Source of the DNA: an uncultured bacterium | GTDB lineage: Bacteria > Chloroflexota > UBA5177 > JANWHV01 | Assembly: GCA_963827235.1 (NCBI GenBank) | Contig: CAWHAE010000017.1 | Coordinates: 64,001-128,000, forward strand | Length of the DNA stretch: 64,000 bases | Direction of reading: 5' to 3' | Part shown: positions 1 to 64,000 of the stretch, piece after piece | Position numbering within the stretch: the stretch's first letter is position 1 | How the letters are laid out: every line of letters starts with the position of its first letter | The notes under the pieces: model-generated | What the model saw: only the letters and a program-made list of their open reading frames with translations | Told to the model about the DNA's origin: nothing | The model's database searches: none | Position numbers and translations under genes: made by a program

Positions 1-2
1 CA

Positions 3-299
3 GCGATTGGCAGAGATCCGGCCACGATACGCAAGACGTGGGCGTGCGAGTGTGTGGCCGTGGCGCCGACGCAGAGCGCCGCGCAGCAGCTGGCAGAAGC
101 CAGTCCGTTCTATGAGGTTGCCAACGCACTTGTTGGTACACCTGACGAGGTGGCCGCTGCGCTGCAGCGCTGGATCGAGGCTGGTGTCAGCTATTTTCAG
201 CTTCGCTTTGCCGACTTCCCGCACCTCGACGGCGTGAGGTTGTTCGCGCGCGAAGTCTTGCCGCGGTTCGCTACAGCCAGGTACGCGATACGCCCGTAG
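3..299 (+). CDS. LLM-class flavin-dependent oxidoreductase, C-terminal part (5' end outside window)
   Basis: Open frame from position 3 (AIGRDPATIRKTW...LVGTPDEVAAALQRWIEAGVSYFQLRF...RLFAREVLPRF), a typical luciferase-like C-terminus. Confidence 0.8.
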   Translation, partial: AIGRDPATIRKTWACECVAVAPTQSAAQQLAEASPFYEVANALVGTPDEVAAALQRWIEAGVSYFQLRFADFPHLDGVRLFAREVLPRFATARYAIRP

Positions 300-404
300 C
301 CCTCATGCTGCACGAGTGATGCTAATGGGTCAGTTGTCCTGGTTATTGCCATTGGCTCAGGCCGCCTTTCGTCGCGGCACGGGCTGCCAGCTTTCGGCGT
401 TCAT

Positions 405-590
405 GTGCTCGCCGCCGATCGCCTGCTGGTCGAAGGCGACTTGAGAGTCGCGGGTCACACCGTGCCGATCGCCTTCGAAGTTCGTCTCGCACAGCGAGAG
501 AGCACGATCACAGTGGAAGCTCAGATCCCGGCCGACCGCGCGCGCTTCGGCATGACCCATAACCTCTTGCACATGGTGTCGTCCGCGGCG
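405..590 (+). pseudogene. YceI-like C-terminal fragment
   Basis: LLVEGDLRVAGHTVPIAFEV...VEAQIPADRARFGM resembles the YceI beta-barrel C-half; no N-terminus. Confidence 0.45.
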
Positions 591-615
591 CTGCGATGGT
601 GGGACGCAACGTCCT

Positions 616-1270
616 CTACCCCGGCAACGTCGACCCGCAATTGGTCGGGCGCGCGATCAGCCGTATCGTGCATCGGGGCAGCAGCGGTGAGGAAGCGCTG
701 GATCTCCTGCAGACGGGCAAGGCGGAGCGCACCGCAGCATTCGCCTGCTTAGCATGAGACAGCGTGCGGGCGGGCGATGCACTCCTCCCTCGAGTAACCC
801 CCTGGAGGAAGTCCGTGTAACTGAGTTCTTGTTCGGCAGCGCGTTCCAGCCAGGCCGGCAAGACCGCGGCGGCCTGCGCGAGATGGAGTTGCGCGAGCAG
901 CGGTGCCAAGGGATCGGTCATCGTGCTGCCTGCGTCCGGTCCTGATGCACCCACGCTTCATAGATCTGCAACGATCGGTCGACCGCTGTTTGGCTAGGCT
1001 GACCCGGCAAAACCAGACGCAGCGGCGGCTGGCTAAGCCGAGGATGGTGGAGCAGCACGGCGAGCGCGTCGGCTTGGTAGGTGCCGGCCTCATCGGCGAG
1101 GGCCATGGCCGCCAGGAGGTCCGCGGTCCCATAGGTCTGGCCCAGGGCATAGACCGCCCGCAGCTCCTCCGGCAAGTGGTCGCGCTGCCGCGAGGAGAGG
1201 GCGGCCAGGAAGGCGGGCGCCACGCCACCTAAGCGCAGCAGTGAGTCCCGATAGAGCATCGCCACCATCT
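616..1270 (-). mobile_element. IS21-family remnant (istA C-terminus plus degenerate istB start)
   Basis: istA-like tail ...VDRSLQIYEAWV ends at 918 and overlaps (ATGA) the istB-like start at 921, MTDPLAPLLAQLHLAQAAAVLPAWLERAAEQELSYTDFL; then frameshifts. Confidence 0.7.
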
Positions 1271-1408
1271 GGGGTGCCCCACTCCAAAGCATGCCAGTGC
1301 CAATCCTGGAGGTAACCAGCCGTGAGGCAGGGCCATCTGCGCGGGGTGTCATGGCACAGGCGCGGCGAGCCCGTACAAGGCAGCAAAGGCACCTGAGCGA
1401 GAGACGGT

Positions 1409-2152
1409 CTAGCGCGCCGCGCTCTGTCCCGCCAGTGCCTCGTCCCACATCTCATTGGCTCCCTGCATATACACGTCGACGAAGTTCGGGATGGGCAGCA
1501 GAGGCTGCTCGAGGCGGGCCGCAGTCTCGGGAGCGAGCGCGTGCAGGGTGACGGCCTCACGGCCGGCCTGCCGGACCACCTGCAAGTAGCTGTCGACGGC
1601 GGGCTGGACGGCCGGGTCGGTGCTCTGCAGGAGACCGCCGCCGCCCCTATAAATCTCGGCGATCAGCTCGCCGTGGAAGTTCCGTGCCACGCGTTGGAAC
1701 AGTAGCCGCAGCACCTGGAAGTGGCTTTGTTCGGCAAATCCGCAATTGGCGATGGCGATTAGAGAGGGAGCGAGCCGATGCTTCCGGACATGGCGATACT
1801 CTCCGCGGTCGTCTTGCTCGAAATGAGGATCAACAAGGGGGATGAGCCTGTCCATGAAGGTCTTCATGAGGCCGGAGACGTTGTCGACGTAGAGCGGCGT
1901 GGCGACGACCAGCATGTCAGCGGCGGCCACCTTCGGCAGCAAATCGCGCATGTCGTCGTCCTGCACGCAGACACCGGGCGAGCCGGCCCAGCAGGTGAAA
2001 CAGCCGCGGCACGGCTTGATCTCGCAGTTGGCGAGAAAGACGTTCTCGACCGCGGCGCCCGCATCTCGAGCACCTTGCAGGAACGCCTTGACCATGACGT
2101 GCGTGTTGCCGTGATCCGCCTTTGGGCTGCCGTTGAATACCGTGACGTTCAT
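1409..2152 (-). CDS. Flavodoxin-family / iron-sulfur flavoprotein (NADPH-dependent FMN reductase-like)
   Basis: FNGSPKADHGNT, CRGCFTCW-x5-C-x2-DDM and ATPLYVDNVSGLMKTFMDR motifs. Confidence 0.9.
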   Translation of the reverse strand: MNVTVFNGSPKADHGNTHVMVKAFLQGARDAGAAVENVFLANCEIKPCRGCFTCWAGSPGVCVQDDDMRDLLPKVAAADMLVVATPLYVDNVSGLMKTFMDRLIPLVDPHFEQDDRGEYRHVRKHRLAPSLIAIANCGFAEQSHFQVLRLLFQRVARNFHGELIAEIYRGGGGLLQSTDPAVQPAVDSYLQVVRQAGREAVTLHALAPETAARLEQPLLPIPNFVDVYMQGANEMWDEALAGQSAAR

Positions 2153-2180
2153 CGTCCGCTACCACCCTTCCTGTGGCTAT

Positions 2181-2198
2181 TTATTGATTAATCACTAA
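2181..2198. promoter_or_regulatory. AT-rich near-palindromic operator (TetR-like) upstream of the flavoprotein gene
   Basis: TTATTGATTAATCACTAA versus its reverse complement TTAGTGATTAATCAATAA; lies between a TTGACG-N18-TATGAT promoter (minus strand) and the start codon. Confidence 0.55.
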
Positions 2199-2640
2199 CA
2201 AGGAGAGCCATCATAGTACGGCGATGCCGCGCGCGTCAAGCTCTGCGCGTGGCGCCGTCCGTGCCGCGGAGCATTGACCACGCATGCATCTCGCGACGCT
2301 CTTCGTCAGTGACACCGCCGCCACATGGAACGAGTTCACGACATCGACGCCTGCGCGGCTCCGCCTCCCCCTGGCACAACGACCGCGAAACGCGACACAT
2401 CGGCGCCGTGATCGCGCGGACCCGACGTTAAGCTTTTCGCCGCACCCACTACCCATCGAGCGGCCTCATGCATGAGGATGCAACCTCACGCTCACCGTCG
2501 TGGCGCGATGGCCTCGTGATGTGACAGGTGACCTGGCTGGCTCGGCTCGTTATGCCTGGGCGCAAGTGTCACGGTTGACATCGATGAGGCGGGAGCGGCG
2601 ATTGGTTGTTGACCACAATCGCGCGGCGCTGCCTACGCCC

Positions 2641-3205
2641 TCACCGCCCAGGCGCGGCGGGGACCACCGGGAGCACGACACGGGAGGGGTGCTCCCTGTC
2701 GAGCAAGATCTGCTGGCGGGCTACCTGCATCATGGCGCCGACGCCAAAGGGATGGCCGGCGTTCGGATCGCGATCCCAGCGCGGGAAGCAGCTAGACGTG
2801 ATCTGGAGCCGGATGCGGTGGCCTGCCTGGAACACGTTGCTCGTGGCCCACAGGTCGATCGTGTACGCATAGTGCCGTCCCGGCTCAATCAGCGTGGGCG
2901 GCGCGCCCGTGGCGAAGTCCCGGTACCGCGCCCGCAGGATCCCATCGCTCAGGTTGACGGACCGTCCGTCGGGGAGGACATCGGTTAGCCGCGCGACGAA
3001 GTCGTTGTCCGGCGCCGAGGAGGCCGCCCACAGGTGCACCGTGAGCAGGCCCGTCACCTCCATGTCTCGCTCCATTGGCGCGCTGATGTAGACGAGCACG
3101 TCGAGCCGCTCCTCGATCGGCCGGTGGTCGAACGGGCCAGCGGGGTACCACGGCCCCATGAGCGGGCCCCCGCCCCGCGTGGGCACCGGGTCCGCCGGGT
3201 CATAG
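2641..3205 (-). pseudogene. CocE/NonD family hydrolase, C-terminal domain only
   Basis: YDPADPVPTRGG...DVLVYIS...VHLWAASSAPDNDFVARLTDV..DG...GHRIRLQITSSCFPRWDRDPN; catalytic N-terminal domain is absent. Confidence 0.8.
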
Positions 3206-3242
3206 GCATATTATGTGGCTTGCAGCCCCCGCGGACCATATA

Positions 3243-3273
3243 TTGAACAATGTGCATCAATATGTGGTATAAT
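3243..3273 (+). promoter_or_regulatory. Sigma70-type extended -10 promoter of the csp gene
   Basis: TG-g-TATAAT at 3265-3273, about 90 nt upstream of the GTG start. Confidence 0.65.
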
Positions 3274-3360
3274 AAGGAGTCATCACAGGAGCTTCTTGAT
3301 CGTATTGGTATGTGACCAATCCTCTCTCCGATCCCCCTCGCATGGCAGAAAGAGCGCACA

Positions 3361-3573
3361 GTGGCACAAGGTACAATTGCACGCGTCACCGACCGCGGTT
3401 TTGGCTTCATCAGCCAAGAGCAGGGCGGAGAAGATTTGTTCTTTCACACGTCCGCACTGGTCGGCGTTACGTTCGACGAATTGCAGCGCAACGACGTTGT
3501 GCAGTACGATTCGGAGCCGGATACGCGAGGTCGCGGCAATCGCGCGGTGAACGTTCAAAGGATCAACCGTTAA
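3361..3573 (+). CDS. csp: Cold-shock protein
   Basis: RGFGFI (RNP1) and DLFFHTS (RNP2); 70 aa. Confidence 0.95.
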   Translation: MAQGTIARVTDRGFGFISQEQGGEDLFFHTSALVGVTFDELQRNDVVQYDSEPDTRGRGNRAVNVQRINR

Positions 3574-3617
3574 CGGCCCCGGCGTTCCTCGAGAAGGTGA
3601 CGCTACGTACCCGACAG

Positions 3618-3656
3618 AAGGAGAGGGCGCTTCGCATTGTGGAGCGCCCTCTCCTT
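3618..3656 (+). terminator. Stem-loop downstream of csp
   Basis: 14-bp perfect stem AAGGAGAGGGCGCT/AGCGCCCTCTCCTT; weak U-tract. Confidence 0.6.
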
Positions 3657-4071
3657 GCGCTCGAAGTTCTCGAAGTTATTGCCAAGGAAGGGCCGAGCAC
3701 GAGTGCGCCAAGCATAGGCTTCGGTTGCCGCGCATGCAACAGGATGCCGCTCGATGCGCGACAGGCCTGTTCCGCTGACCCGCAATGTCCCCGCTGGGAT
3801 GGTGGCCGAGAACGAGCGGTTTCTCGACGTACGGCGGGCTGACGTCGCCCCGCAAATCCGCTCTGTCGCCGACGACGGGGACCTCAAGAAACACCGATCC
3901 GTCCGTGCGCCAGTCACGTATGACGGAACTGGGTACGACGCTCAGAGTTTATCACGAGATATCAGGTCCATTGGACCTACCGGAACGGAGCTACGCAATG
4001 CCCGAATAAGTTGTCCCGATAGCGCCGGTGGAGACGGTGATGACTGAGTCAGTCTGAGAGAGGGAACGTCA

Positions 4072-4359
4072 ATGAAGCGCTCGACCACACACGTGAAATC
4101 CGGTATGCAGGTTGTCCTCCAGGGTGAGGCACGCAAACTAGGGAACCATCTCGATCGCAACCGTATTGCCTATGAGACGCTGAGCCAGCCTGGACCCATG
4201 ACCTTGCGGGTGGCAGCAGCTGACTGGCAGTCTATTCGCGCTATCGCCACTGCACTTGGTTATGGCCGTCCAGACTTTGTCGGCGAGCCCGAGACTGTGG
4301 GAGTGGATCCTTTCAAAGGCTACTGGATGCTCCAGGCGGCTGAGGCACACCGCTGCTAG
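4072..4359 (+). CDS. Hypothetical protein
   Basis: ATG with GAGGG RBS, protein-like composition, no family recognised. Confidence 0.45.
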   Translation: MKRSTTHVKSGMQVVLQGEARKLGNHLDRNRIAYETLSQPGPMTLRVAAADWQSIRAIATALGYGRPDFVGEPETVGVDPFKGYWMLQAAEAHRC

Positions 4360-4600
4360 GCATCGCACGTGCCGTAGACGCGCCGCTAGAGCATGTAGTC
4401 CATGAGCGTGTGGTGCCGGCACAGTAATAGCGTGCAGCCGATCGCCATCCATCGCCGCCGCTGTCCGTGGACGCCGGACGCAGCGGTTTGACCCGGGAGG
4501 AAGCACGGTCACGACGTTGACGCGCTTGCCGTCGGGGGACCACGGCACACCGCAGACGCTTGGACCTTCTCGACGGCGATGTGCGCATAGACCTGTACCG

Positions 4601-5890
4601 TCAGCGACGAGGCATGTCCGAGGACGCGCTGATCGGTGGCGTGTGAGACTCCGTCGAGGAGTCAATCTGTGCAGATCGAGCAGCCACATGCCGGCTGAAC
4701 AGCGCAGCGCTGGCTACGCCTGCGAGGCACACCAGGCCGAGCAACACCACGGTGGCCTGTACGCCGGCGTGCGCTGCCAGCACGCCCACCAGCATGCCGC
4801 CGATCGGCGTCGTGCCGGCGAAGAGCAGGTAGTAGAGGCTCATCACACGTCCGCGCAGATGATCCGGCGCGGACATCTGGAGGCGGGTGCTGGCGCTGGA
4901 GCTGAAGGTGATGCTGGCCACGCCCAACACCACCAGCAACCCCAGCGTGACCGGCATCCAGGTGGAGATTCCTACCAGTGCCAGTACGACCGAAAAGACA
5001 AGTGCGGCGACCATGATCACCGTTTGCGAGGTCTGCCGTGCCGAGGCCACGCCGAGCGCGGCGACCACCGAGCCCACGCCGAGCGCCGACGTCAGCAAGC
5101 CAAGGCCTAGCGCACCGGCGTGCAAGGTGTACCTCGCCAGCAGCGGCAGCACGGTGCCGAAGTTGTAGCCGAACGTGCCGACGATACCGACCATGGTCAA
5201 CGTGCGCAGCACATCGGGAGCGCCGACGGCGTAGCGGATCCCTGCCCCTATCTGCCGGAATACGGTGCCGCGCGCCGGTCCGGCCACGGCATGGAACTCC
5301 CGCGGACGCATGATCGCTAGGCCCACGAGCACCGGCAGGAAGCTGGCCGCATTGATCAGAAATGCCTGACCGATGCCGATGGCGCTGATCACAATGCCGG
5401 CCAGAGCGGGGCCGACCACCCTCGCCGCATTGAACAGCATGCTATTGAGAGCAACCGCATTTTGCAGCTGCTCGTGTCCGACCAACTGCGCCACGAATGC
5501 CTGTCGGGCCGGATTGTCCACCGCGTTGACGGTGCCCAGCAGGAAGGCCACCACGTAGATTTCCCACAACTGGACCGCATTGGTGACGACCAGCATGCCA
5601 AGCAGCACGGCCTGCAGAGCAGCCACGCTCTGCGTGCAGAACACCAAGTTGCGCCTGGGCACCCGGTCGGCGATCACGCCGCCGACCAGCGTCAACGCCG
5701 TCACCGGCAGGAACTGCAACATGGTGACCGTGCCCAGCGCCGTCGGGGAGTTGGTCAGCTTCAGGACCAGCCACGCTTGCGCCGTGGTCTGCATCCAGGT
5801 GCCGCTGATCGAGATCAGCTGCCCGAGCCAGAAGACGCGATAGTTGTAGATGGCAAGGGAGCGAAACGTCCGGCCGAAGCGCACCCTCAT
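4601..5890 (-). CDS. MFS transporter (EntS/DHA3-like)
   Basis: NYRVFWLGQLISISGTWMQ, GGVIADRVPRR (motif A), DNPARQAF; start overlaps the marR stop. Confidence 0.93.
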   Translation of the reverse strand: MRVRFGRTFRSLAIYNYRVFWLGQLISISGTWMQTTAQAWLVLKLTNSPTALGTVTMLQFLPVTALTLVGGVIADRVPRRNLVFCTQSVAALQAVLLGMLVVTNAVQLWEIYVVAFLLGTVNAVDNPARQAFVAQLVGHEQLQNAVALNSMLFNAARVVGPALAGIVISAIGIGQAFLINAASFLPVLVGLAIMRPREFHAVAGPARGTVFRQIGAGIRYAVGAPDVLRTLTMVGIVGTFGYNFGTVLPLLARYTLHAGALGLGLLTSALGVGSVVAALGVASARQTSQTVIMVAALVFSVVLALVGISTWMPVTLGLLVVLGVASITFSSSASTRLQMSAPDHLRGRVMSLYYLLFAGTTPIGGMLVGVLAAHAGVQATVVLLGLVCLAGVASAALFSRHVAARSAQIDSSTESHTPPISASSDMPRR

Positions 5891-6351
5891 GTGCTGGATA
5901 GCTCCTGGGCTTCGGCGCTCGGTGCCTGCACACGCTCGATGCCCGCTGCCACCAACTCCAGCATCTCGGTCACCCGTTCGAGATCCGGTCCAAGCTGGTC
6001 TGCCAGCGTCGTGAGGAGCGCACGATTGCCCTCCCCGATCGTGCCGACGGCTGCCGCACCGTCGGCGGTAAGCGTGAGCGGGATCACGCGCCGGTCGGCC
6101 ACCAACCGGCCACGCTCTACCAATCCGGCGCGTACCAGCTTGTCCACCAGTCCACTCACGGTCGCCGTGGTCAAGCCGAGATGGCGAGCCAGCACATGGG
6201 TGGTGACGCCGGGCTGTGCTCGAATCTTGAACAGGACTCGCAACTGCGGCAGCGTCACACCCTGCTCTTCCCATACGTGCAGGCGAAGCGTCTCCACGTA
6301 ATGCACCAGCGACCAATACGCACTGCGAAAGCGCTGTTCGATATCACCCAT
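5887..6351 (-). CDS. MarR family transcriptional regulator
   Basis: VTLPQLRVL...LARHLGLTTATVSGLVDKLVRAGLVER...DRR..LTLTADG. Confidence 0.93.
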   Translation of the reverse strand: MGDIEQRFRSAYWSLVHYVETLRLHVWEEQGVTLPQLRVLFKIRAQPGVTTHVLARHLGLTTATVSGLVDKLVRAGLVERGRLVADRRVIPLTLTADGAAAVGTIGEGNRALLTTLADQLGPDLERVTEMLELVAAGIERVQAPSAEAQELSST

Positions 6352-6631
6352 AGCCTCATACTACGGCATATCCTAACAATTAGCTACCACCTGCCTAATT
6401 CACCGTTGCGGGACGCGCAACTCCACGCAAACTCACACTTCCGGATAGAGGCAAACGTATGGATAGTGATCTTGGCATGACCGTACACACGAGCGACGGC
6501 AGGAGTGCTGGCTCGACTGTCCGCCCTGTGCTACTTGTCCATATAGTATGAATACACTCTGCGGAACTCCTGTCTGAGCACGGGAGTAGCGCCGCGATGC
6601 AGCAGAACTCCGGGGGAAGCATGTGGCACTA

Positions 6632-6712
6632 CTTGGGATCGGACCAAAGCTCAACCATCGTGTTCCCGAGTTCGATTGAGCTGATCAAGCCGGTCCTGGC
6701 GGCGCCAGTGCC
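6632..6712 (+). pseudogene. SPFH/slipin C-terminal remnant
   Basis: LGSDQSSTIVFPSSIELIKPVLAAPV matches MGSNQNSTIVFPIPIELIKPLLAAPV of the gene at 26484. Confidence 0.65.
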
Positions 6713-6799
6713 GCTGGTCCGGTCGATGTCCCTTAGCGAGGTGGCACTGATGGCGACCGCCGGCGCCGAGCCGGACTTGGCCCGGTTGCCCTCGGACGT

Positions 6800-8173
6800 T
6801 CATCCCGGCAGGGTAATGGTGAATTCCGTGCCCTGGCCTACCACGCTCCGCACGTCTATCGTGCCGCCATGTGCCTGCACAATGCCGCGAGCCACACTCA
6901 ACCCGATGCCCGCCCCGCCCGTGGCCCGATCGCGCGACGGGTCGGCACGGTAGAAACGCTCGAAGATGTACGGTAGGTGTTCAGGCGCAATACCGTGCCC
7001 GGTGTCTCGCACCAGAATGACGGCGGAGCGCGCATCGCCCACGACGCTGAGCATGACGCTCCCGCCTGGCGGCGTGTGGACCAACGCGTTGGCAATCAGG
7101 TTGCGCAGCACCTGGCTCATTCGTGGTGCATCGACGGCAATCGGCGGTAGCGGTCCGGCGGGAGGAAGCATGTCCAGGGCTACGCCCCGATCGCGTGCCG
7201 TCACCGCCTGCATCACCACCGCCTGCTCCACCAGCGGCGCCAGCGGTTGCACGACACGGTGCAGACTGAGTTGTCCTGCTTCGGCGAGCGCCAGATCCTG
7301 CAGGTCGCCCATTAACCCGCCAAGCAGCTGTACCTCTTCGTGCATCGAGTCGATCAACGATGGAGTCGCCGCGATCGCGCCATCCTGGATCGCTTCGAGG
7401 TAACCCAGCACGCTCGTCAGCGGCGTGCGCAGCTCATGCGCGATATCGGCGATCTGGACCCGCCGCATGCGCTGGGCCTCCTCCAGACTCGCCGCCATCT
7501 GGTTGAAGGCCGCCGCCAGCACCGCTACCTCATCCCCCGTGCCGAGAGCCTGCACTCGTTGCGTCAGGTCGCCGCCGGCGAGTCGCGCTGCCGCGCCGGT
7601 CATCGTACTGAGCGGGACCGTGATACGCCGCACGGAGAAGAAGGCCAGCGCGAGTGCGGCACCGAGAGCGCCAAGGCCAATAAGCAGCAGCTCTGAATCG
7701 ACGTTGGCCAGGAAGTCCTGTTGCGCCTTGGAGCTGCTTGCCACGGGGATCAGCGCAAGCTCCCCCAGCTTGCGTGGCACGGCGCGACCTCGGATCGGCA
7801 TGACGATGGCATTGGCCGACTGCACGAATGCTTGTCCCACCGAAGTATGCCCGGAGTCGGCCACAATCGTGCCGGAGTCGTCCACCACTTCCAGCCGGGC
7901 ATGCACATTCGCCGCCTGATCCTCCAGAAACTGTTGTGTAGCGGTCCAGTTGCCATCCTGGGTGTAGAGCAGCCTGATCGTCACTCCCAGCACCCGTGCG
8001 CGTGTGGTCAGTCCTTGCGCACGCTGTGCGGTCACATAGCTGCCGAACGCCTGCTGGGTGCGCAGGTGGGTGACGACGGCAATGGCACTGACACAGAGGA
8101 TAAGGATCAGCGCGGTGGGCGCGAAGAATCGCACTAACAGCGACCGGCGCAGGAGGTTCAGGTGTCCAATCAT
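6800..8173 (-). CDS. HAMP sensor histidine kinase (BaeS-like)
   Basis: Two TM segments, HAMP, AHELRTPL H-box, NLIANAL N-box, DTGHGI, GAGIGL. Confidence 0.95.
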   Translation of the reverse strand: MIGHLNLLRRSLLVRFFAPTALILILCVSAIAVVTHLRTQQAFGSYVTAQRAQGLTTRARVLGVTIRLLYTQDGNWTATQQFLEDQAANVHARLEVVDDSGTIVADSGHTSVGQAFVQSANAIVMPIRGRAVPRKLGELALIPVASSSKAQQDFLANVDSELLLIGLGALGAALALAFFSVRRITVPLSTMTGAAARLAGGDLTQRVQALGTGDEVAVLAAAFNQMAASLEEAQRMRRVQIADIAHELRTPLTSVLGYLEAIQDGAIAATPSLIDSMHEEVQLLGGLMGDLQDLALAEAGQLSLHRVVQPLAPLVEQAVVMQAVTARDRGVALDMLPPAGPLPPIAVDAPRMSQVLRNLIANALVHTPPGGSVMLSVVGDARSAVILVRDTGHGIAPEHLPYIFERFYRADPSRDRATGGAGIGLSVARGIVQAHGGTIDVRSVVGQGTEFTITLPG

Positions 8174-8874
8174 CGCGGCGCCGGCAGCTTGTAGCCGACA
8201 CCGTAGACCGTGGTGATCCCCGAGGTCTCCGGCAGGCCGGCGGCAGCCATCTTGCTCCGCAGATTCTTGATGTGGACGTCGATGGTGCGCTCAAAGCCGT
8301 CGAAGTCGTCGCCGAACGCGGCGTCGATCAGTTGTTGCCGGCTGAGGATGCGGCCCGGCTCGCCTGCCAGCGCCGCCAACAGCGCGAACTCGGCCGGCGT
8401 CAGCGCCAGTGGTGCTGTGCCCACCGCTGCTTCGTGACGGTCAGGGAGGATGCGCAGCGGCCCAAGCTGGATCACCGGTGGTTCTGCCGGCCGTGGTCCA
8501 TCCGTTCGTCGCAACACGGCACGCACGCGCGCCAACAGTTCACGTGGACTGAACGGCTTGGTCACGTAGTCGTCGGCGCCCAGCTCCAGTCCACGGAGCG
8601 TCACGCCTTCGCCACGCAACGCGGTCAGCATGATAATCGGTACCTGAGAGCGTGACCGGATCCGCCGGCAGACCTCTCGCCCGTCGATGCCCGGCAGCAG
8701 AAGGTCGAGTATGATCAGTGCGGGCTGCTCGCTTTCGGCCAGTCGCAGCGCCTCATTCCCATCATACGCCAGCACCGCGCGGAATCCGTCGCGTTCCAGG
8801 TAGATGCGCACAACGTCCGCGATCTTGCGGTCATCCTCCACCACCAGCACGGTCCGCGCGGCCGTTTCCTCCAT
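8170..8874 (-). CDS. OmpR/BaeR family response regulator
   Basis: VVEDD, ILDLLLP, GADDYVTKPFSPREL, RTIDVHIKNLR, TVYGVGY. Confidence 0.95.
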   Translation of the reverse strand: MEETAARTVLVVEDDRKIADVVRIYLERDGFRAVLAYDGNEALRLAESEQPALIILDLLLPGIDGREVCRRIRSRSQVPIIMLTALRGEGVTLRGLELGADDYVTKPFSPRELLARVRAVLRRTDGPRPAEPPVIQLGPLRILPDRHEAAVGTAPLALTPAEFALLAALAGEPGRILSRQQLIDAAFGDDFDGFERTIDVHIKNLRSKMAAAGLPETSGITTVYGVGYKLPAPR

Positions 8875-9018
8875 GACTCATCTGCCTTCCGAGCGATCGG
8901 GCGCAACTGGAAGGCGCCCTAGCGCTTCGCCGGTGGTGCCATCCAGTTGCGGCCCGCATGCGAGCGGTATGGTCCATGATACGGGACCATACCGCTCTCC
9001 GATTCGGACTGGACTTGG

Positions 9019-9768
9019 TCAAGCCTGAGCGGCTGCGCGCGCCGACAGCGTTCTGGTGATTGCCTTGCCGATCGCCTGTTGCTCGCTCGTGGCCCTCTGC
9101 AGTGCCTGCGCCTGCGTGATCTTGCCCGCGGCCACCGCGGCATTAAGCTTGGTCTGGAGCGGCGCGAAGATAACCGCGGTGAGTTGCGCCTGTGTCGCCG
9201 AGGCATTGGTCTTCTGGCAGGCCGCCAGCACGCTGGTGCCACCCGCCTGCAGCAGGCTGGTCAGCGCGGTCGGCGTGGTGTTGCATGTGCCGGCAACGAG
9301 CTGCACCATCTGCTTCGTGCTCCACCCCATCGACCGCCCTCTGAAGCCCCCCATCGAGCCAGCTGCCGCCAGCTTGGGATGCGGCGTGACCACCAGGGTC
9401 TCCATCTTGCTCAACAGCGCGTTGTAGCGCGCCGCCTCCTGGCTGGCCGTGGTCCGTCCTGCCGTCACCGCGGCGTCCAGCCTGGCCTTCTGGGGCGCCA
9501 GTAGCGCGATGGCCAGGGCATTGGCATTCGCGTACTTGGACCCGGCGATCTGCCATAGGGTTTCGCCCTGATTCAAGTCCTGCTGCAACACCTGTGGTGT
9601 CACGCCCTCCACAGCGGCGATCTCAGCCAGCGTGGCGCCGGCGTGGCTGGTCCGCGGGTGGCCCGTACCTGCAGTTGTACCGGGCGCGGCGAATGCTACG
9701 GCTCCCGACCCGAGCACCAGGGCGGTACTCACGATGATGGGTGCGATGATTCGATGACTACGATTCAT
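9019..9768 (-). CDS. Secreted Ala-rich hypothetical protein, first gene of the two-component operon
   Basis: Signal peptide (..GAVAFA) and two internal repeats (LDAAVTAGRTTASQ / LNAAVAAGKITQAQ). Confidence 0.8.
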   Translation of the reverse strand: MNRSHRIIAPIIVSTALVLGSGAVAFAAPGTTAGTGHPRTSHAGATLAEIAAVEGVTPQVLQQDLNQGETLWQIAGSKYANANALAIALLAPQKARLDAAVTAGRTTASQEAARYNALLSKMETLVVTPHPKLAAAGSMGGFRGRSMGWSTKQMVQLVAGTCNTTPTALTSLLQAGGTSVLAACQKTNASATQAQLTAVIFAPLQTKLNAAVAAGKITQAQALQRATSEQQAIGKAITRTLSARAAAQA

Positions 9769-9835
9769 TTAGCGGTTTCCTTCTTGCTTGACACGATCCG
9801 TGCGCAGTCTCCCTGCGCTCCACCCTTACACTATG

Positions 9836-9861
9836 CGAAGATCGTGAAGAAGTTATGAAGA
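9836..9861 (-). promoter_or_regulatory. OmpR-type direct repeat (probable autoregulatory site)
   Basis: TGAAGA at 9845 and 9856 (11-bp period) plus CGAAGA at 9836, upstream of the 9768 start. Confidence 0.55.
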
Positions 9862-10085
9862 TGGTTTCGGGCCTCGCTGCCGGCAACGCAGTCGCTCTGA
9901 TTGCCACACAAACATCGGCCTGCGGCGGCTGCAGTTAAGAGCTGCATGCCAGCGCGCGCCAGGGCTGCAGGCCGGGCGGGAGGCGCCCACTCGCTCGGTG
10001 AAGTCAGCGCACGCCAGACGGTGCGGTGACAGCGGGTCAACACATCTTCCGTGACGTCCAGGGTCGGGCCGGGTTGCATTTATCC

Positions 10086-10188
10086 TGAGGTACTTAACGT
10101 CAAATGACCGAGGTTTGGCGACGTAGGCACCATATAGATAGAGGAACATTCAATAAAGGTTGACACTGGGCCGCAACAGGCCCATACT
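10086..10188 (+). promoter_or_regulatory. Conserved regulon promoter module, copy P1
   Basis: Distal TGAGGTACTTAA (10086); proximal TAGAGGAACATTCAATAA (10139-10156); TTGACA 10160; 17-nt spacer ending GCC; CATACT 10183. Confidence 0.8.
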
Positions 10189-10283
10189 CGGAAGGAGCCC
10201 TCCCTCACGGCACCGTGTGCTCGCGGCCGCGCAGATTGAGCATATTTGCGCTCGTGGGACAACGGGAGAGCAGGAGGATGCGC

Positions 10284-10703
10284 ATGCCCACTTCGACATT
10301 GCGACGACTAGAGGACATCGGCGAGACGGTAGTGCATGCTGATGAGGATGTGCGCGGACGGAAGGTCCTTGACGACGGGGGTGACACCATCGGCACAGTG
10401 GACGGCTTGATGGTCGACGATGACCAGAACAGAGTGCGTTTCCTCCAGGTGGAGTGCGGCGGCTTCCTCGGCCTGGGCGCTACGCACGTGATGATACCCG
10501 TCGATGCGATTATCGGCATCACCCGCGATACGGTCACTATCGATCGCGGCGGACGGCACCTGCGCGGTGCCCCACGCTACCATCCGGCGCTCACGAAAGA
10601 GATGGATGAGCGCTACTGGCGCGGAGTCTACGGCTACTACGGCTTCGCGCCCTACTGGGGGGCGGGATACGTGTACCCGAGGTACCCGTACTGCAACCCA
10701 TAG
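10284..10703 (+). CDS. PRC-barrel protein with Tyr-rich C-terminal tail
   Basis: DVRGRKVLDDGGDTIGTVDGLMVD...GGFLGLGATHVMIP; AGGAGG RBS; paralog of 41095-41514 and 44157-44576. Confidence 0.9.
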   Translation: MPTSTLRRLEDIGETVVHADEDVRGRKVLDDGGDTIGTVDGLMVDDDQNRVRFLQVECGGFLGLGATHVMIPVDAIIGITRDTVTIDRGGRHLRGAPRYHPALTKEMDERYWRGVYGYYGFAPYWGAGYVYPRYPYCNP

Positions 10704-10849
10704 CGCCCGCCCGTGCCTCCACGCGCAACCATGGGGCCGGCGACTCCACGCCAGTTCACGCCTGCGCGTCCACTGGCGTCGTCTGGCTCGCGGCAGGGCT
10801 TGGCGTTTTGCGCCCACCGTGGGCCTTGACGAAAAAGGATTCAACGGCC

Positions 10850-11008
10850 TTCCTGGGCATCGCGCCCGATGACCGGCGAAACGCGACCAATGAGGGTGTC
10901 ATCTCCGCGGCGACCGGGAGGGTCGCAGTCCGCGTGATCGGCACAGACGAAGAACGGATGATCGCCAGGGACGTGTGCCGCGTCCTCGGCATCAGCACAG
11001 GAGAGTAG
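10850..11008 (+). pseudogene. ackA: Acetate kinase C-terminal remnant
   Basis: FLGIAPDDRRNATNEGVIS...[16 protein letters not shown], the AckA C-terminus, directly upstream of xfp. Confidence 0.75.
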
Positions 11009-11012
11009 CAAC

Positions 11013-13421
11013 ATGGAGACGACGACGCTTACCCCGGCGATGCAGAACAGCGGCTCGAAGACGCACACCCTTTCCCCGGAGCTGCTCCACCAGATGGACG
11101 CCTACTGGCGTGCCGCCAACTATCTCTCGGTCGGCCAGATCTATCTCTACGACAATCCGCTGCTCAAGCAGCCGCTGCAGCTCTCGCACGTGAAGCCGCT
11201 GGTGGTCGGACACTGGGGCACCACACCGGGCCAGAACTTCATCTACGTGCACCTGAACCGGGTGATCAAGAAGTATGACCTGGACATGTTCTACATCGCC
11301 GGGCCCGGGCACGGCGGCCCGGCCCTGGTGGGAAACACGTACCTCGAAGGGACCTACTCCGAGGTTTACCCGAACATCAGCCAGGACGAAGCCGGGCTGA
11401 AGAAGCTGTTCTGGCAGTTCTCGTTTCCCGGCGGCGTCTCCAGCCATGTGGCGCCGACGACGCCGGGGTCGATTCACGAGGGCGGCGAGCTGGGATACTC
11501 GCTCAGCCACGCCTTCGGGGCCGCCTTCGACAATCCCGAGTTGATCGTCGCCTGCGTGATCGGCGACGGTGAGGCGGAAACGGGCCCCCTGGCCACCGCC
11601 TGGCAGTCCACCAAATTCCTCAACCCCGGGACCGACGGCGCCGTGCTGCCCATCCTGCACCTCAACGGCTACAAGATCAGCAATCCGACCGTGCTGGCCC
11701 GCGTCGAGCACGAGGAATTGGAACAGTTTCTCCGCGGCTGCGGCTGGGCACCCTACTTCGTGGAAGGCGATGAGCCGGACGCGATGCATGAGCTGATGGC
11801 CACCACGCTGGACACGGCCATCGAGGAGATTCGCCGCATCCAGGGTGCTGCGCGGGATACGCACGACGGCACGCGGCCGCGCTGGCCCATGATCGTGCTG
11901 CGCTCGCCCAAGGGCTGGACGGGACCGAAGGTCGTCGACGGTCTGCAGGTCGAAGGCACCTTCCGTTCGCACCAGGTGCCGCTTCTGGTGGATTCCGACC
12001 ACCCCGATCATGTGCAGCAGCTGGAAAGCTGGATGAAGAGCTACAAACCGGAAGAACTCTTCGATGCGGATGGCCGGCTGCTGCCGGAATTGGAATACCT
12101 CGCACCGAGAGGTGAGCGGCGCATGGGCGCCAATCCGCACGCCAACGGCGGTCTGCTGCTGCGCGACCTGCGTATGCCGGACTTCCACGTCCACGCGGTT
12201 CAGGTGCCCTCTCCGGGCGCTGTGGACGGCCAGGACACGCTCGTGCTGGGTGCGTTTTTGCGCGACGTGGCCAAGCTCAACCAGGATCAGCGCAACTTCC
12301 GCATCTTCGGTCCCGACGAAACGCTCTCCAATCTCCTGGGCGCGGTCTTTGAGGTCACCAGTCGCCAGTGGGACGCCCGGGAAGAACCGAACGACGAGTT
12401 CCTGGCTCCGGACGGACGCGTACTGGACTCCATGCTCAGCGAGCACCAGTGCGAGGGCTGGCTGGAAGGGTATCTGCTCACCGGACGACACGGGCTGTTC
12501 AACAGCTACGAGGCCTTTATTCGCATCGTCGACTCCATGTTCAGCCAGCACGCCAAGTGGCTGAAGGTCACCGCCAAGCTACCGTGGCGGCGGCCGATCG
12601 CCTCGCTGAACTATCTGCTTGCCTCCCACGTCTGGCAGCAGGATCACAACGGCTTCACGCACCAGGACCCGGGCTTCCTCGACCACGTCGTGAACAAGAA
12701 GGCCGATATCGTGCGCGTGTATCTGCCCCCCGATGCCAACTGCCTGCTCTCGGTCTTCGATCACTGCCTGCGCAGCCGGCACTACGTCAACGTGGTGGTA
12801 GCAGGCAAGCACGCCTTGCCGCAGTGGCTGTCCATCGACGCGGCGGTCGTGCATTGCACGGAAGGCATCGGCATCTGGCAATGGGCCAGCAACGACCAGG
12901 GAGCCGAGCCGGACGTGGTGATGGCCTGCTGCGGCGACACGCCCACGCTGGAGATTCTGGCCGCCGTGTCGATCCTGCGCACGCATCTGCCCGCGCTGAA
13001 AATCCGCGTGATCAACGTGGTCGACTTGATGAAGCTGCAGCCCAGCACGGAGCATCCGCACGGATTGAGCGACGCTGACTACGACTCCCTCTTCACCACA
13101 GACAAGCACATCATCTTCGGCTTCCATGGCTACCCCTGGCTGATCCACCGGCTGACCTATCGCCGGACCAACCGCAACTTGCATGTCCGCGGCTACATCG
13201 AAGAGGGCACGATCACCACGGCCTTCGACATGCGCGTGCAGAACGACCTGGACCGGTTCCACCTGGTGCAGGATGTGCTCGATCGCCTGCCGCACCTGGG
13301 CGCGAAGGGGGACTACCTGAAGCAGCAGATGCAGGACAAGCTGATCGAGCACCGGCAATACATCGACAAGCACGGCCAGGACATGCCGGAAATCCGCGAC
13401 TGGAAGTGGGGCAAGCGGTAA
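11013..13421 (+). CDS. xfp: Xylulose-5-P/fructose-6-P phosphoketolase
   Basis: [53 protein letters not shown]. Confidence 0.97.
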
Positions 13422-14470
13422 TGAACACGCATGAGCTTATGGCCACAGCGCAGGCACTCGTCGCCGGGGACAGGGGCCTGCTGGCAATAGATGAGAGTCT
13501 GCCAACCTGCAACAAGCGCTTTGCCGGGTTGGGCATCCCCCAGACCGAGGAGGCCCGGCGCGCCTATCGAGAGCTGCTGGTGACCACGCCCGGCCTGGGC
13601 GAATGCATCAGCGGCGTGATTCTGTTCGACGAGACAATTCGCCAGCAGACGAGAGACGGCACGCCCTTTCTCAGGGTGCTCACGGTGGCGGGCATGATTC
13701 CCGGGATCAAAGTGGACATTGGCGCGAAGGACCTGGCAGGGCATCCCGGAGAGAAAGTCACCGAAGGGCTGGACGGGCTGCGTGACCGCCTGGCCGAGTA
13801 CGCGGGGATGGGCGCTCGCTTTGCCAAGTGGCGCGCGGTGCTTGCCGTGGCAGATGGCCTGCCCAGCCGGGCATGTCTCGAAGCCAACGCGCACGCCCTG
13901 GCGCGCTATGCCGCGTTGTGCCAGGAAGCCGGACTGGTGCCCGTGGTCGAGCCCGAAGTGCTGATGGACGGCGAGCACACGGTTGAGCGATGCGGCGAGG
14001 TCACGGAGGAAGTGCTGCGTACCCTGTTCCACCAGCTGTACACGCAGGGCGTACTGCTGGAGGGCCTGATCCTGAAGCCCAACATGGTGCTTTCGGGACT
14101 GAGCTGTCCGAAGCAAGCGCCGGTGGACGAGGTGGCCGACGCCACGGTGCGGTGTCTCCTGCGAGCCGTCCCCGCAGCCGTGCCGGGCATTGCCTTCCTG
14201 TCGGGCGGCCAATCGCCTGATCTGGCTTCGGCTCGTCTGAATGCGATGAGCGTCAGATTCGGGTCCAGACTACCCTGGCCGTTGGCGTTCTCGTTTGGCC
14301 GTGCCATCCAGCAACCGGCCTTGGAGATATGGCACGGCGAGGACGCCAACGTCGCGGCGGCGCAGCAGGCGCTCTGGCATCGAGCGAGGTGCAACCAGAC
14401 CGCGCGTCGCGGCGAGTACACAGTGGAGATGGAACTGACAGCACCAGTACTCCAGACCGCGACGCCGTGA
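13421..14470 (+). CDS. fba: Fructose-bisphosphate aldolase class I
   Basis: GLLAIDES, GVILFDET, PGIKVDIG, FAKWRAV, PVVEPEV, LKPNMV, FLSGGQS, FSFGRA. Confidence 0.96.
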   Translation: MNTHELMATAQALVAGDRGLLAIDESLPTCNKRFAGLGIPQTEEARRAYRELLVTTPGLGECISGVILFDETIRQQTRDGTPFLRVLTVAGMIPGIKVDIGAKDLAGHPGEKVTEGLDGLRDRLAEYAGMGARFAKWRAVLAVADGLPSRACLEANAHALARYAALCQEAGLVPVVEPEVLMDGEHTVERCGEVTEEVLRTLFHQLYTQGVLLEGLILKPNMVLSGLSCPKQAPVDEVADATVRCLLRAVPAAVPGIAFLSGGQSPDLASARLNAMSVRFGSRLPWPLAFSFGRAIQQPALEIWHGEDANVAAAQQALWHRARCNQTARRGEYTVEMELTAPVLQTATP

Positions 14471-15459
14471 GCGACACAGCGCTGTATCCTCTGACTTTCG
14501 AACCGATCTACCAGTACCGGCTCTGGGGTGGCCGGCGCCTGGCCGACCTGCTCGGCGCGCCTCTGCCCGGCGACGGTCCCATTGGCGAAGCATGGCTGCT
14601 CAGCGACCGCGCCGACCACCAGAGCCGCGTTTCCAATGGACCGCTCCAAGGACTGACCATCGGGCAGCTGATCGAGCAGTACCCGGAGCCGCTGATGGGA
14701 ACGCTGGCCGGGCGCTTCCGACGCTTCCCCTTGCTGCTCAAGTTCCTCGACGTGCATGAAACACTCTCGGTCCAGGTGCATCCCTCGGATGCGCAGACGG
14801 CGTTGTTGCCTGATGGTGAGAGCGGCAAGACCGAGGCATGGGTCGTGCTGCAAGCGGGGACGGAAAGCCGGGTCTATGCGGGCCTGAGGCCGGGCACGAC
14901 CGCGGACAGCCTGCGGCGGGCACTGGCCAATGGGACGGTGGCCGACCAACTCGCTTGCTTCACGCCGCAACCCGGCGACGGGGTGTTCATCCCGGCTGGG
15001 ACGGTGCACGCGCTGGGTGGCGACGTACTGGTGTTCGAGATTCAAGAGAACAGCGACGTCACCTTTCGTCTGTATGACTGGGACCACGTCGACGCCAAGA
15101 CGGGCCGGCCGCGAGCACTGCAGGTCGAACAGGCGCTTGCCTGCATTGACTTTGCCGGTAGCTCGGCCGGGCTGGTGGCACCCGTGATGGAAGCGACGAT
15201 GCCGGTAGGGCGCGAGCGACTCGTTCGGTGCCCACAGTTCCGGCTGTGGCGACTGCGCGGACAGTCGCCGTTTACCGTCGGTGCCGTCGGAGTGCCGCGC
15301 GTGCTCGTGTGCATCGAGGGCGAGGGGCAGGTCGAACACAGTGGCACCACGTGTGCCGTGGGAAGAGGCGATGTCGTGCTGTTGCCGGCGGTGCTCGGAG
15401 TCTGTGCGTTTCGGCCCCACGGGGACGCAAACGTGTTGGAAATGGCGCTGCCCAAGTAG
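14467..15459 (+). CDS. manA: Type I phosphomannose isomerase
   Basis: RLWGGRRL, IGEAW, FPLLLKFLD, LSVQVHP, GKTEAW, PAGTVHA, EIQENSDVTFRLYDW; GTGA overlap with fba. Confidence 0.93.
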   Translation: MSDTALYPLTFEPIYQYRLWGGRRLADLLGAPLPGDGPIGEAWLLSDRADHQSRVSNGPLQGLTIGQLIEQYPEPLMGTLAGRFRRFPLLLKFLDVHETLSVQVHPSDAQTALLPDGESGKTEAWVVLQAGTESRVYAGLRPGTTADSLRRALANGTVADQLACFTPQPGDGVFIPAGTVHALGGDVLVFEIQENSDVTFRLYDWDHVDAKTGRPRALQVEQALACIDFAGSSAGLVAPVMEATMPVGRERLVRCPQFRLWRLRGQSPFTVGAVGVPRVLVCIEGEGQVEHSGTTCAVGRGDVVLLPAVLGVCAFRPHGDANVLEMALPK

Positions 15460-15539
15460 GGTGTGACCGGCCTCGGCGGGACAGCCGGCAGAGCCTTGAA
15501 CGCTGCGAGCGATCGCAGAAATCGAGAGGTGGACGCAGC

Positions 15540-16298
15540 GTGAAGAAGCTCATCGTCTTTGATCTGGACGGTACGCTTGCCGAGAGCAAGTCGGCACTTG
15601 ACGCCGAGATGTCGACACTGCTGCACGACCTGCTCGGCATCGTCCAGGTGGCCGTGATCTCCGGCGGCGATTGGCCCCAATTTGAAAAGCAGGTGCTCGT
15701 CCATCTGCCCCATGACGAACGCCTGGCACATCTCTCCCTTCTACCGACCTGCGGCACGAAGTTCTACCGGTACGCGGGGGAGTGGAAGCAGATCTATGCG
15801 GAGAACTTCAGCGCGCAGGAAAAGCAGCGCATTGTCGGCGCCCTCGACAAGGCCGTCGACGCAGCCGGTCTGAAGGTGGACAAGGTCTGGGGCGAGGTTA
15901 TTGAAGACCGGGGCAGCCAGATCACCTTCTCAGCCCTGGGTCAGCAGGCTCCCCTGGAAGAAAAGGACGCATGGGACCCCGAGTACGCCAAGCGAAAGAA
16001 GATCAAGGCGATCCTGGACACGCTCATTCCCGACTTCTCGGTTCGCATGGGCGGCGCGACCTCCATTGATGTGACCAAACCAGGCATCGACAAGGCCTAC
16101 GGCGTGCGAAAGCTGCGAGACATCCTGGGCATGTCGTTGAAGGAGATGATCTTCATCGGCGATGCCCTGTTCCCTGGCGGGAACGACTATCCGGCGGAAG
16201 AAGCGGGGGTCGTCTCCATCCCTGTGAAAGGTCCCGATGAAACGAAGCGAGTGATCGAAGCGATTATCGCCTGCCTGGATGGCGAGCAGCGCCCGTGA
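15540..16298 (+). CDS. HAD-IIB hydrolase, eukaryote-type phosphomannomutase (Sec53/PMM-like)
   Basis: FDLDGTL, ISGGD, IEDRGSQITFS, GGATSIDV, FIGDALFPGGND. Confidence 0.85.
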   Translation: MKKLIVFDLDGTLAESKSALDAEMSTLLHDLLGIVQVAVISGGDWPQFEKQVLVHLPHDERLAHLSLLPTCGTKFYRYAGEWKQIYAENFSAQEKQRIVGALDKAVDAAGLKVDKVWGEVIEDRGSQITFSALGQQAPLEEKDAWDPEYAKRKKIKAILDTLIPDFSVRMGGATSIDVTKPGIDKAYGVRKLRDILGMSLKEMIFIGDALFPGGNDYPAEEAGVVSIPVKGPDETKRVIEAIIACLDGEQRP

Positions 16299-16315
16299 GC
16301 AGGTGAGGAGAGGTG

Positions 16316-17430
16316 ATGAGCGGATTCACGTTGCGGCGCCTGGGACTGGTGATGGAGCCGGAGCCGGGCAATCCCCAGGAGGTCGAGGGTGTCCTGAATC
16401 CGGCGGCCGTTCGCGGACCAGATGGTAACCTGTACCTGTTTCCCCGCCTCGTGGCGCGGGGCAACTATTCGCGCATCGGCATCGCCCGCGTGCTCTTCAA
16501 CCAGTCCGGCGACCCGGCAGGCGTGGAGCGGCTCGGCATTGCCCTGGAGCCGGAAGCGGACTACGAGCGTCGGCCCGATGGCGGCGGTGGCTGCGAGGAC
16601 CCACGCATCACGTTCGTTGAACCGCTCCAGCGCTACGTGATGACCTACGCGGCATTCTCGCCCATCGGCCCACGCATAGCGCTGGCCATCTCGGAGGACT
16701 TGTTCCACTGGACGCGACTGGGACTGGCAACCTTTGCTGCCTATCGCGGCATCGATTTCGTGCATGTGGACAACAAGGATGCCAGCCTCTTCCCGGTGGC
16801 CATCGCCAATCACGCCGGCAAACTGCAGCTTGCCATGCTCCATCGACCGCTGTTTCCCGGCACGCGTCCCGAGGAAACCGCCCGCCATGCGGCCTCCCGG
16901 TTGGTGGATCTGGATCGAGAAAGCATCTGGATATCCTACTGCCCGATGGCGTTACCGGACCGCCCATCGCCGCACCTCGGCCTGTTCAATTCGCATCACC
17001 GGCTCGCCGCCCCGGTCGCACCTTGGGAGCGGCTCAAAATTGGCTGCGGCACACCGCCCATCCTCACCCGGCATGGCTGGCTGATTCTGTACCACGGCGT
17101 GAGCGCACTGGGGGAGCCGGGCAGCGACGGACATGCACTCTGCTACTCGGCCGGGGTGATGGTGCTGGCGACGGAGCATCCGCGTCTGATCCGCTATCGC
17201 TCGCCGGAGCCGGTACTGCGGCCGGAGTTGCCGAGAGAACGCGGCGGCACCATCGCCAACGTCGTGTTCCCGACCGGCATCGACCGGCGCGACGATCTCG
17301 GCACGCCGGACCGCTTCGACGTCTACTACGGGATGGCCGACGACCGCATCGGCGTGGCTTGCCTGGACGTGCCGGAGTTCTTGCCGCCCGGAGGTGTCCC
17401 CGACCCGCCGGAACCAGAGAGGCAAGGTGC
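16316..17430 (+). CDS. GH130 glycoside phosphorylase/hydrolase (3' end approximate; no stop before the ATPase)
   Basis: GVLNPAA, GCEDPRIT, NKDASLFP, MLHRP, KIGCGTPP, WLILYHGV, NVVFPTG, YYGMAD. Confidence 0.88.
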
Positions 17431-17551
17431 TCGATGCCGGGCGTGCAACAGCATGCATGAAACGTGTTCGCTCGCGCCTCGTCCACCGATGGTCCAGGAT
17501 CCCGCTGGGCCGAGACTGGCGGGAGGAAACAAGAACAGGAGGATAGCCACC

Positions 17552-20372
17552 ATGACACCACAGACAGATGCGGCGAAAGCTCCCGACGCGAAGGCTCCCG
17601 ATGCCAAGACTGCCGATGCGAAGGACGGATCGACGCTCGATGCGAAGGCCGCCGATACGAAGGCGCCCGAAGCCAAACCCGCTGTGAAGGCACCCGATGC
17701 GCGGGGCGATCCGGCGGCCCAATCGAAGCCGGATGCCAAGGACGATCTCAAGTCCCTGCCCATGGCGGAGGTGGAGAAACGACTGCAGTCGTCGCCGGAC
17801 GGCCTCACGCAAGCCGAGGCGCAGAAACGGCTGACCCAGTATGGACCAAACGAGATCGAAGAAAAGAAAGTCAATCCGCTCCTGAAGTTCCTCGGCTATT
17901 TCTGGGGTCCCATTCCCTGGATGATCGAAGCGGCGGTGGTGCTCTCGGGCATCGTGCAGCACTGGCCGGACTTCTTCATCATCCTTGTGTTGCTGCTCGC
18001 CAACGCCGTGGTCGGATTCTGGGAGGAACGCCAGGCGGGCAGCGCCATCGCCGCCTTGAAGGCCCAGCTGGCGATCAAGGCCCGCGTGAAACGCGATGGA
18101 AAGTGGATCACCCCGGCGGCACGGGAGCTCGTACCGGGCGATGTCATCCGCATGCGCCTGGGCGACGTCGTGCCGGCGGATGCGCGCCTGCTGGCAGGCG
18201 ACCCGGTGCAGGTGGATCAGTCCGCGCTCACCGGAGAGTCGCTGCCCGTCACGGTCTCATCCGGCGGGGCCGTGTATTCCGGGCTCGATCATCCGTCAGG
18301 GGGAAATCGGCGCCCTGGTCTATGGCACGGGTGCGAACACCTACTTCGGCAAGACCGCGCGGCTGGTGCAGGAGGCGCACACCGTCAGCCACTTTCAACG
18401 CGCGGTGCTGAAGATCGGCAATTACCTGATCATCCTCGCGGTGAGTCCTGGTGGCGGTGATTATCGCCATCTCGCTCCTGCGTGGCGACGCGGTGCTGAC
18501 CACGCTGCAATTCGCCCTGGTGCTGACCGTGGCGGCGATTCCCGTGGCCATGCCGACGGTCTTGTCGGTGACGATGGCAGTCGGTGCGCGCTTGCTGGCC
18601 AAGAAGAAGGCGATAGTCAGCAAATTGGTGGCCATCGAGGAGTTGGCGGGCGTGGACGTGCTGTGCACGGACAAGACCGGCACCCTGACCCAGAACAAGC
18701 TGACGCTGGGCGACCCGTTCAGCGTGAACGATATCCCCGCCGCGCAGGTGATCCTCGCCGGCGCGCTGGCCTCGCGCGCGGACAACGACGACACCATCGA
18801 TCTGGCCGTGCTGGGTGGCGTGAAAGACGACCAGGCCTTGAAAGGGTATCAGGTCGTCCATTTCCAGCCCTTCGACGCGGTGCATAAACGCACGGAGGCC
18901 AGCGTCAAAGGGGCGGACGGCAAGGCGTTCAAGGTGACGAAGGGCGCGCCGCAGGTGATCCTGGCCCTGTCGGCCAATGCCGGGCAGGTGCAGCCTGCCG
19001 TCAAGCAGGCGGTCGACGAGTTCGCGGCGCGCGGCTTTCGTGCCCTGGGCGTGGCGCGGGCCGAAGGAGACGGCGACTGGCAGTTTCTTGGCGTGTTGCC
19101 ACTGTTCGATCCGCCGCGGGACGATGCCAAGTCCACCATCGCGACCGCCCGTCAGATGGGTGTGACGGTCAAGATGGTGACCGGCGATGCCCTGGCCATC
19201 GCCCAGGAGACCGCCAAGAAACTGGGCATGGGCACGAACATTCTCGACGCCGGCAGCCTGGGCGACGTCAAGAAGCAGGAGACCACGGCGGTGGCCGAGT
19301 CCATCGAGCAGGCCGACGGGTTCGCCCAGGTCTTCCCCGAACACAAGTATCACATCGTGGATGTCCTGCAGAAACAGGGCCACATCGTCGGCATGACGGG
19401 CGATGGCGTGAACGACGCCCCTGCGCTCAAGAAAGCCGACTGCGGTATCGCCGTGTCGGGCGCCACGGACGCGGCGCGTGCGGCTGCGGCCATCGTGCTG
19501 ACGACGCCCGGCCTGGCGGTGATCATCGACGCGATCAAGGAGAGCCGCAAGATCTTCCAGCGCATGAACAGCTACGCGATCTATCGCATCGCCGAGACGC
19601 TGCGTGTGCTGTTGTTCATGACCCTGGCGATCCTGGTCTTCAACTTTTTCCCCCTGACGGCCGTGATGATCGTGATGCTGGCCTTGCTCAACGACGGCGC
19701 CATCCTGTCCATTGCCTATGACAACGTGCACTACAAGGATCAGCCCGAGGCCTGGAACATGCGCCTGGTGCTGGGCATCGCCACGGTGCTGGGCGTCGTC
19801 GGCCCCATCGCCGCGTTTGGCCTGTTCTATCTCGGCGATCGCGTCTTTCACCTCGCCCATCCGCAGCTGCAGACGATGATGTATCTGCTGCTTTCCGTAG
19901 CCGGACATCTGACGATTTTCCTCACCCGCACCCGTGGCCCGTTCTGGTCCATCCGTCCCGCGCGGATTCTGTTGGTTGCCGTATGCGGCACGCAAACGCT
20001 GGCGACGCTGATGGCGGTGTATGGGCTGGGGATCATGACACCCCTCGGCTGGGAATGGGCCTTGGTCGTGTGGGGCTATGCGCTGGCATGGTTCCTGGTG
20101 AGCGACCGGGTGAAACTGCTCGCGTATCGTTTCTTTGATCCGGCCAAGATCAAGACACCGATCGAGCGCGACACCGCGGACTCGCCACGACACCGTCCGA
20201 TTTGGGGCCGCGGATCGCCAAGGGTGCCTATGCCCTGTATGAGCAGCACGGCCGCCACGACGGCCACGCAACGGAGGACTGGCTGCAGGCGGAGCAGAAG
20301 GTCACGAAAGCCGACGCCACAAAAGAGGCCGTAGGGCGCCGCACGGCGGCAGGTCAGAAGAACGGACGATGA
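17552..20372 (+). CDS. Plasma-membrane H+-efflux P-type ATPase (IIIA) with DUF2934-like tail; three frameshifts (~18282, ~18448, ~20186)
   Basis: AGGAGG RBS at 17552 start; LTGES, PVAMP, DKTGTLT, KGAPQ, MVTGD, GDGVNDAPAL across frames; shifted tail IAKGAYALYEQHGRHDGHATEDWLQAE ends at an ATGA overlap with ppk2. Confidence 0.88.
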
Positions 20373-20658
20373 AAATCAAATCAAAGAACTTCTGTGTAAA
20401 GCCCGGAGAAGCGGTCAAGCTCGAAGAGCGGCCGACCGGCGTGCAGCCCCTGTACGAGTCGAAAAAGCAGTATCAGACAGTCCTGGAAGAACACGCCGTG
20501 GAGTTGAGCGCGCTGCAACGCCTGCACTACGCGTCCAGCCGCTACGCGCTGCTGCTGATCTTGGAGGGGATGGACGCGGCCGGCAAGGACGGCGCCATCC
20601 GGCACGTCATGTCCGGAGTCAATCCACAAGACTGCCAGGTGTTGAGTTTCAAACAGCT
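20369..20658 (+). pseudogene. ppk2: Polyphosphate kinase 2 family, N-terminal fragment
   Basis: LLLILEGMDAAGKDGAIRHVMSGVNPQDCQVLSFKQ, after which similarity stops. Confidence 0.8.
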
Positions 20659-20935
20659 GAGGAGCTGGAGCATGATGCAGTTTCGCAGTGTTCAGCAGTT
20701 GCGGCTCCGGTGGGAGGAGGAGACCGGCGTGGATCCGTGTGCGCCGGGGCCGGTCTGCCTGCGGGGGCCGCGCGCAACTGTTGGGCATCCTGCGCGCTAC
20801 GCGTCCACTCCGCCTTGGGCGAGCTACGGCGTGGGCATACGGCAGGGTGCCGCGTCGTGCACGTCGAAGCCGCCGATACCGTCATTCCGTACATGTGACT
20901 TCATGGAGTAGTCCGAACAGCTGGAGGAAGTACCA

Positions 20936-21775
20936 GTGAGTGGTATGCGCGTTCGCCTCGGTCATATCTTCGACCCTGCCAGTGGCAGGGCGCTGATTGT
21001 TCCGCTCGATCATGGGCTGGTCCTAGGCGCGCTGGCGGGCCTGGAGAACCCACGGTCCTTGCTCGAAAGCTTGGAGCCCCTCGGAGTCGATGCTACCCTG
21101 CTTGGTCCGGGACTGGCGCAGCTACATGGCGATATCTTTGCCCGTCGATCGGCGCCGGCCCGCATACTGACCGTGGACATGCCGCTCCTCTCCAACGTGC
21201 CGGGTGAGTCCTCGGAGGTGCGTGCCTACGCCATGGTCGCTACGGTAGCCGACGCGCTACGTCTGGGAGTCGACGGTGTGAAGGCGATGCTGGTCTGGGG
21301 GATTGAGCCCGCGGTCGAGATGGAGAGTCTCAGGCTGATCGCTGCGCTGGCACGGGAGTGCGAGCTCAGTGGCATGCCCTTAATGATCGAACCAGTACTC
21401 TGGGGTAAGGCTATCGGCGACGCCAGACATGCCGACCCGCATCTCATCGCCAATGCCTGCCGGATCGCCGTGGAGCTCGGCGCCCACATCGTCAAGGCGC
21501 CCTACGTCGCAGACATCGACGCTCTCGCAATGCTGGTACGCAATACCCCGGTGCCCATCGTGATTCTCGGCGGCCCCCGCCTGGATGATGAACGGGAGGT
21601 TCTGCAGATCGCGGAGCGCGCTACTGCAGCCGGGGTGAACGGCATCGTATTCGGTCGCAATGTATTCCAGCGGCCGAATGCCGCACAGATGATCAAGGCG
21701 CTTCGCGCGATTATCCACGAGAACAAGTCCGCCGGTGACGCTGCCGGGATGCTGGGGTTATCGCCAGATGCATAG
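20936..21775 (+). CDS. DhnA/LsrF-type class I aldolase
   Basis: IVPLDHG, MPLMIEP, ACRIAVELGAHIVK, PIVILGG, FGRNVFQ. Confidence 0.9.
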   Translation: MSGMRVRLGHIFDPASGRALIVPLDHGLVLGALAGLENPRSLLESLEPLGVDATLLGPGLAQLHGDIFARRSAPARILTVDMPLLSNVPGESSEVRAYAMVATVADALRLGVDGVKAMLVWGIEPAVEMESLRLIAALARECELSGMPLMIEPVLWGKAIGDARHADPHLIANACRIAVELGAHIVKAPYVADIDALAMLVRNTPVPIVILGGPRLDDEREVLQIAERATAAGVNGIVFGRNVFQRPNAAQMIKALRAIIHENKSAGDAAGMLGLSPDA

Positions 21776-21868
21776 CAGGCCCACCGCAAGGCGGCCTAGG
21801 AAATTCGTCGCCATATTGGCCGAGAGCCGGCAGGGCGAACATGCAGTACTCCGAAGAGAGGCGAACAT

Positions 21869-22516
21869 ATGGACATTGACCTTGGCATGACCGTTTGCAC
21901 GAGCGACGGCCAGGATGTTGGCTCGATTGACCGATTCATCCTGGACCTGCATTCCAACCAGGTCAAGTCGGCAGTGATCCGCAAGGGCGTCTTACTGCCG
22001 CACGACATCGTGGTGCCGTGCGCCATGATGGAGAACATCTCCGGTGGCGCCGTACGCCTGTCCGCTACTGCCGCCGAGGTACACGGGTTGCCTGAATTCC
22101 TGCCTGGGGCGTACAGCGTGCCGCCTGCGGACTATCCTCTGCCGGCAGGCTACCCGGCCGACAGCGTGTACGTGCCCTTCGGCTTCAGCTTGGGCGGTCT
22201 TGGCGCGACACCAGTTAGTCCGACGCCCGACACTGCTGAAGCGCGGCGAGTACGCGCTGCATGGATCCGGCAGGACCTCGACAACGCGGTGGTTCAGGAA
22301 GGCAGCAGGGTCTTTAGCCGTGATGGGGATCACATCGGCGACGTCCGTCAACTGAGCTTCGATCAGCAAACCGGCGCGTTGACGCACATCGTCGTGCGCC
22401 GGGGTTTCTTCTTTGCCAAGGATACGGAGCTGCCGGCATCGATGATTGCCAGCGTGGGTGACGGCACCGTCACGCTCTCGGTGGGCTCCGCCGAGGCCAG
22501 CGGTGTCATGCCGTAG
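21869..22516 (+). CDS. Tandem PRC-barrel protein
   Basis: GMTVCTSDGQDVGSI and GSRVFSRDGDHIGDV..LTHIVVRRGFF repeats. Confidence 0.85.
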   Translation: MDIDLGMTVCTSDGQDVGSIDRFILDLHSNQVKSAVIRKGVLLPHDIVVPCAMMENISGGAVRLSATAAEVHGLPEFLPGAYSVPPADYPLPAGYPADSVYVPFGFSLGGLGATPVSPTPDTAEARRVRAAWIRQDLDNAVVQEGSRVFSRDGDHIGDVRQLSFDQQTGALTHIVVRRGFFFAKDTELPASMIASVGDGTVTLSVGSAEASGVMP

Positions 22517-22724
22517 CGTGCAGTCCGTCATCCGTCGCTTTCGCTGTGCTTGGAGATGGGTTGCTGGAACTCCAGGCCCTCTGGTGACGCAAGGCCATCC
22601 GTCGGCGAAGGGTCCAACTTTCACCCTTGCCGCCCGCCGTGGCACGCCTCGTCGAGCGTGCCGAGACCTTGACTGACCATCTGGATGACTGGTCAGGCTC
22701 TGTGCATGCGTGGGACACTGTCAG

Positions 22725-23115
22725 CTAGACAGTTGACTGATCGTCGTCGCGTAGTGCCTGCCGTAGCGCATCCTGGTGGCGGGTGATCGGATCGTCGTCC
22801 CGCTCCTCGACAGTCTCCAGGATCTTGTTTTCCAGCGCTCGGAGCGAGCGAAGCACGGTGATCATCAGCTCGTCCTGTGCTTCGAGGTGATGCAAGATGG
22901 CGCGGTTCTCTTCCTCTGAACGTTGGCCCACTACATAGGCGTTATGCGCGGCCAGCCGATCCTTCTCCGCTTGGCGGTTAGCGCTCATGAGCAGCACCGG
23001 AGCGGCATAGGCGGCCTGAAAGGACAGCACCAGGTTCAGTAGGATGAACGGGTACGGGTCGAAGGGCCTGAAGACGACTTCCGCGACGTTGACCGCGATC
23101 CAGGCCGCGAGCACG
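22725..23115 (-). pseudogene. DUF1003 membrane protein, C-terminal part
   Basis: FDPYPFILLNLVLSFQAAYAAPVLLMSANRQ; N-terminus replaced at ~23120. Confidence 0.8.
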
Positions 23116-23120
23116 CAACT

Positions 23121-24116
23121 GCGTGGGCGATCCGGCAGGCCACAGCCAATGGGAACGTCCTTGCCACGGTGACCGTGAACGTGGTGACGCTGTCGCCAAC
23201 CTTCGCACTCAGCGCGCCAAGCCTGATCCCTGGTCAAACGGTCACCGTCAAGGGCAAGGGCTATGCGGCTGGCGAGCAGGTCGTGCTGGCCTTGAACGGC
23301 GCCGCGCTGGCTACCTCCCCCTCCACGGTGCTTGCCGGCTCGACCAACGCCTTTAGCGCCAAGTTCGTGGTACCGGTGGCCATCAACAATGGCCTGAACA
23401 CGGTCACTGCCACCGGTGCCTCCAGCCACGCCGGCTACGCGCTCACCGTGCCAGGCAAGCTGCCCGGCGCCACCACCAGCTACTACTTCCCCAACGGCGA
23501 CACCACCAGTGGTAACCGCACGGTGATCTCCGTGCTGAACACGAGCAGTGCCGCCGCATCGCTGAAGCTCACCTTCTTGTACACTGGGGCACCGGAGCGT
23601 TCCGTACAGCAGTCGCTCCCTGCTCGGCGACAGGTGCTCATCGACCTGAATCTGGTCGCAGGTACCAGTCGGCACCTGGCTACCATCGTGCAGTCCAGTC
23701 AACGGATCGTGGCAGGCAGCACGATCTACTATGCAAAGGGGGACAGTGCGTCACCGATTGGCGCGTCGGCGCCGGCTACCAGCTGGTATCTGGCGGAATG
23801 CTATACCGGTGGTAGCTTCCATGAGTTCCTGGAAATCATGAACCCCAACGCGGCCAACGCCAACGTGGATGTGCGCTTTCTGCCCTTGAACGGCCGGCCG
23901 CCGCAGGAACACCGCTTCTCCCTGGCGCCACGCTCAACGATCTCCCTCGATACCAGCACCTACATGCCCATAGCCTCCTTCAATACCATTGTGACGTCCG
24001 ACAAGGGCGTGGTGGTGGAGCGCTCCATGCGTTTCGGCACCAACGGCCGTGGCGCTACGGCCGTCATGGGCGTGGCCGTAGCCCCAACCGTGTGGCTCTT
24101 CGCCCAGGGTGAGAGC
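23121..24116 (+). pseudogene. Internal fragment of a DUF5719-like surface protein (paralog of 56299-60423)
   Basis: Shares GEQVVLALNGAALAT, IGASAPAT.WYLAE, DKGVVVERSMRFG and TVWLFAQG with the 56299 protein; lacks signal peptide and C-terminus. Confidence 0.75.
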
Positions 24117-24306
24117 GCGTCGAGGTTGGGGCATTCGGCGCTGACAAGACTATGGTCGCCAACGCCGAAGCAGGCCGCTTCTCCATAGGCCCTGAAGAGC
24201 GACTGGCCATTACCATCACCTCCGATCTCGACAGGTTGGTCGCCATAAACCAGCACGCGGTAACTGCTGTCGAGGTGGTGTGTGCCACCTTCCTCATCGC
24301 GCCGTG

Positions 24307-25017
24307 TCACTCCGGCGCAGGTACCGGTTCTATGCAGTACGAGAGGGTTTTGAGGCCTGCCAGCGTGTGGAGTTCGTCGAGAATCGGCAGCAGCTCGTGG
24401 TGCGCGCTGGGGCGAACGTGGAGCGTGAGCGTCGTCTCTTGCCGCTGCAAGTCGCTGGCGACCTGCAGCTGCAGCACGTCGGCCCCGCTGCGGCGCAAAC
24501 ACTCCTGGATGGCAAGCGGTTGCTCCGCTTGGTATGACAACAATGCCTCGATCAACAGGGGCTGCTGGGCGGGAAGCTTATCGACAGACAGGAAGCGGCG
24601 TTCGAACAGCTTGAGACCGCGCAAAATGCCTAAAGCCAGACCTGTAGTCACGATGGCGAGGGCATAGAGACCGCAACCGCAGGCCAAGCCGATGCCGGCG
24701 ACCAGCCAGACACTCGCGGCAGTCGTCAAGCCATGGACGGTGTCCTTATGGAGGATGATGGCGCCGGCGCCCAGAAACCCGATGCCGCTGACGACCTGGG
24801 CCGCGATACGTGAGGGGTCGAGCACGATGGTGTGCGTCGCGTTCACTACTGTGGTGAAGCCAAAGGAGGAGATCAGCATCATCAACGCGGCAGCCATGCA
24901 GACGAGCGTATGGGTGCGCATGCCGGCCGTTCGATACCGCTCCTCCCGCTCCAGGCCGATTCCGAGCCCCAGAACGGCGGCCAGCAGCAGGCGGAGCACC
25001 TCTTCTTGCGTCGTCAT
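24307..25017 (-). CDS. MgtC/SapB family protein
   Basis: IGLERE..RTAGMRTHTLV, DPSRIAAQVVSGIGFLGAG, GLTTAASVW. Confidence 0.93.
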   Translation of the reverse strand: MTTQEEVLRLLLAAVLGLGIGLEREERYRTAGMRTHTLVCMAAALMMLISSFGFTTVVNATHTIVLDPSRIAAQVVSGIGFLGAGAIILHKDTVHGLTTAASVWLVAGIGLACGCGLYALAIVTTGLALGILRGLKLFERRFLSVDKLPAQQPLLIEALLSYQAEQPLAIQECLRRSGADVLQLQVASDLQRQETTLTLHVRPSAHHELLPILDELHTLAGLKTLSYCIEPVPAPE

Positions 25018-25249
25018 GCGTGCGTCGTTCCCGATGCCTTAAATGTTCAGCTTGGTCGCGGCGCCACAGCTGTACGGATCCAGGATAGCGCGCACCGGGC
25101 AGGCGCGCCGCGGCCGGCGTTCTTGCCCTTCCCGCATCGATGCTCCCCTGAGCAGCAGCATGGCGCTAGCGTCGGATCCGTCTGCTGATGCGGGCACGCC
25201 CGCCCAAGGTGCACATTATGGTTATGATCCTCATATATATTCCCTGCGC

Positions 25250-25400
25250 GGTGATCACCAGGCTGTGGGCAACGCTCGTCGCATTGACCTCGTTGACCGC
25301 AACGCTCCAGTTCTGGGGCACGGTAATGGTCATCTTGCCGTCTGACGCGCCGTTAAAGGCCCCGCTGCTCGTCGTGATCGTCATTGCGACTTCCCGTCTG
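25250..25400 (-). pseudogene. Sulfocyanin-like cupredoxin fragment
   Basis: FNGASDGKMTITVPQNWSVAVNEVN..VAHSLVI resembles the SoxE-type N-half; the C-terminal Cys/His/Met ligands are missing. Confidence 0.5.
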
Positions 25401-25603
25401 GCCGCGACTGCTTGTGTGACTGCAGACGTACCCAGGGCGTCTGGCAGCACGGCAACATGTACGGGTCGGTCGCGGATGAGACCGCAGAACTGGATGAGCG
25501 ACACAGGGACTGCCTCGCTGACACGCAGACGGTGGCCTGCAGTAGCCTGACGTGCGACCGCGTCCCACACGGCGTTCTGTAAACCCCCCGCCAAGCGATA
25601 TCA

Positions 25604-25706
25604 AGAGCTTATTCATAGAATACGACAGTATTATAGCCCTATCTCTGTGCCATATATAGATGGTATTTCGTCTATATTTGACAATAGGTGCCAAGACGCC
25701 GATACT
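25604..25706 (+). promoter_or_regulatory. Conserved regulon promoter module, copy P2
   Basis: Distal AGAGCTTATTCA (25604); proximal TAGATGGTATTTCGTCTA (25657-25674); TTGACA 25678; 17 nt ending GCC; GATACT 25701. Confidence 0.8.
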
Positions 25707-25842
25707 TTGAAGGAATCCCCCAGCCCGACATTTCAGAGGCGGACTGGCACTGCGGTGACATTGCAGGCGCACCGTACAGCGCCACTCCATCAGTGCCGTT
25801 CGCCGGCGATGCTCCGGGCAACCGTAAGTGAGGAAGCAGACG

Positions 25843-26166
25843 ATGGCCATCAGCAACAGCAGCAGCGAGTGGGAAGCGGACGAATCGGTAAGCCAGGTCA
25901 TCGAGCGCGAGATCCAGACCAGGATGCACCAGCACACTCCCCCGATCGAGGTGTCTGCCCAGGGCTCGACTGTGACCCTCACGGGTCATGTAGCCAATCA
26001 GGCCACCAAAGAGGCGCTCATCGACTTGGCTCGCTCCACGCCCGGCGTCATGAACGTCACCGATAACCTGGAATTCGGCGGCGGCCATCCCTTCCTGGAT
26101 TGGATCTTCCCTGGAAGCGATCCGAATCGAGATCTTGGCGACGTGGATAGAGGCGAACGACGCTGA
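25843..26166 (+). CDS. BON domain protein
   Basis: IEVSAQGSTVTLTGHV...ARSTPGVMNVTDNL. Confidence 0.88.
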   Translation: MAISNSSSEWEADESVSQVIEREIQTRMHQHTPPIEVSAQGSTVTLTGHVANQATKEALIDLARSTPGVMNVTDNLEFGGGHPFLDWIFPGSDPNRDLGDVDRGERR

Positions 26167-26483
26167 ATGATGCCAAGCAGCGGTTGCGGCATGTCGCGCG
26201 GGAGAATGCCCGACCGTCTACCGCAGAACACCGTGGGCAGGCCGTCTGCCACAACTGTCTGCCATGCCGGGTGCTCGTCCATCGCTTTCGACTCGTACCC
26301 AGCACAGGAGGAGAAATCAAGCAATGCGGACGCAGGAGGATACAACTGGTTCGCCGTTCCGGACCTGGTCCGGTCGCACGCCGGCTCCAGCGAAGGGCAG
26401 ACATCCCGCCACGATCGTGGAGTGCAGTGTAGTGCGCGCGCTCGGCAATTGCGACCGAGCCCGGCGCCAAGGAGAGAAGCGCG

Positions 26484-27425
26484 ATGAGCGCAGCAGTCAT
26501 TGTCGTTGCCGTAGTGGTTTTGCTGGTGGTGCTGGCGGCGTCCAACGCCATACGGATCGCCCAGGAGTATGAACGAGGGGTCGTGTTCCGGCTCGGCCGC
26601 CTGATGGACCTCAAGGGACCCGGTCTCTTCTTCAAGATTCCTGGTATCGACCGCGTGCGCATGGTGGATCTGCGCGTGATCACGCTGGAGGTCCCGCCGC
26701 AAGAGGTGATCACCTCCGACAACGTGACCGTCAAGGTGAATGCCGTGATCTTCTTTCAGGTCGTGGACGCACAGGCCGCGATCGTGCGTGTCTACGACTT
26801 CGCCGAAGCGACGTCACAGATCGCACAGACCACCCTGCGCGCGGTGCTCGGACAGTCGAGCCTGGACGAATTGCTCGGCAGCCGAGACAAGATCAATGCG
26901 AAGTTGCAGACCATCATCGATCACCAAACGGAGCCTTGGGGCATCAAAGTAGGCACGGTGGAGCTCAAGGACGCCCAGCTGGACGAATCCATGGTGCGCG
27001 CGCTGGCCAGACAGGCCGAGGCAGAGCGGGAGAAGCGGGCCAAGATCATCGCCACAGACGGCGAGTTTCAGGCTGCCCAGGTGCTTGCCGACGCCGCCGC
27101 GATCATCTCCACCCAGCCGGCCGCCCTGGCCTTGCGCTACATGCAGACATTGCTCGACATGGGCTCGAACCAAAACTCGACTATCGTATTCCCTATACCG
27201 ATCGAGCTGATTAAGCCGCTGCTGGCGGCTCCCGTCACCCCTGCCCTCGAACCCTGTGGCCGCCGTCAATGGTGCGAGTCCGGTCCCGGTCAACGGTTAG
27301 ACTGCGAGCACAAGTGGGAACGGGACACCTTGGCGGTACTCCACGTGGCATGTGTGAGGGGTTGGCGCGCGTGCGTGCCGTGTTGCGACGAACGGATGGA
27401 CCACGGCCGGCAGAACCACCGGTGA
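26484..27425 (+). CDS. SPFH/slipin (stomatin-like) protein; last ~60 aa probably non-homologous read-through
   Basis: EYERGVVFRLGR, PQEVITSDNVTVKVNAV, EPWGIKV, QAEAEREKRAK, ALALRYMQTL. Confidence 0.92.
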   Translation: MSAAVIVVAVVVLLVVLAASNAIRIAQEYERGVVFRLGRLMDLKGPGLFFKIPGIDRVRMVDLRVITLEVPPQEVITSDNVTVKVNAVIFFQVVDAQAAIVRVYDFAEATSQIAQTTLRAVLGQSSLDELLGSRDKINAKLQTIIDHQTEPWGIKVGTVELKDAQLDESMVRALARQAEAEREKRAKIIATDGEFQAAQVLADAAAIISTQPAALALRYMQTLLDMGSNQNSTIVFPIPIELIKPLLAAPVTPALEPCGRRQWCESGPGQRLDCEHKWERDTLAVLHVACVRGWRACVPCCDERMDHGRQNHR

Positions 27426-27443
27426 TCCAGCTTGGGCCGCTGC
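27361..27443 (+). repeat. 83-bp exact inverted copy of 8454-8536 (inside the response regulator gene)
   Basis: GTTGGCGCGCGTGCG...CTTGGGCCGCTGC equals the reverse complement of 8454-8536 (LARVRAVLRRTDGPRPAEPPVIQLGPL). Confidence 0.9.
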
Positions 27444-27576
27444 CATCTTTCAAGTCGTCACCGTACGAGCAGCGGCCTTCGCCGGCGGCGAATACAGCGG
27501 AGAGGTAGGCGAGACCACGCTGTTCTACTCCACGTTGCGCGCTGGAACGGAAGAGATCCGGGTACCGAACAGCTCG

Positions 27577-27855
27577 ATGGCGGCCAGCGTCGTGACTCTC
27601 CGGCAGCACCTGATAGAGGTCTACCTGCCGGTCATGTTGTCACCTGCACAGTGGGGCCATGTCTCAACCGCGGATCTCTCAGCATTCCTCACGTTCGCCC
27701 TACCGCCCGAGCGCGCTCTTACGCTGCGGGTGGAGCGCATGGACGGCACCAATGTGCAGCTGGGCGTGAGGGCATCGGTGGCCACTGAAGCGGCGCGGCC
27801 GACCACGGAACATGCCCGGGCGGTCGCGCTCGCACTGCTGGGCACCGCTGGCTGA
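27577..27855 (+). CDS. Hypothetical protein (C-terminal half faintly CsrA-like)
   Basis: Open frame; LTLRVERMDGTNVQLGVRA resembles CsrA VTVTVLGVKGNQVRIGVNA. Confidence 0.35.
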   Translation: MAASVVTLRQHLIEVYLPVMLSPAQWGHVSTADLSAFLTFALPPERALTLRVERMDGTNVQLGVRASVATEAARPTTEHARAVALALLGTAG

Positions 27856-28092
27856 AGGCCGGCATAGAGACCGGAGTGCTGCGATCAAGGCAAACACGGA
27901 CAGATGTGTGACCGTGATCGAGCGCACGCGAGGAACTCGACTGTTATGGACGCAGTATGCTCTAGTTATAGGAAGAAGAGGCTGCTATCCTGGAGCAGGT
28001 GAAGTTGAAGTTCGTCCGGATAACGGCGCATCGATGGACTGGAGAGCTTGACCCCTGCTTGCGCGACCAGATGCACACATGGAGAGTTCAGG

Positions 28093-29665
28093 ATGGGCAA
28101 AGTTCCACAGGAGACGGTACCGCAAAAGAAGGCCACGTACCTCATCGCGGACGTCGCCACACTTACCGGGGTGCCGGCGCCGCGTCTGCGCTCGTGGGAG
28201 CATGCCGGTATTTTACAGCCGCTGCGATCGCCGAGTGCGACGCGGCTGTATTCCATCGACGACATGGCGCGCGTCCGACTGATTGCGCGCTCGCTCTTGA
28301 AACCCGGGCGGCGCGGCAGTCTGCGCCGTGTGGCCAAGGATTCTTGCAAGCGGCGCCCTGGTCCCCGGGCCGCAGGACTACGCGGGGCTTCCCGGTGCCG
28401 ACGAGCCGAACGTGATGAGCGATGCGGAGTACTGGCAGGCCGTGGTCGCCTCGATGGCCGAGCTGGTCGTGGTCGGGAACGCCGAGGGCCGCGTGACCTC
28501 CATGAATCTGGCCTTGCGCTCACTGCTGCACCTCGAGCCAGGGGCGGAGGAGAATCCGGAGCCTGCCCGGTCACTTGACGGCGAGCCGCCGACCCCGGCG
28601 CTGGAGACCTTGCCGCTGCGATGGTCCGCGCTGACGGGGACGCAGCACCGAGACATTATCCTGATGCTGCCCGGCCCGGCAGGAACCCAGGTGCAGACAT
28701 CCTGGACGGTCACACCGTTGCGCGACACGGATGGTCTGGCTGCCGGCACCGTGGCCGTGGGTCGCATCGTCCCGCCGGACGCATCCCTGCTGCCCGAGGA
28801 CTGGCTGGCCCTGGCGGCGAATGACCTGCGCAACCCGGTCACGACCATCCTAGGGCGGCTACAACTGGCTCGCCACGCCGGTGCCGCGCTGCAAGCGGGC
28901 GACCAGGAAGGCGCGCGGAAGCTCGAGAGTCACTTGGCGGTGGCGGAGCGAAGCGCGGAGAACCTGATTCGGGTGATGGAAACCGTGCTGGATGCATCCA
29001 AGGCCACCAAGGGGTTGCTCATCCACGATCTGGAGCCCGAAGGAGTGGACCTGACACTCCTTGCCCGGCAAGTTGTCGAGCACGAACAGCAACAAACCTC
29101 CCGCCACACGGTGACGCTCGAGGCACCGCCGGGACCGCTCCGGGTGGCCGGCGATCGCATTCGGCTGCGCCAAGTAATCCACAACCTGTTGACCAATGCG
29201 ATCAGGTATTCGCCCGAAGGCGGGGCGATCGACATGCGTCTTGAAGCGGCGGCGGCGCCATCCATGCTGCTGTTCGGCGACGATCGGGCGGCAGTCGGCA
29301 CCTCTCATGCAGCGGCCGATTGGGTCTGGGTGCGCGTGGCGGACACCGGTATGGGCATCTCGTCCGCCGCCTTGCCGCACGTGTTCGATCGTTACTGGCG
29401 GGCACCCGACTCGGAGCCGGTGATTGGCGGCGCGGGACTGGGGCTTTACGTGTGCCGGGCCATCGTGGCAGCCCACGGCGGCCACATCTGGGTAGAGCGC
29501 AGCGTGTGCGCCGCCGAGGCTGATAGCACTGCCGGCGGCTGGCACGGAACGGTAGTGGCTGTCGTGCTTCCGCTTATTGAGGCGCCGGCGCACGGTGCCA
29601 CGCCGGGCGAGGCAGCAACGGACAATCAGCAGCCTTCCGAGCATCCTAGCACGGCTGTGAGGTAA
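28093..29665 (+). CDS. MerR-HTH + PAS + histidine-kinase-like protein (frameshift ~28341; H-box His replaced by Asn)
   Basis: YLIADVATLTGVPAPRLRSWEHAGIL.P.R...TRLYS (MerR); VVVGNAEGRVTSMN (PAS); AANDLRNPV, NLLTNAIRYS, DTGMGI, GAGLGL. Confidence 0.8.
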
Positions 29666-29681
29666 GGAGGAGGGAGACAAC

Positions 29682-31340
29682 GTGGCGGAGTTGCAACGAG
29701 TCACGCCGGGCATGGTCGTCGCCGCGGCACCACGGGTGGTCGACTCGACAGGTGTGCCGAACCTGGATCTGATCCTGGGCGGCGGCCTGGCTCGGGGCAC
29801 CCTGGCGATCGTGGTCGGGCCCCCGGGATCGGGGAAAACAACACTGGCCCTGCAGACGGCCTGGGCCGCCGCCCGCGCCGGCCGGCAAGTGCTGATCTTC
29901 ACCGTGCTCTCGGAGGCGCCGAGCAAGCTGCTGGCGCATCTGAGTGCCTACGAGTTCTTCGATCCCTCGCTGATCGGCGAGCGGGTGAAGCTGCTCAGCC
30001 TGCAGCCCTTCCTGGACGCGGGGCTGGCCGGCGCGAGCCAGGCGATGATCGACCTGGTGCGTGTTGAGCGCGCGAGCCTGGTCGTCCTGGACGGGTTCAG
30101 CGGCATGCGGGCCATCGACGCCGGTCGCCTGGCGGGCCGGCACTTCATGTTTGAGGTCGGCACCGCGTTGAGTGCGCAGGAAACGACCACCATCATCACG
30201 ACTGAGGCGGAAATCCGGGATCCCCTCTTCTTTCCTGAAGCGACCACTGCGGATACGATCATCGGCCTGCATTTCCGCGTCGACGGGGAGCGGCAGCGGC
30301 GGCGGTTGGAGGTGGTGAAGGCGCGCGGAGCCACGCCCCTCTCTGGGCTGCACAGCCTGGAGCTGAGCTCAGCGGGGGTGGCGGTCTCGCCGCGACTGGA
30401 GGCCCGTGTCGTGCAGACCGGGCGGAATTCCGGGACCATGGCCGACGTGGATGAGCCCGAGCCGGCTACGGCACCCGATCCGGCGCCCCTCGCACACGCG
30501 ACCTTTGACCTTCCAGCCCTGGACGCGCTACTGAACGGCGGACTGACGCGGGCCACGACCACGGTCGTGATCGGGAGCGGGGGCACGGGCAAGACGCTGC
30601 TAGGCCTGCACTTTGCCCTGGCCGGTGTCCGCGGCGGCGAGCCGGTGGTGTTCCTTGGGTTCCACGAGAACCGGCGCCAGCTGTTGCTCAAGGCGGACGC
30701 CTTCAATCTGGGTAAAGAGCTCCGCGACGCGCTGGCGCCCGGAGGCGGCTTGACCATGTTGCACTATCCGGCGGTCGAGCTGGATGCCGACGCCCTCGCC
30801 GACCAGCTGCTAGCCGCCCTCGATCGCACGCACGCTCAGCGGCTGATCATCGACAGCATCGCCGTGGTCGAGCGGGCGGTGAGCGAAGGGAGCAGTCCCC
30901 GTCGGGTGCAGAACTACCTGTCGGCATTGATTACCGCTCTGCAAGCGCGGCGAATCAGCGCGCTCTTTACGAAGGAGACCGGCCCGCTTGCCGGGTCCGA
31001 CCTGGAGCTGGAGACCGACCTGGGCTCGGGTGTAGCGGAGAACGTAGTGTGGCTGCAGGCCGTGATCTTACGCGGGCGGCTGTACCGGGTGCTGTCGGTA
31101 CTCAAGATGCGGTACTCGCCACACGACCTCACGCTGCGCGAGTTCACGATTGCCGCGCCCGCCGGTATTGCCGTGCGCGGTCCGCTGGAGAGCGCGCCGG
31201 GATTGCTGGCCAGCATCGAGCGGGAAGAGGGAGAATTCCGGCCCAGCGCGGTCGCGGGCGCGGTCAGCGGCCACACCCGCTCGCGCCGTGCACGAGACCG
31301 GCAGCCGCTCTCCAGGGAAGCACGCAAGGAGGAGGAATGA
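29682..31340 (+). CDS. KaiC-like double-domain RecA-superfamily ATPase
   Basis: STGVPNLDLILGGG, GPPGSGKT, LVVLDG, RRLEVVKARG; second domain LDALLNGG, GSGGTGKT, LIIDS, RVLSVLKMR. Confidence 0.93.
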   Translation: MAELQRVTPGMVVAAAPRVVDSTGVPNLDLILGGGLARGTLAIVVGPPGSGKTTLALQTAWAAARAGRQVLIFTVLSEAPSKLLAHLSAYEFFDPSLIGERVKLLSLQPFLDAGLAGASQAMIDLVRVERASLVVLDGFSGMRAIDAGRLAGRHFMFEVGTALSAQETTTIITTEAEIRDPLFFPEATTADTIIGLHFRVDGERQRRRLEVVKARGATPLSGLHSLELSSAGVAVSPRLEARVVQTGRNSGTMADVDEPEPATAPDPAPLAHATFDLPALDALLNGGLTRATTTVVIGSGGTGKTLLGLHFALAGVRGGEPVVFLGFHENRRQLLLKADAFNLGKELRDALAPGGGLTMLHYPAVELDADALADQLLAALDRTHAQRLIIDSIAVVERAVSEGSSPRRVQNYLSALITALQARRISALFTKETGPLAGSDLELETDLGSGVAENVVWLQAVILRGRLYRVLSVLKMRYSPHDLTLREFTIAAPAGIAVRGPLESAPGLLASIEREEGEFRPSAVAGAVSGHTRSRRARDRQPLSREARKEEE

Positions 31341-31807
31341 CTGCCGCGACGTCCAGTCAACAGACAGAGGAAGCAATGGAGCCGGCTCTGGTGCTGATTG
31401 CGGAGGACGAGGAGCCGCTGGCGGAGACCGTCGCCTTCATCGTGCGCGAAACGGGCTACACGCCACTGATCGCGCTGCATGGTCGACAGGCGCTTGAGCT
31501 CGCACGGGCTCGGCGCCCGGCGCTGCTGATTCTCGACTTGATGCTGCCCTATCTGGATGGAGCGGCCGTCATTGCCGCGCTGCGAGAAGATGCCAGGAGC
31601 GACGGCACGAGCGCACCGCCAATCGTCGTGATGACCGGCGCCAGCCTGGCCATGGCGCGGGCAGCCCGTGCCGACGCGGTGCTGCGCAAGCCCTTTCACT
31701 TGGCGGATCTGGAACAGTTGCTGAGGCGCTTCCTGGCGCCTGCGCCCGCTGCCGATCAGGTGCAGACAGCCAATGGCTCCGCCACACGACAGGTGGGCAC
31801 GCCTTGA
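31337..31807 (+). CDS. Single-domain response regulator (receiver only)
   Basis: LIAEDE, LILDLMLP, VVMTG, LRKPF; ATGA overlap with the kaiC-like gene. Confidence 0.92.
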   Translation: MTAATSSQQTEEAMEPALVLIAEDEEPLAETVAFIVRETGYTPLIALHGRQALELARARRPALLILDLMLPYLDGAAVIAALREDARSDGTSAPPIVVMTGASLAMARAARADAVLRKPFHLADLEQLLRRFLAPAPAADQVQTANGSATRQVGTP

Positions 31808-31957
31808 ACATGTAGGATGCACGGGTCTCAGCATGGCCTCCGGACACGGCGAGCGAGCGTGCCACGACGCCCATACGACTACGGTCTTGCCTCGTCCATT
31901 GCGAGTGTAGTGTCGAGGAGTGCCGTATTCTCTTGCACGCGAAGAGGAGCCTCTTCA

Positions 31958-32074
31958 ATGCCACGAATACGACACATCAAGCGTCAGTTCACCGCCGGCA
32001 AGACAGTTCGGGACATCGTCACCGGCATGTCGGACGGACTCACGGTGCCCGTCGCGCTCGCGGCCGATCTGTCC
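31958..32074 (+). pseudogene. VIT1/CCC1 family N-terminal fragment
   Basis: HIKRQFTAGKTVRDIVTGMSDGLTVPVALAA, cut by the IS630 remnant. Confidence 0.7.
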
Positions 32075-32420
32075 GTGCGGGATGGAGCGCGATCTGCACC
32101 TCATCCTGCAGGTACACGTCAGCCTGGGGCAGCAGCGCCAGCAGCGCTGCCAGGTCAGGATCGTCTGCGCCGGTCGGCAGCGAGGGCAGGTCGGTCAGGC
32201 AGCGGCGCGGTGCGACCGGCGTGGGTGAAGGCGACGGCAGGGCCGCGGTCGCCAGGACTGCCTCCACCCTCTCCGGCTGTTCGGCCGCCTTGCGCCGCAG
32301 TGTCCAGGTGGCACGTTTGCACACGTAGTCGGCCTGGTGCAGATGGCGGCGCACCGTCTCGATGCCCACACGAGAGCCGGTCGACGTGCCCACGGCGGGG
32401 TCCCACCGCTGGTATTGCGC
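32075..32420 (-). mobile_element. IS630-family transposase remnant
   Basis: GIETVRRHLHQADYVCKRATWTL...ADVYLQDEVQIALHP. Confidence 0.65.
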
Positions 32421-32557
32421 GCTCGAGCGCGAGTGATCCGGATCTCCCTGCGGCCTAGACTTGAGGTCACGGACGAGTTCGTGAGAGTCACGCGGAATGA
32501 GACGCAGGTCGTCTTGCCGCTGTCGGCGAGCAATAAGACGTTCGAGGAGTGCATACG

Positions 32558-32779
32558 ATGGCCACGCTACGTCACCAATTGCTCGGGCAGCCACTCGCTC
32601 GGCGAGACGGCCAGCCTGCGCGCTTCAAGACCGGCACGACGCTGGCTGCCGTGGCCTTTCTGGCAGTCGAGAGCGGCAATCTCTCTCGCGAACAGCTAGC
32701 GTCGATGCTCTGGCTGGGCCACGATCTGGCGGATGCGCGCAACATCTGCGCGCCGGCGGGGCAGCCCGAACGCAGGTGA
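32558..32779 (+). pseudogene. AfsR/SARP (BTAD-type) regulator N-terminal fragment
   Basis: LRHQLLGQP..RRDG...LAAVAFLAVE...SREQLASMLW. Confidence 0.65.
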
Positions 32780-32892
32780 GGTGCGCAGCGCAGTAGCCCG
32801 CAACAACGACCGTCTGGGCACGCCTTCCGCATCGTCGACTCCTCCAGTTCGCCGCAGCCAAGATGGTCGCCCGTGAACTCGTCGAGATACAC

Positions 32893-32995
32893 TGAGCATA
32901 TTGCACTAATATGACAGGAGAGTTGCCACTGTTGAAGGGTATAGGAGTACCTTAGTACTTCTATAGTTGACGCCAGCCGCGTGCAAGCCCATACT
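32893..32995 (+). promoter_or_regulatory. Conserved regulon promoter module, copy P3
   Basis: Distal TGAGCATATTGC (32893); proximal palindrome TATAGGAGTAC-CTTA-GTACTTCTATA (32940-32965); TTGACG 32967; 17 nt ending GCC; CATACT 32990. Confidence 0.8.
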
Positions 32996-33211
32996 GTGAG
33001 AGGATCGACGTCGTGCCTGGTTGACGAGACGATCCACGGCCGGAGATTGTCGGTCGACCCTGCTGAAGCCGCGAATGGAATGGGAGCAAGCTCGCAGCCC
33101 GTCTCAATGGAGACCTGTGCAGGCAAGCCGAACGAGGCGTGCTGAGGTGAGGGGGCAGACCAGCACGGCCAATCAGCACCGTTTCTCACACAAGTGGAGG
33201 CGAGGGAACAG

Positions 33212-33784
33212 ATGATAGACGACGCGAAGGATACCTCTGTCCAGATGGCTGAGAATGCCAAGGATGCAGCAGGGAACTTCATGGAACGGACAGCCGACAA
33301 GCTGAGAAACTGGGCCACCAAGCCTGTGCATGCTGTTGCAGACGCTACTGAGCACGCCGCAAAGGCAGCTGTTCACGCGGCTGAGCGACACACAGATGCG
33401 GCTGTTCACGCGGCTGAACAGAGCAAGGATGCGGCCGTTCACGATGCCGACCAGCTCAAAGGGCTGGCGAGCCATCTGGCCGAACCCGTCAGGGAGTCAG
33501 CGACCGACGCGGCGGACCAATCTAAGAAGACGATCGTTCGCCTGGGTCAAGTAGCAGAGGTGTCTGCCAACGAGCTTGGAGACCATGTGCACAGCGGCGC
33601 TAGTCAGGTAGCTCAACATGCAAGATCGCTGAGCGCTGGCCTTCTGCATGCTGCCCGCGATCCGAGGAAGATTCCACGGTGGTTGGTCGGCGCGCTGGCT
33701 TTGGGCGTCTGGCTCGCGGTTGGTCAGATGCTTCGCAAAAAGGGGCCCAAGGATGACCAGCTGGATCAAGTGACGGACGCTTAA
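33212..33784 (+). CDS. LEA-like Ala/His-rich protein with 11-aa repeats and a C-terminal membrane anchor
   Basis: 33-bp repeats at 33365-33463 (AAVHAAERHTD/AAVHAAEQSKD/AAVHDADQLKG); WLVGALALGVWLAVG near the C-terminus. Confidence 0.7.
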   Translation: MIDDAKDTSVQMAENAKDAAGNFMERTADKLRNWATKPVHAVADATEHAAKAAVHAAERHTDAAVHAAEQSKDAAVHDADQLKGLASHLAEPVRESATDAADQSKKTIVRLGQVAEVSANELGDHVHSGASQVAQHARSLSAGLLHAARDPRKIPRWLVGALALGVWLAVGQMLRKKGPKDDQLDQVTDA

Positions 33785-33848
33785 CCGCTGGAGGGCACAA
33801 CCGAGCGCCCGTTGCATGCCAACCTTCCAAACGGAAAGAGAAACGAAC

Positions 33849-34220
33849 ATGGCACAGATCGAGATTACGCCGCAATCACTCATCGTCCATATCACCGGCG
33901 CCGATCGGCTCTGGTCGCTCAAGAGCCGTCTGGAAATCCCCCTGGCGCATGTCGTGGGCGCCAACCACGCAACGGACGACGCGGACAGCTGGTTGGAGGG
34001 TTTCCGTCTTGGCGCCGTGTACGTGCCCGGCGTGCTGAGCGCCGGCAGCGTCCATCATCAGGACGATCGCGTCTATTGGGATGTCCACGACTCAGCCAAG
34101 GCGATTGCCATTGTCTTGAAAGATGATCGCTATGCGCGGCTGGTTGTTGAAGTTGACGATCCCGCCGCGACACTTGCCGCGATTGCCAAGGCGCTCCAGG
34201 TTCCAGCCGCAGCCCACTAG
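33849..34220 (+). CDS. Conserved hypothetical protein (PH-like), paralog A
   Basis: MAQIEITPQSLIVHITGADRLWSLKSRLEIPL...YARLVVEVDDP; close paralog at 35151-35525. Confidence 0.85.
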   Translation: MAQIEITPQSLIVHITGADRLWSLKSRLEIPLAHVVGANHATDDADSWLEGFRLGAVYVPGVLSAGSVHHQDDRVYWDVHDSAKAIAIVLKDDRYARLVVEVDDPAATLAAIAKALQVPAAAH

Positions 34221-34299
34221 CGCCCTCCTGGAAGCCTGGCAGAATCCTGCGGCGATCCCGCTCCCAGAAGCGCGTCCGAGCGTCACAGCACCGAGGAGA

Positions 34300-34969
34300 G
34301 TCGGCCAGTGGAGTTGGCCCACCTTCATGGACGAAGCACTCAAGCTCGCTGGGCAGCCCAGTCGCCGCCGGGTCTGCTCCGCCGGCACGCCGTACAAACG
34401 CGCACCGCCCCAAAGTCGGTGCAAGAGAATGGATGCCGTCTGTCCCTGGTCGATTGAACGAAGCCGCCGTCCATGCTCCCGCACCAGGCCGCGCACGCTA
34501 GTGGCGCGCACCACCCCCTCTTCGCCGGTCTTTCAGCCCAAGAGCCGGGCCACCGAGGCGAAAGGCTAGTCCTGGGCGACAAGACGAGCCCACTCCTGCA
34601 ACCCTCGCGTCGTGAGCATGCCACGATGGTCGGAGAGCAAGGTGTTCCCGGGCAGCACATGCTGTCCGATGGCCCGGTGCACAGAGACCTGACTGCGCAT
34701 CTGGAGCATGCCAAAGCGGCAGGCGATATGCAGCGTTGCGTAGCCATCGGCCGTTAGACTGGAAAGCTCGTGCTTCGCCGGAAGCGGCGCATCGCCTGGG
34801 TGTCCAGTTCCTTCCACTCCAACTCGTAGAGACAGCGCAGGAACTGGTCGCCCGTCCGCTCCACCTGTGCTTCCAAGTCGTCCAAGAGCGCCGCTAGTGC
34901 GCACAGGTGCCGGCGGCAAATGGGAGCCATATGCTGCTAGTTCTCTCTGACCAGCAGCATATGGCTCCC
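34300..34969 (-). mobile_element. Degenerate ISKra4/ISLre2-like transposase remnant
   Basis: LDDLEAQVERTGDQFLRCLYE, DGYATLHIACRFGMLQMRSQV, TRGLQEWARLVAQD*PFASVARLLG* across frames, with internal stops. Confidence 0.5.
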
Positions 34970-35150
34970 GCCTGCTCTTCGACCAGCGCGCCACGTTGAG
35001 ACCCGCCAACCGGGGCGATCGGCGCGAAACGCTCTCGCGTGATCGCGGCCAGGGCGGTGCCACCGGCCTGGCCTCATGCTGAGAGATCTGCGCGTCTATG
35101 CCAAACCGAGCTGTATGGCATAGAATCCTTCGTGAGGAACGACCACTCGG

Positions 35151-35525
35151 CTAGTGGGACGCTGCTGGAGGCTGGATCGCTTTGGCAATGGCGGCAAGAG
35201 TCGCCGCGGGATCGTCAACTTCAACAACCAGCCGCGCATAGCGATCATCTTTCAGATTGATGGCGATGGCCTTGTTCGGATCATGCACATCCCAGAAGAC
35301 GCGATTGTCTTGATGATGGAAGGTGCCAGCGCTGAGCACTCCGGGCACATGCGTGAGGCCTCTGTGGACGAGGCCCTTCAACCAGGCGTGCGCCTCCTCC
35401 GTCTCCTGGCTGGCGCCTACGACATGCGTCAGTGGGATTTCCAGGTGGCTCTTGAGCGCCCAGAGCCGATCAGCACCCGTAATGTGGACGATGAGAGCCT
35501 GCGGTGTTATCTCTATGTGTGCCAT
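35151..35525 (-). CDS. Conserved hypothetical protein (PH-like), paralog B
   Basis: MAHIEITPQALIVHITGADRLWALKSHLEIPL; 49 bp identical to paralog A (35206-35254 vs 34117-34165, inverted). Confidence 0.85.
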   Translation of the reverse strand: MAHIEITPQALIVHITGADRLWALKSHLEIPLTHVVGASQETEEAHAWLKGLVHRGLTHVPGVLSAGTFHHQDNRVFWDVHDPNKAIAINLKDDRYARLVVEVDDPAATLAAIAKAIQPPAASH

Positions 35526-35733
35526 CTTCGTGACTGTTTCCTCTCGCTATGCACCGATTGACGGAAGTATCTGGGCCCATATCCCAGGTGCGTGGGCCAG
35601 CCGTATCCTCCCATGTGACCGTTGACGGAGTCACAAACGCCTTGGGCGACTCCTGGCGCAGGTCCCCGAAACGCCCACGTGTGCCAGCAACCCGGCCTTG
35701 CCAGAGCCAGTGATGCGGGTAGGGCTCCTCCAG

Positions 35734-35836
35734 AGTATGGGCGACTCCTACAGCAATGTCAACCATTAGTGAAGCATTCTCCATCTATGCACCCGAGAGT
35801 ACGCCATCCTCAGGTAGTATTGTCTGAATACCATGA
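35734..35836 (-). promoter_or_regulatory. Conserved regulon promoter module, copy P4
   Basis: Minus strand: distal TCATGGTATTCA; proximal TAGA-TGGAGAATGCTTCACTAA; TTGACA (35762-35757); 17 nt ending GCC; CATACT (35739-35734). Confidence 0.8.
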
Positions 35837-36033
35837 TAGAAACACCCGGATATCGCGTCCTTGAGCGCAACTATTGGTGATCTCATCATGGCTGACTGCG
35901 CACCGGTCCTGCCATCTCGCACGATCAATCATGATCGTGACATCGCCGCCGCACTTGCAGTTGGACCGTTCCCATGGGTTGCGCGCGCCGCGTTCGCCGT
36001 CCAACACGGCATGCAGCGCGGAGGCAGGGATCG

Positions 36034-36858
36034 TCAGGGCTTCCGGCCAAAGGCGCCAATACCGTGCATGCTCGCGAAGAAGTGTCCCTCGGCGTCCGCT
36101 TCCTGCCACTCCTGCCGTAGGCTACCGACTTCGTCCGGCGTGAGCGCGCCAGCTGCCACGGCCGCCGCTTCGACGCGATCCGCGAGGAGCGCGTATTGGG
36201 TGAACGAGTAGCTGGTGAAGTAGACCGGATAGACCTCGATGACGATGTCGTTCAGCTCGTGCGAGGCGAACAGGCGAAGGAGTCGACGACCAGCATAGCC
36301 GTTGCGAAGGAACCCCTCTATGAAGAAGCGCACATAGCGCCGCTCCAGCTCAACCTGCATGCAATCGAACGAGAGCGTCCCCCAGTCTGGCTCCAGGACG
36401 CCGATCCATCCTCCGGAGCGACTCACGCGCACCAACTCGGCGAATGCAGCCTCGGGACACGGCAGGTGCTGGAAGATCCGCTCGGCGCGGACGCGGTCAA
36501 ATGCTGCCGCTGCGAACGGCAAGGAGAGTGCGTCGGCCTGGATGTGCGTGGTCCATCCATCGACACGGGCACCAACTGCACTCCGGTTTGCCTCGGCAAT
36601 CAACGCGGGGTCGTCGTCCACTCCGATCACGGCGCCCGTAGGACCAACCAGGTCAGCGAGGTCAATCGTGTCGGTTGCCGGACCACAACCGAGATCGAGA
36701 ACTCGGTTACCGGGCTGGAGACGCAACAACTCGTAACTGCGGCGCTTCTGTTGCTCCCAGAGAGACGCCACAGCCTGGAGGTACTGGGGATCGATGTAGC
36801 CAGGCATGCTCTGAACTGCGTGGATTCGGCACTCGATATCCTCGTGTTCAACGCTCAT
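36034..36858 (-). CDS. Class I SAM-dependent methyltransferase (UbiE-like)
   Basis: GNRVLDLGCGP, VIGVD, ADALSLPF, FDRV, ELVRVSRSGG. Confidence 0.92.
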   Translation of the reverse strand: MSVEHEDIECRIHAVQSMPGYIDPQYLQAVASLWEQQKRRSYELLRLQPGNRVLDLGCGPATDTIDLADLVGPTGAVIGVDDDPALIAEANRSAVGARVDGWTTHIQADALSLPFAAAAFDRVRAERIFQHLPCPEAAFAELVRVSRSGGWIGVLEPDWGTLSFDCMQVELERRYVRFFIEGFLRNGYAGRRLLRLFASHELNDIVIEVYPVYFTSYSFTQYALLADRVEAAAVAAGALTPDEVGSLRQEWQEADAEGHFFASMHGIGAFGRKP

Positions 36859-37044
36859 CCGGATTATCTCTCCCCAGAAGAGCTTCGCCCCGCGAGACTC
36901 GAACATCGGCGCCGGATGTGCAAGGCCGCCAAACCGGGTGTCCCAGGTACGTCATCGAAGGGAACCGTCGTCCGCGCACCCATGCCCGCACGCTCAATCC
37001 ATGAACGCACCAGAGCGTGGCTGCCATCTCCTTCATCCCCTCGA

Positions 37045-37147
37045 AGTATGCGCGCTCGAGCATGCCCTGTCAATGTATAGTGACAAGTAACTCTAGCTAA
37101 CACCGAGATTACTTGCGCAACAGTTCACGATACTACGAGTTAGCTTA
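37045..37147 (-). promoter_or_regulatory. Conserved regulon promoter module, copy P5
   Basis: Minus strand: distal TAAGCTAACTCG; proximal TAGC-TAGAGTTACTTGTCACTA; TTGACA (37073-37068); 17 nt ending GCG; CATACT (37050-37045). Confidence 0.75.
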
Positions 37148-37441
37148 TGGTAATTATGGGGCTTCCAAGCAGGTGGGCTGTACGCGGCGTGGGCACCCCC
37201 ATACGCATCACACACGCCCCACGCTTCTCCTGTTGGGCATGGTGTTCACTGCCTTCGGGTGGCACACGCGCAGCAACCGTGCTGTGTTCTGGGCATCATC
37301 AATCATCAGTTCATCGCCGGTGCCCACACTAAGCGGCGGTAGACGGTACGTTCGATCCCGAGGCCTTCTCGCTTGACCAGATCAGCCAGACACTCAGAGG
37401 CCTCTGATCATACTGGCACAGCCATCGTGAGCTTAGGGGGA

Positions 37442-37780
37442 TTATCCTTTATAAGTTGTAGGGGCCCCGTCCTCTTTCCAGTAATCCTGCCGATCGTACA
37501 GGCTGGCGGAGGCGCTGAACAACCCCGCCCCCTCACCGTGTCGCATCTCATCGTAGCGCTCGCTGGCGCTTACTTGGGCCTTGGTCAGTGAAAGCTGTAC
37601 CACGTTTCCGTCGACGCTGGCTTGGTCAATTGGGAGCACCACATCGCTCCCAAACACCCCATTGTTCATAACCACTACGAAGCGTGGGACGCCTTCTTCC
37701 GTGACGAGTATGTCGTCAACCACGCCGGCATCGCCGTCCCTTGCCCGGGCTGGCATGCCAATGCGAATAGCGTCGTTCAT
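37442..37780 (-). CDS. PRC-barrel protein
   Basis: IRIGMPARARDGDAGVVDDILV...GVFGSDVVLPI; AAGGAGG RBS. Confidence 0.8.
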   Translation of the reverse strand: MNDAIRIGMPARARDGDAGVVDDILVTEEGVPRFVVVMNNGVFGSDVVLPIDQASVDGNVVQLSLTKAQVSASERYDEMRHGEGAGLFSASASLYDRQDYWKEDGAPTTYKG

Positions 37781-38274
37781 GATTGCCTCCTTGATGACGG
37801 GCGGATTCTTCGCGCAGCATCGCGCTGATGCGATGAGCGCGACGCCCTTCCTTGAGAAGCAGTTTTCGCCTGAGCGACTTGCCCATGCACATCGAATGCT
37901 TCGCGACCTAGAGCCAGGCCGCGGTAGCATGTACACAAATTGGCTACGTCTTGCCAGTCTCGAGATCGACCGGCACGGGCGGATATCTGCCGCCGCTGCC
38001 TTGGTCTTCGAGCGCCAGGATCAGCGTCTGATTCCTGGCTGGTCGACCGGAGTCGCAGGCTGCGGAGCACACGGAACAGCTCGTCGCTCGCAGACAGCCC
38101 ATAGTCGATAGTCACGCCGACGGTCCCTGGCAGTGCTGTTCGGCCGCAGTTCCGCCACATGGGTCAACTGGACTGGGGCTTACGCAAGCCACGTTCCCTT
38201 GTCTCTGCAGTGGCTAGCGACGTGACGGCTTTGACGCGAGAAAGCCGGGCGTCCCCTCCGCCGTGAGGGTCAGG

Positions 38275-38832
38275 CTATTTCACGTTGATCTTCAGGCGAT
38301 TCGATTCCGCCTCCTTTGGCTTCGGCATACGGACCTCGAGCACGCCGTCGGCAAAGCTCGCATGGATGTCCTCGGCTCGCACCCCCTCAGGCACTGGGAG
38401 CCGGCGATAGAAGCTACCGTAGCTGCGTTCGCTGCGGTAGAACTGCTCCTCACGTACCTCATGCTCCTCGTGCCGCTGGCCATGGATAATCAAGCTATCC
38501 TGCTCAAGCTCGACCTCGATATCCTCTTTCTTCACCCCTGCCAGCTCAGCCTTGACGACGAGGTGATCGCCTTTCTCGTAGACGTCAACACGTGGCTCCC
38601 ACACCGAACCCGTCTGCGACCATACGCGGGGAGCGGGGAATGGTGACCCTCCCATGAATGGGGTCAGCTGTGCCCGGATCTCTGCCATCTCCCGCCGCAT
38701 ATCGTCGAACAAGTCAAACGGCTCCTTTCGGCGCAAGCGCTGTTCCTCATGCGGCTGCATGGCAGCACCGCTGCCCTTTGCCACGTGTACGTCGTCCTTG
38801 CCTTCCTGGACTGTGACGTCTGGCTTAGCCAT
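38275..38832 (-). CDS. Hsp20/alpha-crystallin small heat-shock protein
   Basis: PRVDVYE, AELAGVKKEDI, ERSYGSFYRRLPVP, ASFADGVLEV. Confidence 0.95.
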   Translation of the reverse strand: MAKPDVTVQEGKDDVHVAKGSGAAMQPHEEQRLRRKEPFDLFDDMRREMAEIRAQLTPFMGGSPFPAPRVWSQTGSVWEPRVDVYEKGDHLVVKAELAGVKKEDIEVELEQDSLIIHGQRHEEHEVREEQFYRSERSYGSFYRRLPVPEGVRAEDIHASFADGVLEVRMPKPKEAESNRLKINVK

Positions 38833-38918
38833 CGAAAACTCTCCTCTACTGGAGCTATGCTGTGTGACCGTTCGCCGCTGCCGCCGGTTGGGATCGGTTG
38901 TCATCGTGGCTCTCCCAA

Positions 38919-39021
38919 AGTATGGGCGTCTCTTACCGCAATGTCAACTATAGGCGTAGTAGTCTCCAATGATAGCTCGGACGACACGCGAGGTAGGGGT
39001 CGTATTGTGTGAATACCCTCA
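38919..39021 (-). promoter_or_regulatory. Conserved regulon promoter module, copy P6
   Basis: Minus strand: distal TGAGGGTATTCA; proximal TGGAGACTACTACGCCTA; TTGACA (38947-38942); 17 nt ending GCC; CATACT (38924-38919). Confidence 0.8.
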
Positions 39022-39064
39022 TAACAAGTCCAGCAAGGAGGTCTGCCACTGGCGCGCGACCGTG

Positions 39065-39670
39065 TCAGCGTGCTGCGCTCCACCGCCGTGCTGTGTACCA
39101 ACCGGTCACGTTCAGGGCCGCCTGATAGTCCGGCACCCACACGTCGACGTGCGCGCCCAACACCGCTGACCCCGTGTCGGCCGCATAGCACCTGCCAACG
39201 CCAGCTAGGTTGACCTGGGTACCGAGCGGAATGAAGTCGGGATCGACAGCACAGATCCCCGGACCCGCGGGAACCCCGGTAGCGGTCGTGCCCGCAAGAT
39301 CATAGCCGGTAACCCAAACCTGCTCCTCGTGCACAATCAAACCGGCGGTACGGCGGGATTGGCCCGCGGAGGCTGCGCTCATGCTGCCGGTCCCCGATGG
39401 GTGGTTCGCGCGGCGGGTGCCAGAAGCCAGGCCGAGTCCACACGTCTGGACGTGCCAGGGCTGCGCGTCAGGCCGGCGCAGTCCCCGCACCACGGGTTGC
39501 CCAACGGTACGTACGCAACTCACCCTGCCTGCGATCATGCGGGCAGTCGCCACATGCGCGATCCGCGGCAACTGCGGTGCAGTGTACGTGTGTCCTCTCT
39601 GAACCACGGCGAAACCTGCCGCGCAGAGAACGCCGGCGAGAGAGAACGCGACGAGATGACTGGTAGTCAT
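39065..39670 (-). CDS. Secreted 3D-domain (MltA-like, Sps-type) protein
   Basis: VTGY..GTTATG....GICAVDPDFIPLGT...AADTGSAVLGAHVDVW (three conserved Asp); N-terminal hydrophobic segment. Confidence 0.8.
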   Translation of the reverse strand: MTTSHLVAFSLAGVLCAAGFAVVQRGHTYTAPQLPRIAHVATARMIAGRVSCVRTVGQPVVRGLRRPDAQPWHVQTCGLGLASGTRRANHPSGTGSMSAASAGQSRRTAGLIVHEEQVWVTGYDLAGTTATGVPAGPGICAVDPDFIPLGTQVNLAGVGRCYAADTGSAVLGAHVDVWVPDYQAALNVTGWYTARRWSAAR

Positions 39671-39950
39671 GAGCGGCCGGTGCCGAGCGTCCTGCTTCGC
39701 CGCGGAAAACAGTCCAGCCACTCCAACACATCATCGCTGCCTTCATCGCTTGGTTCACGCGGCTGCGTCTGATCCGCGGGCCGCTGTGCGGATGGCCGTA
39801 TGCTCGCGCCGGCAGCCGATTCGCCCATGCAGAGTCTGTGAGATGTGGTACTCCGGGCGGCAAGACTTCTTCCAGGATATGGAGTTCCAATCTCGGCTCG
39901 AGCGAATCGGCCAGCCGAGGCAAAGGCGTCGCTCGCCGCACAGCTGGTGC

Positions 39951-40949
39951 TCACGTGAGGCGCGCCTCGTTGACCACCACGGCTGAGCCCTGGAACGCAC
40001 CGTGGCGGAGCCGTTCGAGTGCCGTGTTGACTTCCGCGAGCGGATGAGACTCCACGGTGGTGCGGATAGGGATCCGTGGCGCCAGGGCCAGGAACTCCTC
40101 CCCATCACGGCGTGTCAGATTCGCCACCGAGCGCACGGTCCGCTCCTCCCACAGAAGATCGTAGGGGAAGGTCGGGATGACGCTCATGTGGATGCCCGCG
40201 CAGACTACGGCACCGCCCCTGGCCAGCGCCCGCAGTGCCGCCGGCACCAGATCTCCGGCCGCGGCGAAGATGATCGCCGCGTCGAGCTCCTCGGGCGGCC
40301 GTTGTCCCGAGCCGCCCGCCCACTCGGCCCCGCCCGTCCGCGCGAACTGTTGCCCCGCTGCATCCCCGTCGCGCGTGAACGCGAACACCCGGCGTCCCTG
40401 GTGGCGTGCCACCTGCGCGACGAGGTGCGCGGACGAGCCGAAACCATACAGTCCCAACCGTTCCCCATCGCCGGTCATCGTGAGCGCGCGATAGCCGATG
40501 AGGCCGGCGCACAGCAGGGGCGCCGCCTGCAAGTCCGGGAAGCCCGCCGGGAGCTGGAAGCAGTAGCGGACGTCGGCCACCGTGTAGTCGGCATAGCCTC
40601 CGTCGATGTCGTAGCCAGTGAACCGGGCGTGCTCGCACAGATTCTCGCGGCCGGCGCGGCAATAGCGGCAGGACCCGTCAGTGGAACTGAGCCACGGCAC
40701 CCCGACGCGGTCGCCGGGAGAAAAGCGCTCGACGCCCGCCCCACGGTCGACGACCGTGCCCACGATCTGGTGGCCGAGGACGAGCGGAAGCTTGGGACGC
40801 GGCAACTCCCCGTCGATTATGTGGAGATCAGTGCGGCAGATCCCACACGCATGCACCTCGAGCAGTACCTGTCCCTCGCCTGGTCGAGGCTGTGGCAGGA
40901 CGGCCTCACGCAAGAGTTCGCCGGGTGAATCCAGCACCATCGCGCGCAT
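39951..40949 (-). CDS. Zinc-dependent alcohol dehydrogenase (propanol-preferring type)
   Basis: CGICRTDLH, LGHQIVG, CRYC..GRENLC, APLLCAGLIG, LGLYGFG. Confidence 0.95.
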   Translation of the reverse strand: MRAMVLDSPGELLREAVLPQPRPGEGQVLLEVHACGICRTDLHIIDGELPRPKLPLVLGHQIVGTVVDRGAGVERFSPGDRVGVPWLSSTDGSCRYCRAGRENLCEHARFTGYDIDGGYADYTVADVRYCFQLPAGFPDLQAAPLLCAGLIGYRALTMTGDGERLGLYGFGSSAHLVAQVARHQGRRVFAFTRDGDAAGQQFARTGGAEWAGGSGQRPPEELDAAIIFAAAGDLVPAALRALARGGAVVCAGIHMSVIPTFPYDLLWEERTVRSVANLTRRDGEEFLALAPRIPIRTTVESHPLAEVNTALERLRHGAFQGSAVVVNEARLT

Positions 40950-41094
40950 CGCGCACTCCTTCCCTGCCTCTATTTCCCTCAGGCCTCCTCGGCCACGTTG
41001 CGAAACGCTGCTCTTTCCAAGGCCGATCACAACGTCACCGGCGAGCAGCGAACTGGCCCCGTCTCCACGTTGGAGACGGGGCAGGCGGTGCGAC

Positions 41095-41514
41095 CTACCG
41101 GTTGTAGTAGGGGTACGGTGGGTACCTGTATCCGTCATTCCAGTACGGCGCGTAGCCGTAGTAGCCGTAGAGGTCGTCCAAATAGCGCTCGTCGTGTTTG
41201 GTGACGAGTACCGGATCGTAGCGCGGGGCGCCGTGCAAGTGCTCCCCTCCGCGGTCGATGGTGACCGCGTCGTAGGCAATGCTGGTAATCGCGTCAACCG
41301 GAATCAGCACGTGCGTGGCGCCCAGGCCCAGGAACCCGCCGCACTCCACTCGAAGGAACCGCACCTTGTTCTCGGCGTCATCGACCATCAAGCCGTCGAC
41401 GGTGCCAATGTGCTTCCCCGCGTTATCCAGGACTTTCCGGCCCCGGACGTCGTCGTCGGCGTGTGCTACCGTCTCGCCGATGTCGCGTAGTCTCCGCAGT
41501 GTCGAAGCGGTCAT
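41095..41514 (-). CDS. PRC-barrel protein with Tyr-rich tail
   Basis: Paralog of 10284; ends LYGYYGYAPYWNDGYRYPPYPYYNR. Confidence 0.9.
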   Translation of the reverse strand: MTASTLRRLRDIGETVAHADDDVRGRKVLDNAGKHIGTVDGLMVDDAENKVRFLRVECGGFLGLGATHVLIPVDAITSIAYDAVTIDRGGEHLHGAPRYDPVLVTKHDERYLDDLYGYYGYAPYWNDGYRYPPYPYYNR

Positions 41515-41606
41515 AGTTGCCCTCCTGCTCTGTCGATATCCCCCCGAACATGGCGCGTGTGCCAACTGCGTGATAATCAGCGCGCGGTGCCGAGGGGTTC
41601 CTCTGT

Positions 41607-41709
41607 AGCATGGGCTTCTTCCGCCCCAAAGTCAACCATAGATGAAATATCCTCTATCTAAAATCGAGTCAATGAGCTATAATCCGGTCATATACTATGA
41701 GGACCATAC
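41607..41709 (-). promoter_or_regulatory. Conserved regulon promoter module, copy P7
   Basis: Minus strand: distal GTATGGTCCTCA; proximal TAGAGGATATTTCATCTA (41639-41656); TTGACT (41635-41630); 17 nt ending GCC; CATGCT. Confidence 0.8.
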
Positions 41710-41942
41710 TATTAATTCCAGCTCGTGGCACTTCTGCGCGTTGTGGACGAGAGGAGGCGGCTATCTCACGGCTCTCCGGCATGCCGGCGTGCCGGACCGC
41801 CTTGTCCACTCTGAGAGCAGGGACATTCGACGGCCCCGCAGTCAGCGAGACGACGTGACGTGCGATGAGGTGCCCGGCGGCAAAGTCCCATACCGGTGAC
41901 CACGTGAGGGCAACACACGAAGCAAAGAGGAGGACATTGTTC

Positions 41943-42653
41943 ATGCGTGACGAAGGCACGACGGGACCGCGAATCCGGATCAGGCCCGATGGGCCATATC
42001 TCGTCTCAGGCAGCGTTCCGCTGACGGAGCGGTATCCCGCCGTGGGCGCACACGGCGAGCCGCTGGCCTGGGATCCGGTAGGTGTCGAGGACGAGGGGCA
42101 GGATCCACCCGCGACCTGCGCGCTCTGCCGTTGCGGACACTCCGAGAGCAAGCCGTTCTGCGATGGCTCGCACGCTCGGGTGGGCTTTGTCGGCACGCTC
42201 ACCGCCGACCAGCGCCGGAGCGCTTCGCGTCGCACGACGCTGGTCGGGACGGGGATCGTGATGACCGACGACGCCCAGCTCTGTGTCCACGCCGGCTTCT
42301 GCGAGACAAGCCTGACCAATGCCTGGGAGATGGTGGAGCGGACCGGCGATCCGGAAGTACGGGCCCGCGTCGAGGTGATGATCGACAACTGCCCGTCAGG
42401 ACGGTTGCAGTGGGCGCCGGCCGAGGGGGCCGCACCCGTCGAGCCGGCCTACAGAGTGTCGATCGCGACAATCCCGGATGGACCACTCTGGGTGCGCGGC
42501 GGCATCCCCGTAGAGGCGCCCGATGGTCTGACCTACGAGGTGCGCAACCGCGTGGCCCTGTGCCGGTGCGGGCAATCGGGTAACAAGCCGTTCTGCGACG
42601 GCACACATAAGGCCGTCAACTTCCGTGCGCCACGGCGCGACCAGCAGGAGTAG
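41943..42653 (+). CDS. CDGSH iron-sulfur protein (two CDGSH motifs around a divergent 4Fe-4S-like segment)
   Basis: LCRCGHSESKPFCDGSH, CVHAGFC...CPSG, LCRCGQSGNKPFCDGTH. Confidence 0.93.
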   Translation: MRDEGTTGPRIRIRPDGPYLVSGSVPLTERYPAVGAHGEPLAWDPVGVEDEGQDPPATCALCRCGHSESKPFCDGSHARVGFVGTLTADQRRSASRRTTLVGTGIVMTDDAQLCVHAGFCETSLTNAWEMVERTGDPEVRARVEVMIDNCPSGRLQWAPAEGAAPVEPAYRVSIATIPDGPLWVRGGIPVEAPDGLTYEVRNRVALCRCGQSGNKPFCDGTHKAVNFRAPRRDQQE

Positions 42654-42731
42654 CGGCGAGTACTGGCGCCGGCCACCAATGTCTTGGGCGCGAGATACGG
42701 CAACTGGGAAGATATCAGTGAGGGAATCTAC

Positions 42732-42971
42732 ATGGCGCAGCAAGAGCCAATCGTCATAGATGTTGTGCGTCTGCCGGACCCCATACAGGCGTTTGGGCCT
42801 GATTCAAGGAGTGGGTTCAGCAACCCAGTGTGCGCCAAGATGAGCGACGGGAACTCCGTCGATTTGTACTTCCATCAGGACGGCGAGCCGGATATTGCAA
42901 CCAGCGAGTTGGTCGGATTAACCGAGGCGCAAGCGCTGGCGCTCGTGAAGGAGCGTGGACTGCATCTCTGA
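42732..42971 (+). CDS. Hypothetical protein
   Basis: ATG with GAGGG RBS; acidic globular composition. Confidence 0.55.
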   Translation: MAQQEPIVIDVVRLPDPIQAFGPDSRSGFSNPVCAKMSDGNSVDLYFHQDGEPDIATSELVGLTEAQALALVKERGLHL

Positions 42972-43105
42972 TGCTCGGACATTTGGGCTTGGTCGGTGTT
43001 GCTTTGGCCGCGGCCCAAGTAAGTCGGTCGAGGGCCCGCGATCACGGTAGGTACCGCGCGACTACCGTGGCGCGTCATGATGCCGGCGCCATCGCTCGAC
43101 GCATC

Positions 43106-43576
43106 TCACTGCGGTGTCTCATCGAGCTGATGCCACAGCATCGGCGAGTAGTGTTCTACAAAACTCTGCTGGATGTCATCCTTCGTCAGATCCTGCATGC
43201 CGTACTGCTGCAAACCGGATCGAATGGTCGACTTGGACACATATGCTTTCCCCATCCTGGTCCATGCCCGTGTTTCCGCGTACGGAATAACCTCGGCTGG
43301 GTGCACTTCCACCCGAATGGAGTACTCGATTTTCCGCGCACGGCCCTTCGACACGATGATGGTCGCCACGGCGTGCTCGGCATCTTCGGTGTAGGAGGAC
43401 ACCACAGCCATGCGCCCATGCTGTGCCAGCACGTCCTGCAATTCGCGAAACGCGGGAAGCACGGCCTCGTTGAAGAACGCCGTGACTTCTGGTCGCGGGC
43501 GCGGCTCGTCCTCTTCAGCCTGCCTGGCATCCACCTTCGTGAAGAGTTGTTCGAGATCAGATTGCCAATCGCTCAT
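43106..43576 (-). CDS. Hypothetical protein
   Basis: MSDWQSDLEQLF...FFNEAVLPAFRELQ; GGAG RBS. Confidence 0.7.
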   Translation of the reverse strand: MSDWQSDLEQLFTKVDARQAEEDEPRPRPEVTAFFNEAVLPAFRELQDVLAQHGRMAVVSSYTEDAEHAVATIIVSKGRARKIEYSIRVEVHPAEVIPYAETRAWTRMGKAYVSKSTIRSGLQQYGMQDLTKDDIQQSFVEHYSPMLWHQLDETPQ

Positions 43577-43657
43577 GACGTTCTCCAGGAAAGACAGACC
43601 GACCACGGGGCATTCCAGAACCTCGCCACGGGAAGGTGCGCTCATCTGACCCGCCGG

Positions 43658-44140
43658 CTACGCCGGCAGGGAAGATCTTGCGCCTGTTCGCACCAACAGG
43701 ATGCCTGAACCTCCGTCGCGCGATACCCGGTCGGCCACGGACCCCAAGACCCAGTGCGTGAGGCCGGAGCGTCCATGCGTCGCCATCACCACCAACGCGT
43801 CCTTGCCAGCCACATCGATAATCGTCTGGGCGGGCTCGCCGCGCACGACTCGCGTCCGGCACGTCACATGCTCCTCCTGCAACCCTAGCGCTGCGGCTGT
43901 CAGATAGACCTGAGCCTCGGTCTCTTCAGCTCCGTCGCCGATCACCCGCAGCAACGTGACCTCGTGGACCACCGAACGGCCGAGTGCACGGACCACAGTG
44001 AGCGCTGCTTCGGCGAGCGTCGATCCGTCCAGTGGCACGACCACGCGCGTCAGGTCCGGCGGCGCAGTGAAGGCGCGCACCAGCAGTACCGGTGCGGTGC
44101 CGTGTCGCAGCAGGCGCTCCGCAACGGAGCCAGCCGGTGC
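43658..44140 (-). pseudogene. Universal stress protein, 5'-truncated (end of domain 1 plus domain 2)
   Basis: GSVAERLLRHGTAPVLLVR; VVVPLDGSTLAEAAL; VVMATHGRSGL..WVLGSVADRV; no start codon or RBS. Confidence 0.8.
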
Positions 44141-44156
44141 CACACTCGGCCTACGA

Positions 44157-44576
44157 CTATCGGTTGTGGTACGAGTACGGCGGACGCGTGTACCCATCAT
44201 ACCAGTACGGTGAATAGCCGTAGTAGCCGTAGACCTCACCGCAGTAGCGCTCATCCAACGTCTTGACGAGCTTCGGATCGTAGCGTGGGGCGCCGTGCAG
44301 ATGCTCACCACCGCGATCGATGGTGACCGCGTCGTCGGCGATGCTGGTAATCGCGTCCACGGGAATCAGCACGTGCGTGGCACCCAGTCCGAAGAAGTCG
44401 CCGCACTCCACGCGGAGGAGCCGTACCCTGTTCTCGACGTCATCGACCATCAAGCCGTCGACGGTGCCAATGTGCTTCCCCGCGTTATCCAGGACTTTCC
44501 GGCCCCGGACGTCCTCGCCGGCGTGTGCTACCGTCTCGCCGATGTCATGCAAGCTCCGCATTGTCGAAGCGGTCAT
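44157..44576 (-). CDS. PRC-barrel protein with Tyr-rich tail
   Basis: Close paralog of 41095-41514; AAGGAGG RBS. Confidence 0.9.
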   Translation of the reverse strand: MTASTMRSLHDIGETVAHAGEDVRGRKVLDNAGKHIGTVDGLMVDDVENRVRLLRVECGDFFGLGATHVLIPVDAITSIADDAVTIDRGGEHLHGAPRYDPKLVKTLDERYCGEVYGYYGYSPYWYDGYTRPPYSYHNR

Positions 44577-44668
44577 GTGTGTCCTCCTTCTCAGGCGTTG
44601 TCCCCGGTCACGGCGCGATGACCATTGCGCGGCATTCGGCTCGCGTAGGGCCGCGAGGGATCCTCTCT

Positions 44669-44771
44669 AGCATGGGCCTGCTGCGCCTCAATGTCAATCA
44701 TAGATGAAATATCCTCTAGCTATAAGCGGTAAGATGCGCTACAATTCTTATGAATGCTATTAGGATCATAA
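44669..44771 (-). promoter_or_regulatory. Conserved regulon promoter module, copy P8
   Basis: Minus strand: distal TTATGATCCTAA; proximal TAGAGGATATTTCATCTA (44701-44718); TTGACA (44697-44692); 17 nt ending GCC; CATGCT. Confidence 0.8.
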
Positions 44772-45088
44772 TATTAATACACACCGTGAGCCTCGGCAGG
44801 CCGCGGAAGATAGGAGGAAGGCTTCTCGAGACTCCGTAGCTGAGTGCACACGCATCGCGCCGCCGCGGCTACACCGTGAACGCGCAGGGCGAGGCGGACG
44901 ACATGGCAGGCTCATTAGCCGCCGGATACCGCACCCGGCAGAAGACCGTGACCGCGAACGGAGAATACACGATGCAGCGAGCGGAATTGGAGACAGGACC
45001 TTCACTCACTCGGCCCCTCGAGGTTCATCAGGCAGTTCTGAACGGATCACTGTAGGCACGTGGAAACGCATGTTAGGAGAAACTACTC

Positions 45089-45442
45089 ATGGCAACCCAA
45101 ACGATCCCTCGCGAGGAGTGGACACGGTTCTTTGACTGCTTCAGTGTCGATCATCGCGGCGCTATCGTCACCTTGGAGGCATGCAGTCCTGCGCTTGGCG
45201 ATCAGGAGGTAGCCCGTGAGCAGGTCTTTCGCGGTATCTCCGCAGACCTGAAAGACGGGGAGAATCGCATCGAGATCATGATGGGAGCCCTGCCTAACGA
45301 CGGCACAACGCATGCCGTGATGGCGCCGGAGCGGGTATGGCTCAACGATGCTCAGGGAGCCGGCAGCGAGACACTCGAGATTACCTGTGCTGAGGACGCC
45401 CGCACACTGCTGCACTTTGAACAGCAGGCATTGCTCCGCTAA
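45089..45442 (+). CDS. DUF5335-like protein
   Basis: MATQTIPREEWTRFFDCFS..HRGAIVTLE...FRGISAD...THAVMAP; AGGAG RBS. Confidence 0.75.
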   Translation: MATQTIPREEWTRFFDCFSVDHRGAIVTLEACSPALGDQEVAREQVFRGISADLKDGENRIEIMMGALPNDGTTHAVMAPERVWLNDAQGAGSETLEITCAEDARTLLHFEQQALLR

Positions 45443-45530
45443 GTAGCGCCGTGCGTCTTGCGAAACGCCGGCGCCTGAGGCCGGCCTACCCGGACACGCT
45501 AACAAGTGAGACGAGTTGGGAGAATCGAGC

Positions 45531-46199
45531 ATGAACAAAACGAAGGACGGCGTTGCCGGAAACATCAGCCAACTGATCACCTACGGGCAACGAGTCTACG
45601 ACTGCGACGGCAACAAGGTTGGCACGGTTGAACAGTATGACACCGAGATGGGGTGGATGACCGTGCAGAAGGGCGCCTTTGTGCATCATGAGCTGTATAT
45701 CCCGTTCAGCGTCGTCTGGACTATCGACAAGCGCGAGATCACGCTCACTCAGTCAAGGGATGACCTGTTGGCCTCGTACGCCAATCCGCCTGCCCGCACG
45801 ACGTCGGTGAAGAACATGGAGGTTGCCGGCAAGGGCACGCTTGAGCAGACCACAGTGACCACCGTCCCCAGCGGCTATACGGGTGCGCCCATCCAGGTTG
45901 ACCGGACCAATCTTGACGAAATCAAGCGCCAGATCGGCGTCGGGATGCGTGTGTTCGACGTCTACGGCGATAAGGTGGGCACGGTCGATGGCTACAACAC
46001 CGCGCATGATTACCTGAAAGTCAGCAGGAGCAGGTTTCTCCCACACGATCTGTTTGTACCGCTGGCACTCGTAGATGGCGTCGACCTGGAAGCGCGCGAC
46101 GTCCATCTCGCGGTCACCAAGGACCATCTCAGCCGGGTATGCGTTGTGTTGCCGGAGGACGGCTCTGCTCCCAGCACCGTCGTAGTTCCGGAGAACTAG
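45531..46199 (+). CDS. Tandem DUF2171/PRC-barrel-like protein
   Basis: GQRVYDCDGNKVGTV...QKGAFVHHELYIP and GMRVFDVYGDKVGTV...HDLFVP. Confidence 0.85.
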   Translation: MNKTKDGVAGNISQLITYGQRVYDCDGNKVGTVEQYDTEMGWMTVQKGAFVHHELYIPFSVVWTIDKREITLTQSRDDLLASYANPPARTTSVKNMEVAGKGTLEQTTVTTVPSGYTGAPIQVDRTNLDEIKRQIGVGMRVFDVYGDKVGTVDGYNTAHDYLKVSRSRFLPHDLFVPLALVDGVDLEARDVHLAVTKDHLSRVCVVLPEDGSAPSTVVVPEN

Positions 46200-46288
46200 C
46201 AAGCCGCCGGCGGAAGCGACACGGGGGTTGCCGTTCGTAGCATGGCGACCGCGGTGAACGCGTGCACAACGTAGCGATGGGTGGGGGG

Positions 46289-47305
46289 ATGGCCGACAGG
46301 CGGGAGATCGGAGCAACGCACCGGAGTGTGCTCGTCTACTTGGCCGTGAACTGCGCTGAGCTGCTCTCCCTGGCGATTGCGGCGTGGCTGACCGGCTCGG
46401 TGGCCCTGCGAGCCCAGACCGCGGCCAACTCGGCCGAGATCGCGGTCGAGCTCTTCTTGCTCATTGGCGTGCTGAGCAGCCTTCGGTCCCCCGATGACAC
46501 GCACCCGCTTGGGTACGGACGGGAGCGCTTCTTCTGGTCATTGTTCGCTGCCCTCGGCATGTTTATCGGAGGAAGCGGACTCTCGCTTGAGGAGGCCGTC
46601 CGTGCCGCGTTGCACCCTTCACCCGTTGACTCGTATCCGCTCGCCTACCTGGTATTGGCCACAACCGTCGCACTGGATGTGTTCGCCCTGGAGGTGGCAT
46701 TGCGACCACTACGGAAACAGGCGGCCGGACTGGGTGGCACACTGCGCGATCTGTTGCACCGAAGCACGGATCCCGCCAGCATCACCGTCGTCGTGGGCGG
46801 AGGCAGCGCAGTAATCGGCGGTATCGCAGCCGCGATCGGGTTAGCCCTGAGCCAGGCGACCGCAAGCTCAACGCCTGACACGGTCGCGAGCGCGCTTATT
46901 GGCCTGTTGCTCCTTGGCGCCTCCGTGCTCTTGCTGCGCACGAACCGCGCGCTTCTCTCCGGCCGGGGACTACCGCTTGCGATGCTGCGCGAAATGTCCC
47001 GAATCGTCGCCGCCCAGCCTGGGGTGGTCGACGTCCCGGACCTGTTCGGCGTCGTGATCGGGCCGTCGATCTTGATCGTCAACGGCGATGTCACCTTCGC
47101 CGACGACCTGGACGTACCGGCGGTGGAACAGGCCATCGTGCGTTCGGCTGCCGCGCTTCGAGAACGTTGGCCCTCAATCGAGTACCTCTACCTCACACCA
47201 GTCTCAAAGGCTCGCTCACGCCGTTCCGTTCGATCCAACTACCCGGCCGTCGACGGCAGGTTATCCGGAGAGGGCTACTCCGTGCGCGGCGGTGTGCCGG
47301 ACTAG
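46289..47305 (+). CDS. Cation diffusion facilitator family transporter
   Basis: WLTGSVAL, PDDTHPLGYGRERFFWS, about six TM segments and a C-terminal dimerisation domain; metal-site residues divergent. Confidence 0.85.
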   Translation: MADRREIGATHRSVLVYLAVNCAELLSLAIAAWLTGSVALRAQTAANSAEIAVELFLLIGVLSSLRSPDDTHPLGYGRERFFWSLFAALGMFIGGSGLSLEEAVRAALHPSPVDSYPLAYLVLATTVALDVFALEVALRPLRKQAAGLGGTLRDLLHRSTDPASITVVVGGGSAVIGGIAAAIGLALSQATASSTPDTVASALIGLLLLGASVLLLRTNRALLSGRGLPLAMLREMSRIVAAQPGVVDVPDLFGVVIGPSILIVNGDVTFADDLDVPAVEQAIVRSAAALRERWPSIEYLYLTPVSKARSRRSVRSNYPAVDGRLSGEGYSVRGGVPD

Positions 47306-47358
47306 GATCGCGCTTTTGGAACATCTTGTCGCCCATCGCTTGGCGTTTTGCCCTGGCT

Positions 47359-49278
47359 CTACACCCGCACCGGCTTGAGCCACAGGACGGCGAGCGGCGG
47401 GAGCGTGATCGAGAGAGAGTACTCGTATCCGTCGAGAGGGCTGTCGTCAGTTGCCAGTCCCGCGCTATTGGCGACGCCGGAGCCCCCGAAGTCCGAGGCG
47501 TCGGTGTTGAGCACCTCGACCCAGCTGCCTCGCTGCGGGACGCCGATACGATAGCTGTAGCGCACCACCGGCGCCCAGTTGACGACCATGGCGACGGCAT
47601 CCGTGACGTTCTGGCCCTGACGCAAGATCGCCACGACCGATTGTGCGGCGTCGCTGCCGTCAATCCAGGCGAAGCTCCCGGGAACGGCATCACCATCGTA
47701 GAGCGCGCGTTCCTTCGTGTAGAGCCGGTTCAGCTGCGCCACATATTCCTGCAGCTGGCGATGACAGAGGCCCGAGGCGCCCTCCAGCACGTGCCAGTCG
47801 AGCGAAGACTGGGCGGCCCATTCGCGCCGTTGCGCAAACTCTCCGCCCATGAACAGCAGCTTCTTGCCCGGATGGGCATACATGAAGGCAAGGAGGGCAC
47901 GCACGGTGGCGAAGCGCTGCCAGTCGTCTCCCGGCACCTTCTCGATCAGCGATCTCTTGCCATGCACGACCTCGTCGTGCGAGAGCGGCAGGATGTAGTG
48001 CTCGGAGAATGCATACGTGAACGAGAACGTCGTCTCACTCTGGTAGTCGGTACGGGAGCTGGGGTCGCGGGCGACATACTGCAGCAGGTCGTGCATCCAG
48101 CCCATGTTCCACTTCAGGTCGAAGCCAAGCCCACCGCCGGACGTTGGTTTGGTCATGCCCGGCCACGTCGTCGACTCCTCGGCACACGTCACGGCGCCGG
48201 GGTGATGCGCATGCACCGTGTCGTTGAAGCGGCCCAAGAAGGCGACAGCCTCAAGGTTCTCACGCCCACCGTGCTCATTCGGCACCCAGCGGCCCGGCCC
48301 GCGGTCGAAGTCTCGGTACACCATTGCGCTCACGGCGTCGACACGCAACCCGTCAAGGTGATATTCCGCGAGCCAGTAGTGTGCATTGGAGAGCAGAAAC
48401 GTCAGCACTTCATTGCGTTCGAAGTTGAAGACATAGGTGCCCCAGCTGAGATGCTCGCCCTGCCGAGGATCGGCGTGTTCATACAGGTGGGTGCCGTCAA
48501 AATAGCCCAGGCTGTAGCCTTCCTTGGCAAAGTGGCCGGGAACCCAATCAAGGATGACGCCGATGCCGTTCTGGTGGCAGCGGTCAACGAAGTACATGAG
48601 CTCGTGCGGCGTGCCGAAGCGATTCGTGGGGGAGAAATATCCGGTAGCCTGGTATCCCCACGAGCCGTCGAAGGGGTGCTCGTTGATCGGCAAGAGCTCG
48701 ATGTGGGTGAAGCCGAGGTCCTTCACGTAGTCCACCAGCGCGCGGGCAAGCTCGGTGTAGCTCAGGAAGCCATTGTCTGCACCGCGTCGCCACGACCCCG
48801 CGTGAACCTCGTAAACAGCCATGGGCTGCGACAGTATGTCGAGATCGGCCCGGCGCTCCATCCACTCCTTGTCGCCCCACGCGTAGCCGGCGAGCTCGTA
48901 GACAACCGATGCGGTACCGGGGAGTGGCTCGGCCCGGAAGGCATACGGGTCGGCTCGCTCCGTGCGGTAACCCAGGTAACGGGAGTCGATCGCGTACTTG
49001 TAGGCCGCCCCTTCGTCCAGTTCACGGACAAAGCCAACCCAGATCCCGCTCTCGCCGTGCAGCGCGAGCGGAGTCCGGCCACGCTCCCATCCGTTGAAGT
49101 CACCGATAACGCTGACGTTCGCCGCTCCCGGCGCCCACACAGCCAGGTTGGTGCCCATGACACCGTCGACCATTCTCCGATGAGCGCCCATCTTCGCGTA
49201 GGCATCCAGCCACGTACCCTCGTTGAACAGGTAGATATCCTGATCGGTCAGCACTGGATCAGCCGCGGCCGCGAGCAT
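47359..49278 (-). CDS. glgB: 1,4-alpha-glucan branching enzyme
   Basis: YEVHAGSW, EHPFDGSWGYQ, LDWVPGHF, GLRVDAVSAM, AEEST, LPLSHDEVVHGK. Confidence 0.97.
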   Translation of the reverse strand: MLAAAADPVLTDQDIYLFNEGTWLDAYAKMGAHRRMVDGVMGTNLAVWAPGAANVSVIGDFNGWERGRTPLALHGESGIWVGFVRELDEGAAYKYAIDSRYLGYRTERADPYAFRAEPLPGTASVVYELAGYAWGDKEWMERRADLDILSQPMAVYEVHAGSWRRGADNGFLSYTELARALVDYVKDLGFTHIELLPINEHPFDGSWGYQATGYFSPTNRFGTPHELMYFVDRCHQNGIGVILDWVPGHFAKEGYSLGYFDGTHLYEHADPRQGEHLSWGTYVFNFERNEVLTFLLSNAHYWLAEYHLDGLRVDAVSAMVYRDFDRGPGRWVPNEHGGRENLEAVAFLGRFNDTVHAHHPGAVTCAEESTTWPGMTKPTSGGGLGFDLKWNMGWMHDLLQYVARDPSSRTDYQSETTFSFTYAFSEHYILPLSHDEVVHGKRSLIEKVPGDDWQRFATVRALLAFMYAHPGKKLLFMGGEFAQRREWAAQSSLDWHVLEGASGLCHRQLQEYVAQLNRLYTKERALYDGDAVPGSFAWIDGSDAAQSVVAILRQGQNVTDAVAMVVNWAPVVRYSYRIGVPQRGSWVEVLNTDASDFGGSGVANSAGLATDDSPLDGYEYSLSITLPPLAVLWLKPVRV

Positions 49279-50000
49279 GGCGAGTCCTCCAGAAGCGTGA
49301 CACACTCACACGGTTCAACAACATCTCCAACTGCACGCCGGCCGCTCGAGCGGGCGTCAGTTGGCTGGGCAGAGCCGCCGGTGCCCTTACACGAAGGCTG
49401 TGGCTACATGCACGTGCAGCACCCCTACTGCGGCGTAGCTCCAGCTGACCTTCGCCGGCGTGTAGGGACTTCCACTTCGTCGATACCGTGCGCGCGCATC
49501 CAAATCCGATGATCTGCCACGACGCGCGCCAGATCGGCTCGCAAGGCAACCGCACGCTCCCGCGCCAACACGGATGGCTCCATGCCGCTTGGATCCGCTA
49601 TCGACCCTGTCCCGGCATACCGCCGTTCCGCTGCCTGGCGTGCCATCGTCGACTCCCGCAAATGGGCTCGCCAGGCGGCTGAGCGGTCTGCGCCGTCCTG
49701 CAACAGCCCATCGACGAGAGCACCTTCCTGGCGTATCAAACCATCAGGGCGTAAGCCGTGATCAAAGCGCACGCCGCGCCTCCTTTCGTACTCCTGCTAC
49801 CCACGAGCCGGGGGCGGGGCCGGCGCATGGCCATCCCTTGCCGCCACGCGAGCGACGTCGCCAGCCCACGCGGCTCTGGCATGCCCGCCGACGCCGTGCC
49901 CTTATGCTGGCGGCATTCTCAACCATGTTGGGCAGCATCGGCATCTCCTGGCACCGCATCGCTTCAGGAGTAGCTCCCGAGGTGCTGGCTGCCGATTCGT

Positions 50001-50103
50001 AGTATAGACCGGTGTCTTGTCGATGTCAATGATAACGAGAATAGTATAAACATAATCTTGGATGACTACGCCGAATTCTGCTCGTATGGTTGGAGTATCC
50101 TCA
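50001..50103 (-). promoter_or_regulatory. Conserved regulon promoter module, copy P9
   Basis: Minus strand: distal TGAGGATACTCC; TTGACA (50029-50024); 17 nt ending GTC; TATACT (50006-50001); points toward glgB. Confidence 0.7.
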
Positions 50104-50489
50104 TGCTAATTTCATGACAGTGAGTTGGGGCACGACAGAGTGAACGCGCAAACAAGATCCTCCCGAATGAAGCAGGCGATCTCCTGCTCGTGGTTACCGC
50201 ATTCGAGAGAGCCGTCGCCGCGCCTGGTCTTGCGGACCCGACGGTCACCCTGCCTGCTGTCTCGGGCGCGGTCGTAGCGCGCCTACCGGCACTGGTCTGA
50301 GGCAGCCGAGCAGGGATCAGCGACGCGCGCACCGGGGCGGTAAGTCGGCTTGCCCACTAGCTATCGTGGCGTCTCCACGCCGCTCAATGGCCCGATCCAC
50401 TGCCGCGCGTCGCGGGACCGGCCGCTGCAGTTGTCCACGGGCACGAGATCCGGTGCATTCGCCCGCTGGATCGATTGGCGCTTATTCAG

Positions 50490-50591
50490 TGATGATACTC
50501 ATAGCATAGAGTGGAAAGCCAGAGGTCTTCCATGCTATAGTGAGAATAATATAGGTCAATGGTTGACGCCGCCGGGCTGGAAGCCCATACT
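50490..50591 (+). promoter_or_regulatory. Conserved regulon promoter module, copy P10 (dnaK)
   Basis: Distal TGATGATACTCA (50490); proximal TAGT-GAGAATAATATAGGTCAA; TTGACG 50563; 17 nt ending GCC; CATACT 50586. Confidence 0.8.
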
Positions 50592-50729
50592 GTGACGGGA
50601 TGCGTGGCCTGTCTCGCAGGTTGGGTGGTCCCATGTCGGGCAGTGGAGACAGAAATACAGCCGGCCGGCTCAGCTGTTGTGGTAGAGAGGCGCGTGGCTG
50701 CATCCGCCGCGCGGGAAAGGTAGTCAACT

Positions 50730-52667
50730 ATGGGAAAAGTAATCGGCATCGATCTCGGAACCACCAATTCGTGTGTGGCGGTGATGGAGGGCGGCGAGCC
50801 GGTGGTCATCCCCAATGCCGAGGGCAGCCGCACCACCCCGTCGGTCGTCGCGTTCACCAAGACGGGAGAGCGCCTCGTCGGCCAGGTCGCCAAGAGGCAG
50901 GCAATCACGAACTCCGAGAATACCGTGTTCAGCGTGAAGCGCTTCATGGGCCGCAAGTATGCTGAGCCGGATGTCGATCGCGACAAGCGGCTTGTTCCAT
51001 ACAAAGTCACGGCCCGCCCGAACGGCGATGCCGCCATCGACGTCATGGGCAAGCAGTACGCGCCCGCCGAGATCAGCGCGATGATCCTGGGCAAGATGAA
51101 GACCGACGCCGAGGCATACCTGGGTACCAAGGTCACGGACGCCATTGTCACGGTTCCGGCGTACTTCAACAACAGCCAACGTGAGGCCACCAAGGATGCC
51201 GGCAAGATTGCCGGCCTCAACGTGCTGCGCATCATCAACGAGCCGACTGCATCGGCACTCGCCTACGGACTGGACAAGAAGAAGGACGAAAAGATCGCCG
51301 TCTACGACCTGGGCGGCGGCACCTTCGACATCTCAATCCTCGAGCTCGGCGACGGCGTGTTCGAGGTCAAGAGCACGAACGGCGACACACACCTGGGCGG
51401 CGATGATTTCGATCAGCGCATCATCAACTGGCTGGCCGATGAGTTTCGCCGCGAGCAGGGCATCGACGTGCGCGAGGACCGGGTCGCGCTCCAGCGCTTG
51501 AAGGAAGCGGCGGAGAAGGCCAAGATCGAGCTCAGCAGCGCGTTGACCACAGAGATCAACCTGCCCTTCGTCACCGCCGATGCCTCCGGGCCAAAGCACC
51601 TCGTGATTACGCTGACCCGGGCGAAGCTGGAACAGCTGGTCGGCGAGCTGGTCGAGCGGTCCAAGGGGCCGGTGAACCAGGCGCTGAAGGACGCCGGCTT
51701 GCGCCCGTCGGATGTCGACGAAGTCGTGCTCGTCGGCGGCCAGACCCGCATGCCTGCGGTGCAGGCCATGGTGCGGGAGCTGTTCGGGAAGGAACCGAAC
51801 CGCAGCGTGAACCCGGACGAAGTCGTGGCGATCGGCGCCGCGATCCAAGCGGGTGTGTTGTCCGGGGAGGTAAAGGATGTCCTCCTGCTCGACGTCACCC
51901 CGTTGAGCCTGGGCATCGAGACACTGGGCGGCGTCTTCACCAAGCTGATCCAACGGAACACGACAATACCCACGAGCAAGAGCCAGGTGTTTTCGACCGC
52001 GGCGGACAACCAGTCGAGCGTGGAGATCCAGGTGCTGCAAGGAGAGCGCGAGCTGGCCCAGTATAACAAGACGCTGGGCAAGTTCCACCTCGAAGGCATT
52101 CCGCCGGCACCGCGCGGCATGCCGCAGATCGAAGTCACGTTCGATATCGACGCCAACGGTGTGGTGCACGTGTCCGCCAAGGACAAGGGCACGGGCAAGG
52201 ATAAGAAGATCACCATTACGGCTTCCAGCGGGCTGGCCAAAGACGAGGTCGAGCGCATGGTGCGCGAAGCGGAGTCGCATGCCGCCGACGACACGCGCAA
52301 GCGTGAGGAAGTCGAGGCGCGCAACGCGGCAGACAACATGGTCTACAGCGCGGAGAAGACGATCGACGAGCACGGGAAGCGCATCAGCGGCGAGCTGAAG
52401 TCCGAGATCGAGCGACACATCGGCGATGTCAAGGCCGCGCTGAAGACCGACGACGTCGAACGCGTCATAGCCACGTCGGAGGCGCTCAAGAAAGCCTTGC
52501 AGGGAGTCGGCGCCGCGATCTACGGCCAACCGGGAGCCGCGGACGACCCCGCAAACGGCTCGAGCCCCAATGGCGGAGGCTTCGGCGGTCATGCTGAGGC
52601 CTACGGGAAAGCCGGGGCGCCAGAGCATGACGAGGACGCCGTGGAGGGCGAGTACCAGGAAGTGTAG
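50730..52667 (+). CDS. dnaK: Molecular chaperone DnaK
   Basis: [52 protein letters not shown]. Confidence 0.98.
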
Positions 52668-52670
52668 TGT

Positions 52671-53681
52671 ATGGAGTTTCGCGATTACTATGCCGTGCTG
52701 GGCGTGCCCAAGACGGCCTCGGAAAAAGAGATCCGGTCCGCGTTCAGAAAGCTGGCGCGCCAGCATCATCCCGATGTGAACCCGGGCAACGACGCCGCCG
52801 AGGCGCGCTTCAAGCAGATCAACGAGGCGAACGAGGTCCTCTCCGATCGCAATAAGCGCGCCGTCTATGACGCGCTGGGACCTCGCTGGAAGGAATACGA
52901 GCAGTATCAGGCTGCCGGCGGCACTGCCACGCCTGCCGAATTCGCACAGGCGACGGCAGAGCCTGCCCGGGCCGAAAGCGGTCCCGGCCAGACCGCGCGC
53001 GCCGGGCGGGGCCGCACACAGCCGACCCCAGAGGACCTGCGGGACCTCTTCGGCCAGGACAGCCCATACTCCGACTTCTTCCAGTCGGTCTTCGGCGACA
53101 CCCATGCCGCCGGCGCCACCGGCAGGCAGGCGAAGGGCGCCGACGCCCAGGTGGAAGTAGGCGTAACCCTCGAAGAGGCGTTCCGCGGCACGACCAGGCA
53201 CCTGCAGTTCGTCGATCCCTCGGGCGCCACACGCACGATCGAAGCACGCGTACCGCCAGGCGTGCGCGAGGGGTCGAGCATCCGCCTGCGCGGACAGGGA
53301 GGTGGAGGCCAGCATGGAGGCCCGGCCGGCGACCTCTACCTCAAGGTCTCGGTGGAGGCACACCCCCGCTTCACGCGGGACGGCGACGACCTGCGCCGGG
53401 AAGAACCCGTGGATCTCTATACCTGCGTGCTCGGCGGTGAGATCTATCTCGAAACGATCAAGGGCACCAGGCTTTCGGTACGCATCCCCGCTGAAACGCA
53501 GAATGGGAAGGTCATCCGGCTCAAAGGACAGGGCATGCCCCATCTCAAGCATCCGGGAGTTACCGGCGATCTCTATATCGTCGTGAAGGTCGTGCTGCCC
53601 GTGCACCTCAGCCAGGAGGAGCGTGACGTGTTTGGCCGCCTGGCGAAGCTGCGGGCAAGCACGGTGGGAGGGCATGCCTGA
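52671..53681 (+). CDS. cbpA: Class B J-domain protein (CbpA-like, no zinc finger)
   Basis: DYYAVLGV, HHPDVN, GDLYL, RLKGQGMP; no CxxCxGxG. Confidence 0.88.
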   Translation: MEFRDYYAVLGVPKTASEKEIRSAFRKLARQHHPDVNPGNDAAEARFKQINEANEVLSDRNKRAVYDALGPRWKEYEQYQAAGGTATPAEFAQATAEPARAESGPGQTARAGRGRTQPTPEDLRDLFGQDSPYSDFFQSVFGDTHAAGATGRQAKGADAQVEVGVTLEEAFRGTTRHLQFVDPSGATRTIEARVPPGVREGSSIRLRGQGGGGQHGGPAGDLYLKVSVEAHPRFTRDGDDLRREEPVDLYTCVLGGEIYLETIKGTRLSVRIPAETQNGKVIRLKGQGMPHLKHPGVTGDLYIVVKVVLPVHLSQEERDVFGRLAKLRASTVGGHA

Positions 53682-53956
53682 TGCCGCTCATCTACTATCG
53701 TGTCGAGGTTGTCCGCGAGCTGCTCGATCTCTCGCGCCCCCAGTTGCGCCGCTACCTGCAAGCCGGCCTGATCGCGGCCAGCGCCGAGCCCGAGAGGCCA
53801 GGCGGGCCGCGCCGCTTTACCGAGGAAGACGTGCGGCGCGCGCGGCGCATCCGGCGCCTCGAGCGGGACCTCGGCCTCAACCTTGCAGGGCTCGAGGTCG
53901 TGACGCGACTCGTCGATCAAATCGAGGCATTGCAGCGGCAGCTAGCTGAGCGTTAG
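53681..53956 (+). CDS. CbpM/HspR-like MerR-fold chaperone modulator
   Basis: LRRYLQAGLI...FTEEDVRRARRIRRLERDLGLNLAG; directly after cbpA. Confidence 0.8.
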   Translation: MPLIYYRVEVVRELLDLSRPQLRRYLQAGLIAASAEPERPGGPRRFTEEDVRRARRIRRLERDLGLNLAGLEVVTRLVDQIEALQRQLAER

Positions 53957-54030
53957 CGGCGCCGCAGAACGGCCGGCTGCTTGCGCCGTTGGGCGAGTCG
54001 CCCTGTATTCGACGCCGGCAGTCAATGTCA

Positions 54031-54110
54031 TCAATATCCTCATCAAAACAGACACAGTCTGGCGCATTCACATACTTATAATCTTAGGAAATTAAGACTA
54101 TACTGTAAGC
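54031..54110 (+). promoter_or_regulatory. Possible degenerate 13th module copy (boxes present, core promoter poor)
   Basis: TCAATATCCTCA (54031) and TAAT-CTTAGGAAATTAAGACTA-TAC (54079-54103) at module spacing, but TGTAAG in place of TTGAC. Confidence 0.35.
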
Positions 54111-54213
54111 GTGCTGATCCGGGATGCGACGTCGATGGACCAGCAGCCGGCACGAGGGAGTGTTGGCAAACGTGCGGCGGTGCCAGGCTGAGAAGGAAAC
54201 GACGGTCGACGAC

Positions 54214-55425
54214 ATGAGGCGCCTCAATCCAGAACATCCTGCTCGTGCGGTGTTTGGAGGCAAGCATTTGTCGCGAGTGCCAGTGCGACGGCTCGGGGCG
54301 ATCCTCGCCGGCCTCCTTCTGCTGTGGCCGGGGTTACCTGCGCGGGCCGCGCCCCGTGACACCGGCACGTCATTGTGGCGTGCCGGAGCGCTTCTTCCCG
54401 CCGCGGCCGACGGACTATCGGCAGTGCGTCTAGGCGACGGATCGATCGTGGTCGCCGGTGGCGAAGCAGCCAATGCCACGCATACCGGCATGGCCGCGCT
54501 GCTCTCGCCGGGAGCAGCGAGCTGGACGCGATTGCCGAATGCGCCAATCGACCTTGACACCCCCGCCGCGCTGGCCCTCAACCTTGAGTCGGTCATGGTC
54601 GTCGCACCATCCTACGCCAGCGGCATCCTGGCGGCGCCAAGCAAAGCGCTGCTGCTCGACGTGCTCCACCGCACCTGGACCGCGCTGCCCGATGTACCGG
54701 TACCGCTGCTCAGACCTGCTCTCTACCGGCTCGACACGACACGGGTCATTGCAGTGGGAGCGGTGGGCGACTCGGTGGGAGCAGTCTTTGATCTCAGTGC
54801 GGGGCGATGGACGGTGGTCGGCGCTCCGTTGCCCAGCCTTGCGGGCTACTCGACGGTCATGCTGCCCGGTCGAGGCATGATGATGCTGATCACGGTGGCC
54901 ATTGACGGCCACCTTCAGCCCTATCCCGTTCGGCGTGCCGTTCTCCTGAACAGCAGCCTCAACTGGGCGCCGCTGGCGCCGCCTCCGTTCACCGCCGACG
55001 GCGCGGCGGCGGTGCTGCTCGACGCGAACCGCGTCCTGTTTTCGGGCGGGCTTCCCATCGCGGGCGACCCCGGCGCGCAGGCGCCGCCGCCCCTGCTCTA
55101 CACTCCTTCGACCAATGCCTGGGTCGTCGCCGGCGGCACCGGTCAGAACCACCTGGGTGGCTCGCTGGTTGGGCTGGGCTTCGGACGCGCGCTCCTCGTC
55201 GGCGGTCACTCGGCATTGGGCGCACCGACGATGGAGTGCCTTCTGTTCGGCGGCCTGACCTGGGCTCCAGCCGCACCACTGCCCGGCCCATGGGCCGGCT
55301 TCGCCGTGGTCGCGGTCGACGACCGGCATGTTCTGCTCGTCGGCGGAGACCGGTCGGGACCGACCACGACGGGACCCGTGGCCGACACCGTTGAATGGTC
55401 GCTGGATGCGGCAACCGCGGCATAG
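54214..55425 (+). CDS. Secreted Kelch-like beta-propeller protein
   Basis: Signal peptide (..LPARA), repeated (V/L)-x-GG motifs and W-terminated blades. Confidence 0.8.
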   Translation: MRRLNPEHPARAVFGGKHLSRVPVRRLGAILAGLLLLWPGLPARAAPRDTGTSLWRAGALLPAAADGLSAVRLGDGSIVVAGGEAANATHTGMAALLSPGAASWTRLPNAPIDLDTPAALALNLESVMVVAPSYASGILAAPSKALLLDVLHRTWTALPDVPVPLLRPALYRLDTTRVIAVGAVGDSVGAVFDLSAGRWTVVGAPLPSLAGYSTVMLPGRGMMMLITVAIDGHLQPYPVRRAVLLNSSLNWAPLAPPPFTADGAAAVLLDANRVLFSGGLPIAGDPGAQAPPPLLYTPSTNAWVVAGGTGQNHLGGSLVGLGFGRALLVGGHSALGAPTMECLLFGGLTWAPAAPLPGPWAGFAVVAVDDRHVLLVGGDRSGPTTTGPVADTVEWSLDAATAA

Positions 55426-55624
55426 CGTGCTTCGTTTCTTGCCCAGGTCCTGATACCTCCGCCGGGAGATCAATAGCAAAGTGCGCACAGGTTCAGCTGG
55501 CGGCGGTATGCGGACTGGCCAGGGTGGGGATCACGCGCGATTGGCGCAGCATGAGTGCCGTCACGACGACCTGCCGGCCCTCGCATGCGGCAGCCCATGC
55601 GAATGCGCCGACGCTGCATTGATT

Positions 55625-55727
55625 TGAATATGTTAAGAGTAAATCCCCGCGATACCGCGAATTCATCTAGATATAGTCGGAGTTAGCTCATGATAAGCTT
55701 GACTTTGGCCGCCAGGAAGCCCATAGT
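55625..55727 (+). promoter_or_regulatory. Conserved regulon promoter module, copy P11
   Basis: Distal TGAATATGTTAA (55625); proximal TAGT-CGGAGTTAGCTCATGATA; TTGACT 55699; 17 nt ending GCC; CATAGT 55722. Confidence 0.75.
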
Positions 55728-55790
55728 GGGATGCAGGCGGACTCGGCTCTGGCATGTCGAAGTACTGAGCACGCCGTTGGGAGGGAAAGC

Positions 55791-55991
55791 ATGGTGCTTC
55801 ACGGCCGCAAGGAACTCTTCTTCCTGGCCTGTACCGGAACCCTGCTGTGTGCAGTGCATGGCGTCCTCAATCTTGGCGACATCGAGCCGTTCCATGAGAG
55901 GCACATCGGCTTGGCTCTCGCCTTTTTCGTGCTGGCGGCGATCATGCTGGTGGGGGCGAGCATGGCCCGTCTGTCGCAAGTCCGGACCTGA
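55791..55991 (+). CDS. Small two-TM membrane protein
   Basis: GGGAGGG RBS; two hydrophobic helices; directly downstream of P11. Confidence 0.6.
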   Translation: MVLHGRKELFFLACTGTLLCAVHGVLNLGDIEPFHERHIGLALAFFVLAAIMLVGASMARLSQVRT

Positions 55992-56298
55992 GGTCATCGC
56001 TTGCGTTGCGGGCACAGATGGCTGGCGCACGCATCGGCCTGCATGAATGCCAGAACAAGTGCGAACGTGCCTTGGGGCCAGGAGAGAGTCGAGGTGCAGC
56101 CGGCAGGGCTGCAGGGATTCGGAACCGGGCTGGTATGGTAACACGCGAAGTCGAACCCCGCTGGCGGGATGCTCGCAGGAGTGGCACGGCGCCTTCGCAG
56201 CACTCCGTACCGGCCGTAGCCATCTTCGCAATCATCTCCATTGTTCGCCCCCTGTGCGGAGTGCGGTTGACAGATTGCAGCCGCGGAAGGAGTCGACC

Positions 56299-59200
56299 GT
56301 GAACCGTATACGCGTGCTCATCACGTTGTTCGTCATGCTGGGCCTGCTTACCTCCGTGGCAGGTAAGCCGGTCAGTCCGAATGCACACGCTACCGCACCG
56401 CCGGCGCTCGCGGTCTCGCCCAACGCTCTAGTTGCCGGCACTACCAGCAGTCTCACCGTGCACGGCAGCAGCTTCACCCCCAATAGCCGGGTGACCCTGC
56501 ACTATGACACCGGAAAGACCCTGAGCATCGCGACCGCGGCAGCCGACGGTACCTTTACAGCGACCGTGACGATCGCCGCCGCCGCCGTGCCGTACAGCGC
56601 GATCGGTCAGCACCGGCTGCAGGCGACCGATGCCGCGGGCCTCGGCGCGTCCGCGCCTCTGGCAATCGTGGGCCTGCGCATCTCCACGCCGATGGCACCG
56701 CCGGAAGCACAGATCACAATCGGCGGCGCGGGCTTCCTACCCAACCAGCCGATCGTGGTTCACCTGGGCGACCAGGTCGTGTTGACCGGCAGAACAGATC
56801 GGTCCGGGGGATTCGCCGACAGGCCGATCACCATCCCGGCTGGGTTGGCCGGTACACTGCCGCTGGAGGTGGACAGCGAGCCGGCACGCACGGCATCGGG
56901 GGCTGCAGGCGGGCTGACGGCTCGCATCACCTTCGCGGTCACCCGTGCCACCCTGACGCTCGATCCTACAGTGGTCTCCGCCGGCAAGGCCATTGCCGTC
57001 CGTGGCAGCGGATTTGCCGCACATGCCGCGCTCCGGCTGGCCCTCGGCTCGCTCCCCCTCGGCGCCGTGAGCACTGAAGCCAGCGGTGCCTTTGGGCCGG
57101 CATCCTTTATCGTCCCGGCCACCATCGCCGCGGGCCGGCACACGGTCGGGATCACCGACCGCGGTGGACACACGCTGGCCAGTGCCGTCGTGACGGTGCA
57201 AGCCGCCATCCATGCGGCAGCGGCCACGCCCAGGCCCACCGAGACTGTCGCTGCCACGGCATCCGGTACCGCGTCGCCGATCGCCACGCACACGGCGGCA
57301 CCGTCCGCGACGCGTACGCCGATGCCGGTGGCGACTCTCACGAAGGTACCGACTGCCTCGCCGACCCATACCGCTGTATCGACCGCTACTGTGACGCACA
57401 CGGCAGTACCTTCCGCGACACATACGCCGGTGCCGGTGGCGACCCGCACTGCCGTACCGACCCCCTCGCCGACCCTGGTGCCGGCCACCATCGCGGTGAC
57501 TCCAGGCATGGTGCCGGCCGGCGGTACCGTCAGGCTCAGCGGCGCGCGCTACCAACCCGGCGAACCGATCGATATCCAGCTTGGCGCCTCGACGGGCGCC
57601 GGTGTTCTCCACCTGGCATATGCAACTGCGAACAGCGCTGGCAACTTTCAATTGAGCGGAGTGACCATTCCAGCTACCACGCCCGCCGGAGTCTATCAGA
57701 TCGCGGCAATCGGCCTGCGCAGTACCCGCAGCGCTCGGGCCTCGCTCCAGGTCAGCGTGCCGCAGGCGACGCTCAGGGTGCAGCCCACCACGTTCGCGCC
57801 CCAGGCCAACATCCAGGTCGCCGGCACCAACTTCCTGCCCGGCGAGCCCGTGAGCCTCATCCTGAGCACCCATGCCGGCACCGCCGCGGTGGTGCTCGGC
57901 CAGGTCGTGGCCAATGGCACAGGCGCCTTCGGTTTCATCACGTTGCACGTGCCCTTCGGCGTGCCTGCCGGCTCACTGCAGGTGGTGGCCAGCGGGCTGC
58001 GCTCGAATCGCCAGGTGGTCGTCGCCGTCACGGTGCAGGCGCGGGAGCCTGTACTCGCCAGCTCGGCTGCCGACCTCAAGCCGACCGAGCGGCTAACGCT
58101 CACCGGCAGCCACTTCCAGCCGGGGGAGATAGTGACCGTCGATTTGGTGGCACTCTCCTTCGACACCCGCCTGGGCGCCATCCAGGTCTCCAGCGCCGGT
58201 ACCTTCACCCTCGCCAACGTCGCCGTTCCACCGAACACTCCACAGGGCAGCGCGAGCCTCGTGGCTACCGGCATCAGCAGCCACTTGAGCGCCGCGGTGC
58301 AAGTCCGCGTGGGCGCGCTGCCTGCCACCCTGACGGTTGCTCCCACCAGACTGACTGCCGGCGCCTCCCTGAGTCTGGCCGCTCGGGGCTTCATCGCAGG
58401 CGAGACCCTCGTGGTGCAGTTGGTCGGCGGTCCGCTCCGCCTGACCCTGGCGAGCGCGGTTGCCGGCACCACTGGGACACTGGCTCTCGCCAGGCTCACC
58501 ATCCCGGCCTTCGTGCCCGCCGGCGCCTACACGCTCGTCGCCTCCGGTCAGACCAGCGGGCGCTCGACGTCGACCAGGCTCACCGTTCTTGCGCCTCCGC
58601 CCTCCGCCCCGATTCTCAGCATTCTCTCGCCGGCGAGCGGCAGGCCCGTCCGGCTCAGCCCCGGTAGCCTGGTGCAGCTCGCCGGGAGTCACTTCCCGGG
58701 GAACGCCAGAGTCGCCATGGTGCTGGCCGGGGGCGGCAGGAGCATCAGCCTTGGCGTGGTGCGGATCGCTGGATCCGGCACCTTCGGACCGGTGGGGCTG
58801 ACAATACCGGCAAACACCCCGGCTGGACCGTACAACCTGGGGGCACAGATCGGCGGCCATACCGTCGCCGACGTCGCGGTGCAGATGGCCAGGCTGAGTC
58901 CCACACTGGTCGTGGCCCCCGCCACGGTGAAACCGGGTACGACTGTAATCATCCGCGGCAGCGGCTTCGCTCTGGGTGAGCAGGTGGTACTGGCGCTCAA
59001 CGGGGCGGCGCTGGCGACCGTGCCGACCACGGTGTTGGCTAACGGCAGCGGCGGCTTCCTGGTGACCGCGGTGGTGCCTGGCACGGTGAATGACGGTTCC
59101 AACATCCTCACCGCCGTCGGGGTGAGCAGCCGCGCCGGCGGGGCGGTGACCCTACAGGGCACACTGCCGGTAGCAAGCCGCTGGTACCTGCCGGATGGCG

Positions 59201-60423
59201 ACACCACCGGCGACCATCGCACCGTCCTGGCTCTCCTCAATCCGAGCGATGGCACGGCCAAGGTTACGCTGACCTTCCTCTACCAGAACGCCCCGGAGCG
59301 GCATGCCGCGCTGCAGGTAGCGGCTCATGCCCGGGCTTCGGTGGATCTCGCCCTGGTGGCGGGAGCCGGCCGGATCATTTCCACGATCGTGGAGGCCGAT
59401 CGCCAGATCGGCGCCGACAGTACGATCAGCTACGGTGACGGCGATACGAGCACCGCGATCGGCGCCTCTGCGCCGGCCACTCGCTGGTATCTGGCGGAGG
59501 GTTTCACAGGCAATAGCTTCCACGAGTCGCTAGCGATCATGAATCCCAATACCAGCTACGCGATTGTCGACGTGCGCTTCCTGCCCTTCAACGGGCGGCC
59601 ACCGCGGGAGGTGCGCTACTTGGTGTTGCCGCGCGCCAACATCCAGATTGACGTGGGCCAGTACATGCCGGGCCTATCGGTCAGCGCCATCGTGACCGCC
59701 GACAAGGGTGTGGTGGTCGAGCGCAGCATGCGCTTTGGTGTGGGCCGGCGCGGCGCGCACGACCAGGTCGGGGTGACCAGCGCTTCCACTGTCTGGCTCT
59801 TCGCCCAGGGCGATACCAGCTCCGGCCGGCAGACCTTCCTGACCATCCTGAACCCGAACCAGGCCACGCTCGCAGCGGTGACCGCGACCTTCTTCGGCAC
59901 AAATGGCCGCCCGGTTGGCGCCGCGACCATCGTGGTCGACCCGCTGCGGCGCGGCAATATCAAGGTCAACGATGTGCTTCCGAATGCGGCCGCGGCGGTG
60001 GTCGTCACCAGCAATGTGCCGGTGGTAGTCGAGAGTCCGCAGTACGAGGGTCCGGCCGACCTGAACCGGGCTCTGTCGGGCACCGACGTCTTCGGCGAGA
60101 ACGGCGGCGCTACATCCTGGCTGTTCCCCGGGGGCAGCATCGGCACCGGCAGTCAGGAGCTGCTGTACGTGTTCAACCCCGGTCTCAAGCCGGTGCAGAT
60201 CCGCATCACCCTGTATGCCGCTACCGGCGCCTCCGTGCAGCGCACCTTCGCAGTCGCGGCGAACAGCCGCGGCAGCCTGGACCTTTCCAGCATCGGTGGT
60301 CTGCCCGCCGGCCCGGTCGGTGTCCGGCTTCAGAGCACCAACGGGCAAGTATTCGTCGCCGAGCGTGGCGAGATGAACCACGCGCTTCGGACTGCCAGCA
60401 GCAGCCAGGGCATCGCCCGGTAG
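56299..60423 (+). CDS. Large secreted surface protein: Ig-like repeats, Thr/Pro linker, DUF5719-like C-terminal repeats
   Basis: AAGGAG RBS + GTG; signal peptide; repeated G-x-x-F-x-(P/A)-(G/N)-E modules; THTAVPSAT linker; W(Y/L)(L/F)(A/P)(E/Q/D)G...NP repeats. Confidence 0.85.
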   Translation: MNRIRVLITLFVMLGLLTSVAGKPVSPNAHATAPPALAVSPNALVAGTTSSLTVHGSSFTPNSRVTLHYDTGKTLSIATAAADGTFTATVTIAAAAVPYSAIGQHRLQATDAAGLGASAPLAIVGLRISTPMAPPEAQITIGGAGFLPNQPIVVHLGDQVVLTGRTDRSGGFADRPITIPAGLAGTLPLEVDSEPARTASGAAGGLTARITFAVTRATLTLDPTVVSAGKAIAVRGSGFAAHAALRLALGSLPLGAVSTEASGAFGPASFIVPATIAAGRHTVGITDRGGHTLASAVVTVQAAIHAAAATPRPTETVAATASGTASPIATHTAAPSATRTPMPVATLTKVPTASPTHTAVSTATVTHTAVPSATHTPVPVATRTAVPTPSPTLVPATIAVTPGMVPAGGTVRLSGARYQPGEPIDIQLGASTGAGVLHLAYATANSAGNFQLSGVTIPATTPAGVYQIAAIGLRSTRSARASLQVSVPQATLRVQPTTFAPQANIQVAGTNFLPGEPVSLILSTHAGTAAVVLGQVVANGTGAFGFITLHVPFGVPAGSLQVVASGLRSNRQVVVAVTVQAREPVLASSAADLKPTERLTLTGSHFQPGEIVTVDLVALSFDTRLGAIQVSSAGTFTLANVAVPPNTPQGSASLVATGISSHLSAAVQVRVGALPATLTVAPTRLTAGASLSLAARGFIAGETLVVQLVGGPLRLTLASAVAGTTGTLALARLTIPAFVPAGAYTLVASGQTSGRSTSTRLTVLAPPPSAPILSILSPASGRPVRLSPGSLVQLAGSHFPGNARVAMVLAGGGRSISLGVVRIAGSGTFGPVGLTIPANTPAGPYNLGAQIGGHTVADVAVQMARLSPTLVVAPATVKPGTTVIIRGSGFALGEQVVLALNGAALATVPTTVLANGSGGFLVTAVVPGTVNDGSNILTAVGVSSRAGGAVTLQGTLPVASRWYLPDGDTTGDHRTVLALLNPSDGTAKVTLTFLYQNAPERHAALQVAAHARASVDLALVAGAGRIISTIVEADRQIGADSTISYGDGDTSTAIGASAPATRWYLAEGFTGNSFHESLAIMNPNTSYAIVDVRFLPFNGRPPREVRYLVLPRANIQIDVGQYMPGLSVSAIVTADKGVVVERSMRFGVGRRGAHDQVGVTSASTVWLFAQGDTSSGRQTFLTILNPNQATLAAVTATFFGTNGRPVGAATIVVDPLRRGNIKVNDVLPNAAAAVVVTSNVPVVVESPQYEGPADLNRALSGTDVFGENGGATSWLFPGGSIGTGSQELLYVFNPGLKPVQIRITLYAATGASVQRTFAVAANSRGSLDLSSIGGLPAGPVGVRLQSTNGQVFVAERGEMNHALRTASSSQGIAR

Positions 60424-60633
60424 GCTGCCTGCGGGAGAAGCAGCTTGAGGGCCGCCGCGATACTCAGCGCGACGGCCCTTCTGCCTGTAGTGAGCGCTTC
60501 GCCGCGGAGTCGAGGCCGCGCGCAGGTTGAGCCTCGATGTAGTGGCGGTGAGAGTCAACCTGCGTCAACGCCTCTCCATGTCGGTCCACGCTGGCAGCGC
60601 CGGACGCAGCCCCTACCACCTACCGACCGACGA

Positions 60634-63180
60634 TCAACGCTGCCACAGGATGCGAGCGGATTCCAAGGGAACGGCAACGCCGTCGTAGAGCGGTATCACG
60701 CGCGCTGTATAATCCCCCGGTGGACGGGCCGCGGGTACAGACGCGCTGTACAGGTGGCCGCCCGGCACGCCGTCCAGTTGGCCGACGCGCCGCATCTCGT
60801 GCCGCACGGGAGCACTTCCGCCGACGCCGTCGCAATACAGCTCTACTCGCACTGCCTTCGGATCCAGCTCATGCAGATAGACCTCAACCTCAAAGTCATG
60901 CTGCTGCCCGCTGGTCGAAGCTTTCACGTTACCGAAGCGCAACATGGGCCAAGCCTTATCCAGAGCATACTGCCAGTCGACCACACGCCTGCCCACAGCG
61001 CCGTTGTCTGCCGCACGCGCACGGTAGCTTGCCGCGGCCGGGAGGTAATGCTGCTCGGTATAGTCGCGTTCACATCGACTTGCGGCAAAGAGCGGCGTCA
61101 GGCGCGTCATGCTTTCGCGCATCCGCGCAACCCAGGCGGCAGGAATGCCCTGGGCGTCGCGGGCATAGAACTCCGGAATCACCTCGCGCTCGAGCAGGTC
61201 ATACAGGGCTTCCGCTTCGGCCGCGTCCGACGCCGGATCGTCACCATGTTCCCGGCCATCGCCGAGCGCCCAGCCAACCTCAGGCGAATAGGCTTCCGCC
61301 CACCAGCCGTCGAGCACCGACAGATTGATACCGCCATTGACGAGCACTTTCATGCCGCTCGTCCCGCACGCTTCCCAGGGCCGGCGCGGCGTGTTGATCC
61401 AGACGTCTACGCCCTGTACAAGGCGCTCCGTCAGCAGCATGTCGTAATCACTCAGGAAGATCGCGTGAGGGCGTACGTCAGGTTGCCGGATGAACTGTAT
61501 CCACGCCTTGATGAGGTCCTGGCCCGCCTGGTCCGCTGGATGTGCCTTTCCGGCGATGATCAGCTGCACCGGACGCTGGGCATTGGTCAAGAGACGAAGC
61601 AGCCTCTGAGGGTCATGCAGGAGCAAGTCGGGTCGCTTGTAGGTCGCGAAGCGGCGCGCAAAGCCGAGCGTGAGGATGTTGGGACTGAAGAGACGCCTCG
61701 CGGCTTCGACCTCTTCGGGAGGAGCGCCGGCCGCGGTAAGGTCCAGAACCAGCCGTTCGCGGGCATAGTCCACGAGTGCCCTGCTCGCGGCCGTGCGAAA
61801 GCGCCAGAGCTGGGCATCGGAGACCCGGTGAATGTTCTGCTCCAAAGGTTGCGCGGTTCCCAGCCAGCGGTCCTTGCCACAGCTTTCCGTCCACAAATCG
61901 TCGGCAGGAGCCGAATCCCAGGTGGGCACGTGCACCCCGTTGGTCACGTGCCCGATCGGGACATCGTCCTCCGGCCAGCGGGGATACAGTGGCAGAAAGA
62001 GTCTCCGACTTACTGCCCCGTGCAAGCGGCTTACCCCGTTCACTGCCCCGCTGCCGCGGATTGCCAGATACGCCATGTTGAACTGCTCCAATGAGTCGGT
62101 CGCACTCTGGCGGCCGAGAGCCAGCAGGGCATCGAGTGCAATGCCAAGCTTCTCTTCGGCATAGCCGCCAAGGTATTGCTCGATGAGGGCGGGACTAAAG
62201 CGGTCGAAGCCAGCGGCCACTGCCGTATGCGTGGTGAAGAGATTGCCGGCTCGTGTGACCGCCAGCGCGACGTCGAACGGCTGTCCCGTCTCGTCCATGA
62301 AGTCGCGGGCACGTTCCAGGATAGCGAACGCCGCGTGCCCTTCATTGAGATGGCAGACCTCCGGTCGGAGCCCGAGGGCGCGGAGCAACCGCCAGCCGCC
62401 GATGCCGAGGAGCATCTCCTGTTTGAGGCGCAGCTCCGGCCCGCCGCCATAGAGCTCGCTGGTGATGCCCCGATGAGTGGGATAATTCGCCGCATCGTTG
62501 CTGTCCAGCAGGTAGAGCTTTATCCTGCCAACCTGGACCTGCCAGGCACGCAGCCAGACTGAGTAGCCGGGCAACGCGATCTCCAGGCGCAACCACTCCC
62601 CATCTGGTTGACGCAACGGTGTAATCGGCAGCTGTCCGGGGTCGTTGTACGGGAAGAGGGCCTGTTGCGCTCCATCCTTGTCGATCATCTGGCGGAAATA
62701 GCCCTGTTGGTAAAGCAATCCCACGCCAACTACCGGCACACCCAGATCGCTGGCCGCCTTGAGCTGATCGCCAGCCACGTTACCTAGCCCACCGGAGTAG
62801 ATGGGCAGCGCTTCGCTCAGCATGAACTCCATGCTGAAATACGCGACGCAGGTCAGGAGGTTCTCCGCGTGATTCTGCTGAAACCACGCGGGTGTTGCCG
62901 CTGCCTGGCGGCTGGCTGCGACCAGGCCGTCGACGTTCTTGCGGAAATCGGGATCGGTGAGCACGCGCTCGATCCGGTCGCGCGACACCGCCTGCAGCAC
63001 GACCCAGGGGTTATGCGTGATCTCCCACAGATCGGGATCGAGCTGCCGCCACACGTCGTCGGTGGCATGATTCCACGACCAATGCATGTCCAGGGCGAGC
63101 TCCGCCAGGGAATCGAACCCCTCGATTTCGGTGGGAAGCAGGTTGTAGATCGGGTGGCTGACACGGGATTGTTTGCTCAC
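60634..63180 (-). CDS. glgP: Alpha-glucan (glycogen/maltodextrin) phosphorylase
   Basis: AYFSMEF, YSGGLG, HLNEGH, FTTHT, NGVSRLH, FARRFATYKR, EACGTSGMK. Confidence 0.97.
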   Translation of the reverse strand: MSKQSRVSHPIYNLLPTEIEGFDSLAELALDMHWSWNHATDDVWRQLDPDLWEITHNPWVVLQAVSRDRIERVLTDPDFRKNVDGLVAASRQAAATPAWFQQNHAENLLTCVAYFSMEFMLSEALPIYSGGLGNVAGDQLKAASDLGVPVVGVGLLYQQGYFRQMIDKDGAQQALFPYNDPGQLPITPLRQPDGEWLRLEIALPGYSVWLRAWQVQVGRIKLYLLDSNDAANYPTHRGITSELYGGGPELRLKQEMLLGIGGWRLLRALGLRPEVCHLNEGHAAFAILERARDFMDETGQPFDVALAVTRAGNLFTTHTAVAAGFDRFSPALIEQYLGGYAEEKLGIALDALLALGRQSATDSLEQFNMAYLAIRGSGAVNGVSRLHGAVSRRLFLPLYPRWPEDDVPIGHVTNGVHVPTWDSAPADDLWTESCGKDRWLGTAQPLEQNIHRVSDAQLWRFRTAASRALVDYARERLVLDLTAAGAPPEEVEAARRLFSPNILTLGFARRFATYKRPDLLLHDPQRLLRLLTNAQRPVQLIIAGKAHPADQAGQDLIKAWIQFIRQPDVRPHAIFLSDYDMLLTERLVQGVDVWINTPRRPWEACGTSGMKVLVNGGINLSVLDGWWAEAYSPEVGWALGDGREHGDDPASDAAEAEALYDLLEREVIPEFYARDAQGIPAAWVARMRESMTRLTPLFAASRCERDYTEQHYLPAAASYRARAADNGAVGRRVVDWQYALDKAWPMLRFGNVKASTSGQQHDFEVEVYLHELDPKAVRVELYCDGVGGSAPVRHEMRRVGQLDGVPGGHLYSASVPAARPPGDYTARVIPLYDGVAVPLESARILWQR

Positions 63181-63458
63181 GATTTCTCCCTCGGATCATG
63201 CGTGACCGGGCCATCGCCCGCGACGTCCATTCAATCGCCTCATGCACGACCAGGTGCTCTCCGGATATCACCTCGGCAGACGGCTGGGGCGGTTTCACCC
63301 ACGGCTGCGAGTACCACGAAAGCCACGGTGTCCGACCAAGCCACGGCAGAATGGCGATACCACCAGCGGTTTGACGCCATCACTGCCCGCCACCCAATGC
63401 GAGGGCTGATGTGCGCTGCCGGTCATGTGCCAGGGTCGGTCACGGGCTGACTATATTA

Positions 63459-63561
63459 TTATGAAGCTCACACTATACATCCGAATTGTAGTGCATTCTC
63501 CCATCTATAGAAAGAGGATGTTTTACTGTTTGTTGACATTCGTTCGAGACGCGCCCATAGT
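63459..63561 (+). promoter_or_regulatory. Conserved regulon promoter module, copy P12
   Basis: Distal TTATGAAGCTCA (63459); proximal TAGA-AAGAGGATGTTTTACTGT; TTGACA 63533; 17 nt ending GCC; CATAGT 63556. Confidence 0.8.
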
Positions 63562-63715
63562 ATGGAAGAGGCGCCCATCTCACGAAGCGCGAGGCAAGCC
63601 GCCCAACCGGAACACGCGTTCGCTCCGCGTGCGACGGCAGGATTCGCCCCTCGCCATCGGGAACCCTTCCGAGCGCGCGTCCGTATGTCGACAACCTGTT
63701 CAGTGAGCTCTGCCT

Positions 63716-63780
63716 TGGGAGCCGGAGGCAAACGCTCGAGATTGCATGCACCGAGGAAGCTCGACTGCTGCTGCACACCG
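63716..63780 (+). pseudogene. DUF5335-like C-terminal remnant
   Basis: GGGAGCCGG..ACGCTCGAGATT..ACTGCTGCTGCAC is similar to 45355-45416, in the same position before a DUF2171 paralog. Confidence 0.5.
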
Positions 63781-63854
63781 CAGGGTAGCCATCCGAGGTG
63801 AAGGTGCGCCACGAGCCGGTGAGAGTACCGCGGGTGCATACTGGAGAATCTACC

Positions 63855-64000
63855 ATGGCCATGACACAAGAGGCGGTCTCCGACCACGTCAACCATCTGA
63901 TCGCGCACGGGCAACGGGTCTACGATTGTGACGGCAACAAGATTGGATCCGTGGCACTCCACGACATCCAGATGGGATGGATGACCGTGGACAAGGGTCC
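63855..64000 (+). CDS. DUF2171/PRC-barrel-like protein, N-terminus (runs off window)
   Basis: LIAHGQRVYDCDGNKIGSV...MGWMTVDKG, paralog of 45531. Confidence 0.8.
   Translation, partial: MAMTQEAVSDHVNHLIAHGQRVYDCDGNKIGSVALHDIQMGWMTVDKG

Follow-up and report, generated by a model that had tools for sequence, protein, structure and literature searches.

Several described systems resemble parts of the locus reported here. The mycobacterial DosR regulon places USP and alpha-crystallin-type genes under many dispersed promoters with one box, a single GC-rich 20-bp palindrome, and is associated with dormancy. Tandem activation by CRP/FNR combines class I and class II sites, usually at -41.5 and -61.5. 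RpoH (sigma-32) is known from Proteobacteria, and in E. coli the -35 and -10 that it reads are about 14 nt apart. The E. coli sigma-32 consensus is given, in the part of the source relied on here, as TTGAAA for the -35 and CCCCATWT for the -10 (PMC6687850). A similarly partial account of H. pylori HspR describes 70-80 bp of protected DNA, partly far upstream, with several dimers binding cooperatively (PMC6102357), and an excerpt on Anabaena reports that its PRC-barrel avaK genes are dehydration-induced (PMC9804601).

In the window, which is the whole 64-kb stretch of DNA analysed, 12 sites are supported as one composite promoter class of about 120 bp, with two phased upstream boxes and a -35/-10 core in fixed register (Table 1). 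No description of this class was found in the literature searched. The 12-copy layout first proposed by a sequence-only reading is real, all 12 sites being present at the positions and on the strands that it named. The regular expression TTGACN-N17-NAT[AG][CG]T, applied to both strands, has exactly 12 matches in the window and these are the same 12 sites. With up to two mismatches, TTGAC-N15-GCCCATACT is found 12 times against 0.23 +/- 0.47 expected, and 0 of 100 dinucleotide shuffles have 12 or more matches. The core PWM scores the copies at 25.4-43.9 bits, the runner-up position in the window at 10.7 and the best position in 1.24 Mb of other genomes at 14.9. In 1.24 Mb representing 80 related loci there are no copies, which makes the module lineage-specific. 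The count of 12 covers one 64-kb window of one genome, within which the cluster spans 54 kb.

Table 1. Promoter modules and two weak candidate sites in the window
Feature	Span	Strand	Distal dyad	Proximal dyad	-35	-10 9-mer	Predicted start	nhmmer E	Remarks	Downstream, in order
Module 1	10080..10199	+	10080-10103	10134-10157	TTGACA 10160-10165	GCCCATACT 10180-10188	~10195	2.6e-20		PRC-barrel, xfp, class I FBA, more + strand genes to ~22516
Module 2	25598..25717	+	25598-25621	25652-25675	TTGACA 25678	GCCGATACT 25698-25706		7.4e-21		BON gene, SPFH gene
Module 3	32887..33006	+			TTGACG 32967	GCCCATACT 32987-32995		2.6e-17		Ala/Asp/Lys/His-rich repeat protein with C-terminal hydrophobic stretch (33212-33784), 134-aa protein (33816-34220); Pfam family found for neither
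Module 4	35723..35842	-			TTGACA 35762	GCCCATACT 35742-35734		4.6e-22		124-aa protein (35151-35525), by translation a paralogue of 33816-34220
Module 5	37034..37153	-			TTGACA 37073	GCGCATACT		1e-10	Weakest copy; negative distal score, proximal box 1 nt off	SAM-methyltransferase
Module 6	38908..39027	-			TTGACA 38947	GCCCATACT		7.6e-22		Hsp20 (38275-38904); further on PRC-barrel (37442-37936)
Module 7	41596..41715	-			TTGACT 41635	GCCCATGCT		1.8e-23		PRC-barrel (41098-41514), zinc ADH
Module 8	44658..44777	-			TTGACA 44697	GCCCATGCT		1.5e-21		PRC-barrel (44160-44576), USP gene
Module 9	49990..50109	-			TTGACA 50029	GTCTATACT		4.1e-15	Weak proximal box	Next clear gene glgB (47359-49305), 695 nt away; no Rfam match in the gap
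Module 10	50483..50602	+			TTGACG 50563	GCCCATACT		1.6e-16	Distal box 1 nt closer	dnaK, zinc-finger-less dnaJ, 91-aa MerR_2/DafA-like gene
Module 11	55619..55738	+			TTGACT 55699	GCCCATAGT		4.2e-17	Proximal dyad better on opposite strand	66-aa hydrophobic protein, 1458-aa protein
Module 12	63453..63572	+			TTGACA 63533	GCCCATAGT		4e-20		ORF cut by window end; weak PRC match (E = 0.084)
Possible variant site	54025..54101	+	54025-54048 (dyad-like)	54078-54101 (dyad-like)				8.3	Weak; boxes 53 bp apart in AT-rich island, without TTGAC/GCCCATACT core; single-box PWM 9.7-15.4	Kelch-repeat gene
Possible orphan single box	27946..27969	.						1.9	Weak; PWM 10.3-11.9	MerR-type HTH ORF starting at 28093, ~125 nt away

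Counted relative to the T of TTGAC, the conserved block begins sharply at -80 and stops at +39. From 5' to 3' it consists of a 24-bp dyad centred at -68.5, a similar 24-bp dyad at -14.5 ending 3 nt before the -35, TTGAC(A), 14 variable nt, GCCCATACT and a purine-rich GaaGGa..C stretch that surrounds the predicted start. The -35 is the consensus in 8 copies and, as had been claimed, the spacer is 17 nt in all 12. Mean pairwise identity is highest at +20..+29 (0.79) and at the -35 (0.72). The upstream blocks -80..-41 and -30..-1 reach 0.41-0.51 and 0.41-0.46, and +30..+39 reaches 0.48, while -40..-31 and the spacer are both at 0.31, compared with 0.25-0.31 beyond the module edges. Such block-wise conservation is typical of selected sites. 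Identity that is high in the boxes and at background in the spacer and at -40..-31 indicates selection on the boxes, whereas recent spread of the copies would give full-length likeness. The information content of -82..-1 is 49.1 bits in the observed register and 17.3 +/- 1.9 bits, with a maximum of 25.0, in 2000 random-offset sets. It has no 10-11-bp periodicity in the upstream region, where the conserved G/C positions are G-42 (10/12), C-41 (9/12), G-19 (9/12) and C-9 (8/12).

The two highest-scoring dyad centres anywhere upstream, each of about 24 bp, are exactly 54 bp apart, in agreement with the dyad and the core-to-core distance originally described. Their symmetry is moderate, with scores of 2.44 and 1.87 where the background sd is 0.56. 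As direct copies the distal and proximal blocks match best at offset 54, with a score reached by 0 of 5000 column permutations, and the single-box PWMs cross-match each other's sites. The distance from the start of the distal 12-mer to TTGAC is 74 nt in 11 copies and 73 nt in 50563 (copies being named by the position of TTGAC), a claim supported by the coordinates and by a leave-one-out register test, in which offset 0 is best for the distal block in 11 of 12 (10 with positive scores; 37073 at -3.8) and +1 in 50563. The consensus of the distal 12-mer, TGAK-GRTA-YTCA, is reproduced by column counts. The proximal box was borne out in part: offset 0 gives the best score, and a positive one, in 9 of 12 copies, but the box is shifted by -1 in 37073, and 50029 and 55699 match weakly in the forward orientation. 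On the opposite strand the 55699 box scores 20.0 at the exact position. The ends of the proximal box are ATAG in only 7/12 copies and CTAT in 5/12. The 24-bp dyad has its conserved positions, T/A/T/A, at 7-bp intervals, and its inner arms are GAG-N4-CTC. Three copies are degenerate in one box, these being 37073 (distal), 50029 (proximal) and 50563 (distal, with the 1-nt shift).

A same-strand coding ORF lies downstream of all 12 modules. The distance from the -10 to a Shine-Dalgarno-preceded start is 63-293 nt for 11 modules and 695 nt for the remaining one. The target genes include those for DnaK/DnaJ chaperones, Hsp20, USP, BON, SPFH and PRC-barrel proteins and glycogen enzymes, among them glgB, and xfp. 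Pfam agrees with the PRC-barrel, xfp, ADH, USP, BON, SPFH, methyltransferase, Hsp20, glgB and dnaK assignments made earlier; the labels 'LEA-like', 'PH-like' and 'DUF2171', the last for the ORF cut by the window end, have no Pfam or NCBIfam backing. To our knowledge no DNA motif is shared between the modules and the OrrA dehydration response of Anabaena PCC 7120, a member of a different phylum from the module host. The likeness is that several PRC-barrel (avaK) paralogues are co-induced there under one regulator, according to the available portion of that study, which gives no binding site (PMC9804601).

It has about an even chance of being correct that each module is a composite promoter at which a protein on two operators contacts the polymerase, giving joint switch-on of the units. 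A dimeric or dimer-of-dimers DNA-binding protein would occupy both operators, which at about five helical turns apart would lie on the same DNA face, and the bound protein would contact RNA polymerase. The polymerase would carry a sigma-70-family factor reading TTGACA-N14-GCCCATACT, possibly a dedicated stress sigma and not the housekeeping one, and the 12 transcription units would be switched on together. Single-nucleotide register over 78 bp in unrelated promoters suggests direct polymerase contact and therefore activation, as simple occlusion needs no such register. However, activator-dependent promoters usually have a poor -35, and the consensus -35 in 8/12 with the optimal spacer in every copy favours either a repressor or a sigma factor acting alone. 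The modules resemble tandem CRP/FNR promoters in having a pair of dimer dyad sites on the same face of the DNA ahead of a sigma-70-type promoter, and TGA-N6-TCA is part of their distal consensus. That motif is present in just 2/12 copies, however (GA-N6-TC in 4/12), the centres inferred for the module, about -50 and -104 relative to the predicted start, are not the usual CRP/FNR ones, and no cNMP-binding or Crp-type gene was seen in the window.

Alternatively, and this is unlikely, a repressor oligomer bound cooperatively over about 80 bp upstream would keep intrinsically strong promoters shut until released by stress, in the manner of HspR, with a possible further contact to the GaaGGa conserved at the start site. 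Promoters with so strong a -35, spacer and -10 would be expected to be active unaided. The conserved upstream span of 78 bp is comparable to the H. pylori HspR protection, as given in the partial account, and in HspR/HAIR systems (Streptomyces, H. pylori) the same source material has a small heat-shock gene controlled jointly with a chaperone operon, several dimers proposed on the protected DNA and a MerR-like gene ending the dnaK operon, all of which have counterparts here (PMC6102357). The pair G-42/C-41 is exactly halfway between the two dyads, the half-site block is weakly like +28..+37 (score 1.1, sd 0.61) and the second box of the variant site would overlap a TATAAT -10. Against a repressor, the HAIR sequence CTTGAGT-N7-ACTCAAG with up to three mismatches has 2 matches versus 1.33 expected, none of them in modules, and the GAG-N9-CTC arms of HAIR differ in spacing from those of the modules by 5 bp. 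The sites are wholly upstream of the -35, while the -35 to -10 interval, the usual repressor seat, has no overlapping element; the dnaK module (50563) is among the two most divergent copies. The short MerR_2 protein encoded after dnaJ scores 49 bits against an NCBIfam HspR cut-off of 105 and has as its best solved relative DafA, a chaperone assembly factor (E = 2e-5), and is probably not the repressor. HAIR and CIRCE motifs are both absent.

A dedicated alternative sigma factor, heat-shock or general-stress-like, may instead read TTGACA-N14-GCCCATACT and alone define the regulon, the AT-rich upstream blocks then offering UP-element-like or bent DNA to the alpha subunits or to an architectural protein instead of sites for a specific regulator; this too is improbable. 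The module is most strongly conserved at its -10, which column counts reveal as the invariant 9-mer GCCCATACT in place of the plain CATACT element claimed at first; G+20, A+24, T+25 and T+28 are found in 12/12 copies and C+21 to C+23 in 10-11/12. Promoters elsewhere in the window have TATAAT, as in TGGTATAAT near 3270, so the 9-mer is not simply the local -10. A sigma-defined class would account for the near-perfect -35 and spacer, and dnaK, dnaJ and hsp20 are among the targets, as they are for sigma-32. Compared with the excerpted E. coli sigma-32 consensus, GCCCATACT agrees at 6/8 positions of the -10 and TTGACA at 5/6 of the -35 (PMC6687850). This partial likeness, which extends to a C-rich run straight into AT in a long -10, a TTGA-type -35 and an interval of about 14 nt, makes a dedicated sigma factor possible. 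However, the run in the module starts with an invariant G, its invariant T at +28 is one position further downstream than in the sigma-32 consensus, in the place of the sigma-70 -7 T, and its -35 is the sigma-70 consensus, the core scoring 9-11 of 12 as a sigma-70 promoter. The conserved upstream G/C positions and dyad structure are foreign to a plain UP element, and sigma-32 promoters have no counterpart to the 80 bp conserved upstream here. The host lies outside the Proteobacteria, and the 64-kb window was found to contain no sigma factor gene, rpoH-like or other.

That a LuxR/NarL-type, DosR-like response regulator binds both boxes and activates a dormancy island, as the sequence-only reading proposed, is very unlikely. 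Its two phased sites in one promoter class stand as geometry, as does the stress-type cluster, with USP and Hsp20 genes akin to those of the DosR regulon; the identity of the regulator does not. TACTCAT occurs in one copy (50563), but the heptamer TACYYMT is not enriched, with 3 matches in 2/12 modules against a shuffle mean of 1.31 and 14% of shuffles reaching at least 3. A search for the DosR box with up to three mismatches allowed yields 0 matches, so that the analogy is not supported at the DNA level, and that box, a single palindrome, differs in make-up from the modules, where a pair of AT-rich dyads keeps a fixed register to an unusual -10. The T/A/T/A pattern with its 7-bp steps is not a 7-2-7 heptamer pair. 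No LuxR-type HTH gene is present in the 64-kb window. The related statement that no such regulator is recognisable there holds for LuxR/NarL but not for regulators more widely, as an OmpR-family response regulator and its kinase are at 6803-8874, 1.2 kb from module 1, and the HTH ORF at 28093, downstream of the weak orphan box, is CarH-like.

Spread of the copies on a small mobile element, or as part of duplicated gene-and-promoter units, with no regulon, can be given almost no credence: three modules precede paralogous PRC-barrel genes, two of these modules being 73% identical, and an IS630-like fragment lies at 32043-32594 (E = 0.0012), but there are no target-site duplications (longest flank repeat mean 4.25 nt versus 4.49 in shuffles), no terminal inverted repeats (mean 4.25 versus 3.88) and no MITE signs at the 12 modules, all of which are oriented as promoters, 9 of them before unrelated genes. 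Gene duplication is no explanation, since non-paralogous modules (35762 and 38947, 0.66; 41635 and 25678, 0.61) are as alike as the three PRC-paralogue pairs (0.57, 0.57 and 0.73). The suggested horizontal assembly is likewise not upheld, as GC is flat at 0.62-0.68, the 64-kb window has no tRNA gene or integrase and the IS630-like match is weak.

A shared rigid layout so far beyond chance points to a single control system in a poorly studied bacterium, probably a member of the Chloroflexota. The 12 sites lead into a cluster of stress-type genes and, judged by gene content only, would be co-regulated from the predicted start sites and may serve in stress or dormancy.

The twelve sites very probably form a single class of co-regulated promoters. 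Each consists, as the sequence-only reading had described, of AT-rich DNA leading into TTGAC, then a 17-nt spacer and a CATACT-like hexamer, in a window with a G+C content of 64.1%. The pattern TTGACN-N17-NAT[AG][CG]T has exactly 12 matches on the two strands of the window, which are these same 12 sites. A search for TTGAC-N15-GCCCATACT with up to 2 mismatches likewise finds exactly the 12 modules, where dinucleotide shuffles yield 0.23 ± 0.47 matches and 0 of 100 reach 12. These counts confirm the observation, which lies far above chance. When AT-rich islands are defined by 80-nt windows of at least 55% A+T, 11 of the 12 modules qualify, and the module is absent from four other such islands. 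One of these four carries a textbook TGGTATAAT promoter. The ordinary -10 of this locality is thus TATAAT-like, which makes GCCCATACT something special.

All copies were anchored, ungapped, at the T of TTGAC, from which positions are counted, and mean pairwise identity was computed. Identity upstream of the module, as far as -81, is at the background of 0.25–0.31. It is 0.41–0.51 at -80 to -41, 0.31 at -40 to -31, 0.41–0.46 at -30 to -1, 0.72 in the -35, 0.31 in the spacer, 0.79 at +20 to +29 and 0.48 at +30 to +39, with background again from +40. This profile describes a unit of about 120 bp with sharp ends, in which conserved and free blocks alternate. TTGAC is present in 12 of 12 copies, as are G at +20, A at +24, T at +25 and T at +28, while C at +21 to +23 is found in 10–11 of the 12. 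The -10 should therefore be seen as the 9-mer GCCCATACT, rather than a plain CATACT. Downstream of the 9-mer is a purine-rich GaaGGa..C at +31 to +39, around the expected start.

Upstream of the core, the best-kept columns are T-79, A-72, T-65 and A-58, and T-25, A-18, T-11 and A-4 (10–11 of 12 copies each), bases that have a 7-bp spacing. The top two dyad centres of the whole upstream region are at -68.5 (score 2.44) and -14.5 (1.87), against a background of 0.07 ± 0.56, and are separated by exactly 54 bp. When the distal and proximal blocks are compared as direct copies the best offset is also 54, a score reached by 0 of 5000 column permutations, and each box model matches the other box in other copies. 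There are thus two versions of one dyad of about 24 bp, approximately ATAG.T.GAG.AT / AT.CTC.A.CTAT, the second of which ends 3 nt before the -35. Their symmetry is moderate, not strict. Behind 54, the next-ranking block offsets are 43 and 32, and weak direct repeats of 11 bp are present. No 10–11-bp periodicity was found in the upstream information content, so none is claimed inside the boxes, nor anything beyond the 54-bp spacing. An unexplained 8-bp periodicity is seen in the information content of -82 to -1 (reached by 0.25% of 2000 permutations, with 15 periods tested). At the start site there is only a weak resemblance to a third box.

The boxes are held in register with the core. When scored leave-one-out against an AT-rich background, 11 of 12 copies have their best distal block in register (10 with positive scores; module 5, at 37073, is weak), and in module 10 (50563) this block lies 1 nt closer, in agreement with the sequence-only reading. 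For the proximal block, 9 of 12 copies are in register with a positive score; it is shifted by 1 nt in module 5 and is weak in modules 9 (50029) and 11 (55699), the latter having a good site at the exact position on the other strand. The observed register gives -82 to -1 an information content of 49.1 bits, compared with 17.3 ± 1.9 and a maximum of 25.0 for random offsets (2000 trials).

That otherwise unrelated promoters keep a single-nucleotide register over 78 bp is best understood if direct contact between the bound protein and the polymerase is required. A dimeric protein on two in-phase operators would then help a polymerase whose sigma factor reads the special core. Contact activation of this kind, as the specific mechanism, is judged to have an even chance of being correct. 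The -35 and the spacer are near-perfect, which would be expected of a promoter class defined by its sigma factor alone, and would equally be expected of promoters that need to be repressed. For this reason each of these two explanations is retained, both being considered unlikely.

Under the sigma-70 definition used (TTGACA, 16–18 nt and a TATAAT-like hexamer with A2 and T6), all 12 copies would be classed as sigma-70 promoters, having TTGAC, a 17-nt spacer and nATnnT. A sigma-70 consensus scan of 32000–51999 flags 6 of 8 modules, at 9–11 of 12 matches. Neither the invariant GCC before CATACT nor the C at -12 is a housekeeping feature, and the GCC lies outside the sigma-70 definition. Compared with the E. 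coli sigma-32 consensus, given as -35 TTGAAA and -10 CCCCATWT (PMC6687850), TTGACA matches at 5 of 6 positions and the 9-mer at 6 of 8. Chaperone genes are included among the module targets. The 9-mer is also reminiscent of the -10 elements of sigma-S (CTATACT, with C at -13) and sigma-28 (GCCGATAA), resemblances that serve as leads and not as tests.

The proposal that a NarL/LuxR-type, DosR-like activator binds the two boxes did not hold. The NarL heptamer TACYYMT, usually paired as 7-2-7, has 3 matches in 2 of the 12 modules, which is no enrichment over shuffles (1.31 ± 1.14, with 14% reaching 3), and no heptamer pair is found in the modules. The 20-bp DosR box, in its familiar consensus form, has 0 matches in the window at up to 3 mismatches, and no LuxR-type HTH response regulator was identified among the 58 + 38 + 18 window ORFs (Pfam, NCBIfam). 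The accompanying statement that no such regulator is recognisable in the window is thus correct for the LuxR type; OmpR-family and MerR-type regulators, overlooked in the sequence-only reading, are present. Nothing was found to tie either the OmpR-family pair or the CarH-like ORF to the module. Some 125 nt upstream of the CarH-like ORF is a weak single box; the coding character of this ORF is lost after about 85 codons, where a PAS-HisKA-HATPase frame takes over. The two may be overlapping genes or else one HTH-kinase that is frameshifted or fused.

Other known operators fare no better at these sites. The usual consensus of the CIRCE inverted repeat has 0 matches in the window at up to 3 mismatches. 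The TGA-N6-TCA core of the 22-bp CRP/FNR dyad is present at the distal box in only 2 of 12 copies. The HAIR operator, described as the inverted repeat CTTGAGT-N7-ACTCAAG (PMC6102357), has 2 matches in the window, each with 3 mismatches and outside the modules, where 1.33 are expected. The 91-aa MerR_2 protein encoded after dnaJ had the look of an autoregulating HspR but scores 49.3 bits, about half of the NCBIfam HspR cut-off of 105. Its best solved relative is DafA (9dvi_S, E = 2e-5), the DnaK-DnaJ assembly factor of Thermus, and it is more likely a chaperone partner than the regulator. The layout of the chaperone unit accordingly resembles that known for the Thermus dnaK operon.

Spread of the module as a MITE or other small mobile element is rejected, since target-site duplications and terminal inverted repeats are not above shuffled controls. 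Spread by gene duplication is rejected too: neither the spacer nor the stretch between the boxes exceeds background identity, and unrelated promoters (up to 0.66 identity) are as alike as those before the PRC paralogues (0.57–0.73). The window's sole trace of a mobile element is a fragment with a weak likeness to IS630-family transposases (E = 0.0012, well short of the cut-off).

Each of the 12 modules has a coding ORF downstream of it in the same orientation. In 11 of them a start with a Shine-Dalgarno sequence in front of it is found 63–293 nt past the -10; in the remaining one glgB, the next clear gene, is 695 nt away. The gap before glgB might be a long leader, or might contain an RNA or a small gene that has gone unrecognised. 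Gene identities are from Pfam and NCBIfam, which did not confirm the labels 'LEA-like', 'PH-like' and 'DUF2171' given earlier to three of the downstream genes. No motif is shared by the leaders past +40, no k-mer is common to the 12 leaders above shuffles, and no common hairpin was found. Across the whole window Rfam gives no match at gathering score, and in 49250–50750 it gives 0 at E ≤ 0.1. In the first module-driven row, the anomalies of the GH130/P-type ATPase region may be frameshifts, pseudogenes or assembly errors. Genes pointing away from modules 2, 7, 8 and 12 encode CDGSH iron-sulfur, DUF5335, DUF2171 and sulfocyanin-like proteins and glycogen phosphorylase. As the distal dyad also lies upstream of these divergent genes, the boxes might be bidirectional.

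Features of the window and genes behind the modules (window positions).
Position	Strand	Feature	Remarks	Source
		Three paralogous PRC-barrel genes	Behind modules 1, 7 and 8; followed by xfp and a long sugar-phosphate/ATPase/PPK2 row, zinc ADH, and USP, respectively	Pfam/NCBIfam
		BON, then SPFH	Behind one module	Pfam/NCBIfam
		Ala/Asp/Lys/His-rich repeat protein	Behind one module	
		124-aa protein	Behind one module; paralogue in neighbouring unit	
		Methyltransferase; Hsp20; glgB	Behind one module each	Pfam/NCBIfam
50730–53956		dnaK, dnaJ without zinc-finger domain, 91-aa MerR_2 protein	Behind module 10; no grpE in between	Pfam/NCBIfam
53681–53953		91-aa MerR_2 ORF		
		66-aa hydrophobic protein, then 1458-aa protein	Behind one module	
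		ORF truncated by window end	Behind one module	
2132–2218		AT-rich island	No module	
3195–3339		AT-rich island	No module	
6328–6407		AT-rich island	No module	
54001–54147		AT-rich island between dnaK unit and Kelch-repeat gene	No module; two dyad-like boxes 53 bp apart without TTGAC/GCCCATACT core, the second of which would overlap TATAAT at 54077–54082; weak (nhmmer E = 8.3)	
6803–8874		OmpR-family response regulator and kinase	1.2 kb from module 1	
16313–20911		GH130/P-type ATPase/PPK2 region; a single ORF in it fuses GH130 domain and N-terminal part of P-type ATPase	First module-driven row	
18451–20334		Next ORF, P-type ATPase resumes	Part of E1-E2 domain missing in between; following PPK2 ORF matches only profile positions 3–67 of 229	
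25166–25594		Divergent gene(s)	Pointing away from module 2	
41865–42653		Divergent gene(s)	Pointing away from module 7	
45089–46199		Divergent gene(s)	Pointing away from module 8	
60637–63180		Divergent gene(s)	Pointing away from module 12	
From 28093	+	CarH/LitR-like MerR HTH ORF		
28328–29665	+	PAS-HisKA-HATPase frame		
29682–31340		KaiC-like double ATPase	After PAS histidine kinase	
32043–32594	-	IS630-family transposase-like fragment	Just upstream of module 3	
33816–34220	+	Protein of about 125–135 aa, closely similar to that at 35151–35525	No Pfam/NCBIfam family; the two are in different, mutually facing module-driven units	
35151–35525	-	Paralogue of the preceding	As above	
49306–49990		Gap of about 690 nt between module 9 and glgB	No convincing ORF, no Rfam match	

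Relatives were sought in 80 loci (1,235,293 bases) from genomes other than the source, collected by a contig search with an alignment of PRC-barrel homologues. The best of these are 61–62% identical and come from Chloroflexia/Chloroflexota MAGs. The module is not found in the 80 loci with the full PWM (the single match above 8 bits is an N-run artefact), with core or upstream PWMs, or with nhmmer --max at E ≤ 10. Nothing similar was seen by eye in the upstream regions of 28 Chloroflexota/Armatimonadota PRC orthologues. In the plasmid collection, 32000–56000 gives dnaK-level matches only, and a distant search with one module gives no match. As judged from loci up to 62% identical, the module is therefore lineage-specific. 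Closer relatives by protein (65–81% for the PRC protein, up to 92% for DnaK) are mostly from metagenomes; the best named relatives of both are Chloroflexota, including Ktedonobacterales at 72–76% for DnaK. The assignment of the window to Chloroflexota is based on such named matches.

No description of the module was found in open-access text on promoter motifs of Chloroflexi/Chloroflexota, stress regulons with PRC-barrel/DUF2171, HspR sites or transcriptomes of Ktedonobacteria, and with this coverage the result is weak evidence of absence. Literal sequence searches of the literature returned primer noise only. Regulons defined by a composite promoter are familiar in kind; the layout, rigidity and host of this one are not. 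If one regulon with one regulator is all there is, this is a solid and unsurprising addition. Tentatively, and with low confidence, a dedicated sigma factor reading TTGACA-N14-GCCCATACT may act with a regulator on two in-phase 24-bp operators 54 bp apart, which would fix about 80 bp of upstream DNA in register to the polymerase, as an undescribed general stress/dormancy programme of a Chloroflexota lineage. Were this so, it would represent a new regulator-polymerase architecture and the first defined stress regulon in the Chloroflexota.

Chloroflexota are abundant in soils and deserts and are noted for their persistence, and to our knowledge almost nothing is known of their transcription control. 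A 120-bp layout present 12 times in 54 kb provides a handle on this control, with DNA that can be used as bait for the regulator and a 9-mer that may lead to the sigma factor. The associated genes amount to a list of candidate persistence proteins, often without assigned function, including the PRC-barrel, DUF2171, DUF5335 and BON proteins, the repeat protein and the paralogue pair.
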